Position numbers and translations under genes: made by a program | Shown here: in pieces, positions 1 to 64,000 of the stretch | How positions within the stretch are numbered: the first letter of the stretch is position 1 | How the letters are laid out: every line of letters begins with the position of its first letter | DNA from: Octopus sinensis | Taxonomy: Eukaryota | Direction of reading: 5' to 3' | DNA: 64,000 nucleotides | Assembly (NCBI RefSeq): GCF_006345805.1 | Contig: NC_042997.1 | Location: 27,466,001-27,530,000 of the forward strand | The notes under the pieces: generated by a model | What the model was told of the DNA's origin: nothing | Databases searched by the model: none | The model's input: only the letters and a program-made list of their open reading frames with translations

Positions 1-9
1 GTAACATAT

Positions 10-70
<61 letters not shown>

Positions 71-148
71 CATACATATATACACACACACATATATACA
101 TATGAGAGAAAAAATGGGGTACGAACAAAGAGAATAGAAACATATATA

Positions 149-547
149 TCTTCTTTATATATAAAAGTGAAGTTGTGTGTCTGTCTCCTACGATTTAGAT
201 TCCTAACTACTTCCACATTTTGCGGTGCAATTTAACCAAAACCGGGTATCTTATAGTCGTGATTCATATCGAGCCCTTCTGGGTATTAGCGCGCGTCTAC
301 GATGAGTCTACGATTTAAAAAAATATTACCATCATTTTTTTCATTTTAATGCATTTTTTCGCTATTATATAAGGGAAGTAACTCTCTAAAAATGTCTACG
401 ATGAGTCAACGATTTAAAAAAAATTTACCATCATTTTTTCTCCATTTTCAATGCATTTTTTTGCTATTTTTTTCGCTATAACTCTCTAAAAATGCTTATA
501 TAGTTATTTCCTTTACAAACCCGAGCAACGCTGGCCGATACTGCTAG
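149..547 (+). mobile_element. Non-autonomous Helitron-like element
   Basis: Starts TC (TCTTCTTTATATATAAAAG), ends with GC-rich subterminal stretch then CTAG, sits between A148 and T548; absent from the mirrored site near 11430 in the other palindrome arm. Confidence 0.6.
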
Positions 548-659
548 TGAGTTTATAAAGAAACAACTGGCGCGTGTTAAAAAGCGTCACTCGATATGAG
601 GAAGTTTTAATTTTGTCATAGTGGACTACATCGTTTTGGAATCCATACTTTGTTAGTTA

Positions 660-721
660 CCTAATAAATTATTGGGTATGTGGAGAATATAATTTAGTCT
701 GTTTACATAGTCTCTTTTCAT
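660..721 (-). other. Degenerate/alternative first-exon region of an IL-17-like copy whose coding exon is predicted left of the window
   Basis: Mirror of 11256-11316; minus strand reads ATG AAA AGA GAC TAT|gtaaac and ...aatttatTAG|gtaact, homologous to donor of copy B. Confidence 0.5.
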
Positions 722-1209
722 AGTCTCTTATAGTCACAAAATTATATTCATATTTAGGGTATTTGAAAATCTCTGACGAAGAAACAATGGAACGAAATCG
801 TAGTCACAGCCAATTTTAAACTTGACATTTATGTTGCGTATTATTTACTAGATACTGACTATTGAATAAACATTTAATATTTAATATGTGTGTCTGACAA
901 AATATGTGGTGTGCGCGTATTGACCATTATTTATGATTTGTCTTATACGAACACACACACAACCACATGGACGCGCGCATGCATACACACACTCACACAC
1001 ACGCACACACATACGCATATATATGTACAGGGCCATATGCCATGCGCCCCTAACACAGTTCACTTCCACAGTGCATACATTCAATACAATATTACTTCTT
1101 CTCGACAACAGGTCTTGCTGTATTTAACATTAATCCCAAAACGAACCAAACAGAAAAAAGATCCTATCACATGCAAATCAAAGCTGTACAAATTTCTTGA
1201 AGGGATACC

Positions 1210-1445
1210 TATTTCTTTACTACCCACAAGGGATTAAAAGCAGAGAGGGCAAACAAGGACAGACAAACGAATTAAGTCGATTATATCGACCCCAGTGCGT
1301 AACTGGTACTTATTTAATCGACCCCGAAAGGATAAAAGGCAAAGACTACCTCGGCGAAATGTGAACTCAGAACGTAGCGGCAGACGAAATACTGCTAAGC
1401 ATTTCACCCGGCGTGCTAACGTTTCTGCCAGCTCACCGCTTTCAA
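1210..1445 (-). mobile_element. tRNA-derived SINE (family starting GCGGTGAGCTGGCAGAAACGTTAGC)
   Basis: Pol III-like head with GAGTTCA(C)AT B-box-like motif; mirrored copy at 10620-10860, partial copy near 41380-41560. Confidence 0.7.
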
Positions 1446-2028
1446 GTGATACCAGGTAAGCTACATCCTAACTGAATACATACATATTAGTCAACAGCAA
1501 AACCCAATTTACAAAGGGCTTTATATCCAAAATCGTTACTTAAAAATGATTTTATCCGGTAGTGCTTAGAAATTAGATATGGTCTGAGCCAATATTTAGC
1601 TTAATCATATCTAAGTTATCTCAGTTATCTCAGTTATCTTTATTTATTTTTACAAGCACAATTACCATACCAATATACTTTTATATATGCACATATGAGT
1701 GTACGCATTTTTTTTTTTTAGAATACTGTACTGAATCCAAGTTTTTGTACTTCGGTCAGCCAAGGTGAATATGGTTTCAAGCCAGACTCTTACACTTTTC
1801 TGTGATGTGAAAGCAATGATTATATATTGCGTTGCATGTCCTTGTAAAGAGTGAAAGCGTTCAAAACTGTATTATTGATTATCTTTGGCAGATGGTTGCT
1901 CATTTATACTCAACTGCGATTCTAGATAAATTGGAACTGTGATTAACAACACTTTGAGTAGAAAATTCCCATTAGCATCGAAAACTAATCAACAGGTAAG
2001 TGAATATATATACATATACATATACATA

Positions 2029-2108
<80 letters not shown>

Positions 2109-2439
2109 TGTATGTATGTATGTATGTATGTATGTATGTATGCATGCATGTATGTATGTGTATGTATACATATGGCCCCAGTACATATATTTAGTTAATG
2201 TAGGATGAAAATATTATTACAAAGATAAATATAGCAGATAATATCATTGTAGTATATTTACTTACTGTAGATGTCTTCATTGTAATGTTCGAGTTCGATA
2301 ACTTGGCACAAAATGTAGAGTCGGTAGCTGTATACTATTATTATTTTCAACTTCGGTCGAATTGTTCTCTTCTCGATGTGATTGGCGATGTGATTGACAT
2401 TAACCTGTCCCGTGTTTGCTTATATATAGTATAAACACA

Positions 2440-3425
2440 AAGCAGAATTACATTGTGCAACGTATATTCTCATTCAACGATAATTGTAGGGACACAAATG
2501 TGTTCGGAAATGCATTTTTCCGTCAAAGTTGCAGATCCGGCGATAATCTATCACATATTGGAAATAAGAACTTCTTGTCACCGACATAATTCTTCTAAAA
2601 TGTGTTAAAAGGAACAGGACATTGATTTTTTTACAGTTTATTAACCTGCTAACCCACATATCACGGGGGCGGTGTCTGTGGTCAGGATTGATCCACAGGT
2701 ACCGGAAACTAAAACACGTTACACTTCTAAATTTTAATTTAATACCATTGCGTTTGTGTATGATTAGACATATTTTTTTCTACTTTTTAACATTTCAAAT
2801 ATGATATTTGAGTAAGGCGCATTCATATGAGAAGCGTTGCATAAAGAGTGTATAATCTTCAAATTCACAAACTTTTTTCAAAATAACAGGTGGTTAATGA
2901 TATAAAGAATATTTTATATTTGTTTTTAGCTTTTGATATAAAATGAATACAAAGCGGAATTACATTGTCTAAAGCCTGTTATTGTTTTTCAAACAAAGAT
3001 ATTCGGAAATGCATCTATCCGTCGAAGTTGCAAATCCGGCGATAATCTATCACATATTGGAAATAAGAACTTCTTGTGACCGACATATTTCTTGTAATGT
3101 GTGTTAAGAGGAACAGGACATTATAATGCTAACCTGTTGACCCATATATTGCACGGGGGTGGTGTCTGTGGTCATGATTGATCCACAGGTACCGGAAATT
3201 AAAAAAAAACATTACACTTCTAAATTTCAATACTATTGTGCATGTGTATGACTAGTAAAAGCATTTTTTTTATTTTTCATTTCGAATATTATATTTGAAT
3301 AAGGCCCGTTCATATGAGCAGCGTTGCATGAAGAGAATACAATCTTCAAATTCATAAACTTTTTTATAATAACCGGTGATAAATGATATAAAGAATATTT
3401 TATATTTGTTTTTAGCTATTGATAT
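2440..3425. repeat. ~510-bp tandem duplication upstream of the IL-17 unit
   Basis: Repeated GGAAATGCAT...GATAATCTATCACATATTGGAAATAAGAACTTCTTG block at ~2507 and ~3006; same duplication at 8830-9790 (inverted) and 34960-35960. Confidence 0.85.
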
Positions 3426-4399
3426 ACCTGAATGATTAAATTGTGTCCAGTGTTATGTCGTATATGATAATTTTTGTTCTCTTGGGTACCATTCTCCTTC
3501 TTGTGCTAATGTTATTTTTGATGACTTCGGCCATTGTAGATATTCCAGGTGAAATTAAGTTGACGGTGCAAACCGGCAATATGGACATTTCTGATAATTA
3601 AAATGTACGGCATTATCACACAATGTGACACGCTGAATCCGCGCCAACATTTTGCTAAATATAAGCCTGTCTGAGGAATGCTCAAACATTTATATGCTAA
3701 TATAATAAGCAAGTAGTTTAATTCATCGCTCATCAGAGAACCGACGAAGGTGCTTTTTGTTGGGTAACAAAAAATATAATTATAAACACTTCCAGACAGA
3801 ATATTCGTTTCAATATACCCTTTTCAATTATTTCAAGACGAATACAGTAGTATATATTATTATATGGAATGAATTAAATCATCTATCATCTTTTGATGAA
3901 AATTTAACAAAAGTAAAGCAACATATGACATATATACAAATAATGTTGGTGAAGAAGATTCATTCTTACTGCAACATTATTGAATGACATCCAACTAGAT
4001 ATAAAGAACAACTCCCATCTGTAAACTGCAATCTTACAACTAACTCACACACACACACACACACACACTCACGCGCACATACACATACATACACTCATGC
4101 GCGTGCGCACACACATACATTATACTATGGGTAAATTGTCTCCATTTTTCAATTTGAATTTTACGCATTATTTGATTTTGATTTTGTCGACTACACAGGA
4201 TAGTTGTATCAGTTGGACGCTATCTGTGAGAAAATCACCATGACTCAATTCACTCTGCCAGAAAGTTGGAAATGACATTCTGTACTGCTTAGTATTTGCG
4301 TTGGAAGCTCCGATACGAACAGATGGTGAACACGCAGAAAACCGTTAGCTTGCCGTGTTCCCAAAACATGTACCGAGAGTAACAGATATCAAACATCAG

Positions 4400-4975
4400 T
4401 CAACATTACGGTGTTTGGAGTGATCATTAGTGATGATGGCGTTATGCTTTAATATATCATCCCACACGGCCTCAGACTCAAAACAGAAGGCTGCATCAAG
4501 AGCTTGGAGGAATTAGTGCTGCCCTGGATCTAGACGGTGGCTGTTGGAAGAGCCTGTGTCTGGCAAGAGGACTCTGTACTATGTCACACAAACAGTCATG
4601 GCTGTCAGACAATTTCTGCCACCACATCACCCCTAACATCTGGCCACCTAACTCCTCTGACTGCAACACCACTTGATTATTATGTGTGAGGTGCAGTTGA
4701 GCGAGAAACCATCAAAACTCCTTGTAACGCCAAAGATGAACTGAAGGCACGGATTATGGCAGCCCTCAAGAGACCGTTCAAAAGTGTTGCAGAGGATTCC
4801 GAAGTCGCCTGGGGGCCGTGGTTGAATCCAATGGCGATTTTATTGAAAGAATTTACTCTTTAGTATTTTAAGATAGTTTTATTTACTTTTGGTAAATATA
4901 TCTTTTAAAATGAGATGTCAGTGTTATTTTCCTGTTTGCATAATTTAGACGACAATATATTCACTGCACTCTGTT
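4400..4975 (+). mobile_element. Tc1/mariner (maT/DD37D-like) transposase remnant
   Basis: Degenerate translation VFGVIISDDGV...SWLSDNFCHHITPNIWPPNSSDCN.LDYY resembling mariner WPPNSPDxNPLDY motif; mirrored at 7260-7830. Confidence 0.75.
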
Positions 4976-5059
4976 TATATAGATATGCATGTGTGTATGT
5001 ATATGTATAAATATATATGTATGCGTATACTAATTATATACATACATACATACATATAC

Positions 5060-5088
<29 letters not shown>

Positions 5089-5091
<3 letters not shown>

Positions 5092-5772
5092 TTATATATA
5101 TAAAACTGAGAATGTGTTTCTGTCTGTCTGTGTGTTTCCCTAAAACTTGAGAACTACACTACCAATTTCATTCAAATTTTACGCATGCCTTACTTAGGGT
5201 CCGGGGAGTGTCATCAGCAAAAAATTTTAACTTTTTGCCTAGGGTAAGCCCACAGCAATATCATATCTTCTCCACTACGATTCCCTTAAACTTGAGAACT
5301 ACACAACCAATTTCATTCAAATTTTACATATGCCTTACTTAGGGTCCATGTTCAACTTCTTGCTTAGAGCGAGCCCATAGCAATATCATATCTTCTTCAC
5401 TATTTCAGTATTACGTGTTAAAAGTGAAACAAAAATATTTCTCTATTTTATGTCAGATGCTTCCACTTTAACAATAAAAATAATAATAACAATTCATTTA
5501 TATGTAGTAAGTAATAATTAAAATCAAACTAAAGTATAATATAATCCTAACATAACAAAGGTAAAAATAGCAATTGGTATAAAATTGCATCAATGATTTG
5601 AACTTGAATAAGTGGTTTCACATGTATGGGAATAAATTAAAAATAAAATTAGCGTGCAGAAATGGAATAGTTCAGATGGATAATAAATAATTAAATTAAA
5701 GAAAATACTATTGTCTATAAAGTATACAATGTAGAGAAAAAAGAAGAGCTAATTGAGTATTGTTATCACTAG
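5089..5772 (+). mobile_element. Possible Helitron-like insertion, left arm only
   Basis: 5' end TCTTTATATATATAAAA followed by TGTCTG repeats like the 149-547 element; internal tandem duplication; CTAG at 5769-5772; absent from right arm. Confidence 0.4.
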
Positions 5773-5782
5773 CGATATCAAG

Positions 5783-5823
<41 letters not shown>

Positions 5824-5836
<13 letters not shown>

Positions 5837-6409
5837 CGTCGGCTCCAGCTCGTATCCGAGCATTGGGTTCGTCATTTTCTATCTAGTATCCTCGGCTGAT
5901 GTTTGCGCCGAAAGTTACTTTGGATTCCAAGTCGGTGGTGAGAGAGTCGTGGGCAGAATTCGCACAGGATGGTCGATGTGGATCGAGTATGTTGACGCTC
6001 CTTTCTTCTGTATTTTACCGCCTCATTCTTTTGGCTGTTCTGCTCGAAGGAGCTGGCTACATTGTGGATAGCAGTCGTCCAGGCTGTCATATCCATGCCA
6101 CTTTTTTCCCATGAGGATATTTGGATATTAGTTTGAGCCCGGGTCTGTTTGAGCTGTTCTTTAAAACAGAATTTTAGACCACCTCTGGATCTTGTTCCGA
6201 TTGCAAGTGCTCCGTGGAGCATGATCCACGGAAGACGTGAGGGCTCCATACGCTGGACGTGACCTACCCAGCGGAGGCTACGGCTGAAAATGGTGGATTC
6301 GATGTTTAGTTGTGAGGCACGGCGAAGAACATCGTTGTTGGTAATGTGATCTTCCCATCGAATATTGAAGATCTTTCGTAGATTGAATTGCTTGAAGCAT
6401 TCGAGGCGC
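5824..6409 (-). mobile_element. RTE-clade LINE 3' fragment (mirror copy)
   Basis: Minus-strand ORF MEPSRLPWIMLHGALAIGTRSRGG...CEFCPR typical of RTE 3' end; reverse complement of 6446-7020. Confidence 0.85.
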
Positions 6410-7016
6410 CTGTGAGATTTGGATGCTGTATCGCCGTCACTTCAAGCGCCTCGAATGCTTCAAGCAATTCAATCTACGAAAGATCTTCAATATTCGATTG
6501 GAAGATCACATTACCAACAACGATGTTCTTCGCCGTGCCTCACAACCAAACATCGAATCCACCATTTTCAGCCGTAGCCTCCGCTGGGTAGGTCACGTCC
6601 AGCGTATGGAGCCCTCGCGTCTTCCGTGGATCATGCTACACGGAGCACTTGCAATCGGAACAAGATCCAGAGGTGGTCTAAAATTCTGTTTTAAAGAACA
6701 GCTCAAACGGACCCGGGCTCAAACTAATATCTAAACATCCTCATGGGAAAAAAGTGGCATGGATAGATCAGCCTGGAGGACTGCTATCCGGAATGGAACC
6801 AGCTCCTTCGATCAGAACAGACAAAAGACTGATTGGTAAAATACAGGTGACGAAAGGAGCGTCAACATCCTCGACCCACACTGACTATCCTGTGCGAATT
6901 CTGAATTCTGCCCACGACTCTCTCACCCTCGACTTGGACTCCAAAGTCACAAACATCAACCGTGGAGACTGAATAGAAACTGACGAACCTAATACTCGGA
7001 TACGAGCTGGAGCCGA

Positions 7017-7020
<4 letters not shown>
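6410..7020 (+). mobile_element. RTE-clade LINE 3' fragment, 5'-truncated at the P1 centre
   Basis: CEIWMLYRRHFKRLECFKQFNLRKIFNIRLEDHITNNDVLRRA...LRWVGHVQRMEPSRLP is RTE-type RT C-terminal region. Confidence 0.85.
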
Positions 7021-7082
<62 letters not shown>

Positions 7083-7259
7083 TTATGTATATAATTTATG
7101 TATATAATTAGTATACATATATATTTATACATATACATATATACATACATACATACATACATACATACATGCATACATACATACATACATACATACATAC
7201 ATACATACATACATACATACATACATACATACATACATACATACATACACATATATATA

Positions 7260-7830
7260 AACAGAGTCTAAATTACGCAAAAAGGAAAATAACACTGACA
7301 TCTCATTTTAAAAGATATAGTTACCAAAAGTACATAAAATTATCTTAAAATACTAAAGAGTAAATTCTTTCAATAAAATCACCATTGGCTTCAACTACGG
7401 CCTCCAGGCGACTTCGGAATCCTCTGAGACACTTCTGAACGGTCTTTTGTTTAGGTTCGTGAATGCTGCCATAATCCTTGTTTTCAGGTCATTTTTGGCG
7501 TTACAAGGAGTTTTGATGGTCTCTCGCTCAACTGCACCGCCACACATAATAATCAAGGAGGTTGTAGTCTGGGGAGTTAGATGGCCAGATATTAGGAGTG
7601 ATGTGATGGCAGAAATTGTCTGACAGCCATGACTGTTTGTGTGGCATGATAGAGAGTCCTGTTGCCAGACATAGTCTTCCAGCAGCCACCGTCTTGATCC
7701 AGGGCAGCTCTAACCCCTTCAAACACTTGATGCAGGCCTCTGTTTTGAGTCTGAGGCCGTGTGGGATGATATATTGAAGCATAACGCCATCATCACTAAT
7801 GATCACTCCAAACACCGTAATGTTGACTGA
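7260..7830 (-). mobile_element. Tc1/mariner transposase remnant (mirror of 4400-4975)
   Basis: ORF 7528-7815 MFGVIISDDGV...IWPSNSPDYNLLDYYVW. Confidence 0.75.
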
Positions 7831-10111
7831 TGTTTGATATCTGTTACTCTCGATACATGTTTTGGGAACACGGCAAGCTAACGGTTTTCCGTGTGTTCAC
7901 TATCTGTTCGTATCGGAGCTTCCAGCGCGAATACTAAGCAGTACAGAATGTCATTTCCAACTTTATGGCAGAGTGAATTGAGTCATGGTGAGTTTCTCAC
8001 GGATAGCGTCCAACTGATACAACTATCCTGTGTAGTCGACAAAATCAAAATCAAATAATGCGTAAAATTCAAATTGAAAAATGGAGACAATTTACCTATA
8101 GCATACTGTATGTGTGTGCGCGCGTGCGTTTGCGTGTTTGTGTGTGGGTTTGTGCGTGTGTGTGTGTGTGAGTTATTTGTAAGATTGCAGTTTACAGACA
8201 GGAATTGTTCTTTATATCTAGTTAGATGACATTCCATAATGTTGCAATAAGAATAAATCTTCTTCACCAACATTATTCGTATATATGTCATATGATGTTG
8301 TACGTTTGGTAAATTCTCATTAAAAAAATGATAGATGATTTAATTCATTCCATACAATAATATATACTACTGTATTCGTCTTGAAATAATTGAAAAAGGT
8401 ATATTGAAACGAATATTCTGTCTGGAAGTGTTAATACTTATATTTTGTGTTACCGAACCAAAAAGCACCTTCGTCAGTTCTCTGGTGAGCGATGAATTGA
8501 ACTACTTGCTTATTATATTAGCATATAAATGGCTGAGCATTCCTCAGACAGGCTTATATTTAGCAAAATGTTGGCGCGGATTCAGCGTGTCACGTTGTGT
8601 GATAATGCCGTACGTTTTAATTATCAGAAATGTCCATATTGCTGGTTTTGCACCGTCAACTTAATTTCACCTGGAATATCTACAATGGCCGAAGTCATCA
8701 AAAATAACATTAGCACAAGAAGGGGAATTGTACCCAAGAAACAAAAATTATCAAATACGACATAACACTGGACACAATTTAAGCATTCGGGTATATCAAT
8801 AGCTAAAAACAAATATAAAATATTCTTTATATCATTTATCACCAGTTACTATAAAAAAGTTTATGAATTTGAAGATTATATTCTCTTCATGCAACGCTGC
8901 TCATATGAACGGGCCTTATTCAAATATAATATTCGAAATGTGAAATAAAAAAATTGCTTTTTCTAACCATACACATGTACAATAATATTGAAATTAAATT
9001 TAGAAGTGTAATGTTTTTTTTAGATTTTTTTATTTCCGGTACCTGAGGATCAATCATGACCACAGACCCCACCCCCGTGCAATATATGGGTCAACAGGTT
9101 AGCATTATAATATCCTGTTCCTCTTAACACACATTACAAGAAATATGTCGGTCACAAGAAGTTCTTATTTACAATATGTGATAGATTATCGCCGGATTTG
9201 CAACTTCGACGGATAGATGCATTTCCGAATATCTTTGTTTGAAAAACAATAACAGGCTTTAGACAATGTAATTCCGCTTTGTATTCATTTTATATCAATC
9301 GCTAAAAACAAATATAAATTATTCTTTATATCATTTACCACCTGTTATTTTGAAAAAAGTTTGTGAATTTGAAGATTATACACTCTTTATGCAACGCTTC
9401 TCATATGAATGCGCCTTACTCAAATATCATATTTGAAATGTGAAAAAGTAGAAAAAAATCTGTCTAATCATACACAAACACAATGGTATTAAATTAAAAT
9501 TTAGAAGCGTAACGTGTTTTAGTTTCCGGTACCTGTGGATCAATCCTGACCACAGTCACCGCCCCCGTGATATGTGGGTTAGCAGGTTAATAAACTGTAA
9601 AAAAATCAATGTCCTGTTCCTTTTAACACATTTTAGAAGAATTATGTCGGTGACAAGAAGTTCTTATTTCCAATATGTGATAGATTATCGCCGGATCTGC
9701 AACTTTGACGGAAAAGTGCATTTCCGAAGACTTTTGAATCTCTACAATTTTCGTTGAATGACAATATACTTTGCACAATGTAATTCCGCTTTGTATTTAT
9801 ATTATATATAAGCAAACACGGGACAGGTTAATATCATTAAGAACGCCAATCACATCGAGAAGAGAACAATTCGACCGAAGTTGAAAATAATAATAGTATA
9901 CAGCTACCGACTCTACATTTATTGCCAAGTAATCGAACTCGAACATTACAATGAAGACATCTACAGTAAGTAAATATACTACAGTGATATTATCTGCTAT
10001 ATTTATCTTTGTAATAATATTTTCATCCTACATTAACTAAATATATGTACTGGGGCCATATGTATACATACATACATACATGCATGCATGCATACATACG
10101 TACACACATAC

Positions 10112-10144
<33 letters not shown>

Positions 10145-10152
10145 CACACACA

Positions 10153-10235
<83 letters not shown>

Positions 10236-10619
10236 TATGTATATGTATCTGTATATATATTCACTTACCTGTTGATTAGTTTTCGATGCTAATGGGAATT
10301 TTCTACTCAAAGTGTTGTTAATCACAGTTCCAATTTATCTAGAATCGCAGTTGAGTATAAATGAGCAACCATCTGCCAAAAATAATCAATAATACACTTT
10401 CGAACTCTTTCACTCTTTACAAGGACATGCAACGCAAACTATAATCATTGTTTTCACATCACAGAAAAGTGTAAGAGTCTTGGTTTGAAACCATATTCAT
10501 CTTGACTGACCGAATTCATTTTTAAGTAACGATTTTGGATATAAAGCCCTTTGTAAATTGGGTTTTGCTGTTGACTAATATGTATGTATTCAGGTAGGAT
10601 GTAGCTTACCTGGTATCAC

Positions 10620-10860
10620 TTGAAAGCGGCGAGCTTGCAAAATCGTTAGCACGCCAGGTGAAATGCTCAGCAGTATTTTGTCTGCCGCTATGTTCTGAGT
10701 TCCAATTTCGCCGAGGTCGACTTTGCCTTTCATCCTTTCGGGGTCGATTAAGTAAGTCCCAGTTACGCACTGGGGTCGATATAATCGACTTAATCCGTTT
10801 GTCTGTCCTTGTTTGTCCTCTCTGTGTTTAGCCCCTTGTAGGCAGCAAAGAATTAGGTAT
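10620..10860 (+). mobile_element. tRNA-derived SINE (mirror of 1210-1445)
   Basis: Reverse complement of 1210-1445. Confidence 0.7.
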
Positions 10861-11492
10861 CCCTTGAAGAAATTTGTACAGCTTTGATTTGCATGTGATA
10901 GGATTGAATGTATGCACTGTGGAAGTTAACTGTGTTAGGGGCGCATGGCATATGGCCCTGTACATATATATGCGTATGTGTGTGAGTGTGTGCGTGTGCC
11001 TGTGCTTGTGTGTGTTTGTGTGTGTGCGTATAAGACAAAGCATAAATAATGCTCAATGCACGCACACCACTTATTTTGTCAGACACACATATTCAATTTT
11101 AAATGTTTATTCAATAGTCAGTATCTAGTAAATAATACACAACATAAATGTCAAGTTTATAACTGACTCTGACTACTATTTCGTTCCATTGTTTCTTCGT
11201 CAAAGATTTACAAATACCTTAAATATGAATATAAATTTTGTGACTATAAGAGACTATGTCAAGAAACTATGTAAAGAGACTAAATTATATTCTCCACATC
11301 CACGATACTTTATTAGGTAACTAGCAAAGTATGGATTCCAGAACCATGTTGTCTGCTATGTTTAACAAAATTAAAACTTCCTCGTATCGAGTGACGCTTT
11401 TTAACACGCACCAGTTGTTTTTTTATAAACTCATGCATATGTGTCTATTCTCGCTGTTCGTACCCCAATTTTTCTCTCGCTGTAGATATATG

Positions 11493-11585
<93 letters not shown>

Positions 11586-11634
11586 TATATATATATATAT
11601 TATATATTATATATGTATATATATTTATATCTAC

Positions 11635-11671
<37 letters not shown>

Positions 11672-12167
11672 CTATATATATATATAATATATATATATAT
11701 TATATATATATGTGTGTGTGTGTGTGTATGTATATCTATAAATCTATTAAAGAGGCATATTACTCTACCTCCGGTATTCGAGTACTATTTTTTCCACCTT
11801 GTTTTGTATTTACGAGCTCACCCTGGTATATAAGTATATATGTATATATGCATAATCCCCTTTCCGTTCTTTCACTTTCTTTTTATTCGACTGAGACCCT
11901 TTATATCGACCACTATTAAAAATCTTAGTAATTGAGATATTTTACAAACAAAAGTTTTAGGTTTTGATTTCATTTTTTTTTGTTTATATTTGTGTTTTCG
12001 CGTATCACTTTGGTATTTGTCACTCATTCAACTTTCAGTAATAGAGTTCCGTAAAATATTTCGTCATACATTTATATATGCGTCGAAAGTAAATGAATTC
12101 TTTGATTAAGCTGATAAATGTCTCAAATCGAAAGTAACCTTGACAAAGATATATTTTTCTCTGACAG

Positions 12168-12695
12168 GTTCTCTCCAGCATTGTCATATTTCTATTCAAC
12201 ATCGCCTTTCTTGTATCATCGGCATCAATTCCAGACCAGTGTAAAATACCAGCCAATCTGAAGGTTCAGTACCAGACATTGTCCCGTGCAGCTATTGGCA
12301 ATAACTTTCTTCTACCAGTTGAAAGAGCTCCGGCCGGAAGTAAGCAGAACTCCCAGACAGACGGGGATAAAACTTGCCCAACGTCTCCTTCATCCAGCGA
12401 TATCATCCGTGAACGTTCAACCTGCCCTTGGTACCTGAACATTACCCATGATTCAACAGTTTTCCCTCCATCCCGCACCGAAGCCGTGTGTCGCTGTAAC
12501 GGCTGCTTCGATTCAGACAACAACCACGAATGTGTGATGGTATATACTCCAATGACTGTCCTTAAACGTACCGATGAATGTGTTGATGGACTGTACGTGT
12601 ATAAACCAAAAGTGATTGAAGTAGCCACAGCTTGTGCATGTGCACGAAAAGCCGACTCACGAAAAGGTGGAAGCAACGATGAATACGAGTCGTAA
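12168..12695 (+). CDS. IL17: IL-17-like cytokine copy A, main coding exon (first exon uncertain)
   Basis: Acceptor tttttctctgacag at 12167, then open frame VLSSIVIFLFNIAFLVSSASIP (signal-like) ... ERSTCPWYLNITHD...EAVCRCNGC...ECVMV...DECVDG...VATACAC; IL-17 cystine-knot pattern; 175 codons + TAA. Confidence 0.92.
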   Translation, partial: VLSSIVIFLFNIAFLVSSASIPDQCKIPANLKVQYQTLSRAAIGNNFLLPVERAPAGSKQNSQTDGDKTCPTSPSSSDIIRERSTCPWYLNITHDSTVFPPSRTEAVCRCNGCFDSDNNHECVMVYTPMTVLKRTDECVDGLYVYKPKVIEVATACACARKADSRKGGSNDEYES

Positions 12696-14156
12696 GAACG
12701 GATAGAATAACGATGTATAAATATGTAATCCAGACGTTATTCAATATTTTATGAAAGATTAAGTCGACCACCAAGTGGTTATCATAATTTGCAACATATG
12801 TTGCATAAAACACACATACAATTTTGCATCTTATATAATTGCATATTTTATAAATGAAGTAATAACATCATCATAATAATATATTAGTAAAATTTATTAG
12901 CTAAATGTTTTAAAATCTTTTGTCCCCTTAAATTGAATAATTTAATATTCAACTGTGCAACAGTATATTTATAAAAAAATAAAAAATACCCGAGTATCCG
13001 GTCATCGTGATTTATATCGTGAGTGTATATATTCATATAGCACATAGGGGCCCTATTGTAACAGATATATACACACGCATACATGCATGCGTATATTTAC
13101 ACATACATACCTATGCTTGCACTCATATATATCCATATGTTCGTAAATGCGTATGTAAACACACACACACACACGCACATATATATACTTAGAAACGTAT
13201 AATTACACTCATGCATACACATATACATAAATGCTTACATGCGTACGTGCATACATTACCTCTTCCGAGAAGGGCTTATTATTATTTTAACAATTTTATA
13301 AAATTCTTATTTATACAACGTATTAAAGGTTTATTATAATGCGTTCATATAATTTTTCGAAGTGTATAACTTCCCATATGCATAAGAAAGTTCGATATCT
13401 TTTCTTCTTCTTATGTAATGTTTTGTAATACAGTAAATAAAGAAGAGATATATAAATGTGTACTGAATTGTAATGGGATGCATAAGATTGAATAAAGTTT
13501 ATATTATAAATGCAGAATTGTTCTTTGTTTATTTCGTATTTTATATTTTTGATTTATATGCACGCGCACGTTAACTCACTCTAGGGATGAATGAAGAATG
13601 TCCAGGAGATATTGTTCATAAAATGCAAATATACAATCGAAACTGCTTGTGTTTTTCTCCTCTATACCCTACAACGGAAGGTGAAGGTTAACTGAGATTG
13701 CAATTGCATTTGGCGAAATACTGAGATACGGTCATTCGTTAAAACTATGCAATCTATTCAAAATGAATAATATAGTGCGCCAGCGTGATTACAGCCCTAG
13801 GGTTAAAACGCACATGACAATAATAAAAACAACAGCAGCAGCAACAAGAAAAACAACAATATAACAATAGCAATCTTAATAATGATGATGATGATGATGA
13901 CGATGATGATGATGATGATAATAGTGTGTGGAATGCTGGAGGGTAATGTAAAATTCATACCAGTGGTGATCGGAGCGTTGGGATAAATCCCATTGAAGCT
14001 ACAAAACTTCTTAAGACAACTGATGTCTTGCCAAAAGCAGCCTTATTGGGCACAGCGCATGAATTAAGGCAAATATTATCTGTCCGAGGTCCTTGTTGTG
14101 ACTTCACAGATAAGTAAAAACTCTGGTGCATTCTTACCTACAGTGTGTTACAAAGA

Positions 14157-14157
<1 letters not shown>

Positions 14158-14250
<93 letters not shown>
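14158..14250 (+). repeat. (TAA)n microsatellite at 5' junction of a Dong/R4 element
   Basis: Direct reading. Confidence 0.95.
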
Positions 14251-14251
<1 letters not shown>

Positions 14252-17200
14252 GATAATAAAGAAGTTCTTGAGGCCTTCTACCATGCCATATATTTCCCCA
14301 CAGATAAGTCTAGCACTGTACAAGCATACTTAAACTGGAGACAGAAACACCCTGAAGTAAGACCCTACATAGACAGTAACAAGCTTGCCAATGTTAGAAG
14401 AAACATTATAAAAAAGAAATTACTGACTGAAGTAGAGATTGATCAGGTTAGACAAGCAATATCGGATAAAATGAACGAAGCTGCAGCTAGAGAAGATAAT
14501 ACAGAGGAAATGATTATAGACCAGCCCAGGGCGGATAAAAACGAAGAGAGGATTGAAAGAGTTAGTATAAGTGATAGGCAAAGTGAAATACGCCATGAAC
14601 CAATCATAAATACTAAAACAGATGAGCATCAAATAGATAAAGAAAGTCACACAAATATTGACCCAACAGAACTACATGAGCTAAAAAATCAAATCATGAT
14701 TGAATGGCTGAAAATTAAAGAAACCAGCATGGATGAGCGTGATACACTTCCTAAAATCCGCAACGCTAACCAAAACATGAAAATAATTGGTAAAATCCGG
14801 CTTGCACTTAAGGATATAATTTCAGTTAATGATGTTGATATCACAAACCTCAACCACCTATACTATGCATCCGCGAAAATCTCAACGATCCTATGTGGTG
14901 TAAAGATTAGAAAACGGCAACAGTCCCACAAAAAGCCTTCTTGGCAAGAGCGTCTGCAACAACAAATTAAAATATTTAGATCTGACATTGAATATTTGAA
15001 AAACCTTAAGGCTCACAAGACTACCAAACCTACAAAAAACCCAAAAATTACTGAAAAAATACAATATGAAAACTATACTTGATATTGATGCCACCATAGA
15101 AACCATCAAACAAAAGGTATCTGCCAAAGCTGCCCGCATAGCGAGGTATGAAAAGCGTGTTAGATTTTTCAAGGACAACAACATGTTCAAAAATAACACC
15201 AAGAATTTTTACAGGAAGATAGGAAAAACAGCGTTACTGCAGGGTCTGTACCATCAAAGAAGAAGTGCAGAGATTCTGGAATAAAATCTGGGCAGAAGAA
15301 AAAAACACACAACGAAAGGTCCCTGGATTGACAGAATATCTACAGAACTGGACCCCTTAGAAGAGCAAAAGTGGGAGGGTGTCAAGGTAGAAGATATAAG
15401 ATCTGCTCTCAGGAGGTCAAGCAAATGGAAGTCTCCAGGAAAGGATAAAATTCCTAACTTCTGGCTGAATGCCTTCCCAGAGAGCCATGAACTGCTAACA
15501 GAACTGTACAATGATGTTTTGCAACACCCTAGTAGGATGCCTCCTTGGCTAGTTAATGGGTTAACATTCCTGTTTCCAAAACGTGAAGAAACAAATGAAC
15601 CAAAAAACTATAGACCCATAACCTGCTTAACAACTATGTACAAAACACTAACATCTGTCCTGACGGAATATACCTATAGTTTTTTAACAGACAGCAGCAT
15701 ATTCCCTAATGAACAGAAAGGATGTAAACGTGGATCCTACGGCTGTAAAGACCAACTACTCATCAATAAGATGATCTTAGAAGATTGTCACAAACGACAC
15801 AAAAACTTATCAATAGCCTGGATAGACTATAAAAAGGCTTTTGATAGCCTACCACATAGCTGGATTAGGAAATGCCTTGAAATGTATAAGATAGCACCAA
15901 CTCTGCGAAACTTCTTGACTGTAAGTATGAGATCATGGAGAACCACACTAACTCTGAACAGTGACAGTGAATCCCTAAATGCTGGTGATGTAAAAATTTC
16001 GTGTGGCATTTTCCAGGGTGACTCACTGTCACCACTCCTCTTTTGTTTATCCTTAATACCTCTCTCAAAGCTGCTCAATGACGCGCAGTACGGGTATAAA
16101 ATGTTTGGTAACCATATAAATCATCTCGTTTACATGGATGATTTAAAGCTTTTTGCAAAAAATGATCAACAACTCAAGGGCTTACTAGCGATAGTCAAAC
16201 AATTCAGTGACGACATCAGAATGCAATTCGGCCTCGATAAATGTGCAAAGGCTACCTTTATCAAAGGAAAAATGACAGAAACATCTAACGTTAACCTTGA
16301 CCAACAGAATGTCATAAAAGAACTAGACCCAGCGGAGAGCTACAAGTACCTAGGGGGGTAATTGAGGGAACGGAATAAGGCATTCAGAGATGAAGGAAAG
16401 GATCAGGAGAGAATGCTATCGAAGAGTGAGAGCAATACTCAAGACAGAGCTGAATGCAAGAAACAGGATCGAAGCAATCAATGCATTAGCTATACCAGTC
16501 GTGACTTACAGTTTCAATATTGTTAACTGGTCAATTACTGAAATATGTCAGCTCGACAGAAAAATAAGGAAACTGTTGACAATGCATAGAATGCACCACC
16601 CTAAGGCAGATACAGAACGACTCTATCTGCCAAGAAAAGAGGGAGGCCGTGGTCTTTTGCAACTGGCAAAACAATGAAGATTGCTACAATTGGCCTAGAC
16701 ACCTACCTGAAAAACTCTGAGGACTGGATGTTAAAACTTGTCTCAAAACATGAAAACAAGAAAGCATCATACTCAGTCACAAAACAGGCAAAGGAATATC
16801 TAAGTGAATTCCGAATACAACCAATTTCGGAATTAGAGATAGATATACAAGAAACAAGCACAGAAAAAGCTAGGCGCATGAAAACCCGTGCCAAAACTGC
16901 GGCCTTAGATATTCTGAATAATAAATGGCAAGAAAAACCTCTCTATGGCAAATACCCAAAGAGAGCGAATAATGCAGATATCGACAAAGCCCTGACCCAT
17001 CAATGGCTAATGGCCTCTGGCTTAAAATCTGAAACAGAGGGGTTTATCATAGCAGCTCAAGATCAATGCCTACCAACAAGAAACTACCAGGCCAACATAT
17101 TAAAGATCAGAAGCAGTCCAACGTGTCGTGTATGCAAGCAACAAAATGAAACCATTGACCATGTGGTCTCCAAGTGCAGTCTTCTAGCGCCTACAGAGTA

Positions 17201-17915
17201 TCTCAACAGGCACGATAGAGCTGCACAATATATTCACTGGGTAATCTGTAAAAACCTGGATTTGCCCCATGAAAAAAACTGGTGGGAACACAAACCACCA
17301 CCCCAGTGCTTGAAAATGACCACATCTCACTCCTCTGGAACTTCACCATTCAAACTGACAGGAAGATAGATGCAAATAGGCCAGACATCATATTGAAAGA
17401 CTTCAAACAAAGAACATGCCTCCTCATTGATATGACTGTCCCAATCGATATAAACGTATCTGTCAAGACCTACCAAAAACTGAGCAAATATAAAGATCAT
17501 GAAATAGAAATCAGCAAAATGTGGAAGCTGAAGACTAAAACAATACCTGTTGTCATAGGTGCCCTGGGAATGATAGCAAAAGGGGCTGTTCAGCTACCTA
17601 ACTCAGATACCAGGAAACCCAAAATTGGCAGAAGTTCAAAAGATAGTGCTCATGGGAACTGCTCATATCCTACGGAAAATACTCTCTATGTAATCTCAAA
17701 GTTTAAAACAAACATAATTTTCGGTTTAAAAAAACAAAAAACAAAAAAAAACACTTTTTTTTAGACATTCATTAGTACAACATCCCCACCCCCCAAATAT
17801 ATGGCACACTAGGCATAACAACAACATGAACTTCCAACCCTGTTGTCTCTTGAGGTCTCTGGGTGAGACTTGGAGCCAACTTGTACAAATATAAAGCAAA
17901 AGTCAAAAGAATAAA
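14250..17915 (+). mobile_element. R4/Dong-type RLE non-LTR retrotransposon, family A, nearly full length, frameshifted
   Basis: Consecutive ORF pieces: RT (NYRPITCL, EQKGC, WIDYKKAFDS, GIFQGDSLSP, YMDDLK), CCHC knuckle (CRVC..ETIDHVVSKC), RHD motif, RLE (RPDII..K..LIDMTVP..KLSKY); flanked by (TAA)n on both sides. Confidence 0.9.
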
Positions 17916-17939
17916 ATAATAATAATAATAATAATAATA

Positions 17940-18014
<75 letters not shown>

Positions 18015-18016
<2 letters not shown>

Positions 18017-20255
18017 GCTCACGAAGGGGAAAACCATCTTAATTCCCAAATCAAATGAAACAACAAAACCAGAAAACTACAGACCAATAACCTGCCTCCC
18101 TACTATGTTCAAGGCATTTACTGCAGTGATATCGCAAAGGCTGAACAAGCACCTGGACGAAAACAAACTGTTCCCAGAAGAGCAGAAAGGATGCCGCAAG
18201 GGCTCATATGGCTGTAAAGATCAACTAATGATTAATAAAGCCGTAACTGAAGACAGCCACAGAAAGAAGAAAGGCCTCAGTATGGCCTGGATTGACTACA
18301 AAAAGGCGTTTGATAGCATCCCCCACACATGGATCCTCGAAACACCAGCCATTAACAAAGTAGCACCAACAATCATAAAATTCTATGAATAAATGGCAAA
18401 CAGTGCTACACCTCCAAACAAAAGAGGGACTCATGAAAACCAAAGACATCCCCATTAGAAGAGGAATATTCCAGGGAGACACGCTCTCTCCACTCCTTTT
18501 CTGCTTGGCACTGTCACCTCTATCTGATATGCTAAATAGAACTGGATGCGAATATAAATGTTACGGCAAAACGATCAGCCACCTTTTATATATGGATGGC
18601 CTAAAACTATACGCTGCAAATGACAAACAGCTGGAAACACTATTAAAGACAGTTCATGGATTTACCAAAGAAATAGATATGAAATTTGGATTAGAAAAAT
18701 GCGCCAAAGTAACCATGAAAAAAGAGGAAAACTAGTTAAGAGTAACAACATCATACTAGATAAAACCAATGAAATAAAAGAATTAGACCAAAGCCAAACT
18801 TACAAATACTTAGGAATCCATGAACTAGATAAGACACAACACACACACAAATGAAAGAGAAAATAAAAAAAGAATATTATAGACGAGTTAGATCAATACT
18901 AAAAACAGAGCTCAATGCTAAAAACAAGATAATAGGTATTAACACTTTAGCTGTCCCAGTTATAAGTTACAGCTACAATATCCTTAACTGGACACGAAAT
19001 GAACTGTCCAAAATAGATAGGAAAATAAGAAAAATACTGACAGGATCTAGGATGCATCACCCAAAATCTGACATAGAAAGACTATATATACAACGTATAG
19101 AAGGTGGTAGAGGCCTTATACAGCTGGAAAACTACTATAAAATAACCACCATAGGACTGCAAAAATACCTACTTCAGAAGGAAGGAAAACTGATCCAGAT
19201 AGCAGCAAAACACGAGCAAAACAAAAAAACTGTTCTCAGTATTTAAGGAAGCTGACAAATACAAACAAGAAATCATACCACCTAATAAACACAAAGAAGA
19301 AGAAGAAGATGATGAAGAAACAACAAAAGCTATAAAACAAATGAAATCCAAACTAAAATAGAACAGCAACGAGCCATGATAAAACGATGGCAAGAAAAGC
19401 CCCTTCATGGTAAATACTGCACTAAACTAAACGCAAAAGAAATAGACAAAGGAAAAATCCCAGCAATGGTTGAGAAGCTCAGGACTCAAAGCAGAAACAG
19501 AGGGATTTTTAATTGCAGCACAAGACCAAAGCCTCCCCACAGAAATTACCAAAACATGTAATGAAAAGAAATATTACAAGTAACTGCAGAAATGTGGAGA
19601 TGGACAAGAACAAACAATAAATCATATTATCTCTAGCTGCCCAGTCCTGGCTAAGAAGGAATATATTCACAGACATGACAGAGTTGGAACCTACATACAT
19701 TGGAAGCTATGCCAACATTATGGAATAACAACAGAAAAAAGATGGTATAGGCACACACCAGAAAAGGTCACAGAAAACGAGAAAGCAACCATACTCTGGG
19801 ATATGCCGATACACACAGATAGAGAAATTAAGGCCAACAGACCAGATATAGTTGTCAGAGATCATGAAGAAAAAAAATGCTTTCTAATTGATGTATCAAT
19901 ACCGGCAGATGACAACGTGTCTCTAAAGAAATGGAGAAACTCTCAAAATACAAAGACCTGGAAATAGAGATAACTAGAATGTGGAACCTGAAAACAGAAA
20001 CAATTCCTATCATAGTAGGTGCATTAGGCATGATAAAAAAATATTCAGACAAATACATAACTAAAACACCAGGACTTACAAACACATATAACATACAGAA
20101 AATTGCACTACTAGGCACTGCACACATCCTACGCAGAACACTTTCCATACAATAACCATCAGAGCATCACAGCAAATCACAGCACATACCCAAGGCACAC
20201 AGAGCTGCGCTCGGTAGTGAAGTGAAAGCACGCTATAAAAATAAAACTACTGAAT
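18015..20255 (+). mobile_element. R4/Dong-type element, family B, 5'-truncated
   Basis: RT motifs (GIFQGDTLSP, LYMDGLK), RHD and RLE pieces; 3' UTR ends in (TAA)n; roughly 96% similar to 25340-28140. Confidence 0.9.
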
Positions 20256-20308
20256 AATAATATAATAATAATAAAATAATAATAATAATAAACTGATAAT
20301 AATAATAA

Positions 20309-20345
<37 letters not shown>

Positions 20346-20389
20346 TAATAATAATATAATATAATAATAAAATAATAATAATATGTTGT

Positions 20390-20502
20390 GATGCATGTGC
20401 CTGGTGTACTCTTATCAGACGGGTAGTCATGATAGGTATATTGGGCTTCGTATATTTTACCCCAGTGTCACTTTGATGGCATGAACTGCTCTCTCACTCA
20501 AT
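20390..20502 (-). mobile_element. Fragment of the ~555-bp (ATT/TAA)n-embedded element
   Basis: Reverse complement of the first ~110 bp of 29062-29615. Confidence 0.7.
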
Positions 20503-20559
20503 AATAATAATAATAATAACAACAACAACAACAACAACGATAATAATAATAATAATAAT

Positions 20560-20990
20560 GCCTCCTCGTTGACATAACTCTTCCAACTGACATAAACGTA
20601 CCAAAAACTGAGCAACTATAAATATCTTGAAATAGAAATTGGCAATATGTGGAACCTCAAGACGAAAAGAATACTTGCTGCCATAGGGTGCCCTAGGAAT
20701 GATAGCAAAGGGGTTAATTGCTACCTAGCTAAGATATTAGGAAATCCCAAAATGGCAGAAATACAAAGGATAGTGCTCGTGGGAACTGCCGATATCTGCA
20801 TAATATATTGTGTATGTAATTTCAAATTTTAAAACAAACTCATAATCTCCTTATGTTTCTCTAACATTCTCTAGAACAATACTATGTGCGAAACCAAATA
20901 TATGATACCCTTGGCATAACACCAACAGGAATTTCTATGTTGTTGTCTCTGGAGGTCTCTGGGTGAGACTTGGAGCCAACTTGTACAAAT
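20560..20990 (+). mobile_element. Dong family A 3' fragment
   Basis: KLSNYKYLEIEIGNMWNLKTK and 3' UTR motif GGTCTCTGGGTGAGACTTGGAGCCAACTTGTACAAAT shared with 17860-17900. Confidence 0.8.
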
Positions 20991-21089
20991 GCAAAGCAGA
21001 AGTAGACTGACAGCAGAGCTTGAACCAATCTAACGCCACCACTCTAAAACATCGAAGCAGGTTGAGCCACAGTGAGAGAAGCTGATAAA

Positions 21090-21372
21090 CTGTAATTTTA
21101 CAACCTGGAACTAAGGTACGCCACTTATGTAATAATCTGCATATGGAAATCCCTATTAGGGCTAGTGTATAGTTTGAGTGTTATACAAATGTCAGAACTG
21201 GACGTCATTTAAGCATTTTATCTGATCAAATTCGTCCTATGGTTGTGGAACTGTTTCCGGAGGGAAACGCAATCTTTCAGTGTGATGATGCACCAATTTA
21301 CACAGTTAAACTTGTTACTGAATGGCACCAGGAACATTCTAGTGAAGTTGAACATCTTATCTGGCTACCTCA
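21090..21372 (+). mobile_element. Tc1-like (DD34E) transposase fragment
   Basis: [43 protein letters not shown]; mirrored at 23950-24205. Confidence 0.75.
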
Positions 21373-21403
21373 GTCTTTGGAAATAATTCAAAGTTTTTAT
21401 ATA

Positions 21404-21498
<95 letters not shown>

Positions 21499-21663
21499 GC
21501 ATACATGCATACATGCTTACAATCCAACCTATCTACCTACCTACCTACCTACACACACACATACATACATACATACACTTCAGACTAGATATAATGATTT
21601 GGGATATAAAAGGAAAAATGTGTATAGTTGTAGAAAAATGTGTATAGTTGTAGAAATCAGCTG

Positions 21664-22015
21664 CCCTGTGTAGATTTCATCCTCTCGAGGAACAATCAAA
21701 ATGTTCTTTTGTGCCCGCCAACTCCAGAGTTGTCATTAACAACAACAACTTGCAATGTTCATCTTCTGGCATCTAAAGAAAGCCTTTGACAAAGTCCTCC
21801 GTCCAGCAATGTGGATCGTCCTTGCTGGCTTTGGATGTCCGGAGGACTTTATTGCCCATCACAACGACATGGTGCGTAGGGTATGTCATCAAAATCCCCT
21901 TACAGACCCGTTTCCCATCACTGGAGGCCTTAAGCAAAGATGCGAACTGGCACCAATCTGTTTTTCTTTGTTCAACGAAATCCTACTAGACTTGTTTCAA
22001 TCAACATGCGCTATC
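21664..22015 (+). mobile_element. RTE-type RT fragment, left side of P2 centre
   Basis: FIFWHLKKAFDKV...FGCPEDFI...GGLKQRCELAPICFSLF (RT motifs); reverse complement of 22021-22380. Confidence 0.8.
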
Positions 22016-22020
22016 CAAGT

Positions 22021-23080
22021 GATAGTGCATGTTGACTGGAGCAAGTCAAGTAGGATTTCGTTGAGCAAAGAAAAACAGGTTGGTGCCAGGTCGCATCTTT
22101 TCTTAAGGCTCCCACTCATGGAAAACGGATCTGTAAGGGGATTTTGATGACACACCCTACGCACCATGATGTCGTGAAGGGCAATAAAGTCCTCCGGACA
22201 TCCAAAGCCAGCAAGGACGAAACAAATTGCAGGACGGGCGACTTTTTCAAAGGCTTTCTTTAGATCTCAGAAGATGAACATTGCAGGCTGTTTTTGTTAT
22301 TGACATTTCTACTGGAGTTGGCGGGCACAAAAGATCATTTTGATTGTATTGTTTCTCGAGAGGATGAAATCTACACAGGGACTCAGGGAGGACGTATTCC
22401 ACGAGGAAGTGGTGGCGACTGAGTAAGATGCGGGCGAATATGTTACTTGCAATACTCAAGACTGAGATGCTCCGATAGTTTTTGGAATCCTCTCGATCTC
22501 CGATCTTGTAGATGACGATGATAGTTGCATCGCGAAAGTCGTTCGGGAGGATCTTGCTTATCCAGATCTTGAGGATAAGTAACATCAGGTGATTTTTCAG
22601 CTCAGGACATTCGTGCGTGGAAAACTCAATCGGGATGTTATCTGGTCCTGGATCTTTGCCCAGCTTCATGCGCTCGAATGCCTACTTAAACACATGGGTC
22701 GGGGTCGACAGGGACAGCTAATGACGGATGAGGAGCTTTTGGGTGTTGTGGAGGAGATCGTCAGGTGTGCGTGGGTGGCTGTTAAGTAGGCTCTCGAAAT
22801 GGCATCCAAGAATTGATTTTTGCTGGTATGTTGCTTGCATCACATTCAAGTTTTTGTTTAGATTGACCAGACCAAACTACTTTGGGTCGCACGAGACAGT
22901 TTTATTCTAAGAGAACCTGCACAGTAGTTCTTCACCAACTCTGAAGTTGTTGCTACTCTCGCTTTTGATTCTGCATGGAATGTACTCATTTCTTTCTTTA
23001 ATTTGCAGCAGGTGTTGCCTGAGTGGTACAATGCGACATTAAAAAGCTGTCTGAACTGATTTGATGCCTCTATCACTATC
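22021..23080 (-). mobile_element. RTE-type RT fragment, right side of P2 centre
   Basis: GKDPGPDNIPIEF...FRDATIIVIYKIGDREDSKNYRSISVLSIASNIFARILLSR. Confidence 0.8.
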
Positions 23081-23149
23081 ACTTCGTCTCACAAGAATCC
23101 TATCTGATAATATGGATTTTGCCATTGGTTGTTATCACTTTCCATGTGT

Positions 23150-23700
23150 CGCTATGTATGTATGTATGCATGTATGTATTTATACATATGTATGTACGTC
23201 ATTGTTCAGTTTCATTTCACGATTTCTTGCCAATAGAAAAAGAGCCGGCTTCTACCTTGGTTCAAAGCCCCTTCATTGGAATTTCAAGGTCAACAACAGG
23301 GCATGTATGTATGTATATATGTACAGAGTTGGATGTTTTAGTTTACGTATGAATTCTCATGTATATCTATACATGCTCCTATATATTTAAATGATAAACT
23401 TCAGGAAGGTTTTACAGATTTTTACAGTTCTAATCATGGATTGCATCTGTGGTCATCGAAGTAGCTTTCTGCTTTCTGGTTTTGAGAAGCCTTATTTCTG
23501 AAGATTGGTATTTAGGCAGTGTGTTAGATTTCCAAGGGCCCTCACAATTACAAGTATAAACCTGAACTTGTAATCTGGATACAGAAACTATAGATTTCAC
23601 ATTAATTGAGCGTAGGTATTCTCTTTTTCACTGATCTTTAGCTTTAAGTTAACATCCGCTGGGCAGCTGATTTCTACAACTATACACAGTTGTATAATAA
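23150..23700 (-). mobile_element. RLE-type non-LTR retrotransposon 3' fragment
   Basis: Degenerate YPDYKFRFILVIVRALG...TVKICKTFLKF C-terminus; related copy at 33330-33920 and short piece at 21580-21666. Confidence 0.6.
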
Positions 23701-24205
23701 TGGAAACAGCATAGAATATCAAACAAATTTATTGTAATAAGGAGTAGGACGGCCTTTGGCAGTAATTACACCTTCAATTCTACGAGGTATAGATTCATAC
23801 ATAGTTTGAATTGTTTCCAAGGGAATTTTTGTCCATACTTCAGCTAAAGCTGTCTCCAGTTCTTGGAGTGATGAAGGTGGAGGATATCGACTCTTTACAT
23901 CTCTTTCTAAAATCCACCATAAACTCTTAATAATATTGAGATCTGGGAACTGTGGTCACCAGACAAGATGTTCAGCTTCACTAGGATGTTCCTGGTGCCT
24001 TTCAGTAACAAGTTTAGCTGTGTAAATTGGTGAATCATCATCCTGAAAGATTGCCTTTCTCTCCGGAAACAGTTCCACAAACTTAGGATGAATTTGATCA
24101 GATAAAATGCTTAAATGATATCCAGTTCTAAAATTTGTATAACACTCAATGCCGAAATTACACACTAGCCATTATAGGGATTTTCATATGCAGATTATTA
24201 CATAG
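23700..24205 (-). mobile_element. Tc1-like (DD34E) transposase fragment
   Basis: FQDDDSPIYTAK...PDLNIIKSLWWILER...SIPRRIEGVITAKG.PTPY. Confidence 0.8.
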
Positions 24206-24399
24206 GTGGCGCGCATTAGCCCCAGGGTGTAAAGTTGCTGTTTTATCAGCTCTTCCCATGGTAGCTCAACCTTCGTCGAGTTTGCGAGTGGTGGCGATAG
24301 ACTGTTTCACGCTCTGTTGTCAGTCTACCACGATAAGGTAATGAAAGCTAAGAGCAGGAGTGCAAGTGGCTTAGAAAAAAGGTCATTCGTAGGGTCAAT

Positions 24400-25180
24400 A
24401 TAGCTTCTTAATTTTTTGAAGTAGCTTAGTATCCATCATGACTGTTGCCTGCATTTTGTTGCCATTTTGGTAATGGGCATATGAAATTATGCACCGTTGC
24501 ACATAATGATCCCCAAGTATTTAACTGCTAGTGAATCTGGGAATGCAGCGCCTTTGAATCCTGTATATACCGACTGCAGTGCATTACTAAGTTTACATTG
24601 TAGTGCCTGGGGGATGACGCATAGAATTTGACTTTCCTCAGAACGAGCAGCATCATTGTCTGCATCTGCGTCTATTGTGTCTTTAAGGACGTCATTCAGA
24701 CACTCTCCCAGTTTATCAACTATGCCAATGTCTCGCAGCTTACGACATTTCATGCAATCATCGACCTTATCGAATGCTTTGCAAAGTCAAGGTATATCAC
24801 ACTGACATCCGAATGCTCAAGCGACTGTTTGGAAACCCAGTCATAATGCTGTATGTGTTGTGTGAGGCAGCTTCCTCCTCAACGAAAACCATGCTGTGTA
24901 TTGTTAAGTAGGTTATTATCATTATTTTTTTAGGAACAATATCAGTTTCTTTCTGAAAATTCATTTCATATTTTTACTAACATGTGAAGTCAGAGAGATT
25001 AGCCTGTAGTTTTTGTCCTCTGCTCAGCGCCCACCTTTGTGGATAGGGCAAATAATAACTTCATTTAGCTATTCTTGAAGTTTACCCCATGCAAGAAAAC
25101 TCTGGAAAAGTATGTGAAATTGTTTTGATAAAGCTAGCTTACGTGACTTTAGGAGAATAGCTGGCAAGCCATCGAGACCA
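24400..25180 (-). mobile_element. Degenerate CR1/L2-like RT fragment
   Basis: VSVIYLDFAKAFDKVD..KLRDIGIVDKLGE at ~24700-24850. Confidence 0.55.
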
Positions 25181-25192
25181 TTATTGTTGTTG

Positions 25193-25258
<66 letters not shown>

Positions 25259-25263
25259 CATCA

Positions 25264-25339
<76 letters not shown>

Positions 25340-25343
<4 letters not shown>

Positions 25344-28140
25344 TAGTTTTATTTTCTATAGCGTGCTTTCACTTCACTACCGAGCGCAGCTCTGTGTGCC
25401 TTAGGTATGTGCTGTGATTTGTTGTGATGCGTAGGATGTGTTCAGTGCCTAGTAGTGCAATTTTCTGTATGTTATATGTGTTTGTAAGTCCTGGTGTTTT
25501 TGTTATGTATTTGTCTGAATATTTTTTTATCATGCCTAATGCACCTACTATGATATGAATTGTTTCTGTTTTTAGATTCCACATTCTGGTTACCTCTATT
25601 TCCAGGTCTTTGTATTTTGAGAGTTTCTCCATTTCTTTTAGAGAAACTTTGTCATCTGCCGGTATTGATACATCAATTAGAAAGCATTTTTTTCTTCATG
25701 ATCTTTGACAACTATATCTGGTCTGTTGGCCTTAATTTCTCTATCTGTGTGTATCGGCATATCCCAGAGTATGGTTGCTTTCTCGTTTTCTGTGACCTTT
25801 TCTGGTGTGTGCCTATACCATCTTTTTTCTGTTGTTATTCCATAATGTTGGCATAGCTTCCAATGTATGTAAGTTCCAACTCTGTCATGTCTGTGAATAT
25901 ATTCCTTCTTAGCCAGGACTGGGCAGCTAGAGATAATATGATTCATTGTTTCTCGTCCATCTCCACATATTCTGCAGTTACTTGTATATTTCTTTTCATT
26001 ACATGTCTTTTGGTAATTTCTGGTGGAGAGGCTTTGCTCTTGTGCGGTAATTAAAAATCCCTCTGTCTCTGCTTTGAGTCCTGAGCTTCTCAACCATTGC
26101 TGGGATTTTTCTTTGTCTATTTCTTTTGCATTTAGTTTAGTCCAGTATTTGCCATGAAGGGGCTTTTCTTGCCATCGTTTTATCATGGTTCGTTGCTGTT
26201 CTATTTTTATTTTGGATTTCATTTGTTTTATAGCTTTTGTTGTTTCTGCATCATCTTCTTCTTCTTCTTCTTCTTCTTCTTCTTCTTCTTCTTCTTCTTC
26301 TTCTTCTTCTTCTTCTTCTTCTTCTTCTTCTTCTTCTTCTTCTTCTTCTTCTTCTTCTTCATATTTATTAGGTGGTATGATTTCTTGTTTGTATTTGTCA
26401 GCTTCCTTAAATACTGAGAACAGTTTTTTGTTTTGCTCGTGTTTTGCCGCTATTTGAATCAGTTTTACTTCCTTCTGAAGTAGATATTTTTGCAGTCTTA
26501 TGGTGGTTATTTTATAGTAGTTTTCCAGCTGTATAAGGCATCTACCACCTTCTATACGTTGTATATATAGTCCTTCTATGTCAGAGCCTGTCATTATTTT
26601 TCTTGTTTTCCTATCTATCTTGGTCAGTTCATTTAGTGTCCAGTTAAGGATATTGTAGCTGTAACTTATAACTGGGACAGCTAAAGTGTTGATACCTATT
26701 ATCTTGTTTTTAGCATTTAGCTCTGTTTTTAGTATTAATCAAACTCGTCTATAATATTCTTTTTCTATTTTCTCTTTCATTTGTGTGTGTTATGTCTTAT
26801 CTAGTTCATGGATTCCTAAGTATTTGTAAGTTTGGCTTTGGTCTAATTCTTTTATTTCATTGGTTTTATCTAGTGTGATGTTGCTACTCTTAACTAGTTT
26901 TCCTCTATTCATGGTTACTTTGGCGCATTTTTCTAATCCAAATTTCATAACTATCTCTTTGGTAAATCCATGAACTGTCTTTAATAGTGTTTCCAGCTGT
27001 TTGTCATTTGCAGCGTATAGTTTTAGGTCATCCATATATAAAAGGTGGCTGATCGTTTTGCCGTAACATTTATATCGCATCCAGTTCTATTTAGTATATC
27101 AGATAGAAGTGACAGTTCCAAGCAGAAAAGGAGTGGAGAGAGCGTGTCTCTCTGGAATATTCCTCTTCTAATGGGGATGTCTTTGGTTTTCATGAGTCCC
27201 TCTTTTGTTTGGAGGTGTAGCACTGTTTGCCATTTATTCATAGAGTGCCCTATGAATTTTATAATTGTTGGTGCTACTTTGTTAATGGCTGGTGTTTCGA
27301 GGATCCATGTGTGGGGGATGCTATCAAACGCCTTTTGCAGTCGATCCAGGCCATACTGAGGCCTTTCTTCTTTCTGTGGCTGTCTTCATGTCTTCAGTTA
27401 CGGCTTTATTAATCATTAGTTGATCTTTACAACCATATGAGCCTTTGCGGCATCCTTTCTGCTCTTCTGGAAACAGGTTGTTTTCGTCCAGGTGCTTGTT
27501 CAACCTTTGCGATATCACTGCAGTAAATGCCTTGTACATTGTAGGGAGACAGGTTATTGGTCTGTAGTTTTCTGGTTTTGCTGTCTCATTTGATTTGGGA
27601 ATTAAGATGGTTTTCCCCTTCGTGAGACATTCAGGCATTGTCTCTGGCTCTGCTAGTATGTTGTTAATGTTTTCAGCCAGCTTTTTGTGCATTCCTGTTA
27701 GATATTTCAACCAGAAGCTGGGGATCTTGTCATGCCCAGGTGCCTAGTCTTTGCAGTGCCTGGGTGACCTCTTCAGTTGTTATGGGGGTCCAAAAATTGC
27801 TCAGATACTGAGTTTGTTGTTTTATTACTCCTTTTTGTTTTTGATTGTTAGTTCGCCGACCATATTCCTTTCCAGAATTCTTCCACTTCTTCTGCCGTTG
27901 GTGCTGCAGTGATTTCTATTTTATTTTTGCCAAGTTCTTGGTAGAACTTTTTGGGGTTGGAGTTGAAATGTTTGTTTTGTTCAAAGAAGCGCTGGCGTTT
28001 CTCGTACCGGCGGATCCTTTGTGCTTTGGCAAGGATATCTTGCTTCAGATTTTCTTTTATCTCAGGTAAATCTTTTTCTGTGATGGTATATTTCGGAGTA
28101 TTTTTGTTTTCTTTTTGTTGCTCAGTAGCGTTGATTGTCT
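25340..28140 (-). mobile_element. R4/Dong-type element, family B
   Basis: RT and RLE ORF pieces (25369-25632, 25677-26594, 26790-27080, 27324-27710); (GAA)n expansion giving poly-E; flanked by (TAA/ATT)n. Confidence 0.9.
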
Positions 28141-28165
28141 AATTTAATAATTGTTATTGTCTAAT

Positions 28166-28218
<53 letters not shown>

Positions 28219-28679
28219 TATTATTATTATTATTATTATTGTTATTACTATTATTATTATTATTATTATTATTATTTTATTATTATTATTATTATTATAT
28301 TATTATTATTATTATTATTATTATTCCTTTGTAGCACACTGTAGGTAAAAATGCACCGAGTCTTTACTTTTCTGTAAAGTCATAACTACCTCACACAGAT
28401 AATATTTGCCTTAACTCATGCGCTGTGCCCAATAAGACTGCTTTTTGCAAGGCATCATTCTTACATGGGATTTCCAGTTGCCTTAAAAAAGTTTTATAGC
28501 TTCAATGGGATTGAGCTCAACGCTCCGATAACCACTGGTATCAATTTTACATTACCCTCTCGCATTCCATACAGTCGTGCCATTTCCTCTTTCATGTCAT
28601 TTGGTATGTTCACATCAATGATCTGACAGCATTTGCCTCCCTTATTTAAATTGACATTATTATTATTATTATTATTCTA

Positions 28680-28831
28680 TGTTTGACTTTTGCTTTATGT
28701 CTGTACAAGTTGGCTCCAAGATTCACCCAGAGACATCAAGAGACAACAGGTTGGAAGTTCACGTTGTTGTTATGCCTAGTCTGCCATATATTTTTTTTGT
28801 TTTTTTTTGTGTTGTACTAGTGAATGTCTAA

Positions 28832-28862
<31 letters not shown>

Positions 28863-29000
28863 AAGTTTGTTTTAAACCTTGGGATTACATAGAGAGTATT
28901 TTGCGTAGGATATGAGCAGTTCCCATGAGCACTATCTTTTGAATTTCTGCCATTTTGGGGTTTCCTGGTATCTGAGTTAGGTAGCAATCATTCCCAGGGC
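28680..29000 (-). mobile_element. Dong family A 3' fragment
   Basis: PGNPKMAEIQKIVLMGTAHILRKILSM plus family A 3' UTR. Confidence 0.8.
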
Positions 29001-29001
29001 A

Positions 29002-29035
<34 letters not shown>

Positions 29036-29061
29036 TTATTATTATTATTATTATTATTATT

Positions 29062-29615
29062 GAGTGAGAGAGCAGTGCAAGCCATCAAAGTGACACTGAT
29101 TTAAAATATACGAAGCCCAGTACAACAATCATGACTACCCGTCTGATAAGGGTACACCAGGCACATGCATCACAACCATATGTGCGTGACATGGTGATCT
29201 CATATCAAGATAAACAACACATGACATTGCAGGTGGGGCCCAGTCAGAATTTTCTTCTGGTCGAGTAGCCCATCCCGCTCAAAAGGTCCCTGAATAAGGG
29301 TTGTTTAAGGATATTGAACGAAACACCCATGTTTCCAGAGGTGAATTATTCAAACCCCAAAGAATCCCTCTCAACACATGACTATGCTGCTCCCCCACTA
29401 CTTCTGCTCGTGATCAGAGCTGCACATATCGTCAGCCGCTAAGGGACATGCCCAACCGGTTAAGGTCAAACAACTGACAAGCAAATCTGTGGTATTGAGC
29501 AGAATATTTGCTGTAGCCCATCTTTTATACCAAGACAAAACAATGTACATGATAACACTTCCAATCAGTAAAGATCAGAAGCCACGAGGGCCACTGCCTG
29601 GTACTGCATCATGGC
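29062..29615. mobile_element. ~555-bp non-coding interspersed element embedded in (ATT)n
   Basis: Begins GAGTGAGAGAGCAGTGCA..CCATCAAAGTGACACTG; copies at 45676-46230 and 62141-62690, each flanked by (ATT)n. Confidence 0.8.
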
Positions 29616-29616
29616 A

Positions 29617-29662
<46 letters not shown>

Positions 29663-29806
29663 TATTATGATTGTCATTGTTATGATATTGTTATATTTTT
29701 GCTTTTGTTGTTGTTTCTGCTGTTATTTTTATCGTTGTCATGTGCGTTTGAGCCCTAGGGCTATAATCACGTTGGCGCACTAATATATTATTGATTTTGA
29801 ATAGAT

Positions 29807-30222
29807 TACTCTTTTACTCTTTTACTTGTTTCAGTCATTTAACTGCGACCATGCTGGGGCACCGCCTTTAGTCGAGTAAATCGACTCCGGGACTTATTCT
29901 TTGTAAGCCCAGTACTTATTCTATCGGTTTCTTTTGCCGAACCGCTATGTCACGGGGACGTAAACACACCAGCAATGCTAGGGGGACAGGCAATGCTAGG
30001 GGGACAAACACAGACACAAACACATACACACACATACATATATACATATGCATATATACGACAGGCTTCTTTCAGTTTCCGTTTACCAAATCCACTCACA
30101 AGGCATTGGTCGGCCCGGAGCTATAGCAGAAGACACTTGCCCAAGATGCCACGCAGTGGGACTGAACCCGGAACCATGTTGTTGGTTAGCAAGCTACTTA
30201 CCACAGAGCCACTCCTGCGCCT
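29807..30222 (-). mobile_element. tRNA-derived SINE family 1
   Basis: Head GGCGCAGGAGTGGC..TGTGG / GGTTCAGTCCC (A/B-box-like), tail (TAAAAGAG)n; absent from mirrored site near 13770. Confidence 0.85.
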
Positions 30223-30834
30223 ATTGCATAGATTTACCGAATGACCGTATCTCAGTATTTCGCCAAATGCAATTGCAATCTCATTTAACCTTCACCTTGC
30301 GTTGCAGAGTATACAGGAGAAAAACACAAACAGTTTCGACTGCATATTTGCATTTTATGAACAATATCTCCTAGACATTCTTCATTGATCCCTAGAGTGA
30401 GTTAAAGTGTGTATGCTTATAAATCTAAGATATAAGATACATAAGAAACAAAGAACAATTCTGCGTTTATAATATAAAATTTATTCAATCTTATGGATCC
30501 AATTACAATTCAACACATTTTTATATGTCTCTTCTTCATTTACTGTATTACAAAATATTATATAAGAAGGAAAAAATAAATTCGAAGTTTCTTATACATA
30601 CACGAAATTATACACTTCGAAAAATTATATGAACGCATTATAATAGACCTTTAATACATTCTATAAATAAGAATTTTATAAAATTCTTAAAACAATAATA
30701 AGCCCTTCCCGGAAGAGGTAATGTATGCACGTACGCATGTAAGCATGTATATATGTGTGTATGCATGTGTGTAATTATATATCTCTAAGTATATATATAT
30801 ATATGTATATGTGTATATGTATATATATATATAT

Positions 30835-31160
30835 GTGAAGGCGCATGGCTCAGTGGTTAGAGCGTCGAGGTTGTGAGCTCGAATCCCGGACCGGGCTGCG
30901 TGTTGTGTTCTTGAGCCAAGCACTTTATTTCACGTTGCTCCAGTTCACTCAGCTGTAGAAATGAGTTGCGACGTCACTGGTGCCAAGCTGTATCGACCTT
31001 TGCCTTTCCCTTGGATAACACTGGTGGCGTGGAGAGGGGAGGCTGGTATGCATGGGCGACTGCTGGTCTTCCATAAAAAAAAAACCTTGCCCGGACTTGT
31101 GTCTAGGAGGGTAACTTTCTAGGTGCAATCCCATGGTCATTCATGACCGAAGGGGTCTTA
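30835..31160 (+). mobile_element. tRNA-derived SINE, right arm only
   Basis: GGCGCATGGCTCAGTGGTTAGAGCG...CTCGAATCCCG head followed by CTTGAGC.AAGCACTTTATTTCAC core. Confidence 0.7.
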
Positions 31161-31572
31161 TTATATATATACGCATTTACACACATATGGATATATATGA
31201 GTGTAAGCATAGGTATTTATGTATGTAGGTATGTATGTGTGAATGTACGCATGCATGTATGCGTGTGTATATATCTGTTACACTCGGGCTCTATGTGCTT
31301 ACGTGAATATATACATTCACGATATAACTCACGATACCCGAATACATTTTAAGTGGACAAAATATTTTATTTCATTTGGCTAATAAATTTTACAAATATA
31401 TTATTATGATCATATTATTACTATATTTATAAAATATGGAATTATATAAAACATGTGTTTTATGCAACATATGTTGCAAGTTATGGTAACCACTTGGTGG
31501 TCGACTTAATCTTTCATAAAATATTGAATAACGTCTGGATTACATATTTATACATCGTTATTCTATCCGTTC

Positions 31573-32100
31573 TTACGACTCGTATTCATCGTTGCTTCCA
31601 CCTTTTCGTGAGTCGGCTTTTCGTGCACATGCACAAGCTGTGGCTACTTCAATCACTTTTGGTTTATACACGTACAGTCCATCAACACATTCATCGGTAC
31701 GTTTAAGGACAGTCATTGGAGTATATACCATCACACATTCGTGGTTGTTGTCTGAATCGAAGCAGCCGTTACAGCGACACACTGCTTCGGTGCGGGATGG
31801 AGGGAAAACTGTTGAATCATGGGTAATATTCAGGTACCAAGGGCAGGTTGAACGTTCACGGATGATATCGCTGGATGAAGGAGACGTTGGGCAAGTTTTA
31901 TCCCCGTCTGTCTGGGAGTTCTGCTTACTTCCGACCGGAGCTCTTTCAACTGGTAGTAAAAAGTTATTGCCAATAGCTGCACGGGACAATGTCTGGTACT
32001 GAACCTTCAGATTGGCTGGTATTTTACACTGGTCTGGAATTGATGCCGATGATACAAGAAAGGCGATGTTGAATAGAAATATGACGATGCTGGAGAGAAC
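31573..32100 (-). CDS. IL17: IL-17-like cytokine copy B, exon 2
   Basis: Same acceptor and frame as copy A; 6 nt differences in 528 nt by manual comparison, one amino acid change (A to V in APAGS/APVGS). Confidence 0.92.
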   Translation of the reverse strand, partial: VLSSIVIFLFNIAFLVSSASIPDQCKIPANLKVQYQTLSRAAIGNNFLLPVERAPVGSKQNSQTDGDKTCPTSPSSSDIIRERSTCPWYLNITHDSTVFPPSRTEAVCRCNGCFDSDNNHECVMVYTPMTVLKRTDECVDGLYVYKPKVIEVATACACARKADSRKGGSNDEYES

Positions 32101-32632
32101 CTGTCAGAGAAAAATATATCTTTGTCAAGGTTACTTTCGATTTGAGACATTTATCAGCTTAATCAAAGAATTCATTTACTTTCGACGCATATATACATTT
32201 ATAACGAAACACTTTACGAAGGTCTAATACAGAAAGTTGAATGAGTGACAAATACGAAAGTGATACGCGGTAATAGAACATCAACAAAATATAATAAAGC
32301 TAAAACCTAAAAACGTCTGTTTGTAGTATATATCGACTGTTTAGTTTTTTTTGTTTTTTGTTTTTAGCAGCGGTCGGTATAAAAAGTATCAGTCAATAAA
32401 AAAAAGAAAGAAAAAGGAAGTATACGTATATACTTATGTATGTACATGTATAGAGAGAAAGAGCAAAAGTGGGGCACGAATGGCGAGAATAAGCACATAC
32501 GTGCGAGCTTATAAATAAACAACTGGAGCGTGTCAAAAAGCGTCACTCGATATGAGGAGGTTACATTTTCTTAAAGGTAGGAGATTACATAGTTTTATAA
32601 TATTTCTTAAGATTCCGTACTTTGTTAGTTAC

Positions 32633-32686
32633 CTGATAAATTATTTTCTGATTATAAAATTGATCGCCAACCGTATATAAAATCAT
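32633..32686 (-). CDS. IL17: IL-17-like copy B, candidate first coding exon (MILYTVGDQFYNQKIIYQ)
   Basis: ATG at 32686, 18 open codons, CAG|gtaact donor in phase 0 matching exon 2; TATA-like ATATAAAG ~160 nt upstream. Confidence 0.6.
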
Positions 32687-33329
32687 TTGTAATGTTCCGG
32701 GGCGCTCGGCTGCTAAGCAAGTTATTCTACAAACGTTTGGCGTGGCTCTCACAGTTGTGAAAGTCCATCGATGTTCTATGATATCAGCTTCGCAAATCCT
32801 TCATAAAATTTTGCAAGATCACATGTTTATGAAGTATTGTTAACTTTATATTTTACTTTACTTCAAGGCTGTAATACTTTTTCATTTCTTGCTGATAAGT
32901 AGCATATTCACTATATTTTTCACAAAGAATTCATAGTCTCATTTATTAAGTTTGCAATTTTCCTAAAAAGCCGGTCACATTATATAAGTTGAAATGCAGT
33001 GGAAGAAATATACTCTGATAGAAACAGCATGCATTAACAAAACGTTTGTCTGAACGTCTTTGGAAGGACACTGATGAGAGTTTCTAATAGTCACACAATT
33101 CATATTCATAATTAGGGTGTTTGTAAAGCATTGATGAATAAGCAATGGAACTGAATATTAATCACAGTCAATTATAGACTCGCATTTCTATTGTGTATTA
33201 TTTACAAGAAGCTGAATACTGAATAAATATTTTAAATTAAATATATGCGTCCGATAGTGTGAGTGGTGTGTGCGCGTTGACCATTTTTATACCTTGTCAT
33301 ACATACACACACACACACCTGCACATATG

Positions 33330-33920
33330 CATGTGTGTCATTATTCAGTTCATTTCAAGATTTCTTGCCCATAGAAAAAGAACCGATTTCTAACCTAGAT
33401 CCAAGATTCCTTCACTGGAATTTCAGCATCAGCAACAGGGTATTTTTGTTTGTATGTATGTTTGAATGTATGTATGTATGTATGTATTTATGTATCTATG
33501 TACGCATACATGTAAGTATGAGCAGATTTATTTATATTATGTATGTATTCTCGTGCACAGAGTTGCATATCTAGACATGCTCATATATATTCAAATGATA
33601 ACTTCTGGTAAGTTTTTCAGATTTTTAGTCCTAGTGACAGATTGGATCGGTAGTCTTCAAATTTGAATTCTCCTTTCTGGATTTGAGAAGCCTAATTTCT
33701 CCAGATTGGTATTTAATCAGTGTGTTACATATCCCAGGGCCCCAATAATTACAGTTATAAACCTGAACTTCTAATCTAGATACAGTAACTGTAGATTTCT
33801 CAATAGTTCAGCACAGGCGATCTCTTTTTCACAGATCTTCAGCTTTATGTTAACATCCGTTGGGCAGCTAATTCCCACAACTGTACACAGTTTCTCTTCT
33901 CTATCCCAAATCATTATATC
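33330..33920 (-). mobile_element. RLE-type non-LTR 3' fragment (same family as 23150-23700)
   Basis: Direct similarity to 23200-23690. Confidence 0.6.
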
Positions 33921-34583
33921 AGATATGTATGCATAAATTCACTACAACACGATCTCGTTTCCTCGACAGGTCTTGCTCTGTTTAACATTATCCCAAAACA
34001 AATGAAAGAGAAATATATCACCTTCAAATGTAAGCTGGACAATTTCTTCAAGGGGTACCAGATAAGCTGCATCATTCTGGATACATATCAGCCAAAGACT
34101 TAATTTTAAAGTGACGTGATACCCCAAATTGTTGCTTAAAAATAACTTAAGCGATTCTATCATGTTGTGCCAATAGGTTAGACATGTACTGGTCCAATGT
34201 TTGACCCAGTCATATCTAAGTTATCTCCGTTACCTTATATGTATATACACGCACACATATTATATCAATATACTTTCATCTATGTGCATGTGAGTGTATG
34301 TGTATTTCGTTAGAATACAGAACTCAAACCAACTAAATGTATTTCGGCCAGTCAATGGGAATACGGTTTGAAAACATCAACGATGCTTTTTGTGCTGCAT
34401 TTCGGTATAAGTATTTAAAACGTTACAAATATTACTATACAATATCGTTGGAAGATGGTTACACATTTATACTCAACTTCGATTCTAGATAAATCACAAG
34501 TGAGATAAAAAAAAAAGAAGCTTTGATTGCAAAATTCCCATTAGCATCGAACACAAACTGCCGAGTATGTAAATTTACAGCAG

Positions 34584-34635
<52 letters not shown>

Positions 34636-36608
34636 TAGATAGATACATACATACATGCATATATACATATATACACATACATGCATATATATATAAATAC
34701 ACTAACATATATATATATATATATATATACTAATATATAAGATTAAAATATAAATATAGGAGATAGTATCGTTAAAGAATATTTACTTACTGTAGATGTC
34801 TTCATTGTGATACTGGACTTTTTGGCACAAAATGTAGAGTCGGTAGCTGTATACTATTATTATTTTCAACTTAGGCCGAATTGTTCTCTTCTCGATGTGA
34901 TTGGCGTTCTTAATGATATTAACCTGTCCCGTGTTTGCTTATATATAATATGAATACAAAACGGAATTAAATTGTCTAAAGCTTGTTATTGTTTTTCAAA
35001 GAAAATAGTAGGAACTCTATTTTCGGAAAATAAGATTTTCGGAAATGCATCTATCCGTCGAAGTTGCAAATCCGGCGATAATCTATCACATATTGGAAAT
35101 AAGAACTTCTTGTGACCGACATATTTCTTGTAAAGTGTGTTAAGAGGAACAGGACATTATAATGCTAACCTGTTGACCCATATATTGCACGGGGGCGTTA
35201 CCTGTGGTCAGGATTGATCCACAGGTACCGGAAACTAAAACAGTTTACACTTCTAAATTTTAATTTAATACCATTGTGCTTGTGTATGATTAGACAAACT
35301 TTTTTTCTTCATTTTCGCATTTCAAATATAATATTTGTGTAATGCGCATTCATATGAGAAGCGTTGCATAAAGAGTATATAATCCTCAAATTCACAAACT
35401 TTTTTCAAAATAACAGGTGGTAAATGATATAAAGAATAATTTATATTTGTGTTTAGCTTTTGATATAAAATTAATACAAAGCGGAATTACATTGTCTAAA
35501 GCCTGTTATTGTTTTTCCAAGTAAATAGTAGGAACTCAAAGATATACGGAAATGCATCTATCCGTCGAAGTTGCAAATCCGGCGATAATCTATCACATAT
35601 TGGAAATAAGAACTTCTTGTGACCGACATATTTCTTGTAAAGTGTGTTAAGAGGAACAGGACATTAAAATGGTAGCCTGTTAACCCACATAGCACAGGAG
35701 CGGTATCTATGATCATGATCGATGAACAGGTACCGGAAATTTACAAAAAACATTACACTTCTAAATTTTATTTTAATACTACTCTGCTTGTGTATGACAA
35801 AACAATTTTTTTTTTGTTTCTCATTTCGAATATTATATTTGAATGTTTGTATGAGAAGCGTTGCATAAAGACTATAAAATCTTCAAATTCACAAGCATTT
35901 TCAAAATATCCAGTGATAAATGATATAAAAGATATGCTATATTTGTTTTTAGCTATTGATATATCTGACTGCTTAAATTGGGTCCAGTGTTATGTGGTAT
36001 TTGATAATTTTTGTTCTCTTTTGTATGATTCTCCTTCTTGTGCTAATGTTATTGTTCATGACTTTGGCCATTGTAGATATTCCAGGTGAAATTAAGATGA
36101 CGGTACAAAACCGGCAGGTTGGATATTTTTGACAATTATGCTGAATCCGAAGAAAATTTCTTTAAAAACAAGTGTGTCTGAGGTATGCTCAGCCATTTAT
36201 ATGCTAATATAAAAACATGTAGTTCAATTCATCGCTCATCAGTGAATCGACGAAGGTGCTTTTACTTAGGTAAAACAAAATATAAGTTTAAAAATTTGCT
36301 GATAAGATGATATTCGTTTCACTTTAGCTTTTTCAATTATTTCAGGAGAAATAAAGTGGTATATATTATCAAATGGAATGAATTAAATATTCTATCATTC
36401 ATTGATTGTTATCTACCAAATGTACATCATCAAATGATATATGCGCGAATAATGTTGGTGGACAATATTCATTCTCACAACATTATTGAGGACATCCAAC
36501 TGGATATGAGAAACGATACCTATCTGCAAACTGCAATATTACAAATAAAAAAAAAATATATATATATATATGAGTGTGTGCGCGTGTGTGTATATATATA
36601 CATACACA

Positions 36609-36679
<71 letters not shown>

Positions 36680-36818
36680 ATGTATGTATGCATGAATGTA
36701 TGTATGTATGTATGTATGTATGTTTGTGCAGATTTGTATGTTTTATGTATGTATATATGTATGCATGTATTCTCTTATGCGAATATATACTCACACATAC
36801 ACACACACTCATATATAT

Positions 36819-36900
<82 letters not shown>

Positions 36901-36951
36901 TTTATATATATATGTATATGTATGTATATATGCATGTATATATTTATGTGT

Positions 36952-36996
<45 letters not shown>

Positions 36997-37030
36997 TATG
37001 TGTGTGTGTGTGTATGTATACATACATACA

Positions 37031-37061
<31 letters not shown>

Positions 37062-37953
37062 GAATGAAGAAAAGAAGAAAATGGAAAAATTGACGTATAA
37101 ATATCAGTTTAGTCAAAGGTATTCAATTCAATTTAATATGAATTTTCTATCCCTACAGCCGTTTCCTTATCGAATTATTTAAATTACAGAAATTAAATTT
37201 AGTTTAATGTAATTAATTTGAATGTATCGTATTGATATTTCATCAATTGGGTATTTCATCAAGGGAGGATAGCTGCTTTCTCGTAATCGAGGAATGCCGT
37301 TGCTAGAAAGAATCACTGAAATGCGTCTTTGAAGATTCAATGTGAAGCCCTTGCATGATTGGACAAAGTTCTGCACGTTCTATTGCATAATGCACAGCTG
37401 AGTTAGCTGCTATAAGGAACAGATTCCACAGTATGAATTCTTTCGTGATGATTCTTTAATAGGCCGACTGAAAGCACCCTTTTGCACGTACCGCTGACAG
37501 CTGGCCAGACCTGTACGACTCGGGCATTTACTCCCACAAAACACACATAAAATGCAACTCTCTCATATTCCATAGGTTCATTCTTTCTAAGGCTTCTGCT
37601 AATCTTCTCGTGCTTCATTTTCTCTCAAACTTCGAACAATCATTATACAATCTTTTCCTCCACCAATTTACATATGCAAGCATATTCATGCTAAGTTTGG
37701 TACAGATGTATTCAGCAGTTTGGCCCTGGAGAATAGGCTGTATGGCTAGAGGGAAATCGTAGATTCGATTTTGAATCTAAGGCAGGACTAATATCCAAGT
37801 CGAAATAGTCACATCGGATTCAAATATGAAATATCGAGTGAACTGTAACTAATTTTATTAGATCCATTCCACGAACAATTATTTGAATAACTCGTGTCGA
37901 TATCTCTAACTTATGTCACGGGAATATTGAACTTTAAAATTTATGAAATTTAT

Positions 37954-38357
37954 CAGGAGTGGCTGTGTGATAAGTAGCTTGCATACCAACCAAATAGTTC
38001 CGGATTCAGTTTCACTGCGTGGCACCTTGGGCAAGTGTCTTCTGCTATAGCCCCTGGCCGACCAATGCCTTGTGAGTAGATTTGGTAGACGGAAACTGAA
38101 AAGAAGCCCGTCATATATATGTATATGTATATGTATATGTTTCTGTGTCTGTATTTGTCCCCCTAGCATTGCTTGACAACCGATGCTGGTTTGTTTAGGT
38201 CCCCGTAATTTAGCGGTTCGGCAAAAGAGACCGATATATTAAGTACTAAGCTTACAAAGAATAATTCCTGGGGTCGATTTGGTCGACTAAAGGCGGTGCT
38301 CCAGCATGGCTGCTGTCAAATGATTGAAACAAGTAAATAAGTAAAAGAGTAAAAGAG
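37954..38357 (+). mobile_element. SINE family 1
   Basis: Head, body and tail motifs as at 29807-30222. Confidence 0.85.
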
Positions 38358-38585
38358 ATATCCTAGAGTGTATCAGCGTGTGACCGAATGAAGACATTTC
38401 GTTATTTGGAAACATTACTGTTTCTTTTTCTTTAAACCTCTTGTTTCATTTTCACGTTTAAAAAGCGTTTCAGAATTGTTTATCTTTAAAGCGAAAAAAC
38501 CCAAATCCGACATTATTTCATCAGCCAAATTTGGAACAGATTGAACCAAGCGGTTTGGCCGTGCATACAGGAAGCACACACGCAT

Positions 38586-38618
<33 letters not shown>

Positions 38619-38730
38619 TACAAACACACACTCACGCACACACACAAACACGCACACACACACACAAACACACACAGTGTATATATTATATATATATATA
38701 TATTATATTATATTATATTATACACATATA

Positions 38731-38795
<65 letters not shown>

Positions 38796-39084
38796 AGAGT
38801 TTACGAGAATAACAAAAAAAAAAAAAAACGAAGACAGGTATATGTATATTTGTGTCTGAGGAGAGTCATAGTGCCTCATTATAACACACACACACCGGTT
38901 CAATTTCCACTTATTTATTTATTTATTTCCGAGAGGTTTGTCGTCACTACGTTTCTGTTATATTAAGGCAATAAGACTCTCCCCAGACGCAACATGATTT
39001 GTTTCAACACACGAATTTACATAAGTAATCATGCAAGCCAGATACCAAACGTTGTATACACACACACACACGCACACACACATT

Positions 39085-39841
39085 CTTTTACTTGTTCCAG
39101 TCATTTCATTGTGGCCATACGGGAGCACCACCTTCAATCGAACGAATCAGCCCCAAAACGTATTCTCAGTAAGCCTAATACTTACTCTATCGATATCTTT
39201 TGCCGAACATCTACGTTACTGGGACGTAAGCACACTAACATCGATTGCCAAGCAATAGTGTGGGGAGAAACTCAGACACACAAATATATATATATATATT
39301 TCATCACACACAACAAATATATATAAATATTTTATCACACACATGGACCAAATTTTTCCTCAAGAAAAAATATATATTCAAATAAATAAAACATAATATC
39401 ATGAATAGCGATAGCGAAACCAGTCGATATATTAAAGATTATATTAAAACTATGTAAGTGTGCGTATTTTCCTTTTTTAATTTCTGATATATATATATAT
39501 ATATTTAAATAATGAGGGAGATAAATTAATATTAATTTAATTAATATCAATTTGAAAGCAGTAGCCTAGCACACAAAAATCTGAAAAATCAGAGAATATT
39601 CTAATACATGTGTATATTCAAAGGGCAAGACAACTAGGTAGTCGGCCGTATGCTAGAAATAGATCACCTACGATCAAACTACAAAGAAAAGAATGTTCTC
39701 TAGAGGAAAATTCAGCAGACACCAGAACAATTTTCTTTGTAGTTTGATCGTAGGTGATCTATTTCTAGCATACGGGCGACTACCTAGTGGTCTTGTCCTT
39801 TGAATACACACACACACACACACACCACACACACACACACT

Positions 39842-39873
<32 letters not shown>

Positions 39874-39891
39874 TAGATTCATACATACATA

Positions 39892-39934
<43 letters not shown>

Positions 39935-40092
39935 TACAGACTTCTTTCAGATTTTGCGTACCAAATCCACTCACAAGAATTTAGCTGGTCCGAGGCTATA
40001 ATAGAAGACAGCTACCCGATGTGCCGCGCAGTTGAACCCAAAACCATATGGCTGAGAAGCAAGCTTCTTACCACACAGTCACGCCTGCGGCT
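39085..40092 (-). mobile_element. SINE family 1 split by an insertion (~39300-39900) in its microsatellite core
   Basis: 3' half at 39085-39290, 5' half at 39915-40092. Confidence 0.6.
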
Positions 40093-40522
40093 AGATAATT
40101 TCCGAGAGGAAGAAATTTCCTGTATCTTTATATCAATGACCACCGCCTTGTCACCCACGCACACATTATTCGTGATATAAGGTAAAAGTAATGATAAATA
40201 AAACTGTAGAAGACACGTCCTGTTCATTTGAACAAAGTGTTCTATATAAAAGCATGTAGATAAGAATCTTAACTTTTGCAATTAATGGTAATTAACGCCG
40301 GATTTACAACGCAACGGAAGCATAAATTTCCGTGAAGTTTTAGTTCTTTTTGTTTGTTTTTATGAACTCACCCGTTGAAAGGGTGTATATATAAATAAAC
40401 GTAAGACAGGTGGTTTCATTAACGTAGCAAGTCATGTCGAGAAAGATATACTCGTAGGCCCTGTAAGAAAAATTTCGTTCGAAGATTGTAGTTTTCTATA
40501 ACCAAGTTTTACAAGAATTACG

Positions 40523-40528
40523 ATGAAG
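40523..40528 (+). CDS. Candidate micro first exon (MK) of IL-17 copy C
   Basis: ATG AAG|gtaatt, phase 0, ~132 nt downstream of TATAAATAAA at ~40390; TTCCGTGAA (GAS/STAT-like) at 40328-40336. Confidence 0.4.
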
Positions 40529-40599
40529 GTAATTGATGTAACATACTTTGTCTGATATATTTCTTTGTAGTTATGTGATAATTTAAGCTGATATATCAT

Positions 40600-40841
40600 T
40601 TATCTTTTATTTGTTTCAGACATTAAACAGCGGTCATGCTGGAGCACAGCCTTGAAGAATTTCTAGTAGAATGGATCGACCATACTACATTTTTTTTCTT
40701 TCTTAAGCCCGGTATTATTCTTTTGGATTCTTTCGCCAAACCGCTAGATTACAACACCTAAGAACAGAAAAACACAAATACACACACACACACACACACA
40801 CACACACCCACTAACACACAAACACACACACACACTCACTA

Positions 40842-40876
<35 letters not shown>

Positions 40877-41030
40877 CGATGGGCTTCTTTCAGTTTCCGT
40901 CTACCAAATTCACTCACAAGACATTGGTGGGCCTAAGGCTATAGTAGAACAAACGTGCCTAAGGCACCACGCAGCGGGGCTGAGCCCGTAGCCGCATGAT
41001 TGGGAAGCAAGTTTCTTGCTACACACCTAT
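40600..41030 (-). mobile_element. SINE family 1 (diverged)
   Basis: Tail, CAGTTTCCGTCTACCAAAT core and head motifs. Confidence 0.7.
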
Positions 41031-41192
41031 GGCTGTTCCTAGATATACATATATAAAACACATGTGTGTGTGCACGCGCATGTATATATTATATATATAT
41101 ATAATTATATATATATATATACATATACATGTATATACATGTATATATATTTATATATATATAGACCAAAATACTTTGATGACAATATAATA

Positions 41193-41240
<48 letters not shown>

Positions 41241-42598
41241 CATGTATATTATGTATATATAATGATCACGCGACTTTGATTTTGAAACAACCTTGAATGC
41301 CCCTTGAATGTTTGTTGACTGGCACTTTGGTGAGAAGCAACGTGATTTAGTGGCCTAACTCCTTCAAACAAGAGGCAACATTCTAAGTGAGCCAACTGCT
41401 TGAATTGTTAATGCGGCGCATTTACTATCTTCGGCTATATTACCTGATTCAAAATTCCGCCGAGGTTGACTTTACCTTTCATCTTATTTAGATTCATAAA
41501 ATAAGTACTATTTGAGCATTGGTTTGATGTAATCAATCAAACCGTTTCCCAAAAATTCGAGCATTATGCTTATTAAAGAAAGAAAAATACGTTTATTACA
41601 CACATGTGAGTGAGAACACTTTGAAATATTTTTGGTATCTAACATATGTCAGATACTGCGAGCGCTGCTTCTGATTGGTCAATCCATGGTGATGACCCGA
41701 GGTCACGGTGACAGCGCTGCTTCTGATTGGTTAATTCATGGTGATGACCTGAGGTCACGGTGACGGCACTACTTTTGTCATTCATAAGTTACAACTAAAC
41801 GTGAAGAATTTAGTTATTGGGTTAATAAAATATGGTCGTTTATTCGTGTGTAATAAATAAAATACCATACTCATTCCCTATGGATACCGTATTTTTACAA
41901 CTCGTGGCCACTCGTAATGAATACAGTATCCATAGGGAACTCGTTTGGTATTCTCTCTATCTAAAATTGTCGATTTTGTGCAACCTATGTCACACATCAC
42001 CTGTCACTTGCTTATAATTACGGATTTACAGGTTCTAAAATTACATTTGTTGACTAATGAACTCATACTATCACTCTTGTTCTGTATTATTCTTCTGTTT
42101 TGTTTCTCGCACAGTCTGTCTTCCTTGACTGAAACACTAATATCGACAGATGTTTTACGTCATTGAGACAGAAATATTTTGTAAAATATATTCTTTATCT
42201 CATACTTGTTCCAGTGAATGAACCACGGCCATGCTGGGGTACCAGCTTGAAGGGTTTAGTAGAACAAATCGGCCCTGGTCCTTATTACTTTTAAGTCCGA
42301 TAACTTACTCTATCGATCCCTTTTACCTTACTGTTAGGATACGGCGATGTAAGCAAATCAATACCAATTGTCAAGTTTTGGTAGGAGAGAGACGTAAATA
42401 TAAACACACATACACACACACAAGCACACATACACACACACAAACACACACACGCACACACACACACACACATATATATATATGTGTGTGTGTGTGTGTG
42501 TATGTGTGTTTATATTTGCGTCTCTCTCCTACCAATACTTGACAATTGGTATTGATTTGTTTACACACACACACACAAACACACACACGCACACACTC

Positions 42599-42630
<32 letters not shown>

Positions 42631-42959
42631 GTGTGTGTATGTGTGTGTGTGTGTGTGTGTAATTTTACTTACAAAGTATTAGTCAATCCGGAGTTATAAT
42701 AGAAGCTATTTGTCCAGCGTACTGCCCCGCAATAAATCTGAACCCGAAACCATGTAGTTGAGAAGCGAACATCTTAACAACACATCCATTCTTTACTATC
42801 TTCTTTTTTTCCATTTTTCTTTTCAACATATAATTTCATAACCTAACTTTCGTCCAACATTTTAGAAGACAAATATTTATTTTTTATTTATGGGCCCTTT
42901 TCAAGCCTAGCCAGGCTCATGGGCCCGGTTTCTCTGTTTCTGTGGCATATGTGTTCCCC

Positions 42960-43170
42960 CAGCTGGACTGGACGCCAGTCCATCAAGAAACAGAAGCGAG
43001 TGTGAGAGAATGTTGGGGCGAAAGATTACAACAGGGGTCACCATCACTCCCTGCCGGAGCCTCGTTTTTGCTCAATAAACACACACAACGCGCGGTCTGG
43101 GAATCGAAACCGCGATTCTCCGACCGCGAATCCGCTGCCCTAACCACTGTGTCATTGCGCCTCCACTTCA
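42960..43170 (-). mobile_element. SINE family 2, partial
   Basis: Similar to head of 50052-50420. Confidence 0.65.
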
Positions 43171-43319
43171 AGACAAATAGTTTGAGACATAATTTCTCAT
43201 AAAATAATGTACATGTCTAAGTAAAATATTCGTCTTATATCTGATTATTCAGAGACATGTATGTTTTAACAGAAAGTAAGATATATTATATGATTAATAG
43301 GTTGTTTATTTTCTTACAG

Positions 43320-43846
43320 GTTTTTTTCCCAGTATATAATCTTCTTTCTTAGTGTAGCTTTCATTGCCCCAGCGGCTTCATGTCTGACACAATATACAAT
43401 ACCAACCAACTTAATGGTCCATTACAACAGTCTATCCAAAGCCGCCATTGGCAGGAATTTTTTTTTCTTCCGCCCAAATGGCTCTAGCCGAAGGTAACGA
43501 GCCAGTATTGACCGTAGGGGATAAAACTTGCCCACCATCTTCACTATCTACTGATATCCTTGAACGTTCAACCTGCCGTTGGTATCTTAAAATTACCTAT
43601 GATTCAACAATTTTCCCGCCATCACGTACCGAAGTAGTATGTCACTGTAGAAACTGTCCCGACTCTGACAGTCATTACCAATGTGGGATGGTATACACTA
43701 AAATGACTGTCCTCAAACGTACAGGTAAATGTGTAGCTGGACTGTACGTATATAAACCAAGTATGATTCAGGTAGCCACAGCTTGTGTATGTGCGCATAA
43801 AATCGATGTAATAACCGGAGGAAATGACGATGAATTTGAGTCGTAA
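43320..43846 (+). pseudogene. IL17: IL-17-like paralog C, main exon with two +1 frameshifts (pseudogene or homopolymer error)
   Basis: Acceptor ttttcttacag at 43319; LSKAAIGRN, GDKTCP, ERSTCRWYLKITYD, VVCHCRNC, QCGMVY, GKCVAG, VATACVC; extra base near T7 (43321-43327) and in T9 (43458-43466). Confidence 0.85.
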
Positions 43847-43945
43847 AACGGACAAGTAACTAATTCTGAACTGCGTGTAATGCAGAAGTTACTAATAATA
43901 TTATGAAACTTGACCACTGAGTGGTTATTATAATTTATACACATA

Positions 43946-44353
43946 GGCGCAGGAGTGACTGTGTGGTAAGTAGCTTGCTTACCAACCTCATGGTTCCGGG
44001 TTCAGTCCCACTGCGTGGCTCCTTGGGCAAGTGTCTTCTACTATAGCCCCGGTCCGACCAATGCCTTGTGAGTGGATTTGGTAGACGGAAACTGAAAGAA
44101 GCCTGTCGTATATATGTATATATATATATGTGTGTGTATATGTTTGTGTGTCTGTGTTTGTCCCCCTAGCATTGCTTGACAACCGATGCTGGTGTGTTTA
44201 CATCCCCGTCACCTAGCGGTTCGGCAAAAGAGACCGGTAGAATAAGTACTGGGCTTACAAAGAATAAGTCCTGCGGTCGATTTGCTCGACTAAAGGCGGT
44301 GCTCCAGCATGGTCGCAGTCAAATGACTGAAACAAGTAAAAGAGTAAAGAGTA
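43946..44353 (+). mobile_element. SINE family 1, full length, ~100 bp 3' of IL-17 C stop
   Basis: Complete head-to-tail motifs. Confidence 0.9.
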
Positions 44354-44589
44354 TATCACACGCACACAAACACATAAGCACACACACAGCTCCTACATGC
44401 ATCTTGTAAATAATTTTTATGCGTTATAAATTATTGTATTAACTGATATATTTAATATATATGTTCTTACCTATAATTGGCTTATTTCATTATGTTAACT
44501 GAATATATTTACAGCGTATCCCCAAAAATCAAGGCTTCCAAACAGAATCATTATCATTTGAATAGCTGTTCACATATATATATAAATAT

Positions 44590-44920
44590 GCACTCGGCCA
44601 TGCATTGATCCTCATAGCTTCGGGCTGACCAAAGCTTTGTGAGTGGATTTGGTAGATGGAAACTGAAAGAAGCCCTGGTATATATGTGTATGTGTGTGTG
44701 TGTGTGTGTGTATGTATGTGTGTCAGTGTTTGCCCCCACCACTACCACCAACATCGATTGACAACCGATGGTGGTGTGTTTACGTCACCGTAACTTCGCG
44801 GTTCGGCAAAACAGAACGATAGAATAAGTACTAGGATTCCAAAGAATAAGTCCTGGGGTCAATTTGCTCGATTAAGGGTGGTGCTCCAGCATAGACGCAA
44901 TCAAATGATTGAAACAAGTA
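44590..44920 (+). mobile_element. SINE family 1, 5'-truncated
   Basis: Core and tail motifs. Confidence 0.7.
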
Positions 44921-45569
44921 GAGAGGAACACATTCGAATGGACTTCAATGACGGTTACGCTGAAGTCGTGATTCCATTTAAATTCTTGATTGTAACTATA
45001 TGAGGTCACTCGTACATATAGGGATTTCTGACATAATCGCAGAGGCATAAATTTGAGGGTATAGAAGAGCTGATTCTCTCCAATCAACTTTGTAGAATAA
45101 AATTTATTTTACTGATGAGGAAGACAGCGACTAAATGAGTGAAGAAACCACAAAAGTAACATCTGAAGTTTCAGTCAACCATGTATATATATATACGTAT
45201 GTATGTATGTATGTATGTATGTATGTATGTATGTATGTATGTATGTATGTATGTATGTATGTACGTACGTATGTATGTATGTATGTATGTATGTACGTAC
45301 GTATGTATGAATGTATGTATGTATGCATGCATGCATGCATGTATGTATGTATGTATGTATGTATGTATATATATGGTTGTAATTTATGGAAAAACAAAAG
45401 TGTATGAACAACAAGCAGAGTAGGTGTATTCGCTTGACGCTCGGAAAAATGAAAAAATCTTTTACATTTTGAGCAGATGCTCTTAAACAGAAATGAATAC
45501 GAGGAAATAAACAGAGAGGGAATGAACAAAAGGTGTAGAGTTCAGCGGTCCATATATATGTATATATAT

Positions 45570-46230
<661 letters not shown>

Positions 46231-46269
46231 TTTTATTATTATTTATTATTATTATCATTATTATTATTA

Positions 46270-47175
46270 TTATTATTATTATTACTTTTTTTTTCTTCTT
46301 TCAAATTTGCTTCCATTTCTTGCCAAGTGTCTTCCCGACTCCTAGGGCAAAGAAACTCATAGTATACATTGGTAGGCCATTAAACCAAACTCAGTAGTTC
46401 GTTCATTTTTTTTATTGTTTTTTTTATTTTTTTAAAGTTAAATTAAAATACATGAGCAGCAACAGTTCTCACATCGACAATGCTCTTCTCATACGTGTGA
46501 TGTACCAGTTAAGACAATCTTGCACTTCTGCAGGGATGGTAACCAGGGATCATTCTCATATAATTTTCGGTTCCCTTCTTGATCATTCCTAGTGCTCCTA
46601 CGATCACTGGTATTGTAACCGCCTTGAGATACCACATTTTCTCAATTTCAATGAGTAGGTCTTTATATTTTCTGAGCTTGTCAAACTCTTTCGCTGAGAT
46701 ATTATGACCACTGGGGATGCTCATGTCGATCAATAAGCAAACTTTATTGTTTTGGTCTTTCACAACAATATCTGGTTTATTGGCCTTGATGGTTCGGTCT
46801 GTATGTACTGGAAAGTCCCACAGAATGGTTACATTTTCAACTTCAGTTACAGCCTCAGGGTGGTGATTATACCACTTGTCGGCAGTTTTGATATTGTAAT
46901 GCCGACTTATTAGCCAGTGGAGATATTGGCCAACTCTGTCATGTCTTAATTTATACTCCACTGGTGCTAAGACTTTACATCCAGAGATTAGGTGGTCCAC
47001 TGTTTCAATCATGTCGTTGCAGAATCGGCACTTTGAGTCTGCTCCATTTTTCATCACATTGGCCTGGTAGTTCCGGGTTAATAGGCTTTGATCTTGAGCA
47101 GCCAGGATGAAACCTTCGCTCTCTGCTTTTAGCCCTGAGCTCCGTAGCCACTGATGGGTTTGCTTCTGGTCAACA
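46270..47175 (-). mobile_element. R4/Dong-type element, third family, 3' fragment
   Basis: CRFC..ETVDHLISGC...RHDRVGQYLHW...KPDIVVKD..LIDMSIP..KLRKYKDL; bounded by (ATT)n. Confidence 0.88.
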
Positions 47176-47179
47176 TCAG

Positions 47180-47192
47180 CTTGTTATTATTA

Positions 47193-47247
<55 letters not shown>

Positions 47248-47269
47248 ATTATTATTATTATTATTATTA

Positions 47270-47302
<33 letters not shown>

Positions 47303-47325
47303 CATTATCATCATCATCATCATCA

Positions 47326-47372
<47 letters not shown>

Positions 47373-47381
47373 ATCATCATC

Positions 47382-47417
<36 letters not shown>

Positions 47418-47647
47418 ATCATCATCATCATCATCGTCGTCGTCGTCGTCGTTGTCGTTGTTGTTGTTATTGTTATTGTTATTGCTATTGCTATTGCTAT
47501 TGCTATTGTTATTGTAATTGTTATTGTTATTGTTATTGATATTGCTATTGCTATTGTTATTGTTATTGCTATTGCTATTGCTATTGTTATTGTTATTGTT
47601 ATTGTTATTATTATTATATTATTTTCATTATCATTATCATTATCATT

Positions 47648-47718
<71 letters not shown>

Positions 47719-47752
47719 CATTATTATTATTATTATTATTATTATTGTTATT

Positions 47753-47784
<32 letters not shown>

Positions 47785-47800
47785 GTTGTTGTTGTTGAGG
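47180..47800. repeat. Compound trinucleotide microsatellite (TTA, TCA, TCG, TTG, GCT/GTT variants)
   Basis: Direct reading. Confidence 0.95.
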
Positions 47801-48199
47801 TGGCATATTCGCCAAAAGGCACAGGTATAGATCTCTCACTAAAATGATTGATGGTGTTAGTCCCCACCCAAAACAGTCTTCATTCAAACAGTAATGTTTC
47901 TGGCGGCAGGCTTCAAATGTGAACGTCAGATTCGGATTTAAACGGTCATAATGAAAAATCCCTTTCTATATCCTACCAAACACCGAATACGTTTTTCTTT
48001 GGGTGAAATCCACCACTTGGATGTAGCTGCTGAGTGTTTAATACTTATTAATGCTGTGTTTAATTCTGTAGTCAAGAATCCAATTTTTATCACCATTCTT
48101 TCTCTACAAGATTTGTTCTGACTAGCAATGCTGGTGCTGAGTAGCACCCTCAGTCACTTTACTGATGGCTATACTTATATGTGTGTGTGTGTGTTTTCT

Positions 48200-48900
48200 T
48201 TTTTAGTCTCTTGCTACTTTCAACCAGAGGATGTAGCTATACTGGAGCACCTCCTTTCTGTCTTTTGAGGATCTCTTTTCGGTACTGTTTTTTATGAAGA
48301 AGCGTGCTGGAAGAAGCTCTCTGCTTTGTACCTCCTGGCGCGATATGGGCTCATCTTGGATTGCAGATAGAAATTTGTTCACGTGCTTTTTGAACGTTAC
48401 TACACCTACATTTTGCAGATCACTTGTGTCCTTCGGTAGAATGTTAAACAGTTGTGGCCTCTTGAAACCAAAGCTGTTGCAATACTGGGCCCTTATTTGA
48501 GATGAAGAAAGCAATTTCTTTGGTATTATGCAGTTCCGTCTAGTTCGGAGGTTGTCATAACTTTTATTTCCCAAGTTGGGAGCTAGACCTTCCACGATCT
48601 TGCATATGTATATCTCTGCATACTTTTCTCTCTTTCTCTCCAGGGAGTAGAAGTTCAGTTCTTGTAGCCTCTCCCAGCACCTCATCTGTTTTACAGAGTC
48701 AATCTTCTTTCCGTAGTGGCGCTGGATTGCTTCAAGTTCCGGCGCCAATTCGAATCTCTGGGGCGACCACAGTTGAGAGAAGTAATTCAGACGACCGAGT
48801 AATATCGTCCTCCATAGAAGGATCATGTTGTCCTTATTTCTGATTCCGAATGATCTAAGGATTCATCCAGCTGCTCGCGTGTACAATATTTGAAAACGCC
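48200..48900 (-). mobile_element. CR1/L2-like LINE 3' fragment
   Basis: LGRLNYFSQLWSP...LEAIQR...WERLQELNFYSLERKREK...FNILPKD. Confidence 0.8.
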
Positions 48901-48959
48901 TACATCCACTTTGTGCAGGTTACTTAGGCTCTTTGGGAGAATATTAATAAGCTGTGGGC

Positions 48960-49320
48960 CTCTGAGACCCAGGCTGTTGCACTAACTGGTCCTGAAGCAC
49001 AATGACATTGCTGGGATCTTTAACACTATACAGTGGCGACCCCTTCTGGCATTGGTGTAGTTTTCAATGCCAAAATTTGGCACAATTCCTTCCAGGATCT
49101 TCCAGATGCGTATTACCACATACCTCTCCTGCCTTCGCTCCAGGGAGTAGAATCTTAGCTGTTTCAGCCTTTCCCAGTTGCTGAGGTGTTGCAAAGAAAC
49201 GATCTTCTTTGTGAAGCTTTGCTGGATTGCTTCAAGGTCCGCTGTTAATTTTACACTATTGGGTGACCATAGCTTGGAGCAGTAATCCAGGCGGCTGAAG
49301 ACGAATTTCCCCCAGAGGAC
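48960..49320 (-). mobile_element. CR1/L2-like LINE 3' fragment (second, related)
   Basis: FSRLDYCSKLWSP...WERLKQLRFYSLERRQERY. Confidence 0.8.
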
Positions 49321-49970
49321 ATTCATATATATATATATATATATATGAAGCGAACTTGTGAAATATATATCACGTCAAAATATTTTTGACAATTCAATTC
49401 CCAGGTGAAGATGCTTGTGTGATTAGATGAAAATCTTAGTTGATTAGGTAATATGTCATGTATTAGAAAGCAACCGGTTTGTTGGAATTTAAGAAATGGT
49501 ATAAAATATAAAGATTTGATCAAATTAACATCAAATATGTTTTAAAATCCGACGTCGAATTTACTGAAGATAATGGTCTGCTATATAAGTAAAACGTATC
49601 TTTATGACAGCCAGATTGACACTGACTTACACCACATGATCTTTTAACACGAAGAAGTAAATGAAATGTAGATAAAAGAGTGAAAGATGTATGACGTGTA
49701 TTTTAACTCTCCCTGCATTATGCAAATTATATATTATGCTAATTTTAGCTAATACTTCTGGTTTATACTTATAGTTTCATAAAATATACTAAGATTTATG
49801 TCATATGCTAAGTACGTTAACGACGTCTCATTATACATAAATAAAGTAAGGGCCGCTGAGGTTATTAAGAACGTATGTCACCTCGAAGCAGAACACACTT
49901 AAACTTTATTCAAAGAACATCAGAGTGCCATCGGCTTCATTTTTCCAGTTGCAAGTTAACAGGCATAACA

Positions 49971-49985
49971 ATGAAATTCGCGAAA
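49971..49985 (+). CDS. Candidate micro first exon (MKFAK) with no partner exon found in window
   Basis: aacaATG AAA TTC GCG AAA|GTAAGT, phase 0; ATAAATAAAGTAAG ~133 nt upstream, matching motif and spacing of the 40390/40523 pair. Confidence 0.45.
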
Positions 49986-50051
49986 GTAAGTAAACTTAAT
50001 ATTATCGAATGTATTTAGGTCAGTAACCATTTAACCATTATTACATACACA

Positions 50052-50420
50052 GTGGAGGCGCAATGGCCCAGTGGTTAGGGCAGCGGACTCGCGGTCATAG
50101 CATCGCGGTTTCGATTCCCAGACCGGGCGTTGTGAGTGTTTATTGAGCGAAAACACCTAAAGCTCCACGAGGCTCCGACAGAGGATGGTGGTGATTCCTG
50201 CTGTACTCTTTCACCACAACTTTCTCTCACTCTTACTTCCTGTATTTCAAAGGGCCGGCCTTGTCACTCTCTGTGTCACGCTGAATATCCCCGAGAACTA
50301 CGTTAAGGGTACACGTGTCTGTGGAGTGCTCAGCCACTTACACGTTAATTTCACGAGCAGGCTGTTCCGTTGATTCGGATCAACCGGAACCATCGTCGTC
50401 GTAACCGACGGAGTGCTTCC
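50052..50420 (+). mobile_element. tRNA-derived SINE family 2
   Basis: GGAGGCGCAATGGCCCAGTGGTTAGG...GTTTCGATTCCC head; inverted copy at 54465-54852. Confidence 0.85.
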
Positions 50421-50684
50421 ATTACATACACAGGAACACACACACACACACACACTCACAAACACGGTTTTCGTCTACCAACGCCACTCACTTGGCCTTT
50501 TCGACACGAGCTATAACAGAAGACACTTGTCGAAGGTTCCACGCAGGCAAGGCAACGTGGTATGAAGTTTGCTTTCCTAGGCGTGGCAATTAGGGCAAAT
50601 ATCCCCTACTAAAACCGACCAGCAGCCGACTAAACTTTGTGAGTGGATTGCTGTATCTCTCTTCTCTCTACACACACACATATA

Positions 50685-50727
<43 letters not shown>

Positions 50728-50803
50728 TATTCTTTTACTTATTTCAGTCATTTGTCTGAGTATAACATACATACATACATACATACATACATACATACAA
50801 TAC

Positions 50804-50882
<79 letters not shown>

Positions 50883-52815
50883 TATATATATAGAACGATA
50901 AGGGAAATTTAGAAGGAACTGTTCGAATTGATTCATACGTATACTTATTTAGTTTTGTGTTTAAAATTTTACAGTGAATTTCTATTTGATTGCATGGATT
51001 TGTTCCTTCTAAAATTTCCCTTATCCCTCGATTTAACTCGCGATGAGCACGTCTTAATACGGTCCATATATTGTGAAGTGTACTTAAAAATATACTTTAT
51101 AAGAAAATTTAACTTTATATATATGTGTAGGTGTGTGTGTGTGCGTGTGTGTGTGTATGTGTGTGTATATACATGCTTGCATGTTTGTTGTTATGTTTGT
51201 CTTTATATTAGACCCCCACCGCCGATCGGCTACAGTTGTTGGTTTGTTTACGTCCTCGTAGCTTAGCACCTCGGCAAAGGATACCAATCGAATAAATACC
51301 AGACTTTAAAAGACATGTACTGTGAACGATTTGTTCGACTAAACTTTTCAAGAAGGTGCCCCTGCATGGCCGCGACCAATGGCAAGCAAGTAAAAGATAA
51401 AATATGTGTGTGTGTGGTGTGTGCGCGTGTGCTGTGTGTATGTGTGGTGCGTGTGTATGTGGTGGAGGTCGGTAGGTATTATTTATTTATGTACCCATAT
51501 GTTTGTGTTTGTGTGCAAACGATTGCTTGTATATGGACACTCACGCACACACATATAAATGTTTCTCTCATATTCTGTCTATTAGGAAACAAAACTGCTC
51601 TGAGATTTGTGGTGACAGGCCTCGAAGTCCTTAAGTAAATACCACAATATTTCTGAGTATTATTCTCAGTGATAATGCACGAGATAACTGGACAATATGC
51701 AAGATATTTTCATATGCTGTGAATTTAAAGAGCAACATTACTGTTAAACGTTTGGCGTTGATGTTTGTATCTTCCAGTGAATTTCAAATTGGTCTGAAAT
51801 TGCAATTGAGTAGAAATTTGTGTTTTACTTCGATATGATGTATGTTTATTATGTTTAACTAATGTTACTAAAATTCTCATTGATGTGAAAGCTTCCAAAA
51901 TAATGTTTAGATACCAAAGCTGATATTTACACAAAGATCTACGAAGAGGATAAACGAGAATGTCTGAAAGATAAAAATTAATGCATAACCAATTTCAGTG
52001 AGAATATAGAACAAGCCAAACGCAATAAATGGAAAGGTTGTTTTCAACAGGTGAAGAAACTCGATGAAGAATATACTGCAAAGACTGGCAATATCAAGTG
52101 ATAAGAAGGATTAGTCCTAACAGCAGCTCAAATGCTTATACAAGAACCGCACTAAATCTCTCACTCATATTATTATCGACCCGAGAATTTAACTACGGTC
52201 CTTCCATAGCACTTACATAGCGCTACCTTATACCTTGAGTTTTCTGGATACCAATACCTCTCATAACTTTTACATATATATATATATATATATATGTATG
52301 TATATTATATATGTATATCAAATGGTCATAATGCACCAAGAAATTCTAATTTAGTGATCCGAAGGTCGCCATGGTTGACACAGATTAAGGGCATGAGAAA
52401 GAACTTGAACCATTAAGAAATGAGGTAGAAAAAGCTCTGGAAACGACTAATAAAACACAGGAAAACATCAGGTCTAGATACAATACCGATTTAACTGATC
52501 AGGGGGAGAGGAGAGAGTGCCAAAACAACACTCCGCAAACTATGCTGTTAGATCTACAGAGTAGAAGAATGGCCGTCAGACTGGTGCACAGCAGACGATG
52601 TACCCATAAACGAAGAGGGGGGGCTGCTTATGTGTGAAAGTTACTAGATATTTTCTCTGATACCACATGCAAGTAAAGTACTTTTCATCATCATCTTAGA
52701 ACCTTTGAAACCATTCCCCGAACAAGAAATAGCTAAAGAGTAGGCTGACTTTAGAGCGGTCATTGGACAAGGATCATCTGCAATCAATGTCCGCACAATT
52801 TTAGAAAAACTAATA

Positions 52816-52984
52816 CAGGAGTGACTGTGTGGAAGTAGCTTCTTTACCAACCACATGTTCCGGGTTCAGTCCCACTGCGTTGCACTTGGCAATGTCTTCT
52901 ACTATAGCCTCGGCCACCAAAGCCTTGTGGGTGGATTTTGAAACGGAAACTGAAAGCCCTCGTATATAGTATATATATATATAT

Positions 52985-53023
<39 letters not shown>

Positions 53024-53051
53024 GATATATATATCATATGTATATATATAC

Positions 53052-53083
<32 letters not shown>

Positions 53084-53263
53084 TGTATGTCTGTGTTTGT
53101 CCCCCCAACATCGCTCGTTGAACCGACGCTGGTGTGTTTATGTCCCCGTCACTTAGCGGTTCGGCAAAAGGGACCGATAGAATAAGTCCCGGGGTCGAGT
53201 TGCTCGATTAAAGGCGGTGCTCCAGCATGGCCGCAGGCAAATGACTGAAACAAGTAAAAGAGT
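52816..53263 (+). mobile_element. SINE family 1
   Basis: Head-to-tail motifs. Confidence 0.85.
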
Positions 53264-53891
53264 AACACACCTATAAAAATTTCCTTTCCTACATTGACTA
53301 CAAAATGGCCTTACACTGTACAAACTATAGCTACATATGGTGCTCTTATCCAATCTCGGCATTCCGAAACGCTTTATTAAGCTCATCAGGCAGCTCTACA
53401 TTTAGCAAGAAACCTGTATTCGAGTAAACGAGAACAGAGAAGAGTTCGAATATGAGAAAGGAGTTCTTTCTCTATTCTTGTTCGACGTCACACTGAGTGG
53501 TTAATGCGAGAAGCAACACAGGAAAAAGGTGGCATCAAAATACATGGCTTGCATATTTCTAATCTAAGGAATGCAAACGATACTGCTTATGCTTGCCAAC
53601 ATTGAAGCCGAAGAAATGATAAATCGAGTCGAGAAGGTTTCGAATAAGTAAGCTCTTTATCTCAACCATAAGGAAACAAAAGTCATGGTAGTTAGAAAAG
53701 AGAAATTAAATGTTAATATTAAAATGGGTAGTGGGAGTCTCGAACAGGTTGAATTGTACAAGTATCTTGAAGCCCAAATCTCTTTAAGAAAATCATGAAG
53801 AGACGGCTAGCCAATGCAATAACGTCTATGAAAAGGCTTAATAACATCTGGAGTAGCGACGGTGTCCCAACTAAGTTTTTTTTTTTTTAAA

Positions 53892-54299
53892 GGCGCAGGA
53901 GTGGCTGTGTGGTAAGTAGCTTGCTAACCAACCACATGGTTCCGGGTTCAGTCCCACTGCGTGGCACCTTGGGCTAGCGTCTTCTGCTATAGCCCCGGGC
54001 CGACCAATGCCTTGTGAGTGGATTTGGTAGACGGAAACTGAAAGAAGCCTGTCGTATATATGTATATATATGTATATGTGTGTGTATGTGTTTGTGTGTC
54101 TATGTTTGTCCCCTAGCATTGCTTCACATCCGATGCTGGTGTGTTTACGTCCCCGTCACTTAGCGGTTCGGCAAAAGAGACCGATAGAATAAGTACTGGG
54201 CTTACAAAGAATAAGTCCCGGGGTCGATTTGCTCGACTAAAAGGCGGTGCTCCAGCATGGCCGCAGTCAAATGACTGAAACAAGTAAAAGAATAAAGAG
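53892..54299 (+). mobile_element. SINE family 1, full length
   Basis: Head-to-tail motifs. Confidence 0.9.
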
Positions 54300-54464
54300 A
54301 GTGAGCGCTTATTTGGCCATTAAGCATTCATGGCTGCGAAGCACGGACATTCAACACATTTGAAAAGAACATAAAACAATACGTTTTTAATGTGGGTGTA
54401 TAGGAGATAATATTACGAGCCTTCTACGAGGATCATCGGAAAAAACTAGGTGAAAGTCGACAAG

Positions 54465-54852
54465 TTATGGTGGAAGCACTCCGTCGGTTACGACGATGAG
54501 CGTTCCGGTTGATCCGATCAACGGACAGCCTGCTCGTGAAATTAACGTGTAAGTGGCTGAGCACTCAACAGACACGTGTACGCTTAACGTAGTTCTCGGG
54601 GATATTCAGCGGGACACAGAGAGTGACAAGGCCGGCCCCTTGAAATACAGGTACAACAGAAACAGGAAGTAAGAGTGAGAGAAAGTTGTGGTGAAAGAGT
54701 ACAGCAGGGATCACCACCATCCCCTGCCGGAGCCTAGTGGAGCTTTAGGTGTTTTCGCTCAATAAACACTCACAACGCCCCGTCTGGGAATCGAAACCGC
54801 GATCCTACGACCGCGAGTCCGCTGCCCTAACCACTAGGCCATTGCGCCTCCC
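54465..54852 (-). mobile_element. SINE family 2
   Basis: Reverse complement of 50052-50420. Confidence 0.85.
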
Positions 54853-55522
54853 GACAAGTCATGAACATTGTGATAAAACAAAAGTTCATGTATTGTAGCC
54901 ATATACGAAAAAGTAGAGGTTTTGAAAATACTTTCATGGAAGTAAGAATAAAGAGCAGTAGATCGAAAGGCAGGCAAAATACGCAGTGGATGGAAAATAT
55001 CAAGACGAATATAGCAGCGCAGCTGGAGGACTCACGCTTCATCGGAAATGGTTTAGTTAACGTGCTCCAGGTGTATAACATATGACTATGATTTACTTAG
55101 ATATCAAAGAAAATGACAAATAGCTGAAGCCGCACATATAATAGTCTCGTTTGTCCCCTCTGTGTTTAGCCCCTTGTGGGTAGTAAAGAATTATATATAA
55201 ATATATATATATATATACATATGTATACATATATAATATACATACATATATAATATATATATTATTATATATATATATAATATATATATATATATACACA
55301 TATGTAAAAGGTGTGAGAGGTATTGGTATCCAGAAAACTCAAGGTATAAGGTAGCGCTATGTAAGTGCTATGGAAGGACCGTAGTTAAATTCTCGGGTCG
55401 ATAATAATATGAGTGAGAGATTTAGTGCGGTTCTTGTATAAGCATGTACATGTTAAATAAAATATGAGACAACGAAGCCAAGGCTTGGTGAAATTTTCAA
55501 GACAATTATAAAGAGAATGTTA

Positions 55523-55570
55523 GTCTTACAGCTGTTTCTGGGATATTAGGGATATCCCTTCATTAGAGAC
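55523..55570 (-). ncRNA. Minimal type I hammerhead-like motif with mutated core (CTAATGA), Penelope-type
   Basis: Minus strand GTCT CTAATGA AGGGATATCCCTAATATCCCA GAAAC AGCT GTA AGAC. Confidence 0.5.
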
Positions 55571-56610
55571 GACGTGAGATTGTTGAATAGAGAGAAATAT
55601 TAGAGTTCAATATAAGAATTTATTTCGGAAAAGGAAGGAAATAAGGAGTATAGAGGGAAATAGGAGAATGAATGCAGAAATGAAAATAAAAATAAAACTA
55701 TATAAAGAAGTTATAGTTGCAGTTTCATTATCCAAGGAATGTGGTGTGTAGAAGAGGTAGAAATACTTCTCGTCCGTGGTATGTAAATTCCAATACGAGT
55801 TCATATTTCGTCATTACAAATGGAAAGTGTGGAGACGTAGATTCCATATGCTGTTCATTAGAAGGGGTCTTGTGATGTGAATGAAAATTTGAGAATGTAG
55901 TGGTAGTATTAAGTGGAAAGAGAGTGAAGAAGAGATGTGTATGTTAAAATGAGGAGAGAGGTCAAAAGGAAAAGGTGAGAAAAGAAGAAGGAAAGAAGGA
56001 GGAAGCGAAAATGAAAACACGAAGAGAAAATGAGAAAAAAGAGTGAATGTGAAAAAGTGAAAAAAGGAGTGTTGGTTGGTGGTCAAGATATTATGAACCT
56101 GGTGGGAGAGGAGTAGGGGAGGATAGGAGGAAATAAGACTGTAAGTGATGAATATGTGTGAGGTGTATGAGGTCGGGTGATATGTTAGAATGGCACTGAC
56201 GGATGGTAAAGAAAACAGTATAGGAGGCGGTTGTTCTAAAGTGAGTAGTAAACCTCAAAATGGAAGGGAAGAATACTAAGAATGATCAAGTTTCTATAGA
56301 TAGACATATGCTTTTAATGTGCTGGCTAATGTGATAGTGTAGGTTGAGGAATTGGCGAGAAAGAAAGAAGTATTTATTGATATACGCACGCGCATGCACA
56401 CGAACATATATGTATGTGTGTATACACTATTGTATAGGCCTGCGTACCCATGCATATTAAACACTATGTATGTATGCATATATATATATATAATATATTA
56501 TATATATATAATATATTATATATATATATAATAAAATATTAGGGAATAAATCCAAACTTACAGGGAAAAATCAGATTTAGGATTGAATCCAATTTTATAG
56601 TAACATATTA

Positions 56611-56966
56611 TATTATATTAAATTAGAGATAAAACCACTATTAGGCAAATCATACAATGAAAAACTTAAGCCAATAATAAGATTAATTAATTTATATTAT
56701 TTTAAATATATATCAAAATTATTAAAAAAGATAATTAGTATAACACTACGATCGTTTCATGGCTGTCCAATTCATAAAATGACTGTAACTCGAATTTTTA
56801 TGAATTGGACCGCCATGAAACGATCGTAGTGTTATACTAATTATCTTTTTTTAATAATTTTGATATATATTAAAATAATATAAATTAATTAATCTTATGT
56901 ATTGGCTTAAGTTTTTCATTGTATGATTTGCCTAATAGTGGTTTTATCTCTAATTTAATATAATAT
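56611..56966. repeat. ~170-bp-arm near-perfect hairpin, 16-nt spacer
   Basis: 56611-56779 is the reverse complement of 56796-56966 with few mismatches. Confidence 0.9.
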
Positions 56967-56968
56967 AC

Positions 56969-57069
<101 letters not shown>

Positions 57070-57160
57070 CATGCACACACAGACATACCCATAAATATAT
57101 GCATATACGAATACAAGTGCTGACATACACGCATACATGCACACGTACACGCACATGTAC

Positions 57161-57220
<60 letters not shown>

Positions 57221-57344
57221 CGCATATTATCCTCATACGTATGCATACGCATGTCCGTATATTTAGTTTTAAACAATTAATTAAAGATTAATGGAAAGTC
57301 AATTAGGGTTGTTGGAGATTATCTAAGAGTTGAATTTTAATATG

Positions 57345-57720
57345 TGGAATTACACTCTTAGGCAAAGCTTACAGGCGGAGCGTTGACCTTGGTATGAGAG
57401 CTCTGAATCTATTATGGAATATGAGAAGATGTAGGGAATATTTGTATTTTTGAGACGTTGTATGTGATTGGCGAGTGTTGTGGATTTATTGTTTCTCGTA
57501 TCTAAAAGAATTGAGATGCGCAGCGTATCGCCGTTTAAAATTCTATAGTTCACCCTATATATATATATATATGGTTCTATTAAAACACAACTCTTCAGTA
57601 CTTCTAAATAAATATAATGAGGCCCTAGATACATGCAACCACCGATCTTTCCATACCTTCAAATTTTACCACAAATCTAAATGTAACCTAAATAACCACA
57701 CAGCACACATCCCGAACACC
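57345..57720. mobile_element. Penelope-like element remnants in both orientations
   Basis: Minus: NKSTTLANHIQRLKNTNIPYIFSYSIID..SY....CKLCL (GIY-YIG C-terminal pattern); plus: LLNKYNEALDTCNHR (resembles LNKRSE..CRHR end). Confidence 0.65.
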
Positions 57721-57977
57721 CCTTAGGTAATCTCCTATTAATTTTTTAACACTCCAATCTTTTGTTTTAATTATTTGATATTACATATATGGACGTGGAT
57801 GTGTATAGGTATGCAGATGTATGAGCGTATGTATATATATATGAGTGTGTGTGTTGTGTGTGTGTTTGTGTGTTTGCGCGTGTGTGTGCTTGTATGTGTG
57901 TGTACGAGTGCATATAAGCGTGTATATGTATGCATGTGTATGCGTGAATATGCATATATTTATAGGTATGTGTGAGC

Positions 57978-58017
<40 letters not shown>

Positions 58018-58041
58018 TTGTATATATGCATATATCTATGA

Positions 58042-58075
<34 letters not shown>

Positions 58076-58244
58076 TGTTGTGTCTGGGGAGAGACATTTT
58101 CTTTTTGTGCCTTATAATTTAACACACTCACTGGTAAAATTTCCACTTATTCCTTATTTTTAATTTCCTAAAATCTTCGTTGCGTCTTGCAACCTTTTCA
58201 ATAGTCTTGACTCCTTTTCAAATCCAAAAACGAAATATATATCG

Positions 58245-58600
58245 CAATAAGAAACCCAACCAAAACAAGAAGACATATTTTATTCAAAATATTAAACTCA
58301 AACTTATCTGGAAAAATGAGAAATTATTGCTAATGAGATGAAAGAGGTGATCAACAAACTCATCACTGGTAGTATCGATAAGGAGATCCAAAAAAGCGTA
58401 TCAAGGTAACCACCCTCAACACGATGTCTTCAACAGGAAGGTTTTTGAAGAAACCTAAATGTGATCTTCGCAAATTGATGCAGCTACATCATGAAGTAAG
58501 AGCACAACTGGTACATCTGGCAGAGAAACTAGGAAGGTTTTCAGACCAGTGGGTTGTGAACCACCCGTACTAGTACAATATCTGGAGAACGGTAATTATT
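58245..58600 (+). pseudogene. RPS3A: RPS3A processed-pseudogene fragment (3' part), inverted duplicate
   Basis: MKEVINKLITGSIDKEIQK, KKPKCDLRKLMQLH, GCEPPVL match RPS3A C-terminal half; reverse complement of 59480-60110. Confidence 0.8.
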
Positions 58601-58710
58601 ATTCTTGCATTTGCATACATGCGTACGGGTTACTCCTTATTTCTTTCCTTTTCCAAAATAACTACTTGTATTGAATACTAATATTCCCTTCTATTTAATC
58701 ATCTCACATT

Positions 58711-58758
58711 GTCTCTGATGAAGGGATATCCCTAATATCCTAGAAACAACTGTAAGAC
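58711..58758 (+). ncRNA. Minimal type I hammerhead ribozyme motif, Penelope-type
   Basis: GTCT CTGATGA AGGGATAT-CCCTA-ATATCCTA GAAAC AACT GTA AGAC: stem I GTCT/AGAC, CUGAUGA and GAAA cores, GUA triplet; stem II base is atypical. Confidence 0.55.
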
Positions 58759-58852
58759 TAACTTTCTCTTTATCAATATCTTGAAAATTCCACATAGCCT
58801 TAGATTTGCTATCTCACTTTATTTAACATATATATATATATATATATATATA

Positions 58853-59063
58853 TACTCTTTTACTCTTTTACTTGTTTCAGTCATTTGACTGCGGCCATGC
58901 TGGAGCACCGCCTTTAGTCGATCAAATCGACCCCGGGACTTATTCTTTGTAAGCCCAGTACTTATTCTATCGGTCATTTTTGCCGAACCGCTAAGTGACG
59001 GGGACGTAAACACACCAGCATCGGTTGTCAAGCAATGCTAGGGGGACAAACACAGACACACAA

Positions 59064-59120
<57 letters not shown>

Positions 59121-59272
59121 CATATATACGACAGGCTTCTTTCAGTTTCCGTCTAACAAATCCACTCACAAAGCATTGGTCGGCCCAGGGCTATAGCAGA
59201 AGACACTTGCCCAAGATGCCACGCAATGGGACTGAACCCGGAACCATGTGGTTGGTTATCAAGCTACTTACC
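58853..59272 (-). mobile_element. SINE family 1
   Basis: Head-to-tail motifs. Confidence 0.88.
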
Positions 59273-59309
<37 letters not shown>

Positions 59310-59479
59310 TCGCTCTCCCTCGGTCTCTCACATCCTTCCCCCTCACAGACGCATATACACACGCACACACACACATATAGTGGAATTAGAAATAGTTCTT
59401 TGTACAGAATTATATACTTCACAAAAGAGCCAGGAATGATATTTCTAATTATTTTTGCCGCTTTATAAATTAAATGCAA

Positions 59480-60431
59480 GAATACCGTTCTCCAGATATT
59501 TTACTAGAACAGGTGGTTCACAACCCACTGGTCTGGAATCCTTCCCAGTTTCTCTGCCAGATGCACCAGTTGTGCTGTTACTTCATGATGTAGCTGCATC
59601 AATTTGCGAAGGTAACATTTAGGTTTCTTCAAAAACTTTCCTGCTGAAGACATACGAGTTCATATTTCGTCATTACAAATGGAAAGTGTGGAGACGTAGA
59701 TTCCATATGCTGTTCATTAGAAGGGGTCTTGTGATGTGAATGAAAATTTGAGAATGTAGTGGTAGTATTAAGTGGAAAGAGAGTGAAGAAGAGATGTGTA
59801 TGTTAAAATGAGGAGAGAGGTCAAAAGGAAAAGGTGAGAAAAGAAGAAGGAAAGAAAGAGGAAGAGAAAATGAAAACAAGAAGAGAAAATGAGAAAAAAG
59901 AGTGTGAAAGAATGTGAAAGAATGTGTGAAAGAATGTGAAAAAGTGAAAAAAGGAGTGATTACTTTGAGACGTTTTTTGAATCTCCTTACCGATGAGTTT
60001 GTTGACCACCTCTTTCATGTCATTAGCAATAATTTCCCATTTTCCCAGATAAGTTTTACTTTAACATGCTGAATAAAACATGTCTTCTTGTTTTGGTTGG
60101 GTTTCTTATTGTGAGACCAATGCAGATCATTGTAGACCGACATCCGGCAGTGTTTCGTACATCGACATATGCCTGAATCAAAGCCTGCCATTTCTTCGAC
60201 ACGGATCAGGGTTTATTTCTGGTCAGATCCATACCGTGGGAATTGGTAAGAACGATCAGCTTTATGTTGCAGAAGGTAATTTCTTCATTTCCAAGACCTG
60301 CTAGAGATATTTCAAGAAGGCATCATTTCAGAACCCCCAATGCAATTTTAGTACTTAGTACTTTGTGTTCCAGCTCCTAAAATTTCGCCGAGATGTCTAA
60401 TACGGAAAATACCAGGGGCTTTGACATCATA
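59480..60431 (-). pseudogene. RPS3A: RPS3A processed pseudogene, body (from YDVKAP to C-terminus), interrupted at ~59650-59960
   Basis: YDVKAPGIFRIRHLGEIL..TQSTK, NSHGMDLTRNK..KKWQALIQAYVDVRNT, MKEVVNKLI, KKPK..LRKLMQLH, GCEPPVL; intronless with stops and frameshifts. Confidence 0.88.
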
Positions 60432-60532
60432 CTTCTTCTGACCTTTGGTTATGGCGGTTGGAAAAAATAAGAGGCTTACAAAGAGCGAGAAAAAAGGCCC
60501 AAAACGAAAGCAGTGGAGACTTTTACAAGAAA
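60432..60532 (+). pseudogene. RPS3A: RPS3A 5' end in inverted orientation
   Basis: Pyrimidine-rich leader then ATG at 60451: MAVGKNKRLTKSEKKGPKRK..VETFTRK. Confidence 0.88.
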
Positions 60533-61071
60533 CCACTCCAATGTCTCTAACAATAAAACATTGTGAGAATGTCAGTACGATGGTATCGCTATAGCTTCGT
60601 CCAATGCGAGAACTCGCGCTTCATCGGGAAAGCTTTCGCAAAAAGCGTACGATACATGACGGCTGCTATACAAATATACTGTAGTTCCGCTTTGTTGGTA
60701 GAGTACTGGTGTAAAGTATGTATGCAGAATAGCAACCTTTCTCGGATGCTATTTATGTATTTTCGGTTTTATTTGCGAGATGTGAGGAACAAAATGTGAC
60801 CCTCTATTTAAATTGTCATCATATACGTTGGGAACTGATCCCGATTGTTTCTAGTGTTGGAGAGTCTTGTACGCGTAATTGTTGTACTTTTTGTGTAATA
60901 AGTCAAAGTGCGCATTTCCTGTTTATGATTATTCGGCTAAATAATACGGGTAACACTTGAATTATCTTTCTTCTCTTGTCTTTGATGTAGTCTGTTATTA
61001 ACCGTATTCGTTTGTGCTTATTCGTGTTGCAGGAATATTGGATATTTTTTTAATCTTGTATCTTATTATTT

Positions 61072-61400
61072 GTAACAGTCATTAGACTGCGGCCCTGCCT
61101 TGAATTTTTACTTGAATGAATCGAACCCAATACTTATTCTATAGCTCACTTTTGCGGAACCGCTAAGTTACGGAGACGTAAAAACACCAACACTGGTTGT
61201 CAAGCGATAATGGGCGAGTGGACAAACACAGACACAAAGAGACATACACATGTATATATATGTATATGTAGGACTGGCTTCTTTCAGTTTCCGTCTACCA
61301 AATCCACTCACAAGGCTTTGGTCGGCCCGAAGCTATAGTAGAAGGCAGTGGCCCAAGGTGTCACATGGTTGGGAAGCAAGCTCCTTACCACACAGTCACT
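61072..61400 (-). mobile_element. SINE family 1 (diverged)
   Basis: Core motifs. Confidence 0.7.
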
Positions 61401-61439
61401 AAACTTTTGTAATGTATGATTTCATATGTGAAAAAGAGA

Positions 61440-61905
61440 AGCAACCTTTTTTTGTGTATTAGAGTCCAGAAGCTGGCTACCCGCATGGTTCATGGTCTCA
61501 AAAATTTGTCCTACGAAGAAAGGCTGAGGACGCTCGACCTTTATTCTCTTGAAAAACGCCGCCGCCGTGGTGATCTCATTCTCGCCCACAACATCATAAG
61601 CGGAAAGTGTAACCTCTCGAAAGAGCTGTTCTTCACTCCTGCTCCAGAGCGTCGGCTGCGGGGTCATTCCGAAAAGCTCTACCTGCGACGATTTCATCTC
61701 AATCGAAGGAGAGGAGCTTTGGATCCGTGGAACAAGCTGCCAGACGAGATGGTGAAGATGCCGACGACCGCTTTGTTCAAAGCCTCCCTTGACCTCAAGT
61801 GGCCTGAACTCTTTACATGAACACCACCCCGTACATAACTCCATGTCCCCCTACACGGCCTTGCTTTTTGCTTTTGAGCCAAATTAACTAACTAACTAAC
61901 TAACT
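61440..61905 (+). mobile_element. CR1-type LINE 3' fragment
   Basis: RVQKLATRMVHGLKNLSYEERLRTLDLYSLEKRRRRGDLI...RGHSEKLY...WNKLP; (TAAC)n tail. Confidence 0.85.
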
Positions 61906-62140
61906 TATTCAATTATGGTTTAACATTTTATCAGTGTTTTCTTTTCTCGGTTTCATTTGTTGATTATTTCAACAATAGCACTGGATAATTTTCGGAGCAA
62001 TATGTAGCGTTCCTGCATATCAAACGTCACTTGATGTTCACTGTCATCATCGTCGTCGTCGTCGTCATCATCATCATCATCATCGTAATTTTTGCTGTTG
62101 TTATTCTTGTTGTTATTACAAATATTATTATTATTATTGA

Positions 62141-62690
62141 TTGAGAGAACAGGACGTGCAATCAAAGTGACAATGGATTACAAGCATACAAAGCCAATTA
62201 TCTCCCTGACTACTCGTCTGATAAAGGTAAACCAGACACATGCATGACAACCATATCTACGCGACATGGTGATCTCATATCAAAATAAACAGCGCATGAT
62301 CGTGAAAGTGGGGCCTTATTTGAATTTTCATCAGGTTAAGTAGTCCGTTCCACACAAAAGGTCCCACAATAAGGGTTGTTTAAGGATTTTGAAAGAAATA
62401 CCCATGTTTCCGTAGGTGAATTATCCAAACCTCTAAGAATTCATTTCAACACACGGCTATGATGCCCCCCCCCACTACTTCTGCTCGTGATCAGAGGTGC
62501 AATATATCGTCATCCACCAAGGGTTGTGTTCATCTGCCTAAGGTCAAACAAGTGACAAGCAAATCTGTGGTATTAAGCAGGATATTTCTCATAGTTCAGA
62601 TTTTACATCAAGACTAAACCTGTACATGACATTTACAATCAGTTAAGATCAGAAGCCATGAGAGCCAGTGCCTCATATTGCATCAGACAT
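62141..62690. mobile_element. ~555-bp (ATT)n-embedded element, diverged copy
   Basis: Similar to 29062-29615. Confidence 0.7.
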
Positions 62691-62702
62691 TTATTATTAT
62701 TA

Positions 62703-62734
<32 letters not shown>

Positions 62735-62904
62735 GCGCTATTACTATAATTATTATTATTATTATTATTAGCGCTATACTATAATTATTATTATTATTAT
62801 TATTAGCGCTATTACTATAATTATTATTATTATTATTATTATCATCATCATCATCATCATCATTATTATTATTACTATTATTATTTTTATCATTATTATC
62901 ATCA

Positions 62905-62941
<37 letters not shown>

Positions 62942-63009
62942 CATTATTATTATTATCATTATCATCATCATATCATCATCATCATCATCATCATCATCAT
63001 TTCTATTTA

Positions 63010-63600
63010 CAACAGGTTTTGTTGGAGCTCCTGGAGTCTTACATGTGCAGCAAGCTTGCTACCTGCAGCCTACGCTACCATGCTATCCATTCTTTTCAGC
63101 TATCTAATACTTTCCTGATTATTGGTGGGTCAAAGAGGCTAGCAACATCTGCTATACACCTCATCCACCACCGCTTGGTCCGGTTGTAGCACCTGACCTG
63201 TTTTGGTTAGGAAATCCGACAGTATTTTGCAGGACACCTCTTCCATGATTCCATGGGGATTGTGATCATATCACTTTTTGTCTCTCTATAGACCCCACTA
63301 TTCACATAGTTTCCAATGTTCCACTCTTTCTCTCTCATCGTCTCTCTACAACTTGTAATCGTTTGAGGCAAGTCTAGAGCATTCGTTTGCGGTATATGCA
63401 AAGGTTTCCTCCACTCTGTTACAGATACAGCACAGAGGAAACACTTTCTCATTCCTAATGTTGACCTTTCTGTTTATGGTCAAAGCTTGCTCTTGTGCTA
63501 GCAGTATGATGCGCTTAATCCCTGCTCCCTTCGCTGCTCCTTTCCCTGCTCCTTTCCTCAAGGTTGCAGTAACTTCACTCTTTGCTACATAGCACTATTT
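63010..63600 (-). mobile_element. Degenerate Dong/R4 RLE fragment
   Basis: LLAQEQALT, CCIC..EETFAYTANECSRLA, QPDQAVVD remnants. Confidence 0.6.
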
Positions 63601-63609
63601 CTGTAGTCC

Positions 63610-64000
63610 TTTACTCTTTACTCTTTTACTTGTTTCAGTCATTTGACTGCGGCCATGCAGGAGCACTGCCTTTAATCGAGCAACTCGACCCCGTGACTTA
63701 TTCTTTTTTGCAAGCCCAGTACTTATTCTATCGGTCTCTTTTGCCGAACCGCTAAGATACGGGGACATAAACACACCAGCATCGCTAGGGGGACAAACAC
63801 AGACACACAAACACACACATACATATATACTTATACATATATACGACGGGCTTCTTTCAGTTTCCGTCTACCAAATCCACTCACAAGGCTTTGGTCGGCC
63901 CGAGGCTATAGTAGTAGACACTTGCCCAAGGTGCCACGCAGTGAGACTGAACCCGGAACCATGTGGTTGGTAAGCAAGCTACTTGCCACACAGCCAATCC
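63610..64000 (-). mobile_element. SINE family 1
   Basis: Tail to head motifs, runs to window end. Confidence 0.88.

Follow-up and report, generated by a model that had tools for sequence, protein, structure and literature searches.

Three interleukin 17 (IL-17)-like gene units in the orientations minus, plus and minus, linked by two head-to-head centres, lie in the window analyzed here, a 64-kb (64,000-nucleotide) stretch of Octopus sinensis DNA. The units are called U1, U2 and U3, and the palindromes around the first and second centres P1 and P2. The features are as follows, in window positions.

1-6409, minus: part of U1 within the window, with an intron/promoter flank ("b-left"), a transposon-derived stretch and the 3' piece of a LINE; U1 runs on beyond the window to about -2830
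2266-2280, minus: exon 1 (MKTST) of U1, XP_029645913.1, matching the N-terminus MKTSR of the O. bimaculoides ortholog
5785-6409, minus: LINE 3' piece on the U1 side, ending in GAGGCGC
6410-6445, plus: 36-nt "spacer" of centre 1, LINE sequence that runs straight on into the U2 arm, in the reverse of its ancestral (O. bimaculoides) direction
6410-22015, plus: U2, a derived, inverted, chimeric unit of 15,606 nt inserted into the LINE, including a later LINE insertion of about 4 kb
9951-9965, plus: exon 1 (MKTST) of U2, in the U1-derived part
12165-12695, plus: IL-17 exon 2 of U2, XP_029646807.1, a fine mosaic of U3-like, U1-like and U3-like stretches
12485-12641, no strand: main changeover from U1-derived to U3-derived sequence, an interval without informative sites inside exon 2
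14021-18013, plus: LINE found only in U2, with long reverse-transcriptase ORFs (RVT_1, E 6.8e-28), a later insertion or replacement
18013-20383, plus: "LINE-B" in the U2 arm, mirrored at 25203-27631 (minus)
21664-22015, plus: LINE 5' (reverse-transcriptase) piece on the U2 side, ending in GCGCTATC
22016-22020, no strand: 5-nt loop CAAGT of centre 2, which the LINE's own inverted repeat forms naturally; it keeps its ancestral orientation and adjoins U3 directly
22021-36548, minus: U3, an older tandem paralog, beginning in the LINE 5' piece, which spans 22021 to about 23129
31573-32103, minus: IL-17 exon 2 of U3, XP_036365846.1
34791-34805, minus: exon 1 (MKTST) of U3

The open reading frames at 12165-12695 (plus) and 31573-32103 (minus) match Pfam PF06083 (E 1.3e-16, 61.2 bits against a cut-off of 24) over the full profile, 1-81, which places them in the IL-17 family by its cystine-knot domain. 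NCBI describes both as interleukin 17-like protein of Octopus sinensis, and its annotation has three distinct genes here. The alternating minus/plus/minus order given in a preliminary description of this DNA holds, although only two IL-17 coding exons (exon 2) fall within its range of 100-36560. The third is on the minus strand just off the window's left edge (contig positions 27464375-27464902, window -1625 to -1098) and has 94% amino acid identity; from the U1 gene the window holds exon 1 and flank only, exon 2 being about 1.1-1.6 kb beyond the edge. The IL-17 cluster here numbers about 17 copies, mostly in one orientation.

Ungapped and gapped self-comparison recovers both fold-back centres exactly where they had been described, with a 36-nt spacer at 6410-6445 and a 5-nt spacer at 22016-22020. 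The arms of centre 1 (6023-6412 and 6443-6832) are 95% complementary and about 30-36 nt apart, and those of centre 2 (21726-22015 and 22021-22310) are 88% complementary and 5 nt apart. Colinear mirrored sequence, not scattered repeat matches, extends far past the centres, from -2830 to 13851 in P1 (centre about 6427) and from 8173 to 36548 in P2 (centre about 22018), and is broken only by arm-specific transposon insertions and microsatellites. The 64-kb window has no further short-spacer palindromes outside low-complexity sequence. Matching was said to stop at about 36560 and does stop at 36548, but this is the end of the older paralogy rather than the truncation of a fold-back arm. Divergence between arms is 3-12%, chiefly substitutions (about 5:1 over gap openings, with transitions about equal to transversions), and is 6-11% already right at the centres. 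Non-CpG divergence is 0.050-0.072 in P1 versus 0.090-0.119 in P2, a difference of about two-fold that agrees with the earlier impression of P1 as the younger-looking palindrome. The arms of LINE-B differ by 0.030, compared with 0.09-0.12 in neighbouring parts of P2.

Palindromes with short spacers are known from long reads with missed adapters, and fold-back chimeric reads or a mis-oriented contig could produce such an arrangement. An assembly artefact is nevertheless extremely improbable here: the arms differ by 5-12%, mainly through substitutions, up to the centres; LINE and SINE insertions are specific to single arms; the sequence is gap-free, with zero Ns in the 104 kb examined; three distinct genes are annotated; and the centres lie on a natural inverted repeat of the LINE, the missing middle of which is present in the sister species.

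Both centres lie within one ancestral LINE. In at least eight intact copies of the same LINE family the two pieces follow each other in collinear order with about 420-480 nt between them, and in O. bimaculoides the LINE is contiguous across both breakpoints, forming an empty site. There the U1 arm end, the 36-nt spacer and the U3 arm start map to ob 94341-94407, 94408-94443 and 94911 onwards, on the expected strand for U1 and U3 and inverted for U2; the 467 nt of LINE between the breakpoints are present in O. bimaculoides and missing from O. sinensis. In this region the O. bimaculoides assembly has 18% gaps, one of them right after the LINE spacer. The centre 1 junction, between 6409 and 6410, has a 3-nt microhomology, CGC, in the arrangement GCGC...36 nt...GCG. 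Centre 2 falls on an inverted repeat of the LINE consensus, CGCTATC-GCTTG-GATAGCG, with a 5-nt loop; this repeat is imperfect in the O. bimaculoides ortholog (5/6), so the ancestral stem had 5-7 bp and not surely 7. Inverted repeats like those at the centres are found at just 1-2.5% of positions. The junctions are genuine fold-backs lying on short inverted repeats or microhomology; template-switch junctions of this sort are what the preliminary description had named. A search of the genome returned no second occurrence of the junction signature.

Both flanks of the locus are collinear with O. bimaculoides, in which the gene orientations are +,-,+,+,-,-,- versus +,-,+,+,-,+,- in O. sinensis. 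Because the O. bimaculoides array is collinear and the middle unit is minus there, minus is its ancestral orientation. U1 is an older tandem paralog and the ortholog of O. bimaculoides unit A (ObA), and the b-left segment of U3 is orthologous to unit C/B. K2P distances are 0.055 between U1 and U2 (2135 columns), 0.146 between U1 and ObA, and 0.118 between U3 and ObC, while U1 and U3 differ by K of about 0.19 (0.188 in b-left). The four-point condition is clearly satisfied by the b-left distances (U1-U2 0.05; U1 or U2 to ObA 0.15-0.17; U3-ObC 0.118). Since U1 and U3 are each closer to their own ortholog than to the other, both predate the split between O. sinensis and O. bimaculoides; the palindrome arms (0.05-0.12) are less diverged than interspecies orthologs (0.15-0.27), and the U2 event therefore followed that split.

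These relationships bear on the reading first put forward, a true inverted triplication (ODIRA or DUP-TRP/INV-DUP) of one ancestral unit, in which the differences among units would stem from later divergence and conversion. The minus/plus/minus order and the two junctions at short inverted repeats are what such an event would leave. It is very improbable, however, since U1 and U3 each have an ortholog of their own in O. bimaculoides, from which they differ less than from one another, segment "a" is missing from U3 and segment "c" from U1, and the inverted repeats are 467 nt apart with the copied DNA outside rather than between them. U1 and U3 were pre-existing tandem paralogs, and only U2 is new. 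The three copies of one segment arising together that ODIRA predicts are not seen, U1 and U3 being older than speciation and U2 chimeric. DUP-TRP/INV-DUP is rejected because the ancestral paralogs are direct and there is no DUP-TRP-DUP copy-number pattern, and breakage-fusion-bridge, also suggested earlier, because that process would remove distal sequence and raise copy number stepwise towards the break, whereas both flanks here keep the O. bimaculoides order and the loss is limited to 467 nt.

The composition of U2 is evident from a three-way alignment with 1245 informative sites, 816 of which unite U1 with U2, mainly left of exon 2, and 285 U2 with U3, mainly to the right. The left 6 kb of U2 is a reverse copy of the DNA right of U1 exon 2, with the LINE 3' piece, transposon fragment, promoter, exon 1, intron and start of exon 2. 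The remainder, on the right, copies in reverse the DNA left of U3 exon 2 and comprises the LINE 5' piece, spacer, 3' flank and end of exon 2. The halves meet within exon 2, the stretch of greatest likeness between U1 and U3 (the exon is 97%-identical). U2 is a younger inverted chimera of U1 and U3, with a net gain of one copy and not two. It is a third, structurally complete two-exon IL-17 gene, with the promoter and exon 1 from U1 and the C-terminal tail from U3. The claim that fold-back amplified the cluster is supported for this one gene copy, added in the O. sinensis germline lineage, but not for the array as a whole.

The ancestor had U1 and U3 as tandem minus-strand genes, with a transposon-rich spacer that contained one LINE between them, a state kept in O. 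bimaculoides. U2 probably arose from it by germline fold-back template switching (ODIRA/MMBIR-like) combined with a homologous join within the exon, which may have taken one step or two. Replication or repair synthesis would have switched template between strands and doubled back at two short inverted repeats in the LINE, one with a 5-nt loop on a 5-7-bp stem and one with a 36-nt loop on a 3-4-nt stem. A homology-driven switch, or annealing, within the paralogous exons would have connected the two inverted copies; the 467 nt of LINE between the breakpoints were lost. The chemistry proposed is of the ODIRA/MMBIR type, acting between two paralogs. Spacer ownership fits a strand switch "ahead of the loop" at both centres, a weak indication since arm recombination can flip spacers.

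An identical final sequence, chimeric U2 included, would result if a tandem triple had formed and its middle unit had undergone simple inversion. Unequal crossing-over between exon 2 of U3 and U1, the usual route by which such arrays grow (PMC8353272), would give a direct array with a hybrid middle gene and two LINE-bearing spacers, and breaks or template switches at a matching position in each LINE copy would then flip the middle unit. O. bimaculoides does have three direct copies at the locus, but the third is a B/C duplicate and not a U1/U3 hybrid, and the region carries only one copy of the centre-bearing LINE. Four DNA ends would also have to match within 5 and 36 nt, an equal loss of about 467 nt would be required in both LINE copies, and end-joining leaves the coincidence of centre 2 with the natural inverted repeat unexplained. 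This route, which takes more steps than direct fold-back, is considered unlikely.

For fold-back template switching, the timing could be either two sequential fold-backs, P2 and then P1, or a single three-switch event with later arm-to-arm conversion. The two-event version places the second breakpoint within 467 nt of the other junction of the first event, an unexplained closeness. The single-event version requires later large conversion tracts, given the two-fold difference between P1 and P2 and the 0.030 of LINE-B. That one stalled fork or break in the LINE led both sides to fold back at the LINE mini-hairpins, with the nascent copies annealing in the exon, is a tentative suggestion. If true, such a double fold-back with homologous bridging would add a chimeric, inverted gene between two direct paralogs and so make three; no description of it as a mode of gene-family growth was found in the literature.

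Exon 2 is homogenised among the O. sinensis copies, and equally among the three direct-repeat copies of O. bimaculoides. Because homogenisation is as strong among direct repeats, it needs no palindrome, and ordinary interlocus gene conversion also keeps exon 2 similar across all copies. Of the suggestion that the palindrome arms homogenise the cytokine exons as on the Y chromosome, the homogenisation of exon 2 stands, but it is not palindrome-specific. Apart from exon 2 and one LINE block of 2.4 kb the arms have diverged by 5-12%, unlike Y palindromes. A Y-type ampliconic palindrome, with near-identical arms kept so by ongoing conversion, is rejected on this arm divergence (0.05-0.12 apart from exon 2 and LINE-B) and on the homogenisation among direct repeats. 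The further suggestion that the array grows by fold-back is not supported: there is a single event among about 17 copies, its junction signature is unique in the genome, and 127 kb of the orthologous array in O. bimaculoides contain no fold-back with a short spacer.

Several known systems share features with this locus. Primate sex-chromosome ampliconic palindromes, reportedly described by Rozen et al. in 2003, are said to have arm-to-arm gene conversion, arms >99.9% identical and spacers of kilobases. The octopus palindromes likewise have genes in inverted arms and patches of low divergence (exon 2; LINE-B, 0.03), but their arms are mostly 5-12% diverged and their spacers are 5 and 36 nt. The locus is a natural test case for how long 5-10 kb palindromes with short spacers survive, having persisted here to 5-12% divergence. 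Palindromes are also said to form from a break beside a short inverted repeat, reportedly in Tetrahymena rDNA, in CHO cells (Tanaka et al., 2002) and in yeast (Rattray et al., 2005). The 5-7-bp repeat with a 5-nt loop exactly at centre 2 is similar, and this centre fits snap-back priming from the U3-side end. Those systems yield large terminal palindromes or dicentrics, whereas the octopus inverted copy is interstitial, has only 5-6 kb per side, and has a second fold-back and a homologous join closing it off.

Fold-back switching chemistry is known chiefly from selection experiments in yeast, from disease alleles in humans and from cancer. If the proposed origin of U2 is correct, replication-type fold-back at short inverted repeats also makes fixed, intact gene copies in the animal germline, seen here at base-pair resolution and with a sister species that retains the empty site. 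A transposon would have supplied the hairpin sites, and the product gene combines the promoter and exon 1 of one paralog with the C-terminal tail of the other. Molluscan IL-17 expansions have been described as tandem repeats only (PMC8353272).

ODIRA is characterized by 2-14-bp interrupted repeats <100 bp apart (Martin et al. 2024, PMC10766183). The octopus junctions fit this description, with a 5-7-bp stem and 5-nt loop at centre 2 and GCGC/GCG around 36 nt at centre 1; the middle copy is inverted, and a leading-to-lagging strand template switch accounts for loop orientation at both centres. Unlike ODIRA products, the units are not copies of one segment, the one copy gained being a chimera built from two older paralogs; the repeats, 467 nt apart, do not enclose the duplicated DNA, which lies outside them, a geometry resembling converging rather than diverging forks; and a third switch, driven by homology, is needed in exon 2. 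MMBIR/FoSTeS and DUP-TRP/INV-DUP rearrangements (Carvalho et al. 2011; Grochowski et al. 2024, PMC11293582) share the iterative switches and the inverted segment, with one switch by paralog homology and the remainder by microhomology. The three octopus junctions are a 3-nt microhomology, a 5-7-nt microhomology and the homologous switch in the exon, with no large loss. In DUP-TRP/INV-DUP the homology is that of pre-existing inverted low-copy repeats and a triplicated segment has duplicated flanks, a pattern absent here, while in the octopus the homologous switch would have followed fold-back and joined direct paralogs. The octopus structure is, moreover, fixed in the species and not a de novo pathogenic variant.

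The region viewed comprised the window together with 30 kb to its left and 10 kb to its right (negative positions lie left of the window edge). Both head-to-head palindrome centres claimed in the preliminary description are recovered by self-comparison of the window: the arms of centre 1 (6023-6412 and 6443-6832) are 95% complementary, and those of centre 2 (21726-22015 and 22021-22310) are separated by 5 nt and show 88% complementarity. In gapped alignment the mirrored, collinear sequence expected by that description extends well past both centres. Three IL-17-like gene units (U1, U2, and U3) are delimited as follows, with segments given in U2 coordinates.

~-2830 to 6409, minus strand: U1
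36 nt at the U1/U2 boundary: spacer of centre 1
up to 22015, plus strand: U2
5 nt at the U2/U3 boundary: spacer of centre 2
22021-36548, minus strand: U3
6445-8173: segment a, common to U1 and U2 only
8173-13851: segment b, in all three units, with promoter region, exon 1, intron, and IL-17 exon 2
13851-22015: segment c, common to U2 and U3 only, transposon-rich
-1625 to -1098, minus strand, just outside the window: IL-17 exon 2 of U1 (94% amino acid identity)
12165-12695, plus strand: IL-17 exon 2 of U2 (PF06083, E 1.3e-16)
31573-32103, minus strand: IL-17 exon 2 of U3 (PF06083, E 1.3e-16)
2266-2280 (minus, U1), 9951-9965 (plus, U2), and 34791-34805 (minus, U3): exon 1 (MKTST), in mirrored positions

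The minus/plus/minus order was described correctly, but is not fully visible within the range first assigned to the array, exon 2 of U1 being off the window. NCBI annotates three distinct genes (XP_029645913, XP_029646807, and XP_036365846). The exon 1 peptide is conserved (MKTST in U1, U2, and U3, MKTSR in O. bimaculoides), and its mirrored placement indicates that all three are structurally complete two-exon genes. Every unit also carries a tandem duplication of ~510 bp in the promoter/intron flank; its repeat-to-repeat identity of ~79-83% and its presence throughout show that it is older than the duplication that gave U1 and U3. Other repeated sequences were seen in the region, including an orphan copy, at -4402 to -3716, of the exon 1 region next to this duplication, without an intact exon 1, and a repeat of ~420 nt, possibly SINE-like, with at least six copies in the window in both orientations (84-94% identity). 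One copy of the latter adjoins the end of U3 homology at 30223 and is missing from U2 there. A "Mariner-like" label for 7395-7896 and 21173-21673 was by eye only, without Pfam confirmation, and was discarded. A decayed fourth exon 2 copy at 43318-43843 (plus strand) has in-frame stops and a frame break; it has ~51-58% amino acid identity to U2, while its DNA is nearest to the left-neighbour gene type (72%).

2412-2940 / 2926-3426: ~510 bp tandem duplication, with mirrors at 8792-9295 / 9291-9819 and 34931-35467 / 35449-35963
29806-30235, 37934-38351, 43945-44351, 53891-54302, 58853-59273, and 63611-64000: ~420 nt repeat

The structural event at this locus is real, well-resolved, and unusual. 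A fold-back chimeric read is expected to give near-identical arms. Arm divergence directly beside the centres is already 6-11%, substitutions predominate (gap openings are about fivefold rarer, and transitions and transversions are about equal), each arm has private transposon insertions, and no N occurs in the 104 kb inspected, all of which argue against an assembly artefact. A SMRTbell-adapter artefact at centre 1 is likewise ruled out, as the spacer is LINE coding sequence.

U2 is a chimera, with a clean change of relationship along segment b. In the three-way alignment of this segment, 816 informative sites unite U1 and U2, predominantly up to ~12072; left of this point U1/U2 identity is 91-98% and U3 is at 74-93%. 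From 12641 rightward U2 sides with U3 (84-99%) and U1 is the outlier (~77%). The switch point lies inside exon 2, within 12485-12641, and a short U3-like patch occupies 12089-12279. U1 and U3, which run in the same direction, differ by ~19-30% on both sides of the exon.

Comparison with the orthologous locus in another octopus, proposed as a check in the preliminary description, was made with 127 kb of O. bimaculoides CM046601.1. Gene order there is +, -, +(partial), +(neighbour), -, -, -, and in O. sinensis +, -, +(partial), +(neighbour), -, +, -, collinear gene by gene, with orthologous non-coding identity of ~85-88%. In segment b-left, U1-U2 distance is 0.05, that of U1 and U2 to O. bimaculoides unit A (ObA) 0.15-0.17, U3 to unit C (ObC) 0.118, U1-U3 0.188, and ObA-ObC 0.242. 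These distances place the U1/U3 tandem duplication before the species split and make the left part of U2 a recent copy of U1. Inverted triplication of a single unit (ODIRA or DUP-TRP/INV-DUP), as first suggested, is very improbable: U1 and U3 are each orthologous to an O. bimaculoides unit, and the repeat geometry also contradicts it. The other suggestion, breakage-fusion-bridge, is contradicted by flanks that are intact and collinear.

The breakpoints lie in a LINE. The piece adjoining centre 2 is reverse-transcriptase coding sequence reading toward the centre, and the piece adjoining centre 1 is the C-terminal region, reading away from it. Both are of one family, and in at least eight intact genomic copies they are collinear, on the same strand, and ~420-480 nt apart; excising U2 would restore one minus-strand LINE between U1 and U3, less its middle stretch. 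O. bimaculoides keeps this LINE unbroken over both breakpoints, in the spacer after unit A and on the same strand as the pieces in U1 and U3, reading ...GAGGCGC / TTCAAATGACGG...CTCGCAG / GCGTAG ... (467 nt) ... CCAATT / GATAGCACATG... The U1 arm ends at GGCGC, the next 36 nt, inverted, are the U2 start, and U3 starts with the loop CAAGT and continues as GATAG... Since the 467 nt missing from O. sinensis cannot be regenerated, the arrangement in O. bimaculoides is the ancestral one and the U2 insertion is derived. The same final sequence would result if a direct hybrid triple had arisen first and its middle unit had then been inverted. This history is improbable: it requires four ends that match to 5-36 nt and share the 467-nt loss, as well as a second copy of the LINE, of which O. 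bimaculoides gives no evidence. O. bimaculoides also has its own inverted partial copy of the exon-1-bearing flank (85% identity, 2-kb spacer), an inverted duplication that arose independently within the orthologous interval.

CM046601.1 merged locus, 88728-89648 and 92650-91728: inverted partial copy, between unit A and the LINE

The preferred reading is that the chimeric inverted IL-17 paralog would have been produced between two older paralogs in tandem, by fold-back switching at mini-hairpins that a transposon supplied. Centre 2 is an inverted repeat within the LINE consensus (CGCTATC-GCTTG-GATAGCG) with the 5-nt "spacer" as its loop, and its O. bimaculoides ortholog keeps 5/6 stem pairs. 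Centre 1 has 3-nt microhomology (CGC/GCG) around a 36-nt loop. Of the positions in these sequences, only 1-2.5% lie in non-low-complexity repeats of such size. On the plus strand, each loop runs directly into the right-hand arm of its centre, which fits a single processive path with three switches but carries little weight; spacer ownership was dropped as decisive for the template arm because arm recombination can flip the spacer.

Non-CpG divergences of the palindromes around centre 1 (P1) and centre 2 (P2) are as follows.

P1 inner arms (5.5 kb): 0.050-0.072
P2 inner arms: 0.090-0.119
LINE-B, 2.4-kb block in P2: 0.030

All arm divergences are below the interspecies range of 0.15-0.27, placing the event or events after the species split. 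The caveat that P1 looks younger than P2 holds as a roughly two-fold lower divergence; CpG decay is ruled out as the source, the same gap being present at non-CpG sites. Formation of P2 first and P1 afterwards fits, and so does a single event if large tracts were later converted between the arms: the short distance of 467 nt separating the breakpoints speaks for one event, and the two-fold difference in divergence for two. Divergence normalised to local interspecies divergence gives mixed ratios (0.37, 0.45, and 0.8). LINE-B (18013-20383, plus; 25203-27631, minus) differs by 3% between the P2 arms versus 9-12% in its neighbours, which looks like at least one multi-kilobase arm-to-arm conversion; the orthologous place in O. 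bimaculoides has only ~370 nt of its 3' end. A LINE of ~4 kb at 14021-18013 (plus strand), in the U2 arm only, has long ORFs that are almost open (RVT_1, E 6.8e-28; zf-RVT). The matching place in U3 has a different 2.6 kb, so the insertion was apparently accompanied by deletion or replacement. Most arm length differences are due to long coding-frame microsatellites at 26136-26457 (minus, LINE-B ORF), 25118-25417, and 20177-20467; a poly-Glu run of ~40 residues lies inside the LINE ORF of the U3 arm only, and there are also poly-Tyr/Ile runs.

Exon 2 is far more uniform than its flanks, synonymous sites included. No difference separates U1 from U2 over exon nt 116-476, or U2 from U3 over nt 322-528, and U1-U3 dS is 0.08 in exon 2, compared with flank values of at least ~0.2. 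The uniformity had been attributed to homogenisation by the palindromic arms; it stands, without a palindrome effect, as it is the same in direct-repeat copies of O. bimaculoides (n=3; exon-region K of 0.05-0.065 within species, 0.11-0.15 between species, flanks 0.24). Its source is ordinary interlocus gene conversion in a tandem family. At exon 2 nt 477-525 (12641-12689 and mirrors) the C-terminal tail is ADTRNVDGDDDYES in U1 versus ADSRKGGSNDEYES in U2/U3. These 11 changes in 49 nt directly follow a 361-nt stretch in which U1 equals U2, marking the sharp edge of a conversion tract, and the tails are possibly functionally divergent.

Growth of the array by fold-back, as first proposed, is not supported; one copy arose in this way. 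The remaining copies in the O. sinensis cluster are mostly in one orientation, and O. sinensis and O. bimaculoides have in common the older minus-strand copy, located at 27.413 Mb. No short-spacer fold-back was found in the 127 kb of O. bimaculoides, 18% of which is gaps. The 2.7-Gb genome has a single occurrence of the junction signature, so the LINE repeat is ruled out as a hotspot of recurrent fold-back. The sole annotated O. vulgaris proteins map either at a distance of 76 kb or to the second cluster. The genome has about 59 IL-17-domain matches, several of them with single in-frame TGA stops; apart from those on unplaced contigs, they form two clusters on a single chromosome, at 27.3-27.65 Mb and 134.1-134.9 Mb. 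A second minus/plus/minus trio, with spacings of 10.6 and 16.3 kb, is on the unplaced 38.9-kb contig C12174 (also C10594):

2770-3297, minus strand: IL-17 copy
13408-13935, plus strand: IL-17 copy
29705-30223, minus strand: IL-17 copy

No clear chimeric pattern is seen in these three copies, which were compared by ±1.5-kb flanks only, and the trio may represent a further fold-back structure or else a haplotig. A look-up for C12174, and for ORFs across or beside both centres in independent contigs, gave no record.

Junctions in ODIRA have interrupted repeats of 2-14 bp with arms <100 bp apart (PMC10766183), and both O. sinensis junctions agree with this. The event is a variant of known template-switch rearrangements and not a new kind of system.

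Follow-up and report, generated by a model that had tools for sequence, protein, structure and literature searches.

Head-to-head IL-17 genes around a palindrome center

The window, a 64,000-nucleotide stretch of the Octopus sinensis genome (GCA_006345805.1, CM016859.1:27,466,001-27,530,000; all positions are window coordinates), was analyzed together with 11.6 kb of DNA added beyond its left edge. Three IL-17 copies (U0, U1 and U2) lie in this DNA, each with an intact main exon and a separate NCBI gene model. U0 (XP_029645913.1; -1628..2280, minus strand) has its intact main coding exon off the window at -1628..-1101 and its annotated first coding exon (MKTST) at 2266..2280, both on the minus strand. 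U1 (XP_029646807.1; 8529-12695, plus strand) has its annotated first coding exon at 8529-8609 and a main coding exon with an intact reading frame at 12168..12695, both on the plus strand. These first exons are inside the left and right arm, respectively, of a long palindrome (P1), from whose center the two gene models diverge as a head-to-head pair. The IL17 cystine-knot domain (Pfam PF06083) of these genes scored 61.2 bits against a cut-off of 24 (E 1.3e-16), and their nearest proteins are named interleukin 17-like in Octopus.

Inverted-repeat and BLAST scans placed the arms of P1 at 1-6409 and 6446-12,640, mirrored around a spacer of 36 unpaired nt on the plus strand (6410..6445; 30 nt if three mismatched bases on each side are counted as arm). 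Four mirrored blocks are collinear: 548-1085 with 11433-10903 (89% identity), 1161-1552 with 10904-10513 (93%), the 3.3-kb block 1751-4950 with 10514-7266 (92.4%) and 5828-6409 with 7027-6446 (90%). Their E-values range from 0 to 1e-160, and the mirror symmetry is therefore not a product of chance. P1 is cut by the window edge. The left arm (minus orientation), which holds the upstream region of U0, goes on to about -1575 (record 27,464,425), some 1.6 kb off the window, with weak mirror similarity as far as -2744. The right arm (plus orientation), in which lie the region upstream of U1 and the greater part of its main coding exon, keeps high identity to about 12,640 and weaker mirror similarity (65-83%) to about 13,770. 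In length, the left arm measures about 8.0 kb, of which 1.5 kb are insertions specific to it, compared to about 6.2 kb for the right arm, and both arms include an IL-17 coding exon rather than upstream DNA alone. A first-pass annotation of this DNA had proposed a long palindrome with a 36-nt spacer that sets two IL-17 upstream regions head to head. The scans and a global alignment agree with the palindrome, and the models XP_029645913 (minus) and XP_029646807 (plus) agree with the gene arrangement; the extent of 100-11480 given there gives way to arms that run from about -1575 to about 12,640. No runs of N were found in the 75.6 kb examined (window plus left flank), so P1 is not a scaffolding join. 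P1 is interstitial, at 27.47 Mb on a 213-Mb chromosome, and appears to be fixed in the germ line.

The center of P1 falls within a LINE. The left copy, a 5'-truncated 3' fragment identified by tblastn (5828..6409, minus strand; ORF 5875-6441), corresponds to the C-terminal part of ORF2 past the RT domain, and its truncated 5' end coincides with the P1 junction. The right copy of the same fragment (6410..7027, plus strand) is 36 nt longer at its 5' end. On the plus strand, the spacer encodes C-E-I-W-M-L-Y-R-R-H-F-K in frame with this right-arm copy. The ORF that crosses the spacer (window:6396-6731) returned 3,300 phmmer matches, most of them starting at residue 4-6. The homologues are ORF2 proteins with an APE endonuclease (Exo_endo_phos) and RVT_1, and at the position of SIRGACEIWMLYRR in the window they have LLYACE(I/T)WTLYR, so that the P1 junction falls between G4 and A5. 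The spacer is native to the right arm, being the extra LINE sequence of the right copy and not library adapter. We sought a close LINE copy with which to rebuild the pre-junction sequence and found none, and microhomology is bounded only at 2-3 nt. The RTE fragment that the first-pass annotation saw mirrored at the center holds as a LINE 3' fragment, although the family label that we use is LINE with APE and RVT_1 relatives.

Divergence of the arms and the third IL-17 copy

In the global alignment, the arms of P1 are 92.0% identical over 5,054 aligned in-window columns with gaps counted and 94.3% identical in well-aligned blocks, with most of the arm at a fairly even 91-94%. They differ by 503 substitutions versus 16 one-base indels, plus large arm-specific insertions and deletions, and the well-aligned blocks show a transition bias (181 transitions, 126 transversions). 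The 286 nt adjoining the center hold 5 substitutions (98.3% identity), and mismatches near the center number 5/286 against 35/286 (p 6e-7). Similarly, an upstream patch (right-arm 9064-9663) is 98% identical, with 12/600 mismatches against 170/2586 (p 2e-6), and the IL-17 exon zone has 6/561 mismatches. At synonymous sites, the exons of U0 and U1 diverge by 0.018, less than the flanks do. Noncoding arm divergence (K2P 0.06-0.09) is 5-7 times the heterozygosity reported for the sister species (1.22%; PMC10700109). The duplication looks like a fairly ordinary event, several million years old, and given the 6-9% arm divergence it should predate the 2.5-My species split from O. vulgaris.

Several repeats are mirrored between the arms. 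A two-copy tandem repeat with a period of 487-499 nt and copies 83-90% alike occupies 2494..3426 in the left arm and, as its mirror, 8792..9736 in the right arm, where it overlaps the 98%-identity patch; the third IL-17 copy also has it, at 35,032-35,963. An interspersed SINE-like repeat, ~235 nt long and with a target-site duplication of ~14 nt, is present at 1205..1439 and, mirrored, at 10623..10860. It has copies at O. vulgaris and O. bimaculoides loci too, and a three-way alignment revealed an empty site in the third copy. Translations identified a frame-shifted transposase remnant at 4053..4950 (plus strand), mirrored at 7266..8173 (minus strand), whose placement in the Tc1/mariner superfamily relies on weak matches to the Sleeping Beauty transposase (5cr4_A, E 2e-4) and Pfam DDE_3 (E 0.085, below cut-off). 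Other segments are specific to one arm. A 399-nt repeat insertion (150..548) is found only in the left arm, with an empty site in the right arm at 11432 and a copy in the O. vulgaris locus (91.5%). Also left-specific is the extra DNA at 5110..5774 (5110-5619, 510 nt, and 5664-5774, 111 nt), which has related copies in the O. vulgaris locus and, opposite it in the right arm, only a microsatellite (7080-7124). The left arm and the third copy have the segments 1553..1752 (34,213-34,369 in the third copy) and 1086-1162, which are missing from the right arm and were therefore deleted there. The substitutions between arms, the mirrored SINE and the arm-specific insertions (149-547 and ~5090-5770) listed in the first-pass annotation were all recovered. 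Its 510-bp tandem duplication is indeed mirrored, with the shorter period given above, and its mirrored mariner remnant is a mirrored transposase remnant for which the family name is less secure. A foldback-type transposon, or another mobile element with long terminal inverted repeats, would be expected in multiple genomic copies that end at the same termini, with arms of element-specific sequence; this reading was rejected, as the arms comprise a host gene with the DNA upstream of it and repeats that are decayed and unrelated. Other octopus loci, about 190 kb in all, had only interspersed repeats in common with P1.

The third IL-17 unit, U2 (XP_036365846.1; 31412..36548, minus strand; main exon 31573-32100), includes an upstream region (T) that matches the left arm collinearly between -1798 and 4043, with 75-93% identity. 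Because the two arms are 96.1% identical in the upstream block and each is 86% identical to T, and because T lacks the central LINE as well as the SINE-like repeat and the transposase remnant, these alignments show that the P1 duplication is younger than the split from U2. Site groupings in the same block join the left and right arms at 170 sites versus 27 and 22 for the alternatives. At the outer end, U1 groups with U0 upstream of about 12,080 (20 sites versus 4) and with U2 downstream of 12,640 (11:0, then 36:5, 35:7 and 34:9). The outer boundary may have arisen with the duplication, or it may reflect conversion that took place afterwards between U1 and U2; the three copies would fit both. 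A second palindrome (P2), centered on a 5-nt spacer at 22016..22020 inside a reverse-transcriptase fragment, joins U1 and U2 tail to tail. The IL-17 copies alternate in strand (U0 minus, U1 plus, U2 minus), and P1 forms a single link in this array of alternating orientation. Across three species, all of the adjacent IL-17 pairs examined (7/7) are inverted, and the two youngest pairs keep palindromic junctions. P1 and P2 are two near-spacerless palindromes within 16 kb, which is an unusual pattern.

Origin of the palindrome

P1 has the generic attributes of an inverted segmental duplication (at least 1 kb, at least 90% identity, opposite orientation, one chromosome), and we consider it likely to be a real one in the O. 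sinensis genome. Its junction rests on one PacBio and Hi-C assembly with an elevated fraction of duplicated BUSCOs (5.2%, versus 0.5% in O. vulgaris; PMC10700109), and the general view is that long palindromes are unstable when their spacers are short (PMC10766186). In an alternative scenario, two units that are real but not palindromic would have been brought together at 6410-6445 by an assembly error, either a long read that is a fold-back chimera or the faulty joining of haplotigs or of paralogous contigs. The nearby P2, as a second short-spacer palindrome, would suit such an artifact, and a partly artifactual junction could also give the highest identity (98.3%) in the 286 nt beside it. 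Yet we regard this scenario as unlikely. The arms carry substitutions right up to the center and few one-base indels, whereas a single-molecule fold-back would polish to identical arms; thus, a chimera from a missed adapter or snap-back, for which near-identical arms that meet at an adapter or where the molecule ends are expected, does not match 503 substitutions, 5 of them within 286 nt of the center. The spacer is in-frame LINE sequence rather than adapter, and there are no N gaps. Mis-joined haplotypes, which the first-pass annotation had named as the scenario that would overturn its reading, are disfavored as well: mirror homology stops at about -1575/-2744 and 12,640/13,770 where haplotypes would run on, arm divergence (K2P 0.06-0.09) is 5-7 times the reported 1.22% heterozygosity, and two haplotypes cannot account for three copies whose relationships are mosaic. 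The substitution-type differences, LINE spacer and defined outer ends therefore make chimera and haplotype mis-join unlikely sources of P1, in line with the earlier dismissal of a fold-back read.

P1 probably originated as an inverted duplication, by fold-back or template switch, that had its breakpoint in the 5'-truncated LINE and was followed by divergence, arm-specific indels and patchy conversion. One IL-17 unit (about 6 kb of upstream DNA and most of the coding exon) would have been copied into mirror orientation to give the head-to-head pair. We propose that copying of the right-hand unit was interrupted within the LINE at about 6410, where the copying strand stalled or was broken, and that this strand reached the complementary strand 36 nt away by folding back or by a template switch, with no more than 2-3 nt of microhomology (GC), and then copied the unit backwards. 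At the outer end, homologous recombination within the IL-17 coding exon, in its 3' end (about 12,500-12,640), could have resolved the structure. Such an event would belong to the fold-back, MMBIR or ODIRA-type class of template switches. A variant in which a once-symmetrical palindrome had its center trimmed unequally by a central break and end joining is equally compatible. Subsequently, the arms would have diverged to a K2P of about 0.06-0.09, the left arm would have gained three repeat insertions and the right arm would have lost two segments, while patchy arm-to-arm gene conversion presumably held the 286 nt next to the center, the 600-nt upstream patch and the coding exon at 98-99%.

The presence of three copies with the middle one inverted, and of short-spacer palindrome centers (36 nt and 5 nt) at both junctions, would also be compatible with P1 and P2 being the two junctions of one ODIRA-type inverted triplication, in which a single replication error generated U0, U1 and U2 before secondary deletions and uneven conversion. 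Under that model, junctions are expected at short interrupted inverted repeats, with secondary rearrangement at a later stage (PMC10766186), and in both palindromes similarity is higher between the inner arms than between the outer arms. We nevertheless hold a single triplication to be improbable. The copies are not co-extensive, with U0 lacking the 13.8-22 kb downstream part and U2 lacking the transposase remnant and LINE, and left-right identity is 96% versus 86% to T. Moreover, the SINE-like insertion with its target-site duplication is in both P1 arms but T has the empty site, which requires an older U2 split or a conversion that copied the insertion, and the spacers described for yeast measure 40-80 nt, a range that excludes the 5 nt of P2. 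Even less probable, and in our estimate very much so, is a history with no young duplication, in which U0 and U1 are old head-to-head paralogues of the age of the 65-77% downstream parts and their inner region was repeatedly homogenized by conversion from the center. It would account for the drop to 65-83% beyond 12,640 in arms that are still alignable to about 13,770, for the patchy identity along the arms and for the low synonymous divergence in the exon, and the 7/7 inverted pairs in three species suggest that such pairs are old and common. However, the original fold-back is still needed for the LINE-centered junction, so this history differs from the fold-back duplication that we favor mainly in timing. 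It also demands that three mobile-element insertions common to both arms and absent from T were each carried over by conversion, and most of the arm has the fairly even 91-94% identity expected from one dated event.

Under the fold-back duplication that we favor, two intact IL-17 paralogues have near-identical upstream sequence in common at a locus that also carries a hairpin-prone center. More tentatively, and with considerable doubt, we suggest that expansion of the IL-17 family in octopus proceeds mainly through inverted duplication of the replication type (fold-back or ODIRA-like template switches) and not by classical direct tandem duplication, the window keeping two successive events whose near-spacerless palindromic junctions (36 nt and 5 nt) survived millions of years in the germ line. 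If true, the locus would show in nature, and in fixed form, the kind of "unstable precursor" structure that has been proposed for human inverted copy-number variants, and would suggest that the octopus tolerates long short-spacer palindromes unusually well.

Comparison with known inverted duplications

Like P1, the palindromes of sex chromosomes (P1-P8 of the human Y, 26 on the human X, and those of other primates and mouse) are large and gene-bearing. Their arms exceed 8 kb with >99% identity, and their spacers range from 77 bp to 358 kb (PMC8327919). The octopus arms (about 8.0 kb with 1.5 kb of insertions on the left and about 6.2 kb on the right) flank a spacer of 36 nt and are 92-94% identical, below the >99% required by Jackson et al. 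(2021); only patches reach 98-99%, and conversion is patchy. Furthermore, the octopus palindrome carries genes for immune cytokines, not testis genes, and the locus has no known sex linkage.

ODIRA triplications (yeast SUL1) and human DUP-TRP/INV-DUP rearrangements resemble the octopus array in the alternating orientation of three copies, in junctions that keep a short native spacer and in the resolution of their two ends, one with hardly any homology or none and one inside inverted sequence that is homologous (PMC10766186, PMC4689423). As in ODIRA, the middle of the three octopus copies is inverted (U0 minus, U1 plus, U2 minus). P1 has a 36-nt native spacer with only 2-3 nt of possible microhomology inferable, and P2 a 5-nt spacer. 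The known rearrangements are, however, new or experimentally selected and have identical copies, whereas the octopus copies are millions of years old and unequal in extent and divergence. Co-extensive copies of equal age are not what we found, given the 96% versus 86% identities and the SINE-like insertion in two copies only, and the unequal IL-17 copies appear to fit two successive events better than one.

The fold-back inversions of breakage-fusion-bridge cycles resemble P1 in their head-to-head junction, in a spacer that measures tens of bases and in showing little microhomology. In those cycles, which are known mainly from tumors, the distal part of the chromosome is lost. P1, by contrast, is interstitial (27.47 Mb of the 213-Mb chromosome) and appears fixed in the germ line. 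As for gene content, the IL-17 clusters of marine molluscs and sea urchins likewise contain PF06083 members in lineage-specific clusters, and the 31-36 IL-17 genes of O. bimaculoides have been described as tandem duplications (PMC8353272). The literature on these clusters refers to tandem repeats and does not mention orientation, whereas all seven of the adjacent pairs examined here are inverted.

Symmetry and gene content of the palindrome

Inverted-block and alignment comparison of the arms bore out the palindrome (P1) proposed in the first-pass annotation, with mirrored collinear blocks at 548-6409 on the left and 6446-11,433 on the right of an unpaired centre (6410-6445). The arms are 92.0% identical over 5,054 aligned in-window columns of a global alignment and 94.3% identical in blocks whose alignment is free of microsatellite noise. 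P1 is cut by the window edge; with 11.6 kb of left flank (negative coordinates) joined to the window, the analyzed stretch measured 75.6 kb and had no runs of N. The left arm reaches about -1575 at high identity, with -1787 to -902 matching 12,855 to 11,968 at 96.4%, and weak mirror similarity (65-76%) continues to about -2744 and 13,770. Because the mirror homology extends beyond the window edge, each arm holds the main coding exon of an IL-17 gene. The earlier view that P1 sets two IL-17 upstream regions head to head had the orientation right, but the arms are whole gene units and comprise more than upstream DNA.

Among Octopus proteins matching the IL-17-like frame at 12,165-12,692, the top hit (99% identical) is from Octopus sinensis. 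The locus encoding it, on chromosome CM016859.1 of GCA_006345805.1, shows 100% identity to 21,573-42,885 and places the window at CM016859.1:27,466,001-27,530,000 (plus strand). NCBI gene models place XP_029645913 (U0) at -1628 to 2280 on the minus strand and XP_029646807 (U1) at 8529 to 12,695 on the plus strand; a third copy, U2, has its main exon at 31,573-32,100 (minus). All three main exons are intact. Together with ~85 nt of upstream sequence (12080-12695, 31573-32190 and -1628 to -1015), they are 98-100% identical in all three copies, and their flanks are 80-94% identical. The final 18 codons of U0 are strongly diverged (pS 0.29, pN 0.18) and encode a different C-terminal tail, with paralogue-specific codons distinguishing U0 and U1/U2 (ADTRNVDGDDDYES vs ADSRKGGSNDEYES). 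The annotated first coding exons lie at non-homologous positions (2266-2280, 8529-8609 and 32862-32885) and specify unrelated N-termini (MKTST, MAEHSSDR... and MKKYYSLE), and the 5' ends of at least two of the three gene models are probably mispredicted. Annotators should treat these three nearly identical IL-17 genes as separate paralogues.

All of the repeats listed in the first-pass annotation are mirrored, some under a revised description. The SINE is a SINE-like repeat of ~235 nt present in both arms, and the tandem duplication is a two-copy repeat whose period is 487-499 nt, not 510 nt. The RTE fragment is a LINE 3' fragment at the P1 centre that encodes the C-terminal part of ORF2, full-length relatives of which carry an APE endonuclease and RVT_1. 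The mariner element is a frame-shifted remnant of a Tc1/mariner-superfamily transposase found in both arms, a weak assignment in that the frame-stitched peptide gave weak matches only. Neither the transposase remnant nor the LINE remnant matched Pfam when searched as single-frame ORFs, and Rfam and tRNA scans of 1-13,000 returned sub-threshold microsatellite matches only, with no tRNA-like SINE head. Tandem Repeats Finder missed the ~499-nt repeat because the unit length is at the period limit of the tool. A stray copy of this unit at -4078 to -3716, in the left-flank locus L003, is 93% identical to 8875-9239; given its position downstream of U0, the unit may be a mobile sequence or the remains of an earlier duplication. 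A SINE-like family of ~400 nt has at least 10 copies (82-95% identity), including those at 29804-30234, 37954-38358, 43932-44357, 53891-54302, 58854-59273 and 63607-64000, and one at -897 to -458 that is inserted in the off-window left arm of P1 only.

The junction and the reality of the duplication

The two central LINE copies face each other by their truncated 5' ends, and the right copy is longer by the 36 nt that form the P1 spacer. Most of 3,300 relatives align from residue 4-6 of the frame that crosses the centre (LLYACE(I/T)WTLYR vs SIRGACEIWMLYRR in the window), and the junction falls between G4 and A5 of this frame. The bases possibly shared by the native LINE and the folded-back arm are at most GC, possibly CGC. 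A word-indexed protein search for the central LINE at an overly strict cut-off (1e-10) found nothing, and about 190 kb of octopus loci contained no close copy; an exhaustive HMMER search recovered relatives at the protein level only. As single-stranded DNA, the central 296 nt are predicted to fold into a near-perfect hairpin (-164 kcal/mol, z -33.6). Read from the sequence, the P1 junction is the signature of a putative fold-back or template switch in which the loop was short and microhomology minimal; later unequal trimming at the centre of a symmetrical palindrome fits equally well. We rejected LINE twin priming, because non-LINE flanks are mirrored too and the LINE at the centre of a second palindrome (P2) is truncated on its 3' side, and a mobile element with long inverted termini, because the arms have no repeated copies in about 190 kb of other octopus loci.

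It is unlikely that an assembly artefact made P1. In favor of such an origin, the assembly is one PacBio and Hi-C build with 5.2% duplicated BUSCOs (PMC10700109), and arm identity peaks beside the junction. The arm differences are, however, of a biological kind, with 503 substitutions vs 16 one-base indels and more transitions than transversions in well-aligned blocks (181:126). Polishing would make the arms of one fold-back molecule identical, and errors in raw long reads would chiefly be indels, yet P1 carries 5 substitutions within 286 nt of its centre. Furthermore, the spacer is not an adapter and continues the right-arm LINE reading frame on the plus strand. With substitution-type differences up to the centre and a spacer in the LINE frame, a fold-back read chimera is as unlikely as the first-pass annotation had held. 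The case that it had named as refuting, two haplotypes joined by mistake, is also disfavored: the mirror homology has outer ends, whereas haplotypes joined back to back would remain collinear; noncoding divergence between the arms (K2P 0.06-0.09) is several times the heterozygosity of 1.22% that PMC10700109 reports for O. vulgaris, the sister species; and a third, more distant copy and the mosaic relationships among the three copies are impossible from two haplotypes. The O. vulgaris IL-17 loci compared (L004-L006) are not orthologous to P1 and have common interspersed repeats only, and an O. bimaculoides locus (L007), one quarter of which is N, holds a convergent IL-17 pair in which the exons alone are alike. 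The left-arm LINE ORF had no record in any assembly, and the 24-mer spanning the P1 junction was absent from metagenome contigs. Judged on its sequence, P1 is likely a genuine inverted duplication whose formation and later changes were roughly those described here.

Order of events and gene conversion

U2 has an upstream region, T, that is collinear with left-arm positions -1798 to 4043. Where all three sequences align best, the arms are 96.1% identical to each other and 86% identical to T, and they agree against T at 170 sites (27 and 22 for the other groupings). Both arms carry the SINE-like repeat with a target-site duplication of ~14 nt where T has an empty site, and T also lacks the transposase remnant and the central LINE. 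The absence of these three elements from T and the closeness of the arms therefore indicate that P1 is younger than the split from U2. The insertions previously described as arm-specific were confirmed (150-548 and about 5110-5774). Once P1 existed, the left arm would have gained three repeat insertions (150-548, 5110-5619 and -897 to -458), and the right arm, through deletions at 10,512 and 10,902, would have lost the counterparts of 1086-1162 and 1553-1752, which the left arm and T both kept. Assigning the inserts at 150-548 and 5110-5619 to a single family was unsupported.

Arm identity is too uneven to be explained by one clock. Mismatches number 5 in the first 286 nt from the centre and 35 in the second (p 6e-7), 12/600 in an upstream patch vs 170/2586 in its surroundings (p 2e-6), and 6/561 around the coding exon. 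Synonymous divergence between the U0 and U1 exons (0.018) is also below that of the flanks, so the likeness of the exons goes beyond selection alone. Patchy gene conversion is the simplest account of this unevenness. The affinity of U1 also shifts along the gene: it groups with U0 upstream of about 12,080 (20 sites vs 4) and with U2 downstream of 12,640 (11:0, then 36:5, 35:7 and 34:9). Because the affinity switches there, the high-identity P1 arm ends inside the coding sequence, within ~55 nt of its 3' end. Possibly, the duplication was resolved at this outer end via homologous recombination with an older inverted paralogue; it is also possible that later conversion across the neighboring palindrome overwrote the 3' part of U1.

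The alternating IL-17 array and its relation to known systems

The second palindrome, P2, joins U1 and U2 tail to tail around a 5-nt spacer (22,016-22,020). Its central 290-nt arms are 88% alike, mirrored blocks (80-94%) run from 8173 to 36,548, and the P1 right arm is the outer part of the P2 left arm. The centre lies inside a reverse-transcriptase fragment truncated on the 3' side, which argues that the break hit a pre-existing element and was not part of a LINE insertion. A large LINE (RVT_1, zf-RVT) occupies 14471-19320 (plus) in the downstream part of U1 and is partly mirrored at 25203-27631 (minus); about 3.2 kb of it is unmatched in the other P2 arm. This LINE explains why AT skew is strong at 14-20 kb and reversed at 24-28 kb.

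With an IL-17 exon at -11,397 to -10,730 (L003, plus; annotated product of 195 aa), which is tail to tail with U0 and about 79% identical to it, five genes in a row alternate in orientation. A fourth IL-17-like exon (43,318-43,843, plus), 51% identical to U1, stands head to head with U2, and its in-frame stops suggest that it is probably a pseudogene. IL-17 neighbors are inverted in O. vulgaris (two loci) and O. bimaculoides (one locus) as well. Thus, 7/7 adjacent pairs are inverted (0.8% under random orientation, the pairs being non-independent events). Octopus IL-17 clusters have been described simply as tandem duplications (PMC8353272), a label that misses the alternating orientation. Both O. 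vulgaris (L005 and L006; OX597814.1, ~132 Mb) and O. sinensis (L008 and L009; CM016859.1, ~134 Mb) have a second IL-17 cluster on the same chromosome, some 107 Mb off, in which neighbors form convergent pairs spaced about 8 kb with exons alone alike. Near another O. sinensis IL-17 gene, L009 contains a small palindrome at 6525-8098 (699-nt arms, 99.3% identical; 180-nt spacer), which may be a transposon with inverted termini.

The minus-plus-minus order and the two short-spacer junctions resemble an ODIRA inverted triplication (PMC10766186). A single event of this type is unlikely to have produced both P1 and P2, because the U0, U1 and U2 copies differ in extent, their divergences are unequal (96.1% between arms, 86% between arm and T) and three insertions are common to two copies only. 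Two successive fold-back-type events fit better. If confirmed, the region would show a cephalopod immune-cytokine family adding copies through duplication in mirror image, with the whole upstream region copied along with the gene. It would also provide a dated natural case of fold-back junctions, still intact, in which one small region records their formation, the insertions and deletions that followed, and gene conversion in patches.

P1 belongs with inverted segmental duplications, the duplicated unit here being an immune gene, and its very short spacer has apparently persisted. Like the palindromes of mammalian sex chromosomes it bears genes, but its arms fall below the >99% identity by which those are recognized (PMC8327919). 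Its junction works like those of fold-back and ODIRA events, whereas the IL-17 copies lack the equal age and co-extensive span expected of ODIRA.

What the first reader, a model, noticed from the sequence alone, without database searches (positions are those of the whole stretch)
12077..12817. Sharply bounded gene-conversion-like tract covering the IL-17 exon in both P2 arms
Seen: A and B differ at 6 of 528 coding nt (one amino acid), and identity stays near 100% for ~90 nt of intron and ~85 nt of 3' UTR, then drops abruptly to roughly 80-85% (partner tract ~31455-32190). Near-identity at synonymous, intronic and UTR sites is not explained by protein selection. Inference: arm-to-arm conversion homogenises the cytokine.
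Basis: partly seen in the sequence, partly recalled or inferred. Interest (0 to 1): 0.7.

Follow-up and report, generated by a model that had tools for sequence, protein, structure and literature searches.

The report
Gene conversion homogenising octopus IL-17 copies
Neighbouring interleukin-17 cytokine genes in the East Asian common octopus keep overwriting each other's main coding exon, so the copies stay about 99% identical although the DNA around them split before two octopus species diverged; this is a clean new example of a well-known process.

Summary
The window is Octopus sinensis chromosome CM016859.1. Copy A (exon 2 at 12168-12695, +) and copy B (32100-31573, -) differ at 8 of 742 aligned bases across 12073-12814. 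That covers 95 nt of intron, 528 nt of coding sequence (6 differences, 1 amino acid) and 119 nt of 3' sequence. The adjoining flanks differ by 15-24%.

A third near-identical copy, D, lies just left of the window. A matches D to the left of 12073 and matches B to the right of 12640. All three agree within 0-2.3% in between.

The orthologous Octopus bimaculoides cluster settles it. In the intron flank (11740-12072) the tree is {A,D,OB3}|{B,OB1,OB2}, with 30 informative sites against 0 and 100% bootstrap. From 12073 onward it becomes {A,B,D}|{OB1,OB2,OB3}, with 46 sites against 0. Between-species dN/dS is 0.6-0.9, so protein selection cannot explain the identity.

The process is not specific to the P2 palindrome. 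It involves three copies here, and it also homogenises a direct-tandem trio in O. bimaculoides. This is a known mechanism at a new locus. Read-level confirmation and the O. vulgaris orthologue could not be obtained.

The parts
12073..12814 (+). A-side high-identity (conversion) tract with copy B: 95 nt of intron, exon 2 and 119 nt of 3' sequence
   Evidence: 8 mismatches in 742 nt against 32195-31455. Permutation test gives 0/5000. The species-specific split {A,B,D} starts exactly at 12073.
31455..32195 (-). B-side partner of the conversion tract
   Evidence: Same alignment. All 8 A/B differences are unique to B relative to D.
12168..12695 (+). IL-17 copy A, exon 2 (175 codons plus stop): most of the signal peptide and the whole cystine-knot domain. 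RefSeq XP_029646807.1.
   Evidence: Translation. Pfam PF06083 IL17 at 61.2 bits against a cut-off of 24. P0037 and its gene span 8529-12695.
31573..32100 (-). IL-17 copy B, exon 2. RefSeq XP_036365846.1.
   Evidence: The exon 2 translation equals the corresponding part of P0001, including Val at codon 56.
12280..12640 (+). 361-nt stretch of perfect identity between A and the out-of-window copy D, ending sharply inside the coding sequence. The next 55 nt differ at 11 positions.
   Evidence: D is at L002 13382-13909, which corresponds to window -1100 to -1628 on the minus strand.
11740..12072 (+). Intron flank of A, of the ancient 'type I' lineage shared with D and O. bimaculoides gene 3. It is 21-50% diverged from B.
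   Evidence: 30 informative sites support {A,D,OB3}|{B,OB1,OB2} and none support the species split. Bootstrap is 100%.
32196..32540 (-). Intron flank of B, of the 'type II' lineage shared with O. bimaculoides genes 1 and 2
   Evidence: B-OB1 is 15% and B-OB2 is 15%, against 23% for B-A. B and its upstream region are collinear with O. bimaculoides gene 1.
11934..21374 (+). P2 palindrome, arm A (tail-to-tail with B). Mosaic identity of 80-99%, interrupted by arm-specific insertions.
   Evidence: Self-BLAST and sliding identity.
23949..32334 (-). P2 palindrome, arm B
9951..9965 (+). Candidate canonical exon 1 of copy A (MKTST followed by a GTAAGT donor)
   Evidence: Identical 15-nt exon plus donor at D (2280-2266, -) and B (34805-34791, -). 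It matches MKTST/MKTSR of D and of the O. bimaculoides proteins.
34791..34805 (-). Candidate canonical exon 1 of copy B (MKTST plus GTAAGT)
2266..2280 (-). Exon 1 of copy D (XP_029645913.1). Its exon 2 lies about 1.1-1.6 kb left of the window start.

Best explanation
D, A and B are old paralogues in an O. sinensis IL-17 cluster, arranged in alternating orientation (D -, A +, B -). Their introns and 3' flanks belong to lineages that separated before O. sinensis and O. bimaculoides diverged. That divergence is put at about 34 Myr ago in bioRxiv 10.1101/2023.05.16.540928.

Since then, non-allelic (interlocus) gene conversion has repeatedly copied the exon-2 region from one copy to another. An A-B event (or series of events) covers 12073-12814. 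An A-D event covers roughly 11964 to 12640. They overlap on most of the exon, so all three copies are within 0-2.3% of each other there.

Shown:
- the tract and its edges;
- the mosaic of A relative to D and B;
- the switch from a trans-specific tree to a species-specific tree;
- near-neutral evolution of the protein between species;
- the same homogenisation in O. bimaculoides.

Inferred:
- The mechanism is repair of a break in one copy using a paralogue as template.
- The exon acts as the homology seed because it is the least diverged part of the old duplicates.
- The left edge is sharp because, upstream of 12073, the two intron lineages are too diverged for a heteroduplex to extend. The topology switches at the same point in both species.
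- Scaling 1.1% tract divergence against 14.6% between-species intron divergence puts the last A-B exchange at roughly 2-8 Myr ago.
For: - Tract and statistics.
- Triplet mosaic. Left of 12073 there are 81 sites with A=D and 7 with A=B. In 12641-12814 there are 2 against 21 (Fisher 1e-14). No site in 12073-12814 is unique to A.
- Unconstrained sequence. The 3' UTR and C-terminal tail are identical in A and B but 8.5-20% diverged in D. The intron left of 12073 is nearly identical in A and D but 21-36% diverged in B. Each pair's identity therefore runs into sequence that is demonstrably unconstrained.
- Cross-species. In the flank, 30 sites against 0 support {A,D,OB3}|{B,OB1,OB2}. In the tract, 46 against 0 support {A,B,D}|{OB1,OB2,OB3} (Fisher 8e-22). 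Both have 100% bootstrap under two aligners.
- Divergence in the same tract is 7-12% between species, against 0-1.7% for A-B.
- dS(A-B) is 0.033, against 0.12-0.19 between species. Between-species dN/dS is 0.63-0.92.
- O. bimaculoides genes 1 and 2 differ at 0/55 in the tail and 2/119 in the 3' UTR, against 17-42% in their flanks.
Against: - No read-level or population data could be examined, so short-read polishing may have inflated the identity somewhat.
- The direction of transfer and the number of events cannot be resolved from 14 variable sites. The internal breakpoint within the core (12280-12308) rests on 12 sites, with a post-hoc Fisher p of 0.015.
- The LINE block at 18013-20383 is nearly as similar between arms (3.5%) as neutral-like sites of the tract (1.5%; p about 0.02-0.05). 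If that LINE was in the ancestral arm, the tract is less exceptional within P2.
- The closest sister species, O. vulgaris, could not be compared.
Confidence: 0.85

Rival explanations
1. Recent partial duplication rather than conversion. A fragment of about 0.75-1 kb carrying exon 2 was duplicated recently and landed in, or replaced, the matching part of older paralogues. The tract edges would then be duplication breakpoints.
For: Sharp edges. P1 (A-D) is a younger duplication with about 5% substitutions, and its identity rises towards the exon. Gene order and orientation differ between species, so the cluster has been rearranged.
Against: The fragment sits in exactly homologous register inside older, still alignable paralogous sequence on both sides. 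Replacing homologous sequence in register is what gene conversion means. Two different, overlapping tracts (A-B and A-D) and the parallel pattern in O. bimaculoides would need several independent precise replacements.
Confidence: 0.06
2. Purifying selection on the protein, splice signals and UTR elements keeps A and B alike. The flanks simply drift.
For: The 95-nt intron segment and the 3' UTR are somewhat better conserved between species (7-12%) than the far intron (15%). A 17-nt palindrome in the 3' UTR is conserved.
Against: The same tract differs by 7-12% (non-coding) and 10-18% (coding) between species, with dN/dS of 0.63-0.92. Copy D has diverged 8.5-20% from A and B in the tail and 3' UTR. 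dS(A-B) of 0.033 is a quarter of the between-species dS, although the A/B flanks are older than the species split.
Confidence: 0.02
3. Assembly or polishing artefact. Reads from the paralogues cross-mapped during polishing, or a collapse and re-expansion made the copies look identical where they were already similar.
For: The assembly is a long-read assembly of a repeat-rich genome, and no reads could be inspected here. Identity is highest exactly where cross-mapping would be easiest.
Against: - Fixed differences remain inside the tract, and each is shared with a third copy in a spatially coherent way.
- The arms carry private SINE/LINE insertions and indels, so they are not a palindromic read artefact.
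- An independently produced O. bimaculoides assembly shows the same exon-centred homogenisation.
- Polishing could at most sharpen an already high identity. It could not create a species-specific clade with 46 supporting sites.
Confidence: 0.05

Closest known systems
Concerted evolution by interlocus (ectopic) gene conversion in clustered multigene families, for example primate gamma-globin genes and MHC or other immune-gene clusters (from general knowledge)
   Same: Paralogues are more alike within a species than orthologues are between species, over a short tract. The identity includes synonymous and non-coding sites. The flanks keep the older history. The tracts are mosaic and overlap among several copies.
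   Different: The locus is an invertebrate IL-17 cytokine cluster. In the literature searched here, only expansion and tandem arrangement had been reported for it (PMC8353272; searches found no report of conversion). The protein evolves almost neutrally between species.
Arm-to-arm gene conversion in large palindromes, for example primate Y-chromosome ampliconic palindromes (from general knowledge)
   Same: Inverted-repeat arms with a spacer of about 2.6 kb. The exchanging genes are mirror images on the two arms. The exchange is intrachromosomal and non-reciprocal.
   Different: Here the arms as a whole are 80-93% identical and full of arm-specific insertions. Only 742 bp is homogenised. A third copy outside P2 takes part. 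The orthologous direct-tandem trio in O. bimaculoides behaves the same way, so the palindrome is not the essential feature.
Expanded tandem IL-17 clusters of marine invertebrates (Albertin et al. 2015 as cited in PMC8353272; Saco et al. 2021, PMC8353272)
   Same: Two-exon IL-17 genes with a CPW motif, clustered on one chromosome in octopus. The repertoires appear lineage-specific.
   Different: Those studies interpret species-specific similarity as independent lineage-specific expansion. Here the flanks show that at least this subfamily's copies predate the species split and were homogenised afterwards.

Membership tests
Interlocus gene conversion / concerted evolution | Within the tract, paralogues of one species group together to the exclusion of orthologues | tested here: met
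   {A,B,D}|{OB1,OB2,OB3}: 46 informative sites against 0, with 100% bootstrap.
Interlocus gene conversion / concerted evolution | Flanking sequence keeps an older, discordant history (orthologues group across species) | tested here: met
   In the left flank, {A,D,OB3}|{B,OB1,OB2} has 30 sites against 0 and 100% bootstrap. B-OB1 is 15% against 23% for B-A.
Interlocus gene conversion / concerted evolution | Identity extends to synonymous and non-coding sites and exceeds chance | tested here: met
   0/95 in the intron, 2/119 in the 3' sequence, dS of 0.033. Permutations give 0/5000.
Interlocus gene conversion / concerted evolution | Not explained by constraint on the sequence | tested here: met
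   The same sites are 7-18% diverged between species, with dN/dS of 0.63-0.92. Copy D is diverged in the tail and UTR.
Interlocus gene conversion / concerted evolution | Non-reciprocal transfer seen directly (shared polymorphism, variable tract ends in a population) | not testable with these tools
   No reads or population data.
Y-type palindrome with arm-wide conversion | Inverted-repeat arms around a short spacer | tested here: met
   Arms at 11934-21374 and 32334-23949.
Y-type palindrome with arm-wide conversion | Near-identity maintained along the whole arms | tested here: not met
   Arm-wide substitution divergence is 6.15% and local values run from 1% to 21%. There are large arm-specific insertions.
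IL-17 cytokine (Pfam PF06083) | Match to the family profile above the curated cut-off | tested here: met
   61.2 bits against a cut-off of 24, profile positions 1-81 of 81, for both copies.
IL-17 cytokine (Pfam PF06083) | Invertebrate CPW motif and conserved cysteines of the cystine knot; intact reading frame | tested here: met
   STCPWY, CRC...C and CAC are present, with no stops in A, B or D. The CPW motif is described in PMC8353272.
IL-17 cytokine (Pfam PF06083) | Secreted and active as a cytokine through an IL-17 receptor | not testable with these tools
   Only a hydrophobic N-terminal segment is seen. No expression or functional data.

The most novel reading that the evidence does not exclude
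Homogenisation here may be adaptive rather than a passive by-product. This IL-17 subfamily evolves almost as fast at replacement sites as at silent sites between species (dN/dS of 0.6-0.9), yet is kept uniform within each of two species. Conversion could therefore be the vehicle by which a newly favoured cytokine variant is spread across all copies, a 'multi-copy sweep' in a host-pathogen or ligand-receptor arms race. Under this reading the exon-limited tracts are retained by selection, because they leave the copies' different promoters and first exons untouched.
Probability: 0.15. Interest if true: 0.6.

Novelty: new member of a known kind. Interest (0 to 1): 0.4.

Why it matters
This is a clean, cross-species-validated case showing that 'lineage-specific expansions' of invertebrate immune cytokines can be partly an illusion created by concerted evolution. 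The copies are older than the species, but their coding exons are repeatedly reset.

That has three consequences:
- It affects how IL-17 (and similar) gene trees, duplication dates and orthology calls in cephalopods should be read.
- It gives a natural system with three copies, two orientations and two species for studying how tract edges are set by the surrounding homology.
- It flags that short-read mapping and expression quantification cannot distinguish these copies within the exon.

Tried and rejected
- I looked for the O. vulgaris orthologue through four annotated O. vulgaris IL-17 proteins (L004, L005, L007). All are non-orthologous loci that share only repeats with the window.
- I tried to find independent transcript or read contigs encoding the spliced MKTST + exon 2 protein.
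- I used pseudogene C, copy E and more distant paralogues as outgroups to polarise the A/B/D differences. At 23-30% divergence they are too distant to be decisive.
- I considered the 96.5%-identical inner arm block (18013-20383) as the 'true' arm age. I rejected it as a yardstick because it is a 5'-truncated LINE with different truncation points in the two arms, and a 98% identical copy sits at an unrelated O. vulgaris locus.
- I considered cDNA-mediated conversion or retroposition. I rejected it because the tract includes 95 nt of intron.
- ARAGORN found no tRNA-like structure in the B-specific SINE-like insertion.

Full report
**Identity of the sequence**

The window is 100% identical to Octopus sinensis assembly GCA_006345805.1, chromosome CM016859.1. 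Window position equals record position minus 27,466,000.

The feature is exon 2 of a two-exon interleukin-17-like gene. Copy A is at 12168-12695 (+), part of RefSeq XP_029646807.1. Copy B is at 32100-31573 (-), part of XP_036365846.1. Both match Pfam IL17 (PF06083) at 61.2 bits against a cut-off of 24.

The two copies lie tail-to-tail on the arms of an inverted repeat, P2. Its arms are about 11934-21374 and 32334-23949.

**Check of the observation**

An explicit alignment shows 8 mismatches in 742 nt between 12073-12814 and 32195-31455:
- none in the 95 intron bases;
- 6 in the 528 coding bases, of which five are in four synonymous codons and one is Ala/Val at codon 56;
- 2 in the 119 bases after the stop codon.

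The longest perfect run is 296 nt (12486-12781). Immediately outside, divergence is 21% (11964-12072) and 15% plus a 12-bp indel (12815-12935).

I shuffled mismatch positions over the 3870 ungapped arm columns, which carry 6.15% mismatches. No shuffle reproduced the run or the 743-nt low-mismatch stretch (0 of 5000). The result held after removing codon positions 1 and 2.

Further along the arm, identity is about 90% at 13179-13753. At 18013-20383 it is about 96.5%. That block encodes reverse-transcriptase fragments and ends in an (AAT)n tail. It starts at different 5' truncation points in the two arms. It also has a 98% identical copy at an unrelated O. vulgaris locus. It is therefore a young LINE and not a fair measure of arm age.

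**A third participant**

The 90% protein cluster of copy B contains a third O. sinensis protein, XP_029645913.1 (copy D). Its gene runs on the minus strand from window 2280 to about -1628, so its exon 2 lies just outside the window.

The cluster is an array of genes in alternating orientation:
- E (+);
- D (-);
- A (+);
- B (-);
- a pseudogene C (+) at 43324-43843.

D and A are head-to-head across a second palindrome, P1 (548-4950 / 11433-7266), with about 5% substitutions.

A three-way alignment gives the following pattern:

| Region (A coordinates) | A vs D | A vs B |
|---|---|---|
| Left of 12073 | 4-8% | 21-36% |
| 12073-12640 | 1.1% | 0-1.3% |
| 12641-12814 | 8.5-20% | 0-1.7% |

- In 12073-12640, B and D differ by 1.1-2.3%.
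- In 12641-12814, D differs at 11 of the last 55 coding bases, which gives it a different C-terminal tail.
- Informative sites switch from 81 (A=D) against 7 (A=B) on the left to 2 against 21 on the right (Fisher 1e-14).
- A has no private difference anywhere in 12073-12814.
- A and D are perfectly identical for 361 nt (12280-12640), up to a sharp edge inside the coding sequence.

Each pair's identity thus runs into sequence that another copy shows to be free to diverge. That excludes constraint and points to recombinational exchange.

**Cross-species test**

The best O. bimaculoides relatives form their own 90% cluster. They lie at CM046601.1 25.56-25.60 Mb as three genes, all on the plus strand. 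I call them OB1, OB2 and OB3.

Copy B and about 10 kb upstream of it are collinear with OB1 and its upstream region at 85-92% identity. The loci are therefore orthologous.

In a six-sequence alignment:
- In the intron flank 11740-12072, 30 informative sites support {A,D,OB3}|{B,OB1,OB2}, and none support the species split. B differs from OB1 and OB2 by 15% but from A by 23%.
- From 12073 through the exon and 3' UTR, 46 sites support {A,B,D}|{OB1,OB2,OB3}, and none support the flank split.

The Fisher test for this switch gives 8e-22. Neighbour-joining bootstraps are 100% for each split, under two alignment methods.

In the tract, between-species divergence is 7-12% in non-coding sequence and 10-18% in coding sequence. 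A and B differ by 0-1.7% there.

So the copies belong to lineages older than the species split, put at about 34 Myr in bioRxiv 10.1101/2023.05.16.540928. Their exon region was homogenised afterwards.

The same happened independently in O. bimaculoides. OB1 and OB2 differ at 0/55 in the tail and 2/119 in the 3' UTR, but by 17-42% in the flanks. That trio is a direct tandem.

**Selection**

Nei-Gojobori estimates give:
- dS(A-B) = 0.033;
- dS between species = 0.12-0.19;
- dN between species = about 0.11;
- dN/dS between species = 0.63-0.92.

The protein is weakly constrained or partly under positive selection between species. Purifying selection therefore cannot hold A and B at 99% nucleotide identity.

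**Mechanism**

The best explanation is repeated non-allelic gene conversion among D, A and B. The conversion tracts are seeded in the exon, which is the best-conserved part of the old duplicates. On the left they stop where the two ancient intron lineages become too different.

The topology switches at the same base in both species. This suggests a recurrent homology barrier rather than the end point of a single event. That step is inferred.

Scaling 1.1% against the 14.6% between-species intron divergence puts the last A-B exchange very roughly 2-8 Myr ago. The perfect 296-nt and 361-nt runs suggest still more recent events. Both estimates are inferred.

The direction of transfer is not resolved. 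An internal breakpoint in A near 12280-12308 is suggested by 12 sites only (p = 0.015, chosen post hoc).

**Rivals**

- Recent partial duplication is hard to distinguish from conversion, because the replacement is in exact homologous register.
- Selection is contradicted by the between-species data.
- An assembly or polishing artefact cannot be excluded without reads. It is unlikely, given the coherent pattern of retained differences, the private insertions in each arm, and the parallel pattern in an independent assembly of another species.

**Comparison with what is known**

Expansion and tandem clustering of IL-17 genes in octopus are known (Albertin et al. 2015 as cited in PMC8353272). My searches found no report of gene conversion or concerted evolution for them.

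The process itself is textbook. The locus works like classic concerted evolution of clustered paralogues. It is not a member of the Y-type palindrome class, in which whole arms are kept identical. I therefore rate it a new member of a known kind, of moderate interest.

Noticed in passing
window 9951-9965 (+), 34805-34791 (-), 2280-2266 (-): An identical 5-codon first exon (ATGAAGACATCTACAG, MKTST) followed by a GTAAGT donor lies upstream of all three copies. It matches the N-termini of D and of O. bimaculoides proteins. The RefSeq models of A (start at 8529, MAEHSS...) and B (32885-32862, MKKYYSLE) use other first exons and may be mis-annotated or alternative.
   Followed up: partly
window 43324-43843 (+): A fourth IL-17 exon-2 copy (C), about 51% identical at protein level, has in-frame stops and a frameshift. 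It is a pseudogene continuing the alternating-orientation array.
   Followed up: partly
window 18013-20383 (+) and 28216-25203 (-): 5'-truncated LINE copies (reverse-transcriptase ORF fragments, (AAT)n tails) sit at mirrored positions in the two P2 arms with different 5' truncation points. A 98% identical fragment sits at a non-orthologous O. vulgaris locus (L007 5452-6036). They may be independent insertions into homologous (AAT)n sites or a second conversion tract. Further (AAT)n-tailed elements at 14260-18015 account for the strong AT skew.
   Followed up: partly
window 548-4950 and 11433-7266: A second palindrome, P1, lies head-to-head between copies D and A, with about 5% substitution divergence. 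The same sequence recurs at 80-85% identity beyond copy B (34742-36548), so P2 is the inner part of a larger, older mirror structure (about 8173-36548).
   Followed up: partly
L008/L009/L010 (O. bimaculoides CM046601.1 25.555-25.606 Mb) versus the window: The orthologous trio is a direct tandem (all + strand, about 10 kb spacing) in O. bimaculoides, but alternates in orientation in O. sinensis. The cluster has therefore been rearranged by inversions or inverted duplications since the split.
   Followed up: partly
window 12789-12805 and 31463-31479: A perfect 17-nt palindrome, TTGCAACATATGTTGCA, lies in the 3' UTR just inside the right edge of the A-B tract. It is conserved or nearly so in five of the six copies compared, and it could form a hairpin in RNA or DNA.
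   Followed up: no
window ~30842-31162 (arm B only); L002 12743-13178 (intron of D only): Copy-specific SINE-like insertions are absent from the partner copies. They show that the arms are independent, aged sequences rather than an assembly duplication. ARAGORN finds no tRNA-like structure in the B insert.
   Followed up: partly
exon 2 of A/B/D versus OB1-3: Between-species dN/dS of 0.63-0.92 with dN of about 0.11 means this IL-17 subfamily evolves unusually fast. Other IL-17 subfamilies have members at 90% or more protein identity shared by both species (clusters 2 and 3).
   Followed up: partly

What the first reader, a model, noticed from the sequence alone, without database searches (positions are those of the whole stretch)
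21664..22380. Centre of palindrome P2: 5-nt spacer joining ~14-kb arms
Seen: ...caacatgcgctatc CAAGT gatagtgcatgttg... at 22016-22020, inside an RTE RT fragment whose 3' part is missing; mirrored homology continues out to ~7980 and ~36560 and places IL-17 A and B tail to tail ~9.3 and ~9.6 kb from the centre. A 5-nt loop resembles an opened hairpin-capped break. The tip is only ~88% identical, so it is old and stable. Unlike P1, the fold is internal to the LINE rather than at a 5' end.
Basis: partly seen in the sequence, partly recalled or inferred. Interest (0 to 1): 0.8.

Follow-up and report, generated by a model that had tools for sequence, protein, structure and literature searches.

The report
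Old inverted duplication of octopus IL-17
A real, old 28-kb mirror-image duplication in the Octopus sinensis genome, folded at a 5-base loop inside a broken retrotransposon, made a second IL-17 immune gene; it is a well-preserved example of a known way that gene families grow, not a new kind of element.

Summary
The window is Octopus sinensis CM016859.1:27,466,001-27,530,000. At 22016-22020 a 5-nt spacer (CAAGT) joins two inverted arms, 8173-22015 and 22021-36548 (13.8 and 14.5 kb). Eleven colinear blocks align at about 90% identity. Differences are mostly substitutions, plus arm-specific TE insertions and deletions, so this is not a read or haplotig artefact. The fold lies in an RTE-like reverse-transcriptase fragment. 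Both copies stop at the same base, before the YADD motif. IL-17 A and B lie tail to tail, 9.3 and 9.6 kb from the centre. Corrections: 21664 and 22380 mark a later 1.28-kb left-arm deletion, not the RTE edges. P1 also folds inside an RTE of the same family. At P1 the spacer and a 6-bp stem are native RTE sequence, the signature of foldback priming. The same test could not be run for P2. P2 (K about 0.12) is older than P1 (K about 0.04). A third IL-17 copy lies just left of the window, so orientations alternate. The IL-17 exon and one LINE block show arm-to-arm gene conversion. Verdict: a new member of a known kind (germline foldback inverted duplication), of moderate interest. The recurrence of one RTE family at both centres is unexplained.

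The parts
22016..22020 (.). 5-nt unique spacer CAAGT, the centre of palindrome P2 (CM016859.1:27,488,016-27,488,020)
8173..22015 (+). Left arm of P2 (13,843 nt), carrying IL-17 A
   Evidence: colinear BLAST chain
22021..36548 (-). Right arm of P2 (14,528 nt), carrying IL-17 B
21664..22015 (+). Left copy of the RTE-like RT fragment (RVT_1 profile 70-143/205), reading into the centre. Its 5' part was removed by a later deletion.
22021..22816 (-). Right copy of the RTE-like RT fragment (RVT_1 profile 6-143/205, with upstream RT N-terminal region), reading into the centre. It ends at the same base as the left copy.
22381..23660 (-). About 1.28 kb present only in the right arm (RTE 5' part plus flank). 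In the left arm the flanking element's end joins directly to the RT at 21663/21664 with a 3-nt 'ccc' microhomology, which indicates a secondary deletion.
12168..12695 (+). Main exon of IL-17 A (XP_029646807.1 = P0034; gene model 8529-12695)
31573..32100 (-). Main exon of IL-17 B (XP_036365846.1 = P0001; gene model 31573-32885)
12100..12800 (+). Arm-to-arm gene-conversion tract over the IL-17 exon and the start of the 3' flank (partner about 31470-32170). There are 8 differences in 700 nt, against 11-19% in the flanks.
18013..20383 (+). LINE block (RVT_1, zf-RVT) shared with the right arm (25203-27631, - strand) at K = 0.03-0.04, far below its neighbours. Probably a second conversion tract.
14260..17935 (+). 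Left-arm-specific LINE (RT ORF 15519-16361), absent from the right arm. Inserted after the duplication.
29809..30225 (.). Right-arm-specific copy of a dispersed SINE-like repeat of about 415 bp
21002..21663 (+). DDE-type (Tc1/mariner-like) transposase remnant flanking the RTE. Its mirror copy is at 23661-24328 (-). The Pfam DDE_3 hit is weak and below the cut-off.
6407..6448 (.). Centre of the neighbouring palindrome P1: 30-nt spacer 6413-6442 flanked by a 6-bp stem (cgcctg / caagcg). Stem and spacer are native RTE sequence.
6443..6950 (+). RTE 3' piece (P0055 residues about 252-432) reading out of the P1 centre. Its mirror copy is at 5911-6412 (-). Same family as the piece at the P2 centre.

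Best explanation
P2 is a genuine, old, germline inverted segmental duplication (a foldback-type palindrome) in the IL-17 gene cluster of Octopus sinensis. An ancestral single-copy segment carried one IL-17 gene, a LINE, a DDE-transposon remnant and a 5'-truncated RTE-like element. Its DNA was interrupted inside the RTE, about 30-40 codons upstream of the RT's YADD motif, either by a double-strand break or by a stalled replication fork. The free 3' end folded back on its own strand, or switched from the leading to the lagging template, leaving a 5-nt loop. It then primed synthesis back along about 14 kb. This produced a second, inverted IL-17 gene and lost the 3' half of the RTE. The inverted copy was rejoined to the chromosome at an outer junction that now abuts microsatellites. 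Afterwards the arms diverged to about 10% and gained arm-specific TE insertions. A 1.28-kb deletion 352 nt from the loop broke the symmetry. Patches, including the IL-17 exon, were homogenised by arm-to-arm gene conversion. Later a second foldback (P1), primed at a native 6-bp inverted repeat in another RTE copy of the same family, copied IL-17 A leftwards. It was resolved by recombination inside an older inverted IL-17 paralogue, giving the present order Z(-) A(+) B(-). Shown: the structure, colinearity, the truncation point, divergence, conversion, the relative order of events and the P1 priming site. Inferred: the kind of lesion, the snap-back at P2, and how the outer junction formed.
For: Structure. 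Both RT copies stop at the same nucleotide and at the same RVT_1 profile position (143/205), while native relatives continue ...SIDLRYRLDGG...QYADD. The flanks are mirrored for about 14 kb in 11 colinear blocks. Real divergence: 752 substitutions (ts 434, tv 318) against 71 gap openings in 7,582 aligned nt. There is an arm-specific LINE (14260-17935), a SINE-like insert (29809-30225) and a 1.28-kb deletion. The window contains no N. Order of events: over the same non-coding segment, K(A-Z) = 0.039, K(A-B) = 0.126 and K(Z-B) = 0.121, and site patterns AZ|B far outnumber AB|Z. Mechanistic precedent in the same locus and element family: an O. vulgaris RTE copy (L004) reads cgcttg-[30 nt, 23/30 identical to the P1 spacer]-caggcg and then continues into the P1 right arm, whereas the sequence left of the stem is unrelated to the P1 left arm. 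Literature: yeast foldback inversions use stems as short as 4 bp. Their short-loop class has median loops of about 5 nt, and nearly all are resolved by homology-mediated secondary events (PMC7467729). P1's young tract ends inside the IL-17 exon at about 12600, and beyond that point Z is an older paralogue with K about 0.25. Conversion: 4 third-position differences against 19.9 expected (P = 2e-5), and the LINE block has 3.4% divergence against 11.5% in its neighbours (P = 1e-20).
Against: No native copy of the RTE spanning the P2 fold could be obtained. L004 lacks P0055 residues about 12-130, and L005 ends at the equivalent of window position 22258. So it is untested whether CAAGT and the adjacent 5-bp stem CTATC/GATAG pre-existed. 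P2's outer junction gives no clear signature. K values are affected by gene conversion, so the ages and the inference that P1 is younger than P2 are not fully secure. A break-based snap-back and a replication-fork template switch leave the same product and cannot be told apart here.
Confidence: 0.72

Rival explanations
1. A single-event inverted triplication (ODIRA-type, or dog-bone / hairpin-capped extrachromosomal intermediate). In this view P1 and P2 are the two junctions of one amplification of the unit 6443-22015. The lower P1 divergence would come from later homogenisation of Z and A.
For: There are three copies with the central one inverted (Z-, A+, B-), bounded by one head-to-head and one tail-to-tail junction with short spacers. 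The P1 junction sits at a native short interrupted inverted repeat, as ODIRA requires (PMC10766183). Gene conversion does operate in this locus.
Against: The copies do not share extent or age. The Z-side young tract stops at about 12600, and beyond it Z is equally distant from A and B (K about 0.25). It shows no homology to the remaining 9 kb of the unit. The B side stops at the equivalent of 8173 and lacks the RTE 3' piece. K(A-Z) = 0.039 against K(A-B) = 0.126 over 1.4 kb of non-coding sequence.
Confidence: 0.1
2. Retrotransposon-driven origin. The RTE is not a bystander: RTE sequence, or an RTE retrotransposition intermediate, caused the breaks or snap-backs. One example would be a nascent cDNA self-priming during target-primed reverse transcription.
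For: Both centres lie in fragments of one RTE family, each about 80-83% identical to the same O. vulgaris copy. These are the only fragments of that family in 123 kb of octopus DNA examined. P1's geometry fits snap-back of a cDNA 3' end: the 3' part of the element reads out of the centre, with the stem and loop in RTE sequence. LINE-1 integration linked to foldback and breakage-fusion-bridge events has been reported in tumours (PMC7058536, listed; recalled, not re-read).
Against: P2 has the opposite geometry, a 5' part reading into the centre with the 3' end missing. Target-primed reverse transcription starts at the element's 3' end and cannot produce this. Two cases is a small sample and the association was noticed after the fact. 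A pre-existing RTE copy that happens to contain a usable short inverted repeat explains P1 equally well.
Confidence: 0.1
3. Assembly artefact: a chimeric foldback long read, a retained haplotig joined in inverted orientation, or a misjoin at the centre.
For: The assembly is built from long reads, and its BUSCO-duplicated fraction is 5.2% against about 0.5% in other octopus assemblies (PMC10700109). No reads could be inspected.
Against: A chimeric read or a polished foldback would give near-identical arms. Here the arms differ by about 10%, mostly by substitutions (ts:tv 1.36; substitutions to gap openings about 10:1). They also differ by kilobase-scale TE insertions and deletions right next to the centre. 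There is no N in the window. Ten per cent divergence with different TE content is far above what I would expect between alleles (own knowledge; not measured here). Z, A and B are distinct paralogues in a consistent tree.
Confidence: 0.06
4. Only a local LINE hairpin: twin priming, or two independent head-on RTE insertions, with the outer similarity coming from dispersed repeats.
For: A few mirrored hits are dispersed LINE 3' ends and are out of order, for example 17593-17935 and 20381-21003 against 28656-29181.
Against: Both arms carry the same RT segment and end at the same base, whereas twin priming joins different segments. LINE insertions are 5'-truncated, not 3'-truncated. Unique sequence, an IL-17 gene and a DDE-transposon remnant are mirrored colinearly for 14 kb.
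Confidence: 0.01

Closest known systems
Foldback inversions / inverted duplications formed by snap-back priming at short inverted repeats (yeast GCR assays, PMC7467729 and PMC10622511; human constitutional inverted duplications, PMC3907307)
   Same: Two inverted arms are joined by a very short unique loop (5 nt at P2, 30 nt at P1). Sequence distal to the fold is lost. At P1 there is a native 6-bp stem. At P1 the event was resolved by recombination with a homologous sequence.
   Different: This is a fixed, interstitial, multi-million-year-old germline product in an animal genome, not a de novo terminal rearrangement. The human cases usually have kilobase-scale disomic spacers and adjacent terminal deletions. 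The native stem at P2 is not demonstrated.
ODIRA inverted triplications (SUL1 amplification in yeast; PMC10766183)
   Same: There are three adjacent copies with the middle one inverted, and the junctions lie at short interrupted inverted repeats.
   Different: The copies differ in extent and in divergence (K 0.04 against 0.12), which points to two separate events. The outer copies do not run through the unit ends. The presence of a replication origin cannot be tested.
Ampliconic sex-chromosome palindromes maintained by arm-to-arm gene conversion (human Y P1-P8 and X palindromes; own knowledge)
   Same: The arms are over 10 kb and carry a duplicated gene pair, and there is evidence of arm-to-arm gene conversion centred on the gene.
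   Different: Those arms are over 99% identical along their whole length, with spacers of kilobases. Here identity is about 90% with only two converted patches, the spacer is 5 nt and the locus is an immune cytokine cluster.
Tandemly clustered IL-17 expansions in marine invertebrates (31 genes reported in O. bimaculoides; PMC8353272)
   Same: Same gene family, same clade and a clustered arrangement.
   Different: The literature I found describes 'tandem repetitions'. Here the recent copies alternate in orientation (+ - + -), and the junctions show inverted rather than tandem duplication.
LINE twin-priming inversions
   Same: Inverted LINE pieces meet at a sharp junction.
   Different: Twin priming joins different parts of one element within target-site duplications and does not duplicate the flanks. 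Here the same RT segment and 14 kb of flank are mirrored.

Membership tests
Foldback (snap-back) inverted duplication | Two colinear arms in inverted orientation | tested here: met
   11 colinear blocks from 21664/22380 out to 8173/36548
Foldback (snap-back) inverted duplication | Short unique loop at the axis (short-loop class, under 15 nt) | tested here: met
   5-nt non-palindromic spacer CAAGT; hairpin z = -20; class definition from PMC7467729
Foldback (snap-back) inverted duplication | Loop and inner stem pre-exist as a short inverted repeat in the unduplicated sequence | not testable with these tools
   For P2, neither reference RTE copy covers the fold and no orthologous locus was reachable. 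For the neighbouring P1 the feature is met.
Foldback (snap-back) inverted duplication | Sequence distal to the fold is lost from the junction | tested here: met
   The RT stops at RVT_1 position 143/205 in both arms. No RTE 3' half lies beyond 36548 or next to the centre.
Foldback (snap-back) inverted duplication | Secondary resolution of the inverted copy, usually homology-mediated | tested here: inconclusive
   The P2 outer ends abut GT/CA-GC/TA microsatellites that are not mirror images. P1's end lies inside an older inverted IL-17 paralogue.
ODIRA inverted triplication | Three copies, with the central copy inverted | tested here: met
   Z(-), A(+), B(-)
ODIRA inverted triplication | All copies have the same age and span the same unit | tested here: not met
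   K(A-Z) = 0.039 against K(A-B) = 0.126. The Z tract ends at about 12600 and the B arm ends at the equivalent of 8173.
ODIRA inverted triplication | The amplified unit contains a replication origin | not testable with these tools
   No origin data exist for octopus
Breakage-fusion-bridge ladder | Successive inverted junctions generated within a few cell cycles (equal age), with a terminal deletion or healing site | tested here: not met
   The junctions differ about three-fold in divergence. The locus is interstitial, at 27.5 Mb of a 213-Mb chromosome.
LINE twin-priming inversion | Inverted and direct pieces are different parts of one element, and the flanks are not duplicated | tested here: not met
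   The same RT segment is in both arms (profile 70-143 and 6-143), and 14 kb of flank is mirrored
Conversion-maintained ampliconic palindrome (Y-chromosome type) | Arm identity over 99% along the arms, through ongoing gene conversion | tested here: not met
   Overall identity is 90.1%. Only the IL-17 tract (about 99%) and a LINE block (about 96.5%) are homogenised.
RTE clade of non-LTR retrotransposons (the element at the fold) | Clade-level placement of the RT / APE endonuclease | not tested
Only Pfam RVT_1 and unnamed RT homologues were obtained.

The most novel reading that the evidence does not exclude
One RTE-like family acts as a recurrent initiator of foldback palindromes in the octopus germline. 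Either its sequence carries short inverted repeats that capture broken or stalled 3' ends, or abortive retrotransposition (snap-back of nascent cDNA) seeds them. If so, retrotransposon copies would dictate where immune-gene families such as IL-17 are duplicated in alternating orientation.
Probability: 0.12. Interest if true: 0.7.

Novelty: new member of a known kind. Interest (0 to 1): 0.4.

Why it matters
It shows, at base-pair resolution, how recent members of the expanded octopus IL-17 family arose. They came from successive foldback inverted duplications, not simple tandem duplication, and gene conversion then kept the coding exon nearly identical between arms. It is also a natural example of a palindrome with 14-kb arms and only a 5-nt spacer that has survived in an animal germline long enough to diverge by about 10%. 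An asymmetric 1.28-kb deletion 352 nt from the axis is a plausible stabiliser. The neighbouring P1 provides rare direct evidence, from an evolutionary (not experimental) product, of priming at a native 6-bp inverted repeat. The recurrence of one RTE family at both axes is a testable lead on whether retrotransposons bias where such duplications start.

Tried and rejected
(1) Independent assemblies: exact-product look-ups of the ORF that spans the fold (21755-22147) and of the right-arm RT ORF (22247-22669) found nothing.

(2) O. vulgaris orthologue: the 90% cluster of IL-17 B contains only the three O. sinensis paralogues. The two O. vulgaris IL-17 loci I fetched (L006, L007) share only dispersed SINE-like repeats with this region. 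A search with the right-arm LINE ORF returned no octopus orthologue; the best hit was 87% on a 990-bp contig.

(3) O. bimaculoides pre-duplication state: the reciprocal-best orthologue P0002 exists only as a UniRef entry with no contig on record, so I ran no further search on it.

(4) Microhomology test at P2: the two octopus RTE loci (L004, L005) both lack the fold region. Protein relatives across the fold cannot resolve a 5-bp stem. The left arm plus spacer reads I-Q-V against native I-D-L, slightly more native-like than the right-arm reading I-T-W. This is only a weak hint that A is the template arm.

(5) 'R5 and R3 are two halves of one RTE copy': rejected for a linear ancestor. R3 lies 15.6 kb upstream of R5 in the same orientation, and P1 and P2 differ in divergence.

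(6) Foldback-type transposon or other mobile element: rejected, because the arms consist of unique sequence, a host gene and assorted TEs.

(7) Selection alone as the cause of A/B exon identity: rejected on third-codon positions and because the tract extends into the 3' flank.

Full report
SOURCE. The window is eukaryotic: 35.9% G+C and no N. An IL-17 ORF matches Octopus sinensis proteins at 99-100%. The locus fetched for XP_036365846.1 is 100% identical to window 21573-42885. The window is therefore O. sinensis GCA_006345805.1, CM016859.1:27,466,001-27,530,000, plus strand. A second locus (L003) let me extend the view 11.6 kb to the left.

OBSERVATION. The quoted sequence and the 5-nt spacer CAAGT at 22016-22020 are there. 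The innermost arms are 21664-22015 and 22021-22380, at 87.5% identity with gaps and 89.5% without. The central 157 nt fold as one hairpin with a 5-nt loop, z = -20 against shuffles. Outward, 11 mirrored blocks are colinear as far as 8173 <-> 36548. The arms are 13,843 and 14,528 nt, and about 8.2 kb of each aligns. Homology ends sharply at 8173/36548, with a microsatellite just outside on each arm. A few out-of-order hits (17593-17935 and 20381-21003 against 28656-29181) are 3' ends of a dispersed LINE family and do not break colinearity.

CONTENT. PF06083 (IL17) is found in 12279-12695 (+) and 31573-31989 (-). These are RefSeq proteins XP_029646807.1 (A) and XP_036365846.1 (B). They converge on the centre, with stop codons 9,321 and 9,553 nt from it. 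At the centre, both arms encode the same RT segment reading into the fold. It matches RVT_1 profile positions 70-143 (left) and 6-143 (right) of 205. Relatives continue ...IPPDTPSIDLRYRLDGG...QYADD, so the fold lies about 30-40 codons before the catalytic YADD motif. Only RVT_1 membership was tested; 'RTE' remains a label.

The interval 21664-22380 is not the RTE fragment. In the right arm the RT frame runs on to at least about 22816. In the left arm the end of a DDE-type transposon remnant (...gtagaaatcagctgccc) joins directly to tgtgtagatttc.... Those two points are 1.28 kb apart in the right arm, with a 'ccc' microhomology. The DDE_3 hit for that remnant is weak. So the left arm suffered a later deletion, and only 352 nt next to the loop remain symmetric.

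IS IT REAL, AND HOW OLD? Across 7,582 aligned nt there are 752 substitutions (434 transitions, 318 transversions) and 71 gap openings. The arms also differ by a 3.7-kb LINE present only on the left (14260-17935), a SINE-like insert present only on the right (29809-30225), and the 1.28-kb deletion. A chimeric foldback read or a haplotig would not look like this. The raised BUSCO duplication of this assembly (5.2%; PMC10700109) means long reads should still be checked. K2P is 0.114 at the tip and 0.106-0.149 in neighbouring blocks, so the tip is as old as the arms.

Dating is inference. At 2-5e-9 substitutions per site per year, K of about 0.12 gives roughly 12-30 My. P2 would be younger than the O. 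sinensis / O. vulgaris split (2.5 My; PMC10700109) only if the rate were at least 2.4e-8.

GENE CONVERSION. Two segments are much less diverged than the rest. The first is the IL-17 tract, about 12100-12800. It has 8 differences in 700 nt, against 11-19% in the flanks. At third-codon positions there are 4 differences where 19.9 are expected (P = 2e-5), and the tract runs into the 3' flank. The second is the LINE block 18013-20383 <-> 25203-27631, with K = 0.03-0.04 against about 0.12 in its neighbours (P = 1e-20). Arm-to-arm gene conversion is the simplest reading of both.

CONTEXT. P2 is not alone. P1 (spacer 6413-6442) mirrors 6443 to about 12600 onto sequence running left beyond the window. 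There a third IL-17 gene (Z, XP_029645913.1, minus strand) lies at about -1628 to -1101. Further left is an older paralogue, Y (+). The orientations therefore run + - + -.

Over the same non-coding 1.4 kb, K(A-Z) = 0.039, K(A-B) = 0.126 and K(Z-B) = 0.121. Site patterns AZ|B dominate. So P2 formed first, and P1 later copied the A arm. P1's young tract ends inside the IL-17 exon at about 12600. Beyond that point Z is equidistant from A and B (K about 0.25). The P1 copy was therefore resolved by recombination with, or conversion of, an older inverted paralogue.

MECHANISM. tblastn with RT relatives showed that P1's centre lies in the 3' part of the same kind of RT (P0055 residues about 252-432), reading outward. 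Both this piece and the P2 piece are about 80-83% identical to one O. vulgaris RTE copy, L004. L004 covers the P1 fold. It reads cgcttg-[30 nt, 23/30 identical to the P1 spacer]-caggcg-cctagaatgcttcc..., whereas upstream of the stem it is unrelated to P1's left arm. So P1's spacer and its 6-bp stem are native RTE sequence. Today the stem is 5/6 complementary in both sequences, differing at a transition site. The right (A) arm is the template and the left arm is the new strand. This is the signature of foldback priming at a short inverted repeat.

That signature matches the yeast data: stems of 4 bp or more, short-loop hairpins with a median loop of about 5 nt, and resolution mostly by homology (PMC7467729). 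A strand switch at a replication fork would give the same product (PMC10766183).

For P2 the same test could not be done. L004 lacks the region and L005 stops short of it. What can be said is limited. The spacer is asymmetric, so it is a loop and not a replicated closed hairpin tip. The five base pairs next to it (CTATC/GATAG) are perfectly complementary. In the RT frame the left arm plus spacer reads I-Q-V where relatives have I-D-L, a weak hint that arm A is the template.

RIVALS. A single-event ODIRA-type triplication fits the orientations and the P1 junction. It fails on the equal extent and equal age of the copies. Breakage-fusion-bridge cycles fail for the same reason, and because the locus is interstitial. 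Twin priming and independent insertions fail because the same RT segment and 14 kb of flank are mirrored. Assembly artefact is unlikely, at about 6%.

UNEXPLAINED. The only fragments of this RTE family in 123 kb of octopus DNA that I examined sit at the two palindrome axes. The chance of that is roughly 1e-3 to 1e-2, and the pattern was noticed after the fact. They cannot be two halves of one linear copy, because R3 lies 15.6 kb upstream of R5 in the same orientation. P1's geometry, but not P2's, would also fit snap-back of a nascent cDNA.

KNOWN OR NEW. IL-17 expansion in octopus and its clustered arrangement are known (PMC8353272). Foldback inverted duplications and conversion in palindromes are also known. 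I found no description of this palindrome or of alternating-orientation IL-17 copies. It is a new member of a known kind, of moderate interest (0.4). Its main value is as a well-preserved natural product with base-level evidence of how it formed, plus the RTE lead.

LIMITS. No reads, no second assembly of this locus and no unduplicated orthologue were reachable with the tools. Dates rest on assumed rates. Conversion blurs K.

Noticed in passing
window 6407-6448 (P1 centre), compared with L004:4680-4760: P1's 30-nt spacer and the flanking 6-bp stem (cgcctg / caagcg) are native sequence of an RTE-like element. An O. vulgaris copy reads cgcttg-[23/30 identical]-caggcg and then continues into the right arm. 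P1 therefore folds inside the element, not at a LINE 5' end.
   Followed up: yes
window 5911-6950 and 21664-22816; L004; L006; L007: Both palindrome axes lie in fragments of one RTE-like family: the 3' piece at P1 and the 5' piece at P2. No other fragment of that family occurs in 123 kb of octopus DNA examined.
   Followed up: partly
left of the window: about -1628 to 2280 (gene Z) and -11215 to -10688 (gene Y), from L003: A third near-identical IL-17 gene (XP_029645913.1, minus strand) lies just off the left edge and is the P1 mirror of IL-17 A. An older paralogue (P0026, plus strand, about 79% nt identity) lies further left. Orientations alternate + - + -.
   Followed up: yes
window about 12600 (inside the IL-17 A exon): The young A/Z tract ends here. 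Z's C-terminal tail (…TRNVDGDDDYES against …SRKGGSNDEYES) and its downstream flank come from an older paralogue (K about 0.25), so Z is a mosaic gene.
   Followed up: yes
window 8792-9236 / 9291-9734; also 2494-2940 / 2993-3426 and 34931-35467 / 35449-35963: An internal tandem duplication of about 500 bp (81-83% identity between its two units) is present in all three copies of the segment, so it predates P2.
   Followed up: partly
window 29809-30225, 37954-38358, 43943-44357, 53888-54305, 58853-59273, 63607-64000; ext -885 to -469; L006:14556-14989; L007:17741-18090: A dispersed SINE-like repeat of about 415 bp, at 82-91% identity among copies, also occurs in unrelated O. vulgaris loci. It accounts for many of the long inverted and direct hits in the right half of the window.
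   Followed up: no
window 43361-43843 (+): A further IL-17-like reading frame, at most 67% identical to any protein retrieved and with no near-identical annotated product. It may be a divergent or decaying paralogue.
   Followed up: no
window 50054-50421 <-> 54471-54851 (91.6%) and 52132-52323 <-> 55248-55445 (92.9%): More inverted pairs in the right half of the window, with different mid-points (about 52450 and about 53790). An unrelated RT-like hit lies at 52450-52767. This could be another, rearranged inverted duplication.
   Followed up: no
window 8529-8612, 3606-3689: The annotated first exon of IL-17 A (28 aa) lies in the triplicated segment and has a 96% copy on the Z side. The RefSeq models of Z and B use different first exons, so the three paralogues are annotated with different 5' structures.
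   Followed up: no
window 8100-8172 and 36549-36640: Both outer ends of P2 abut GT/CA-GC/TA microsatellites. These have the same strand polarity and are not mirror images, which may be a trace of how the inverted copy was rejoined.
   Followed up: partly
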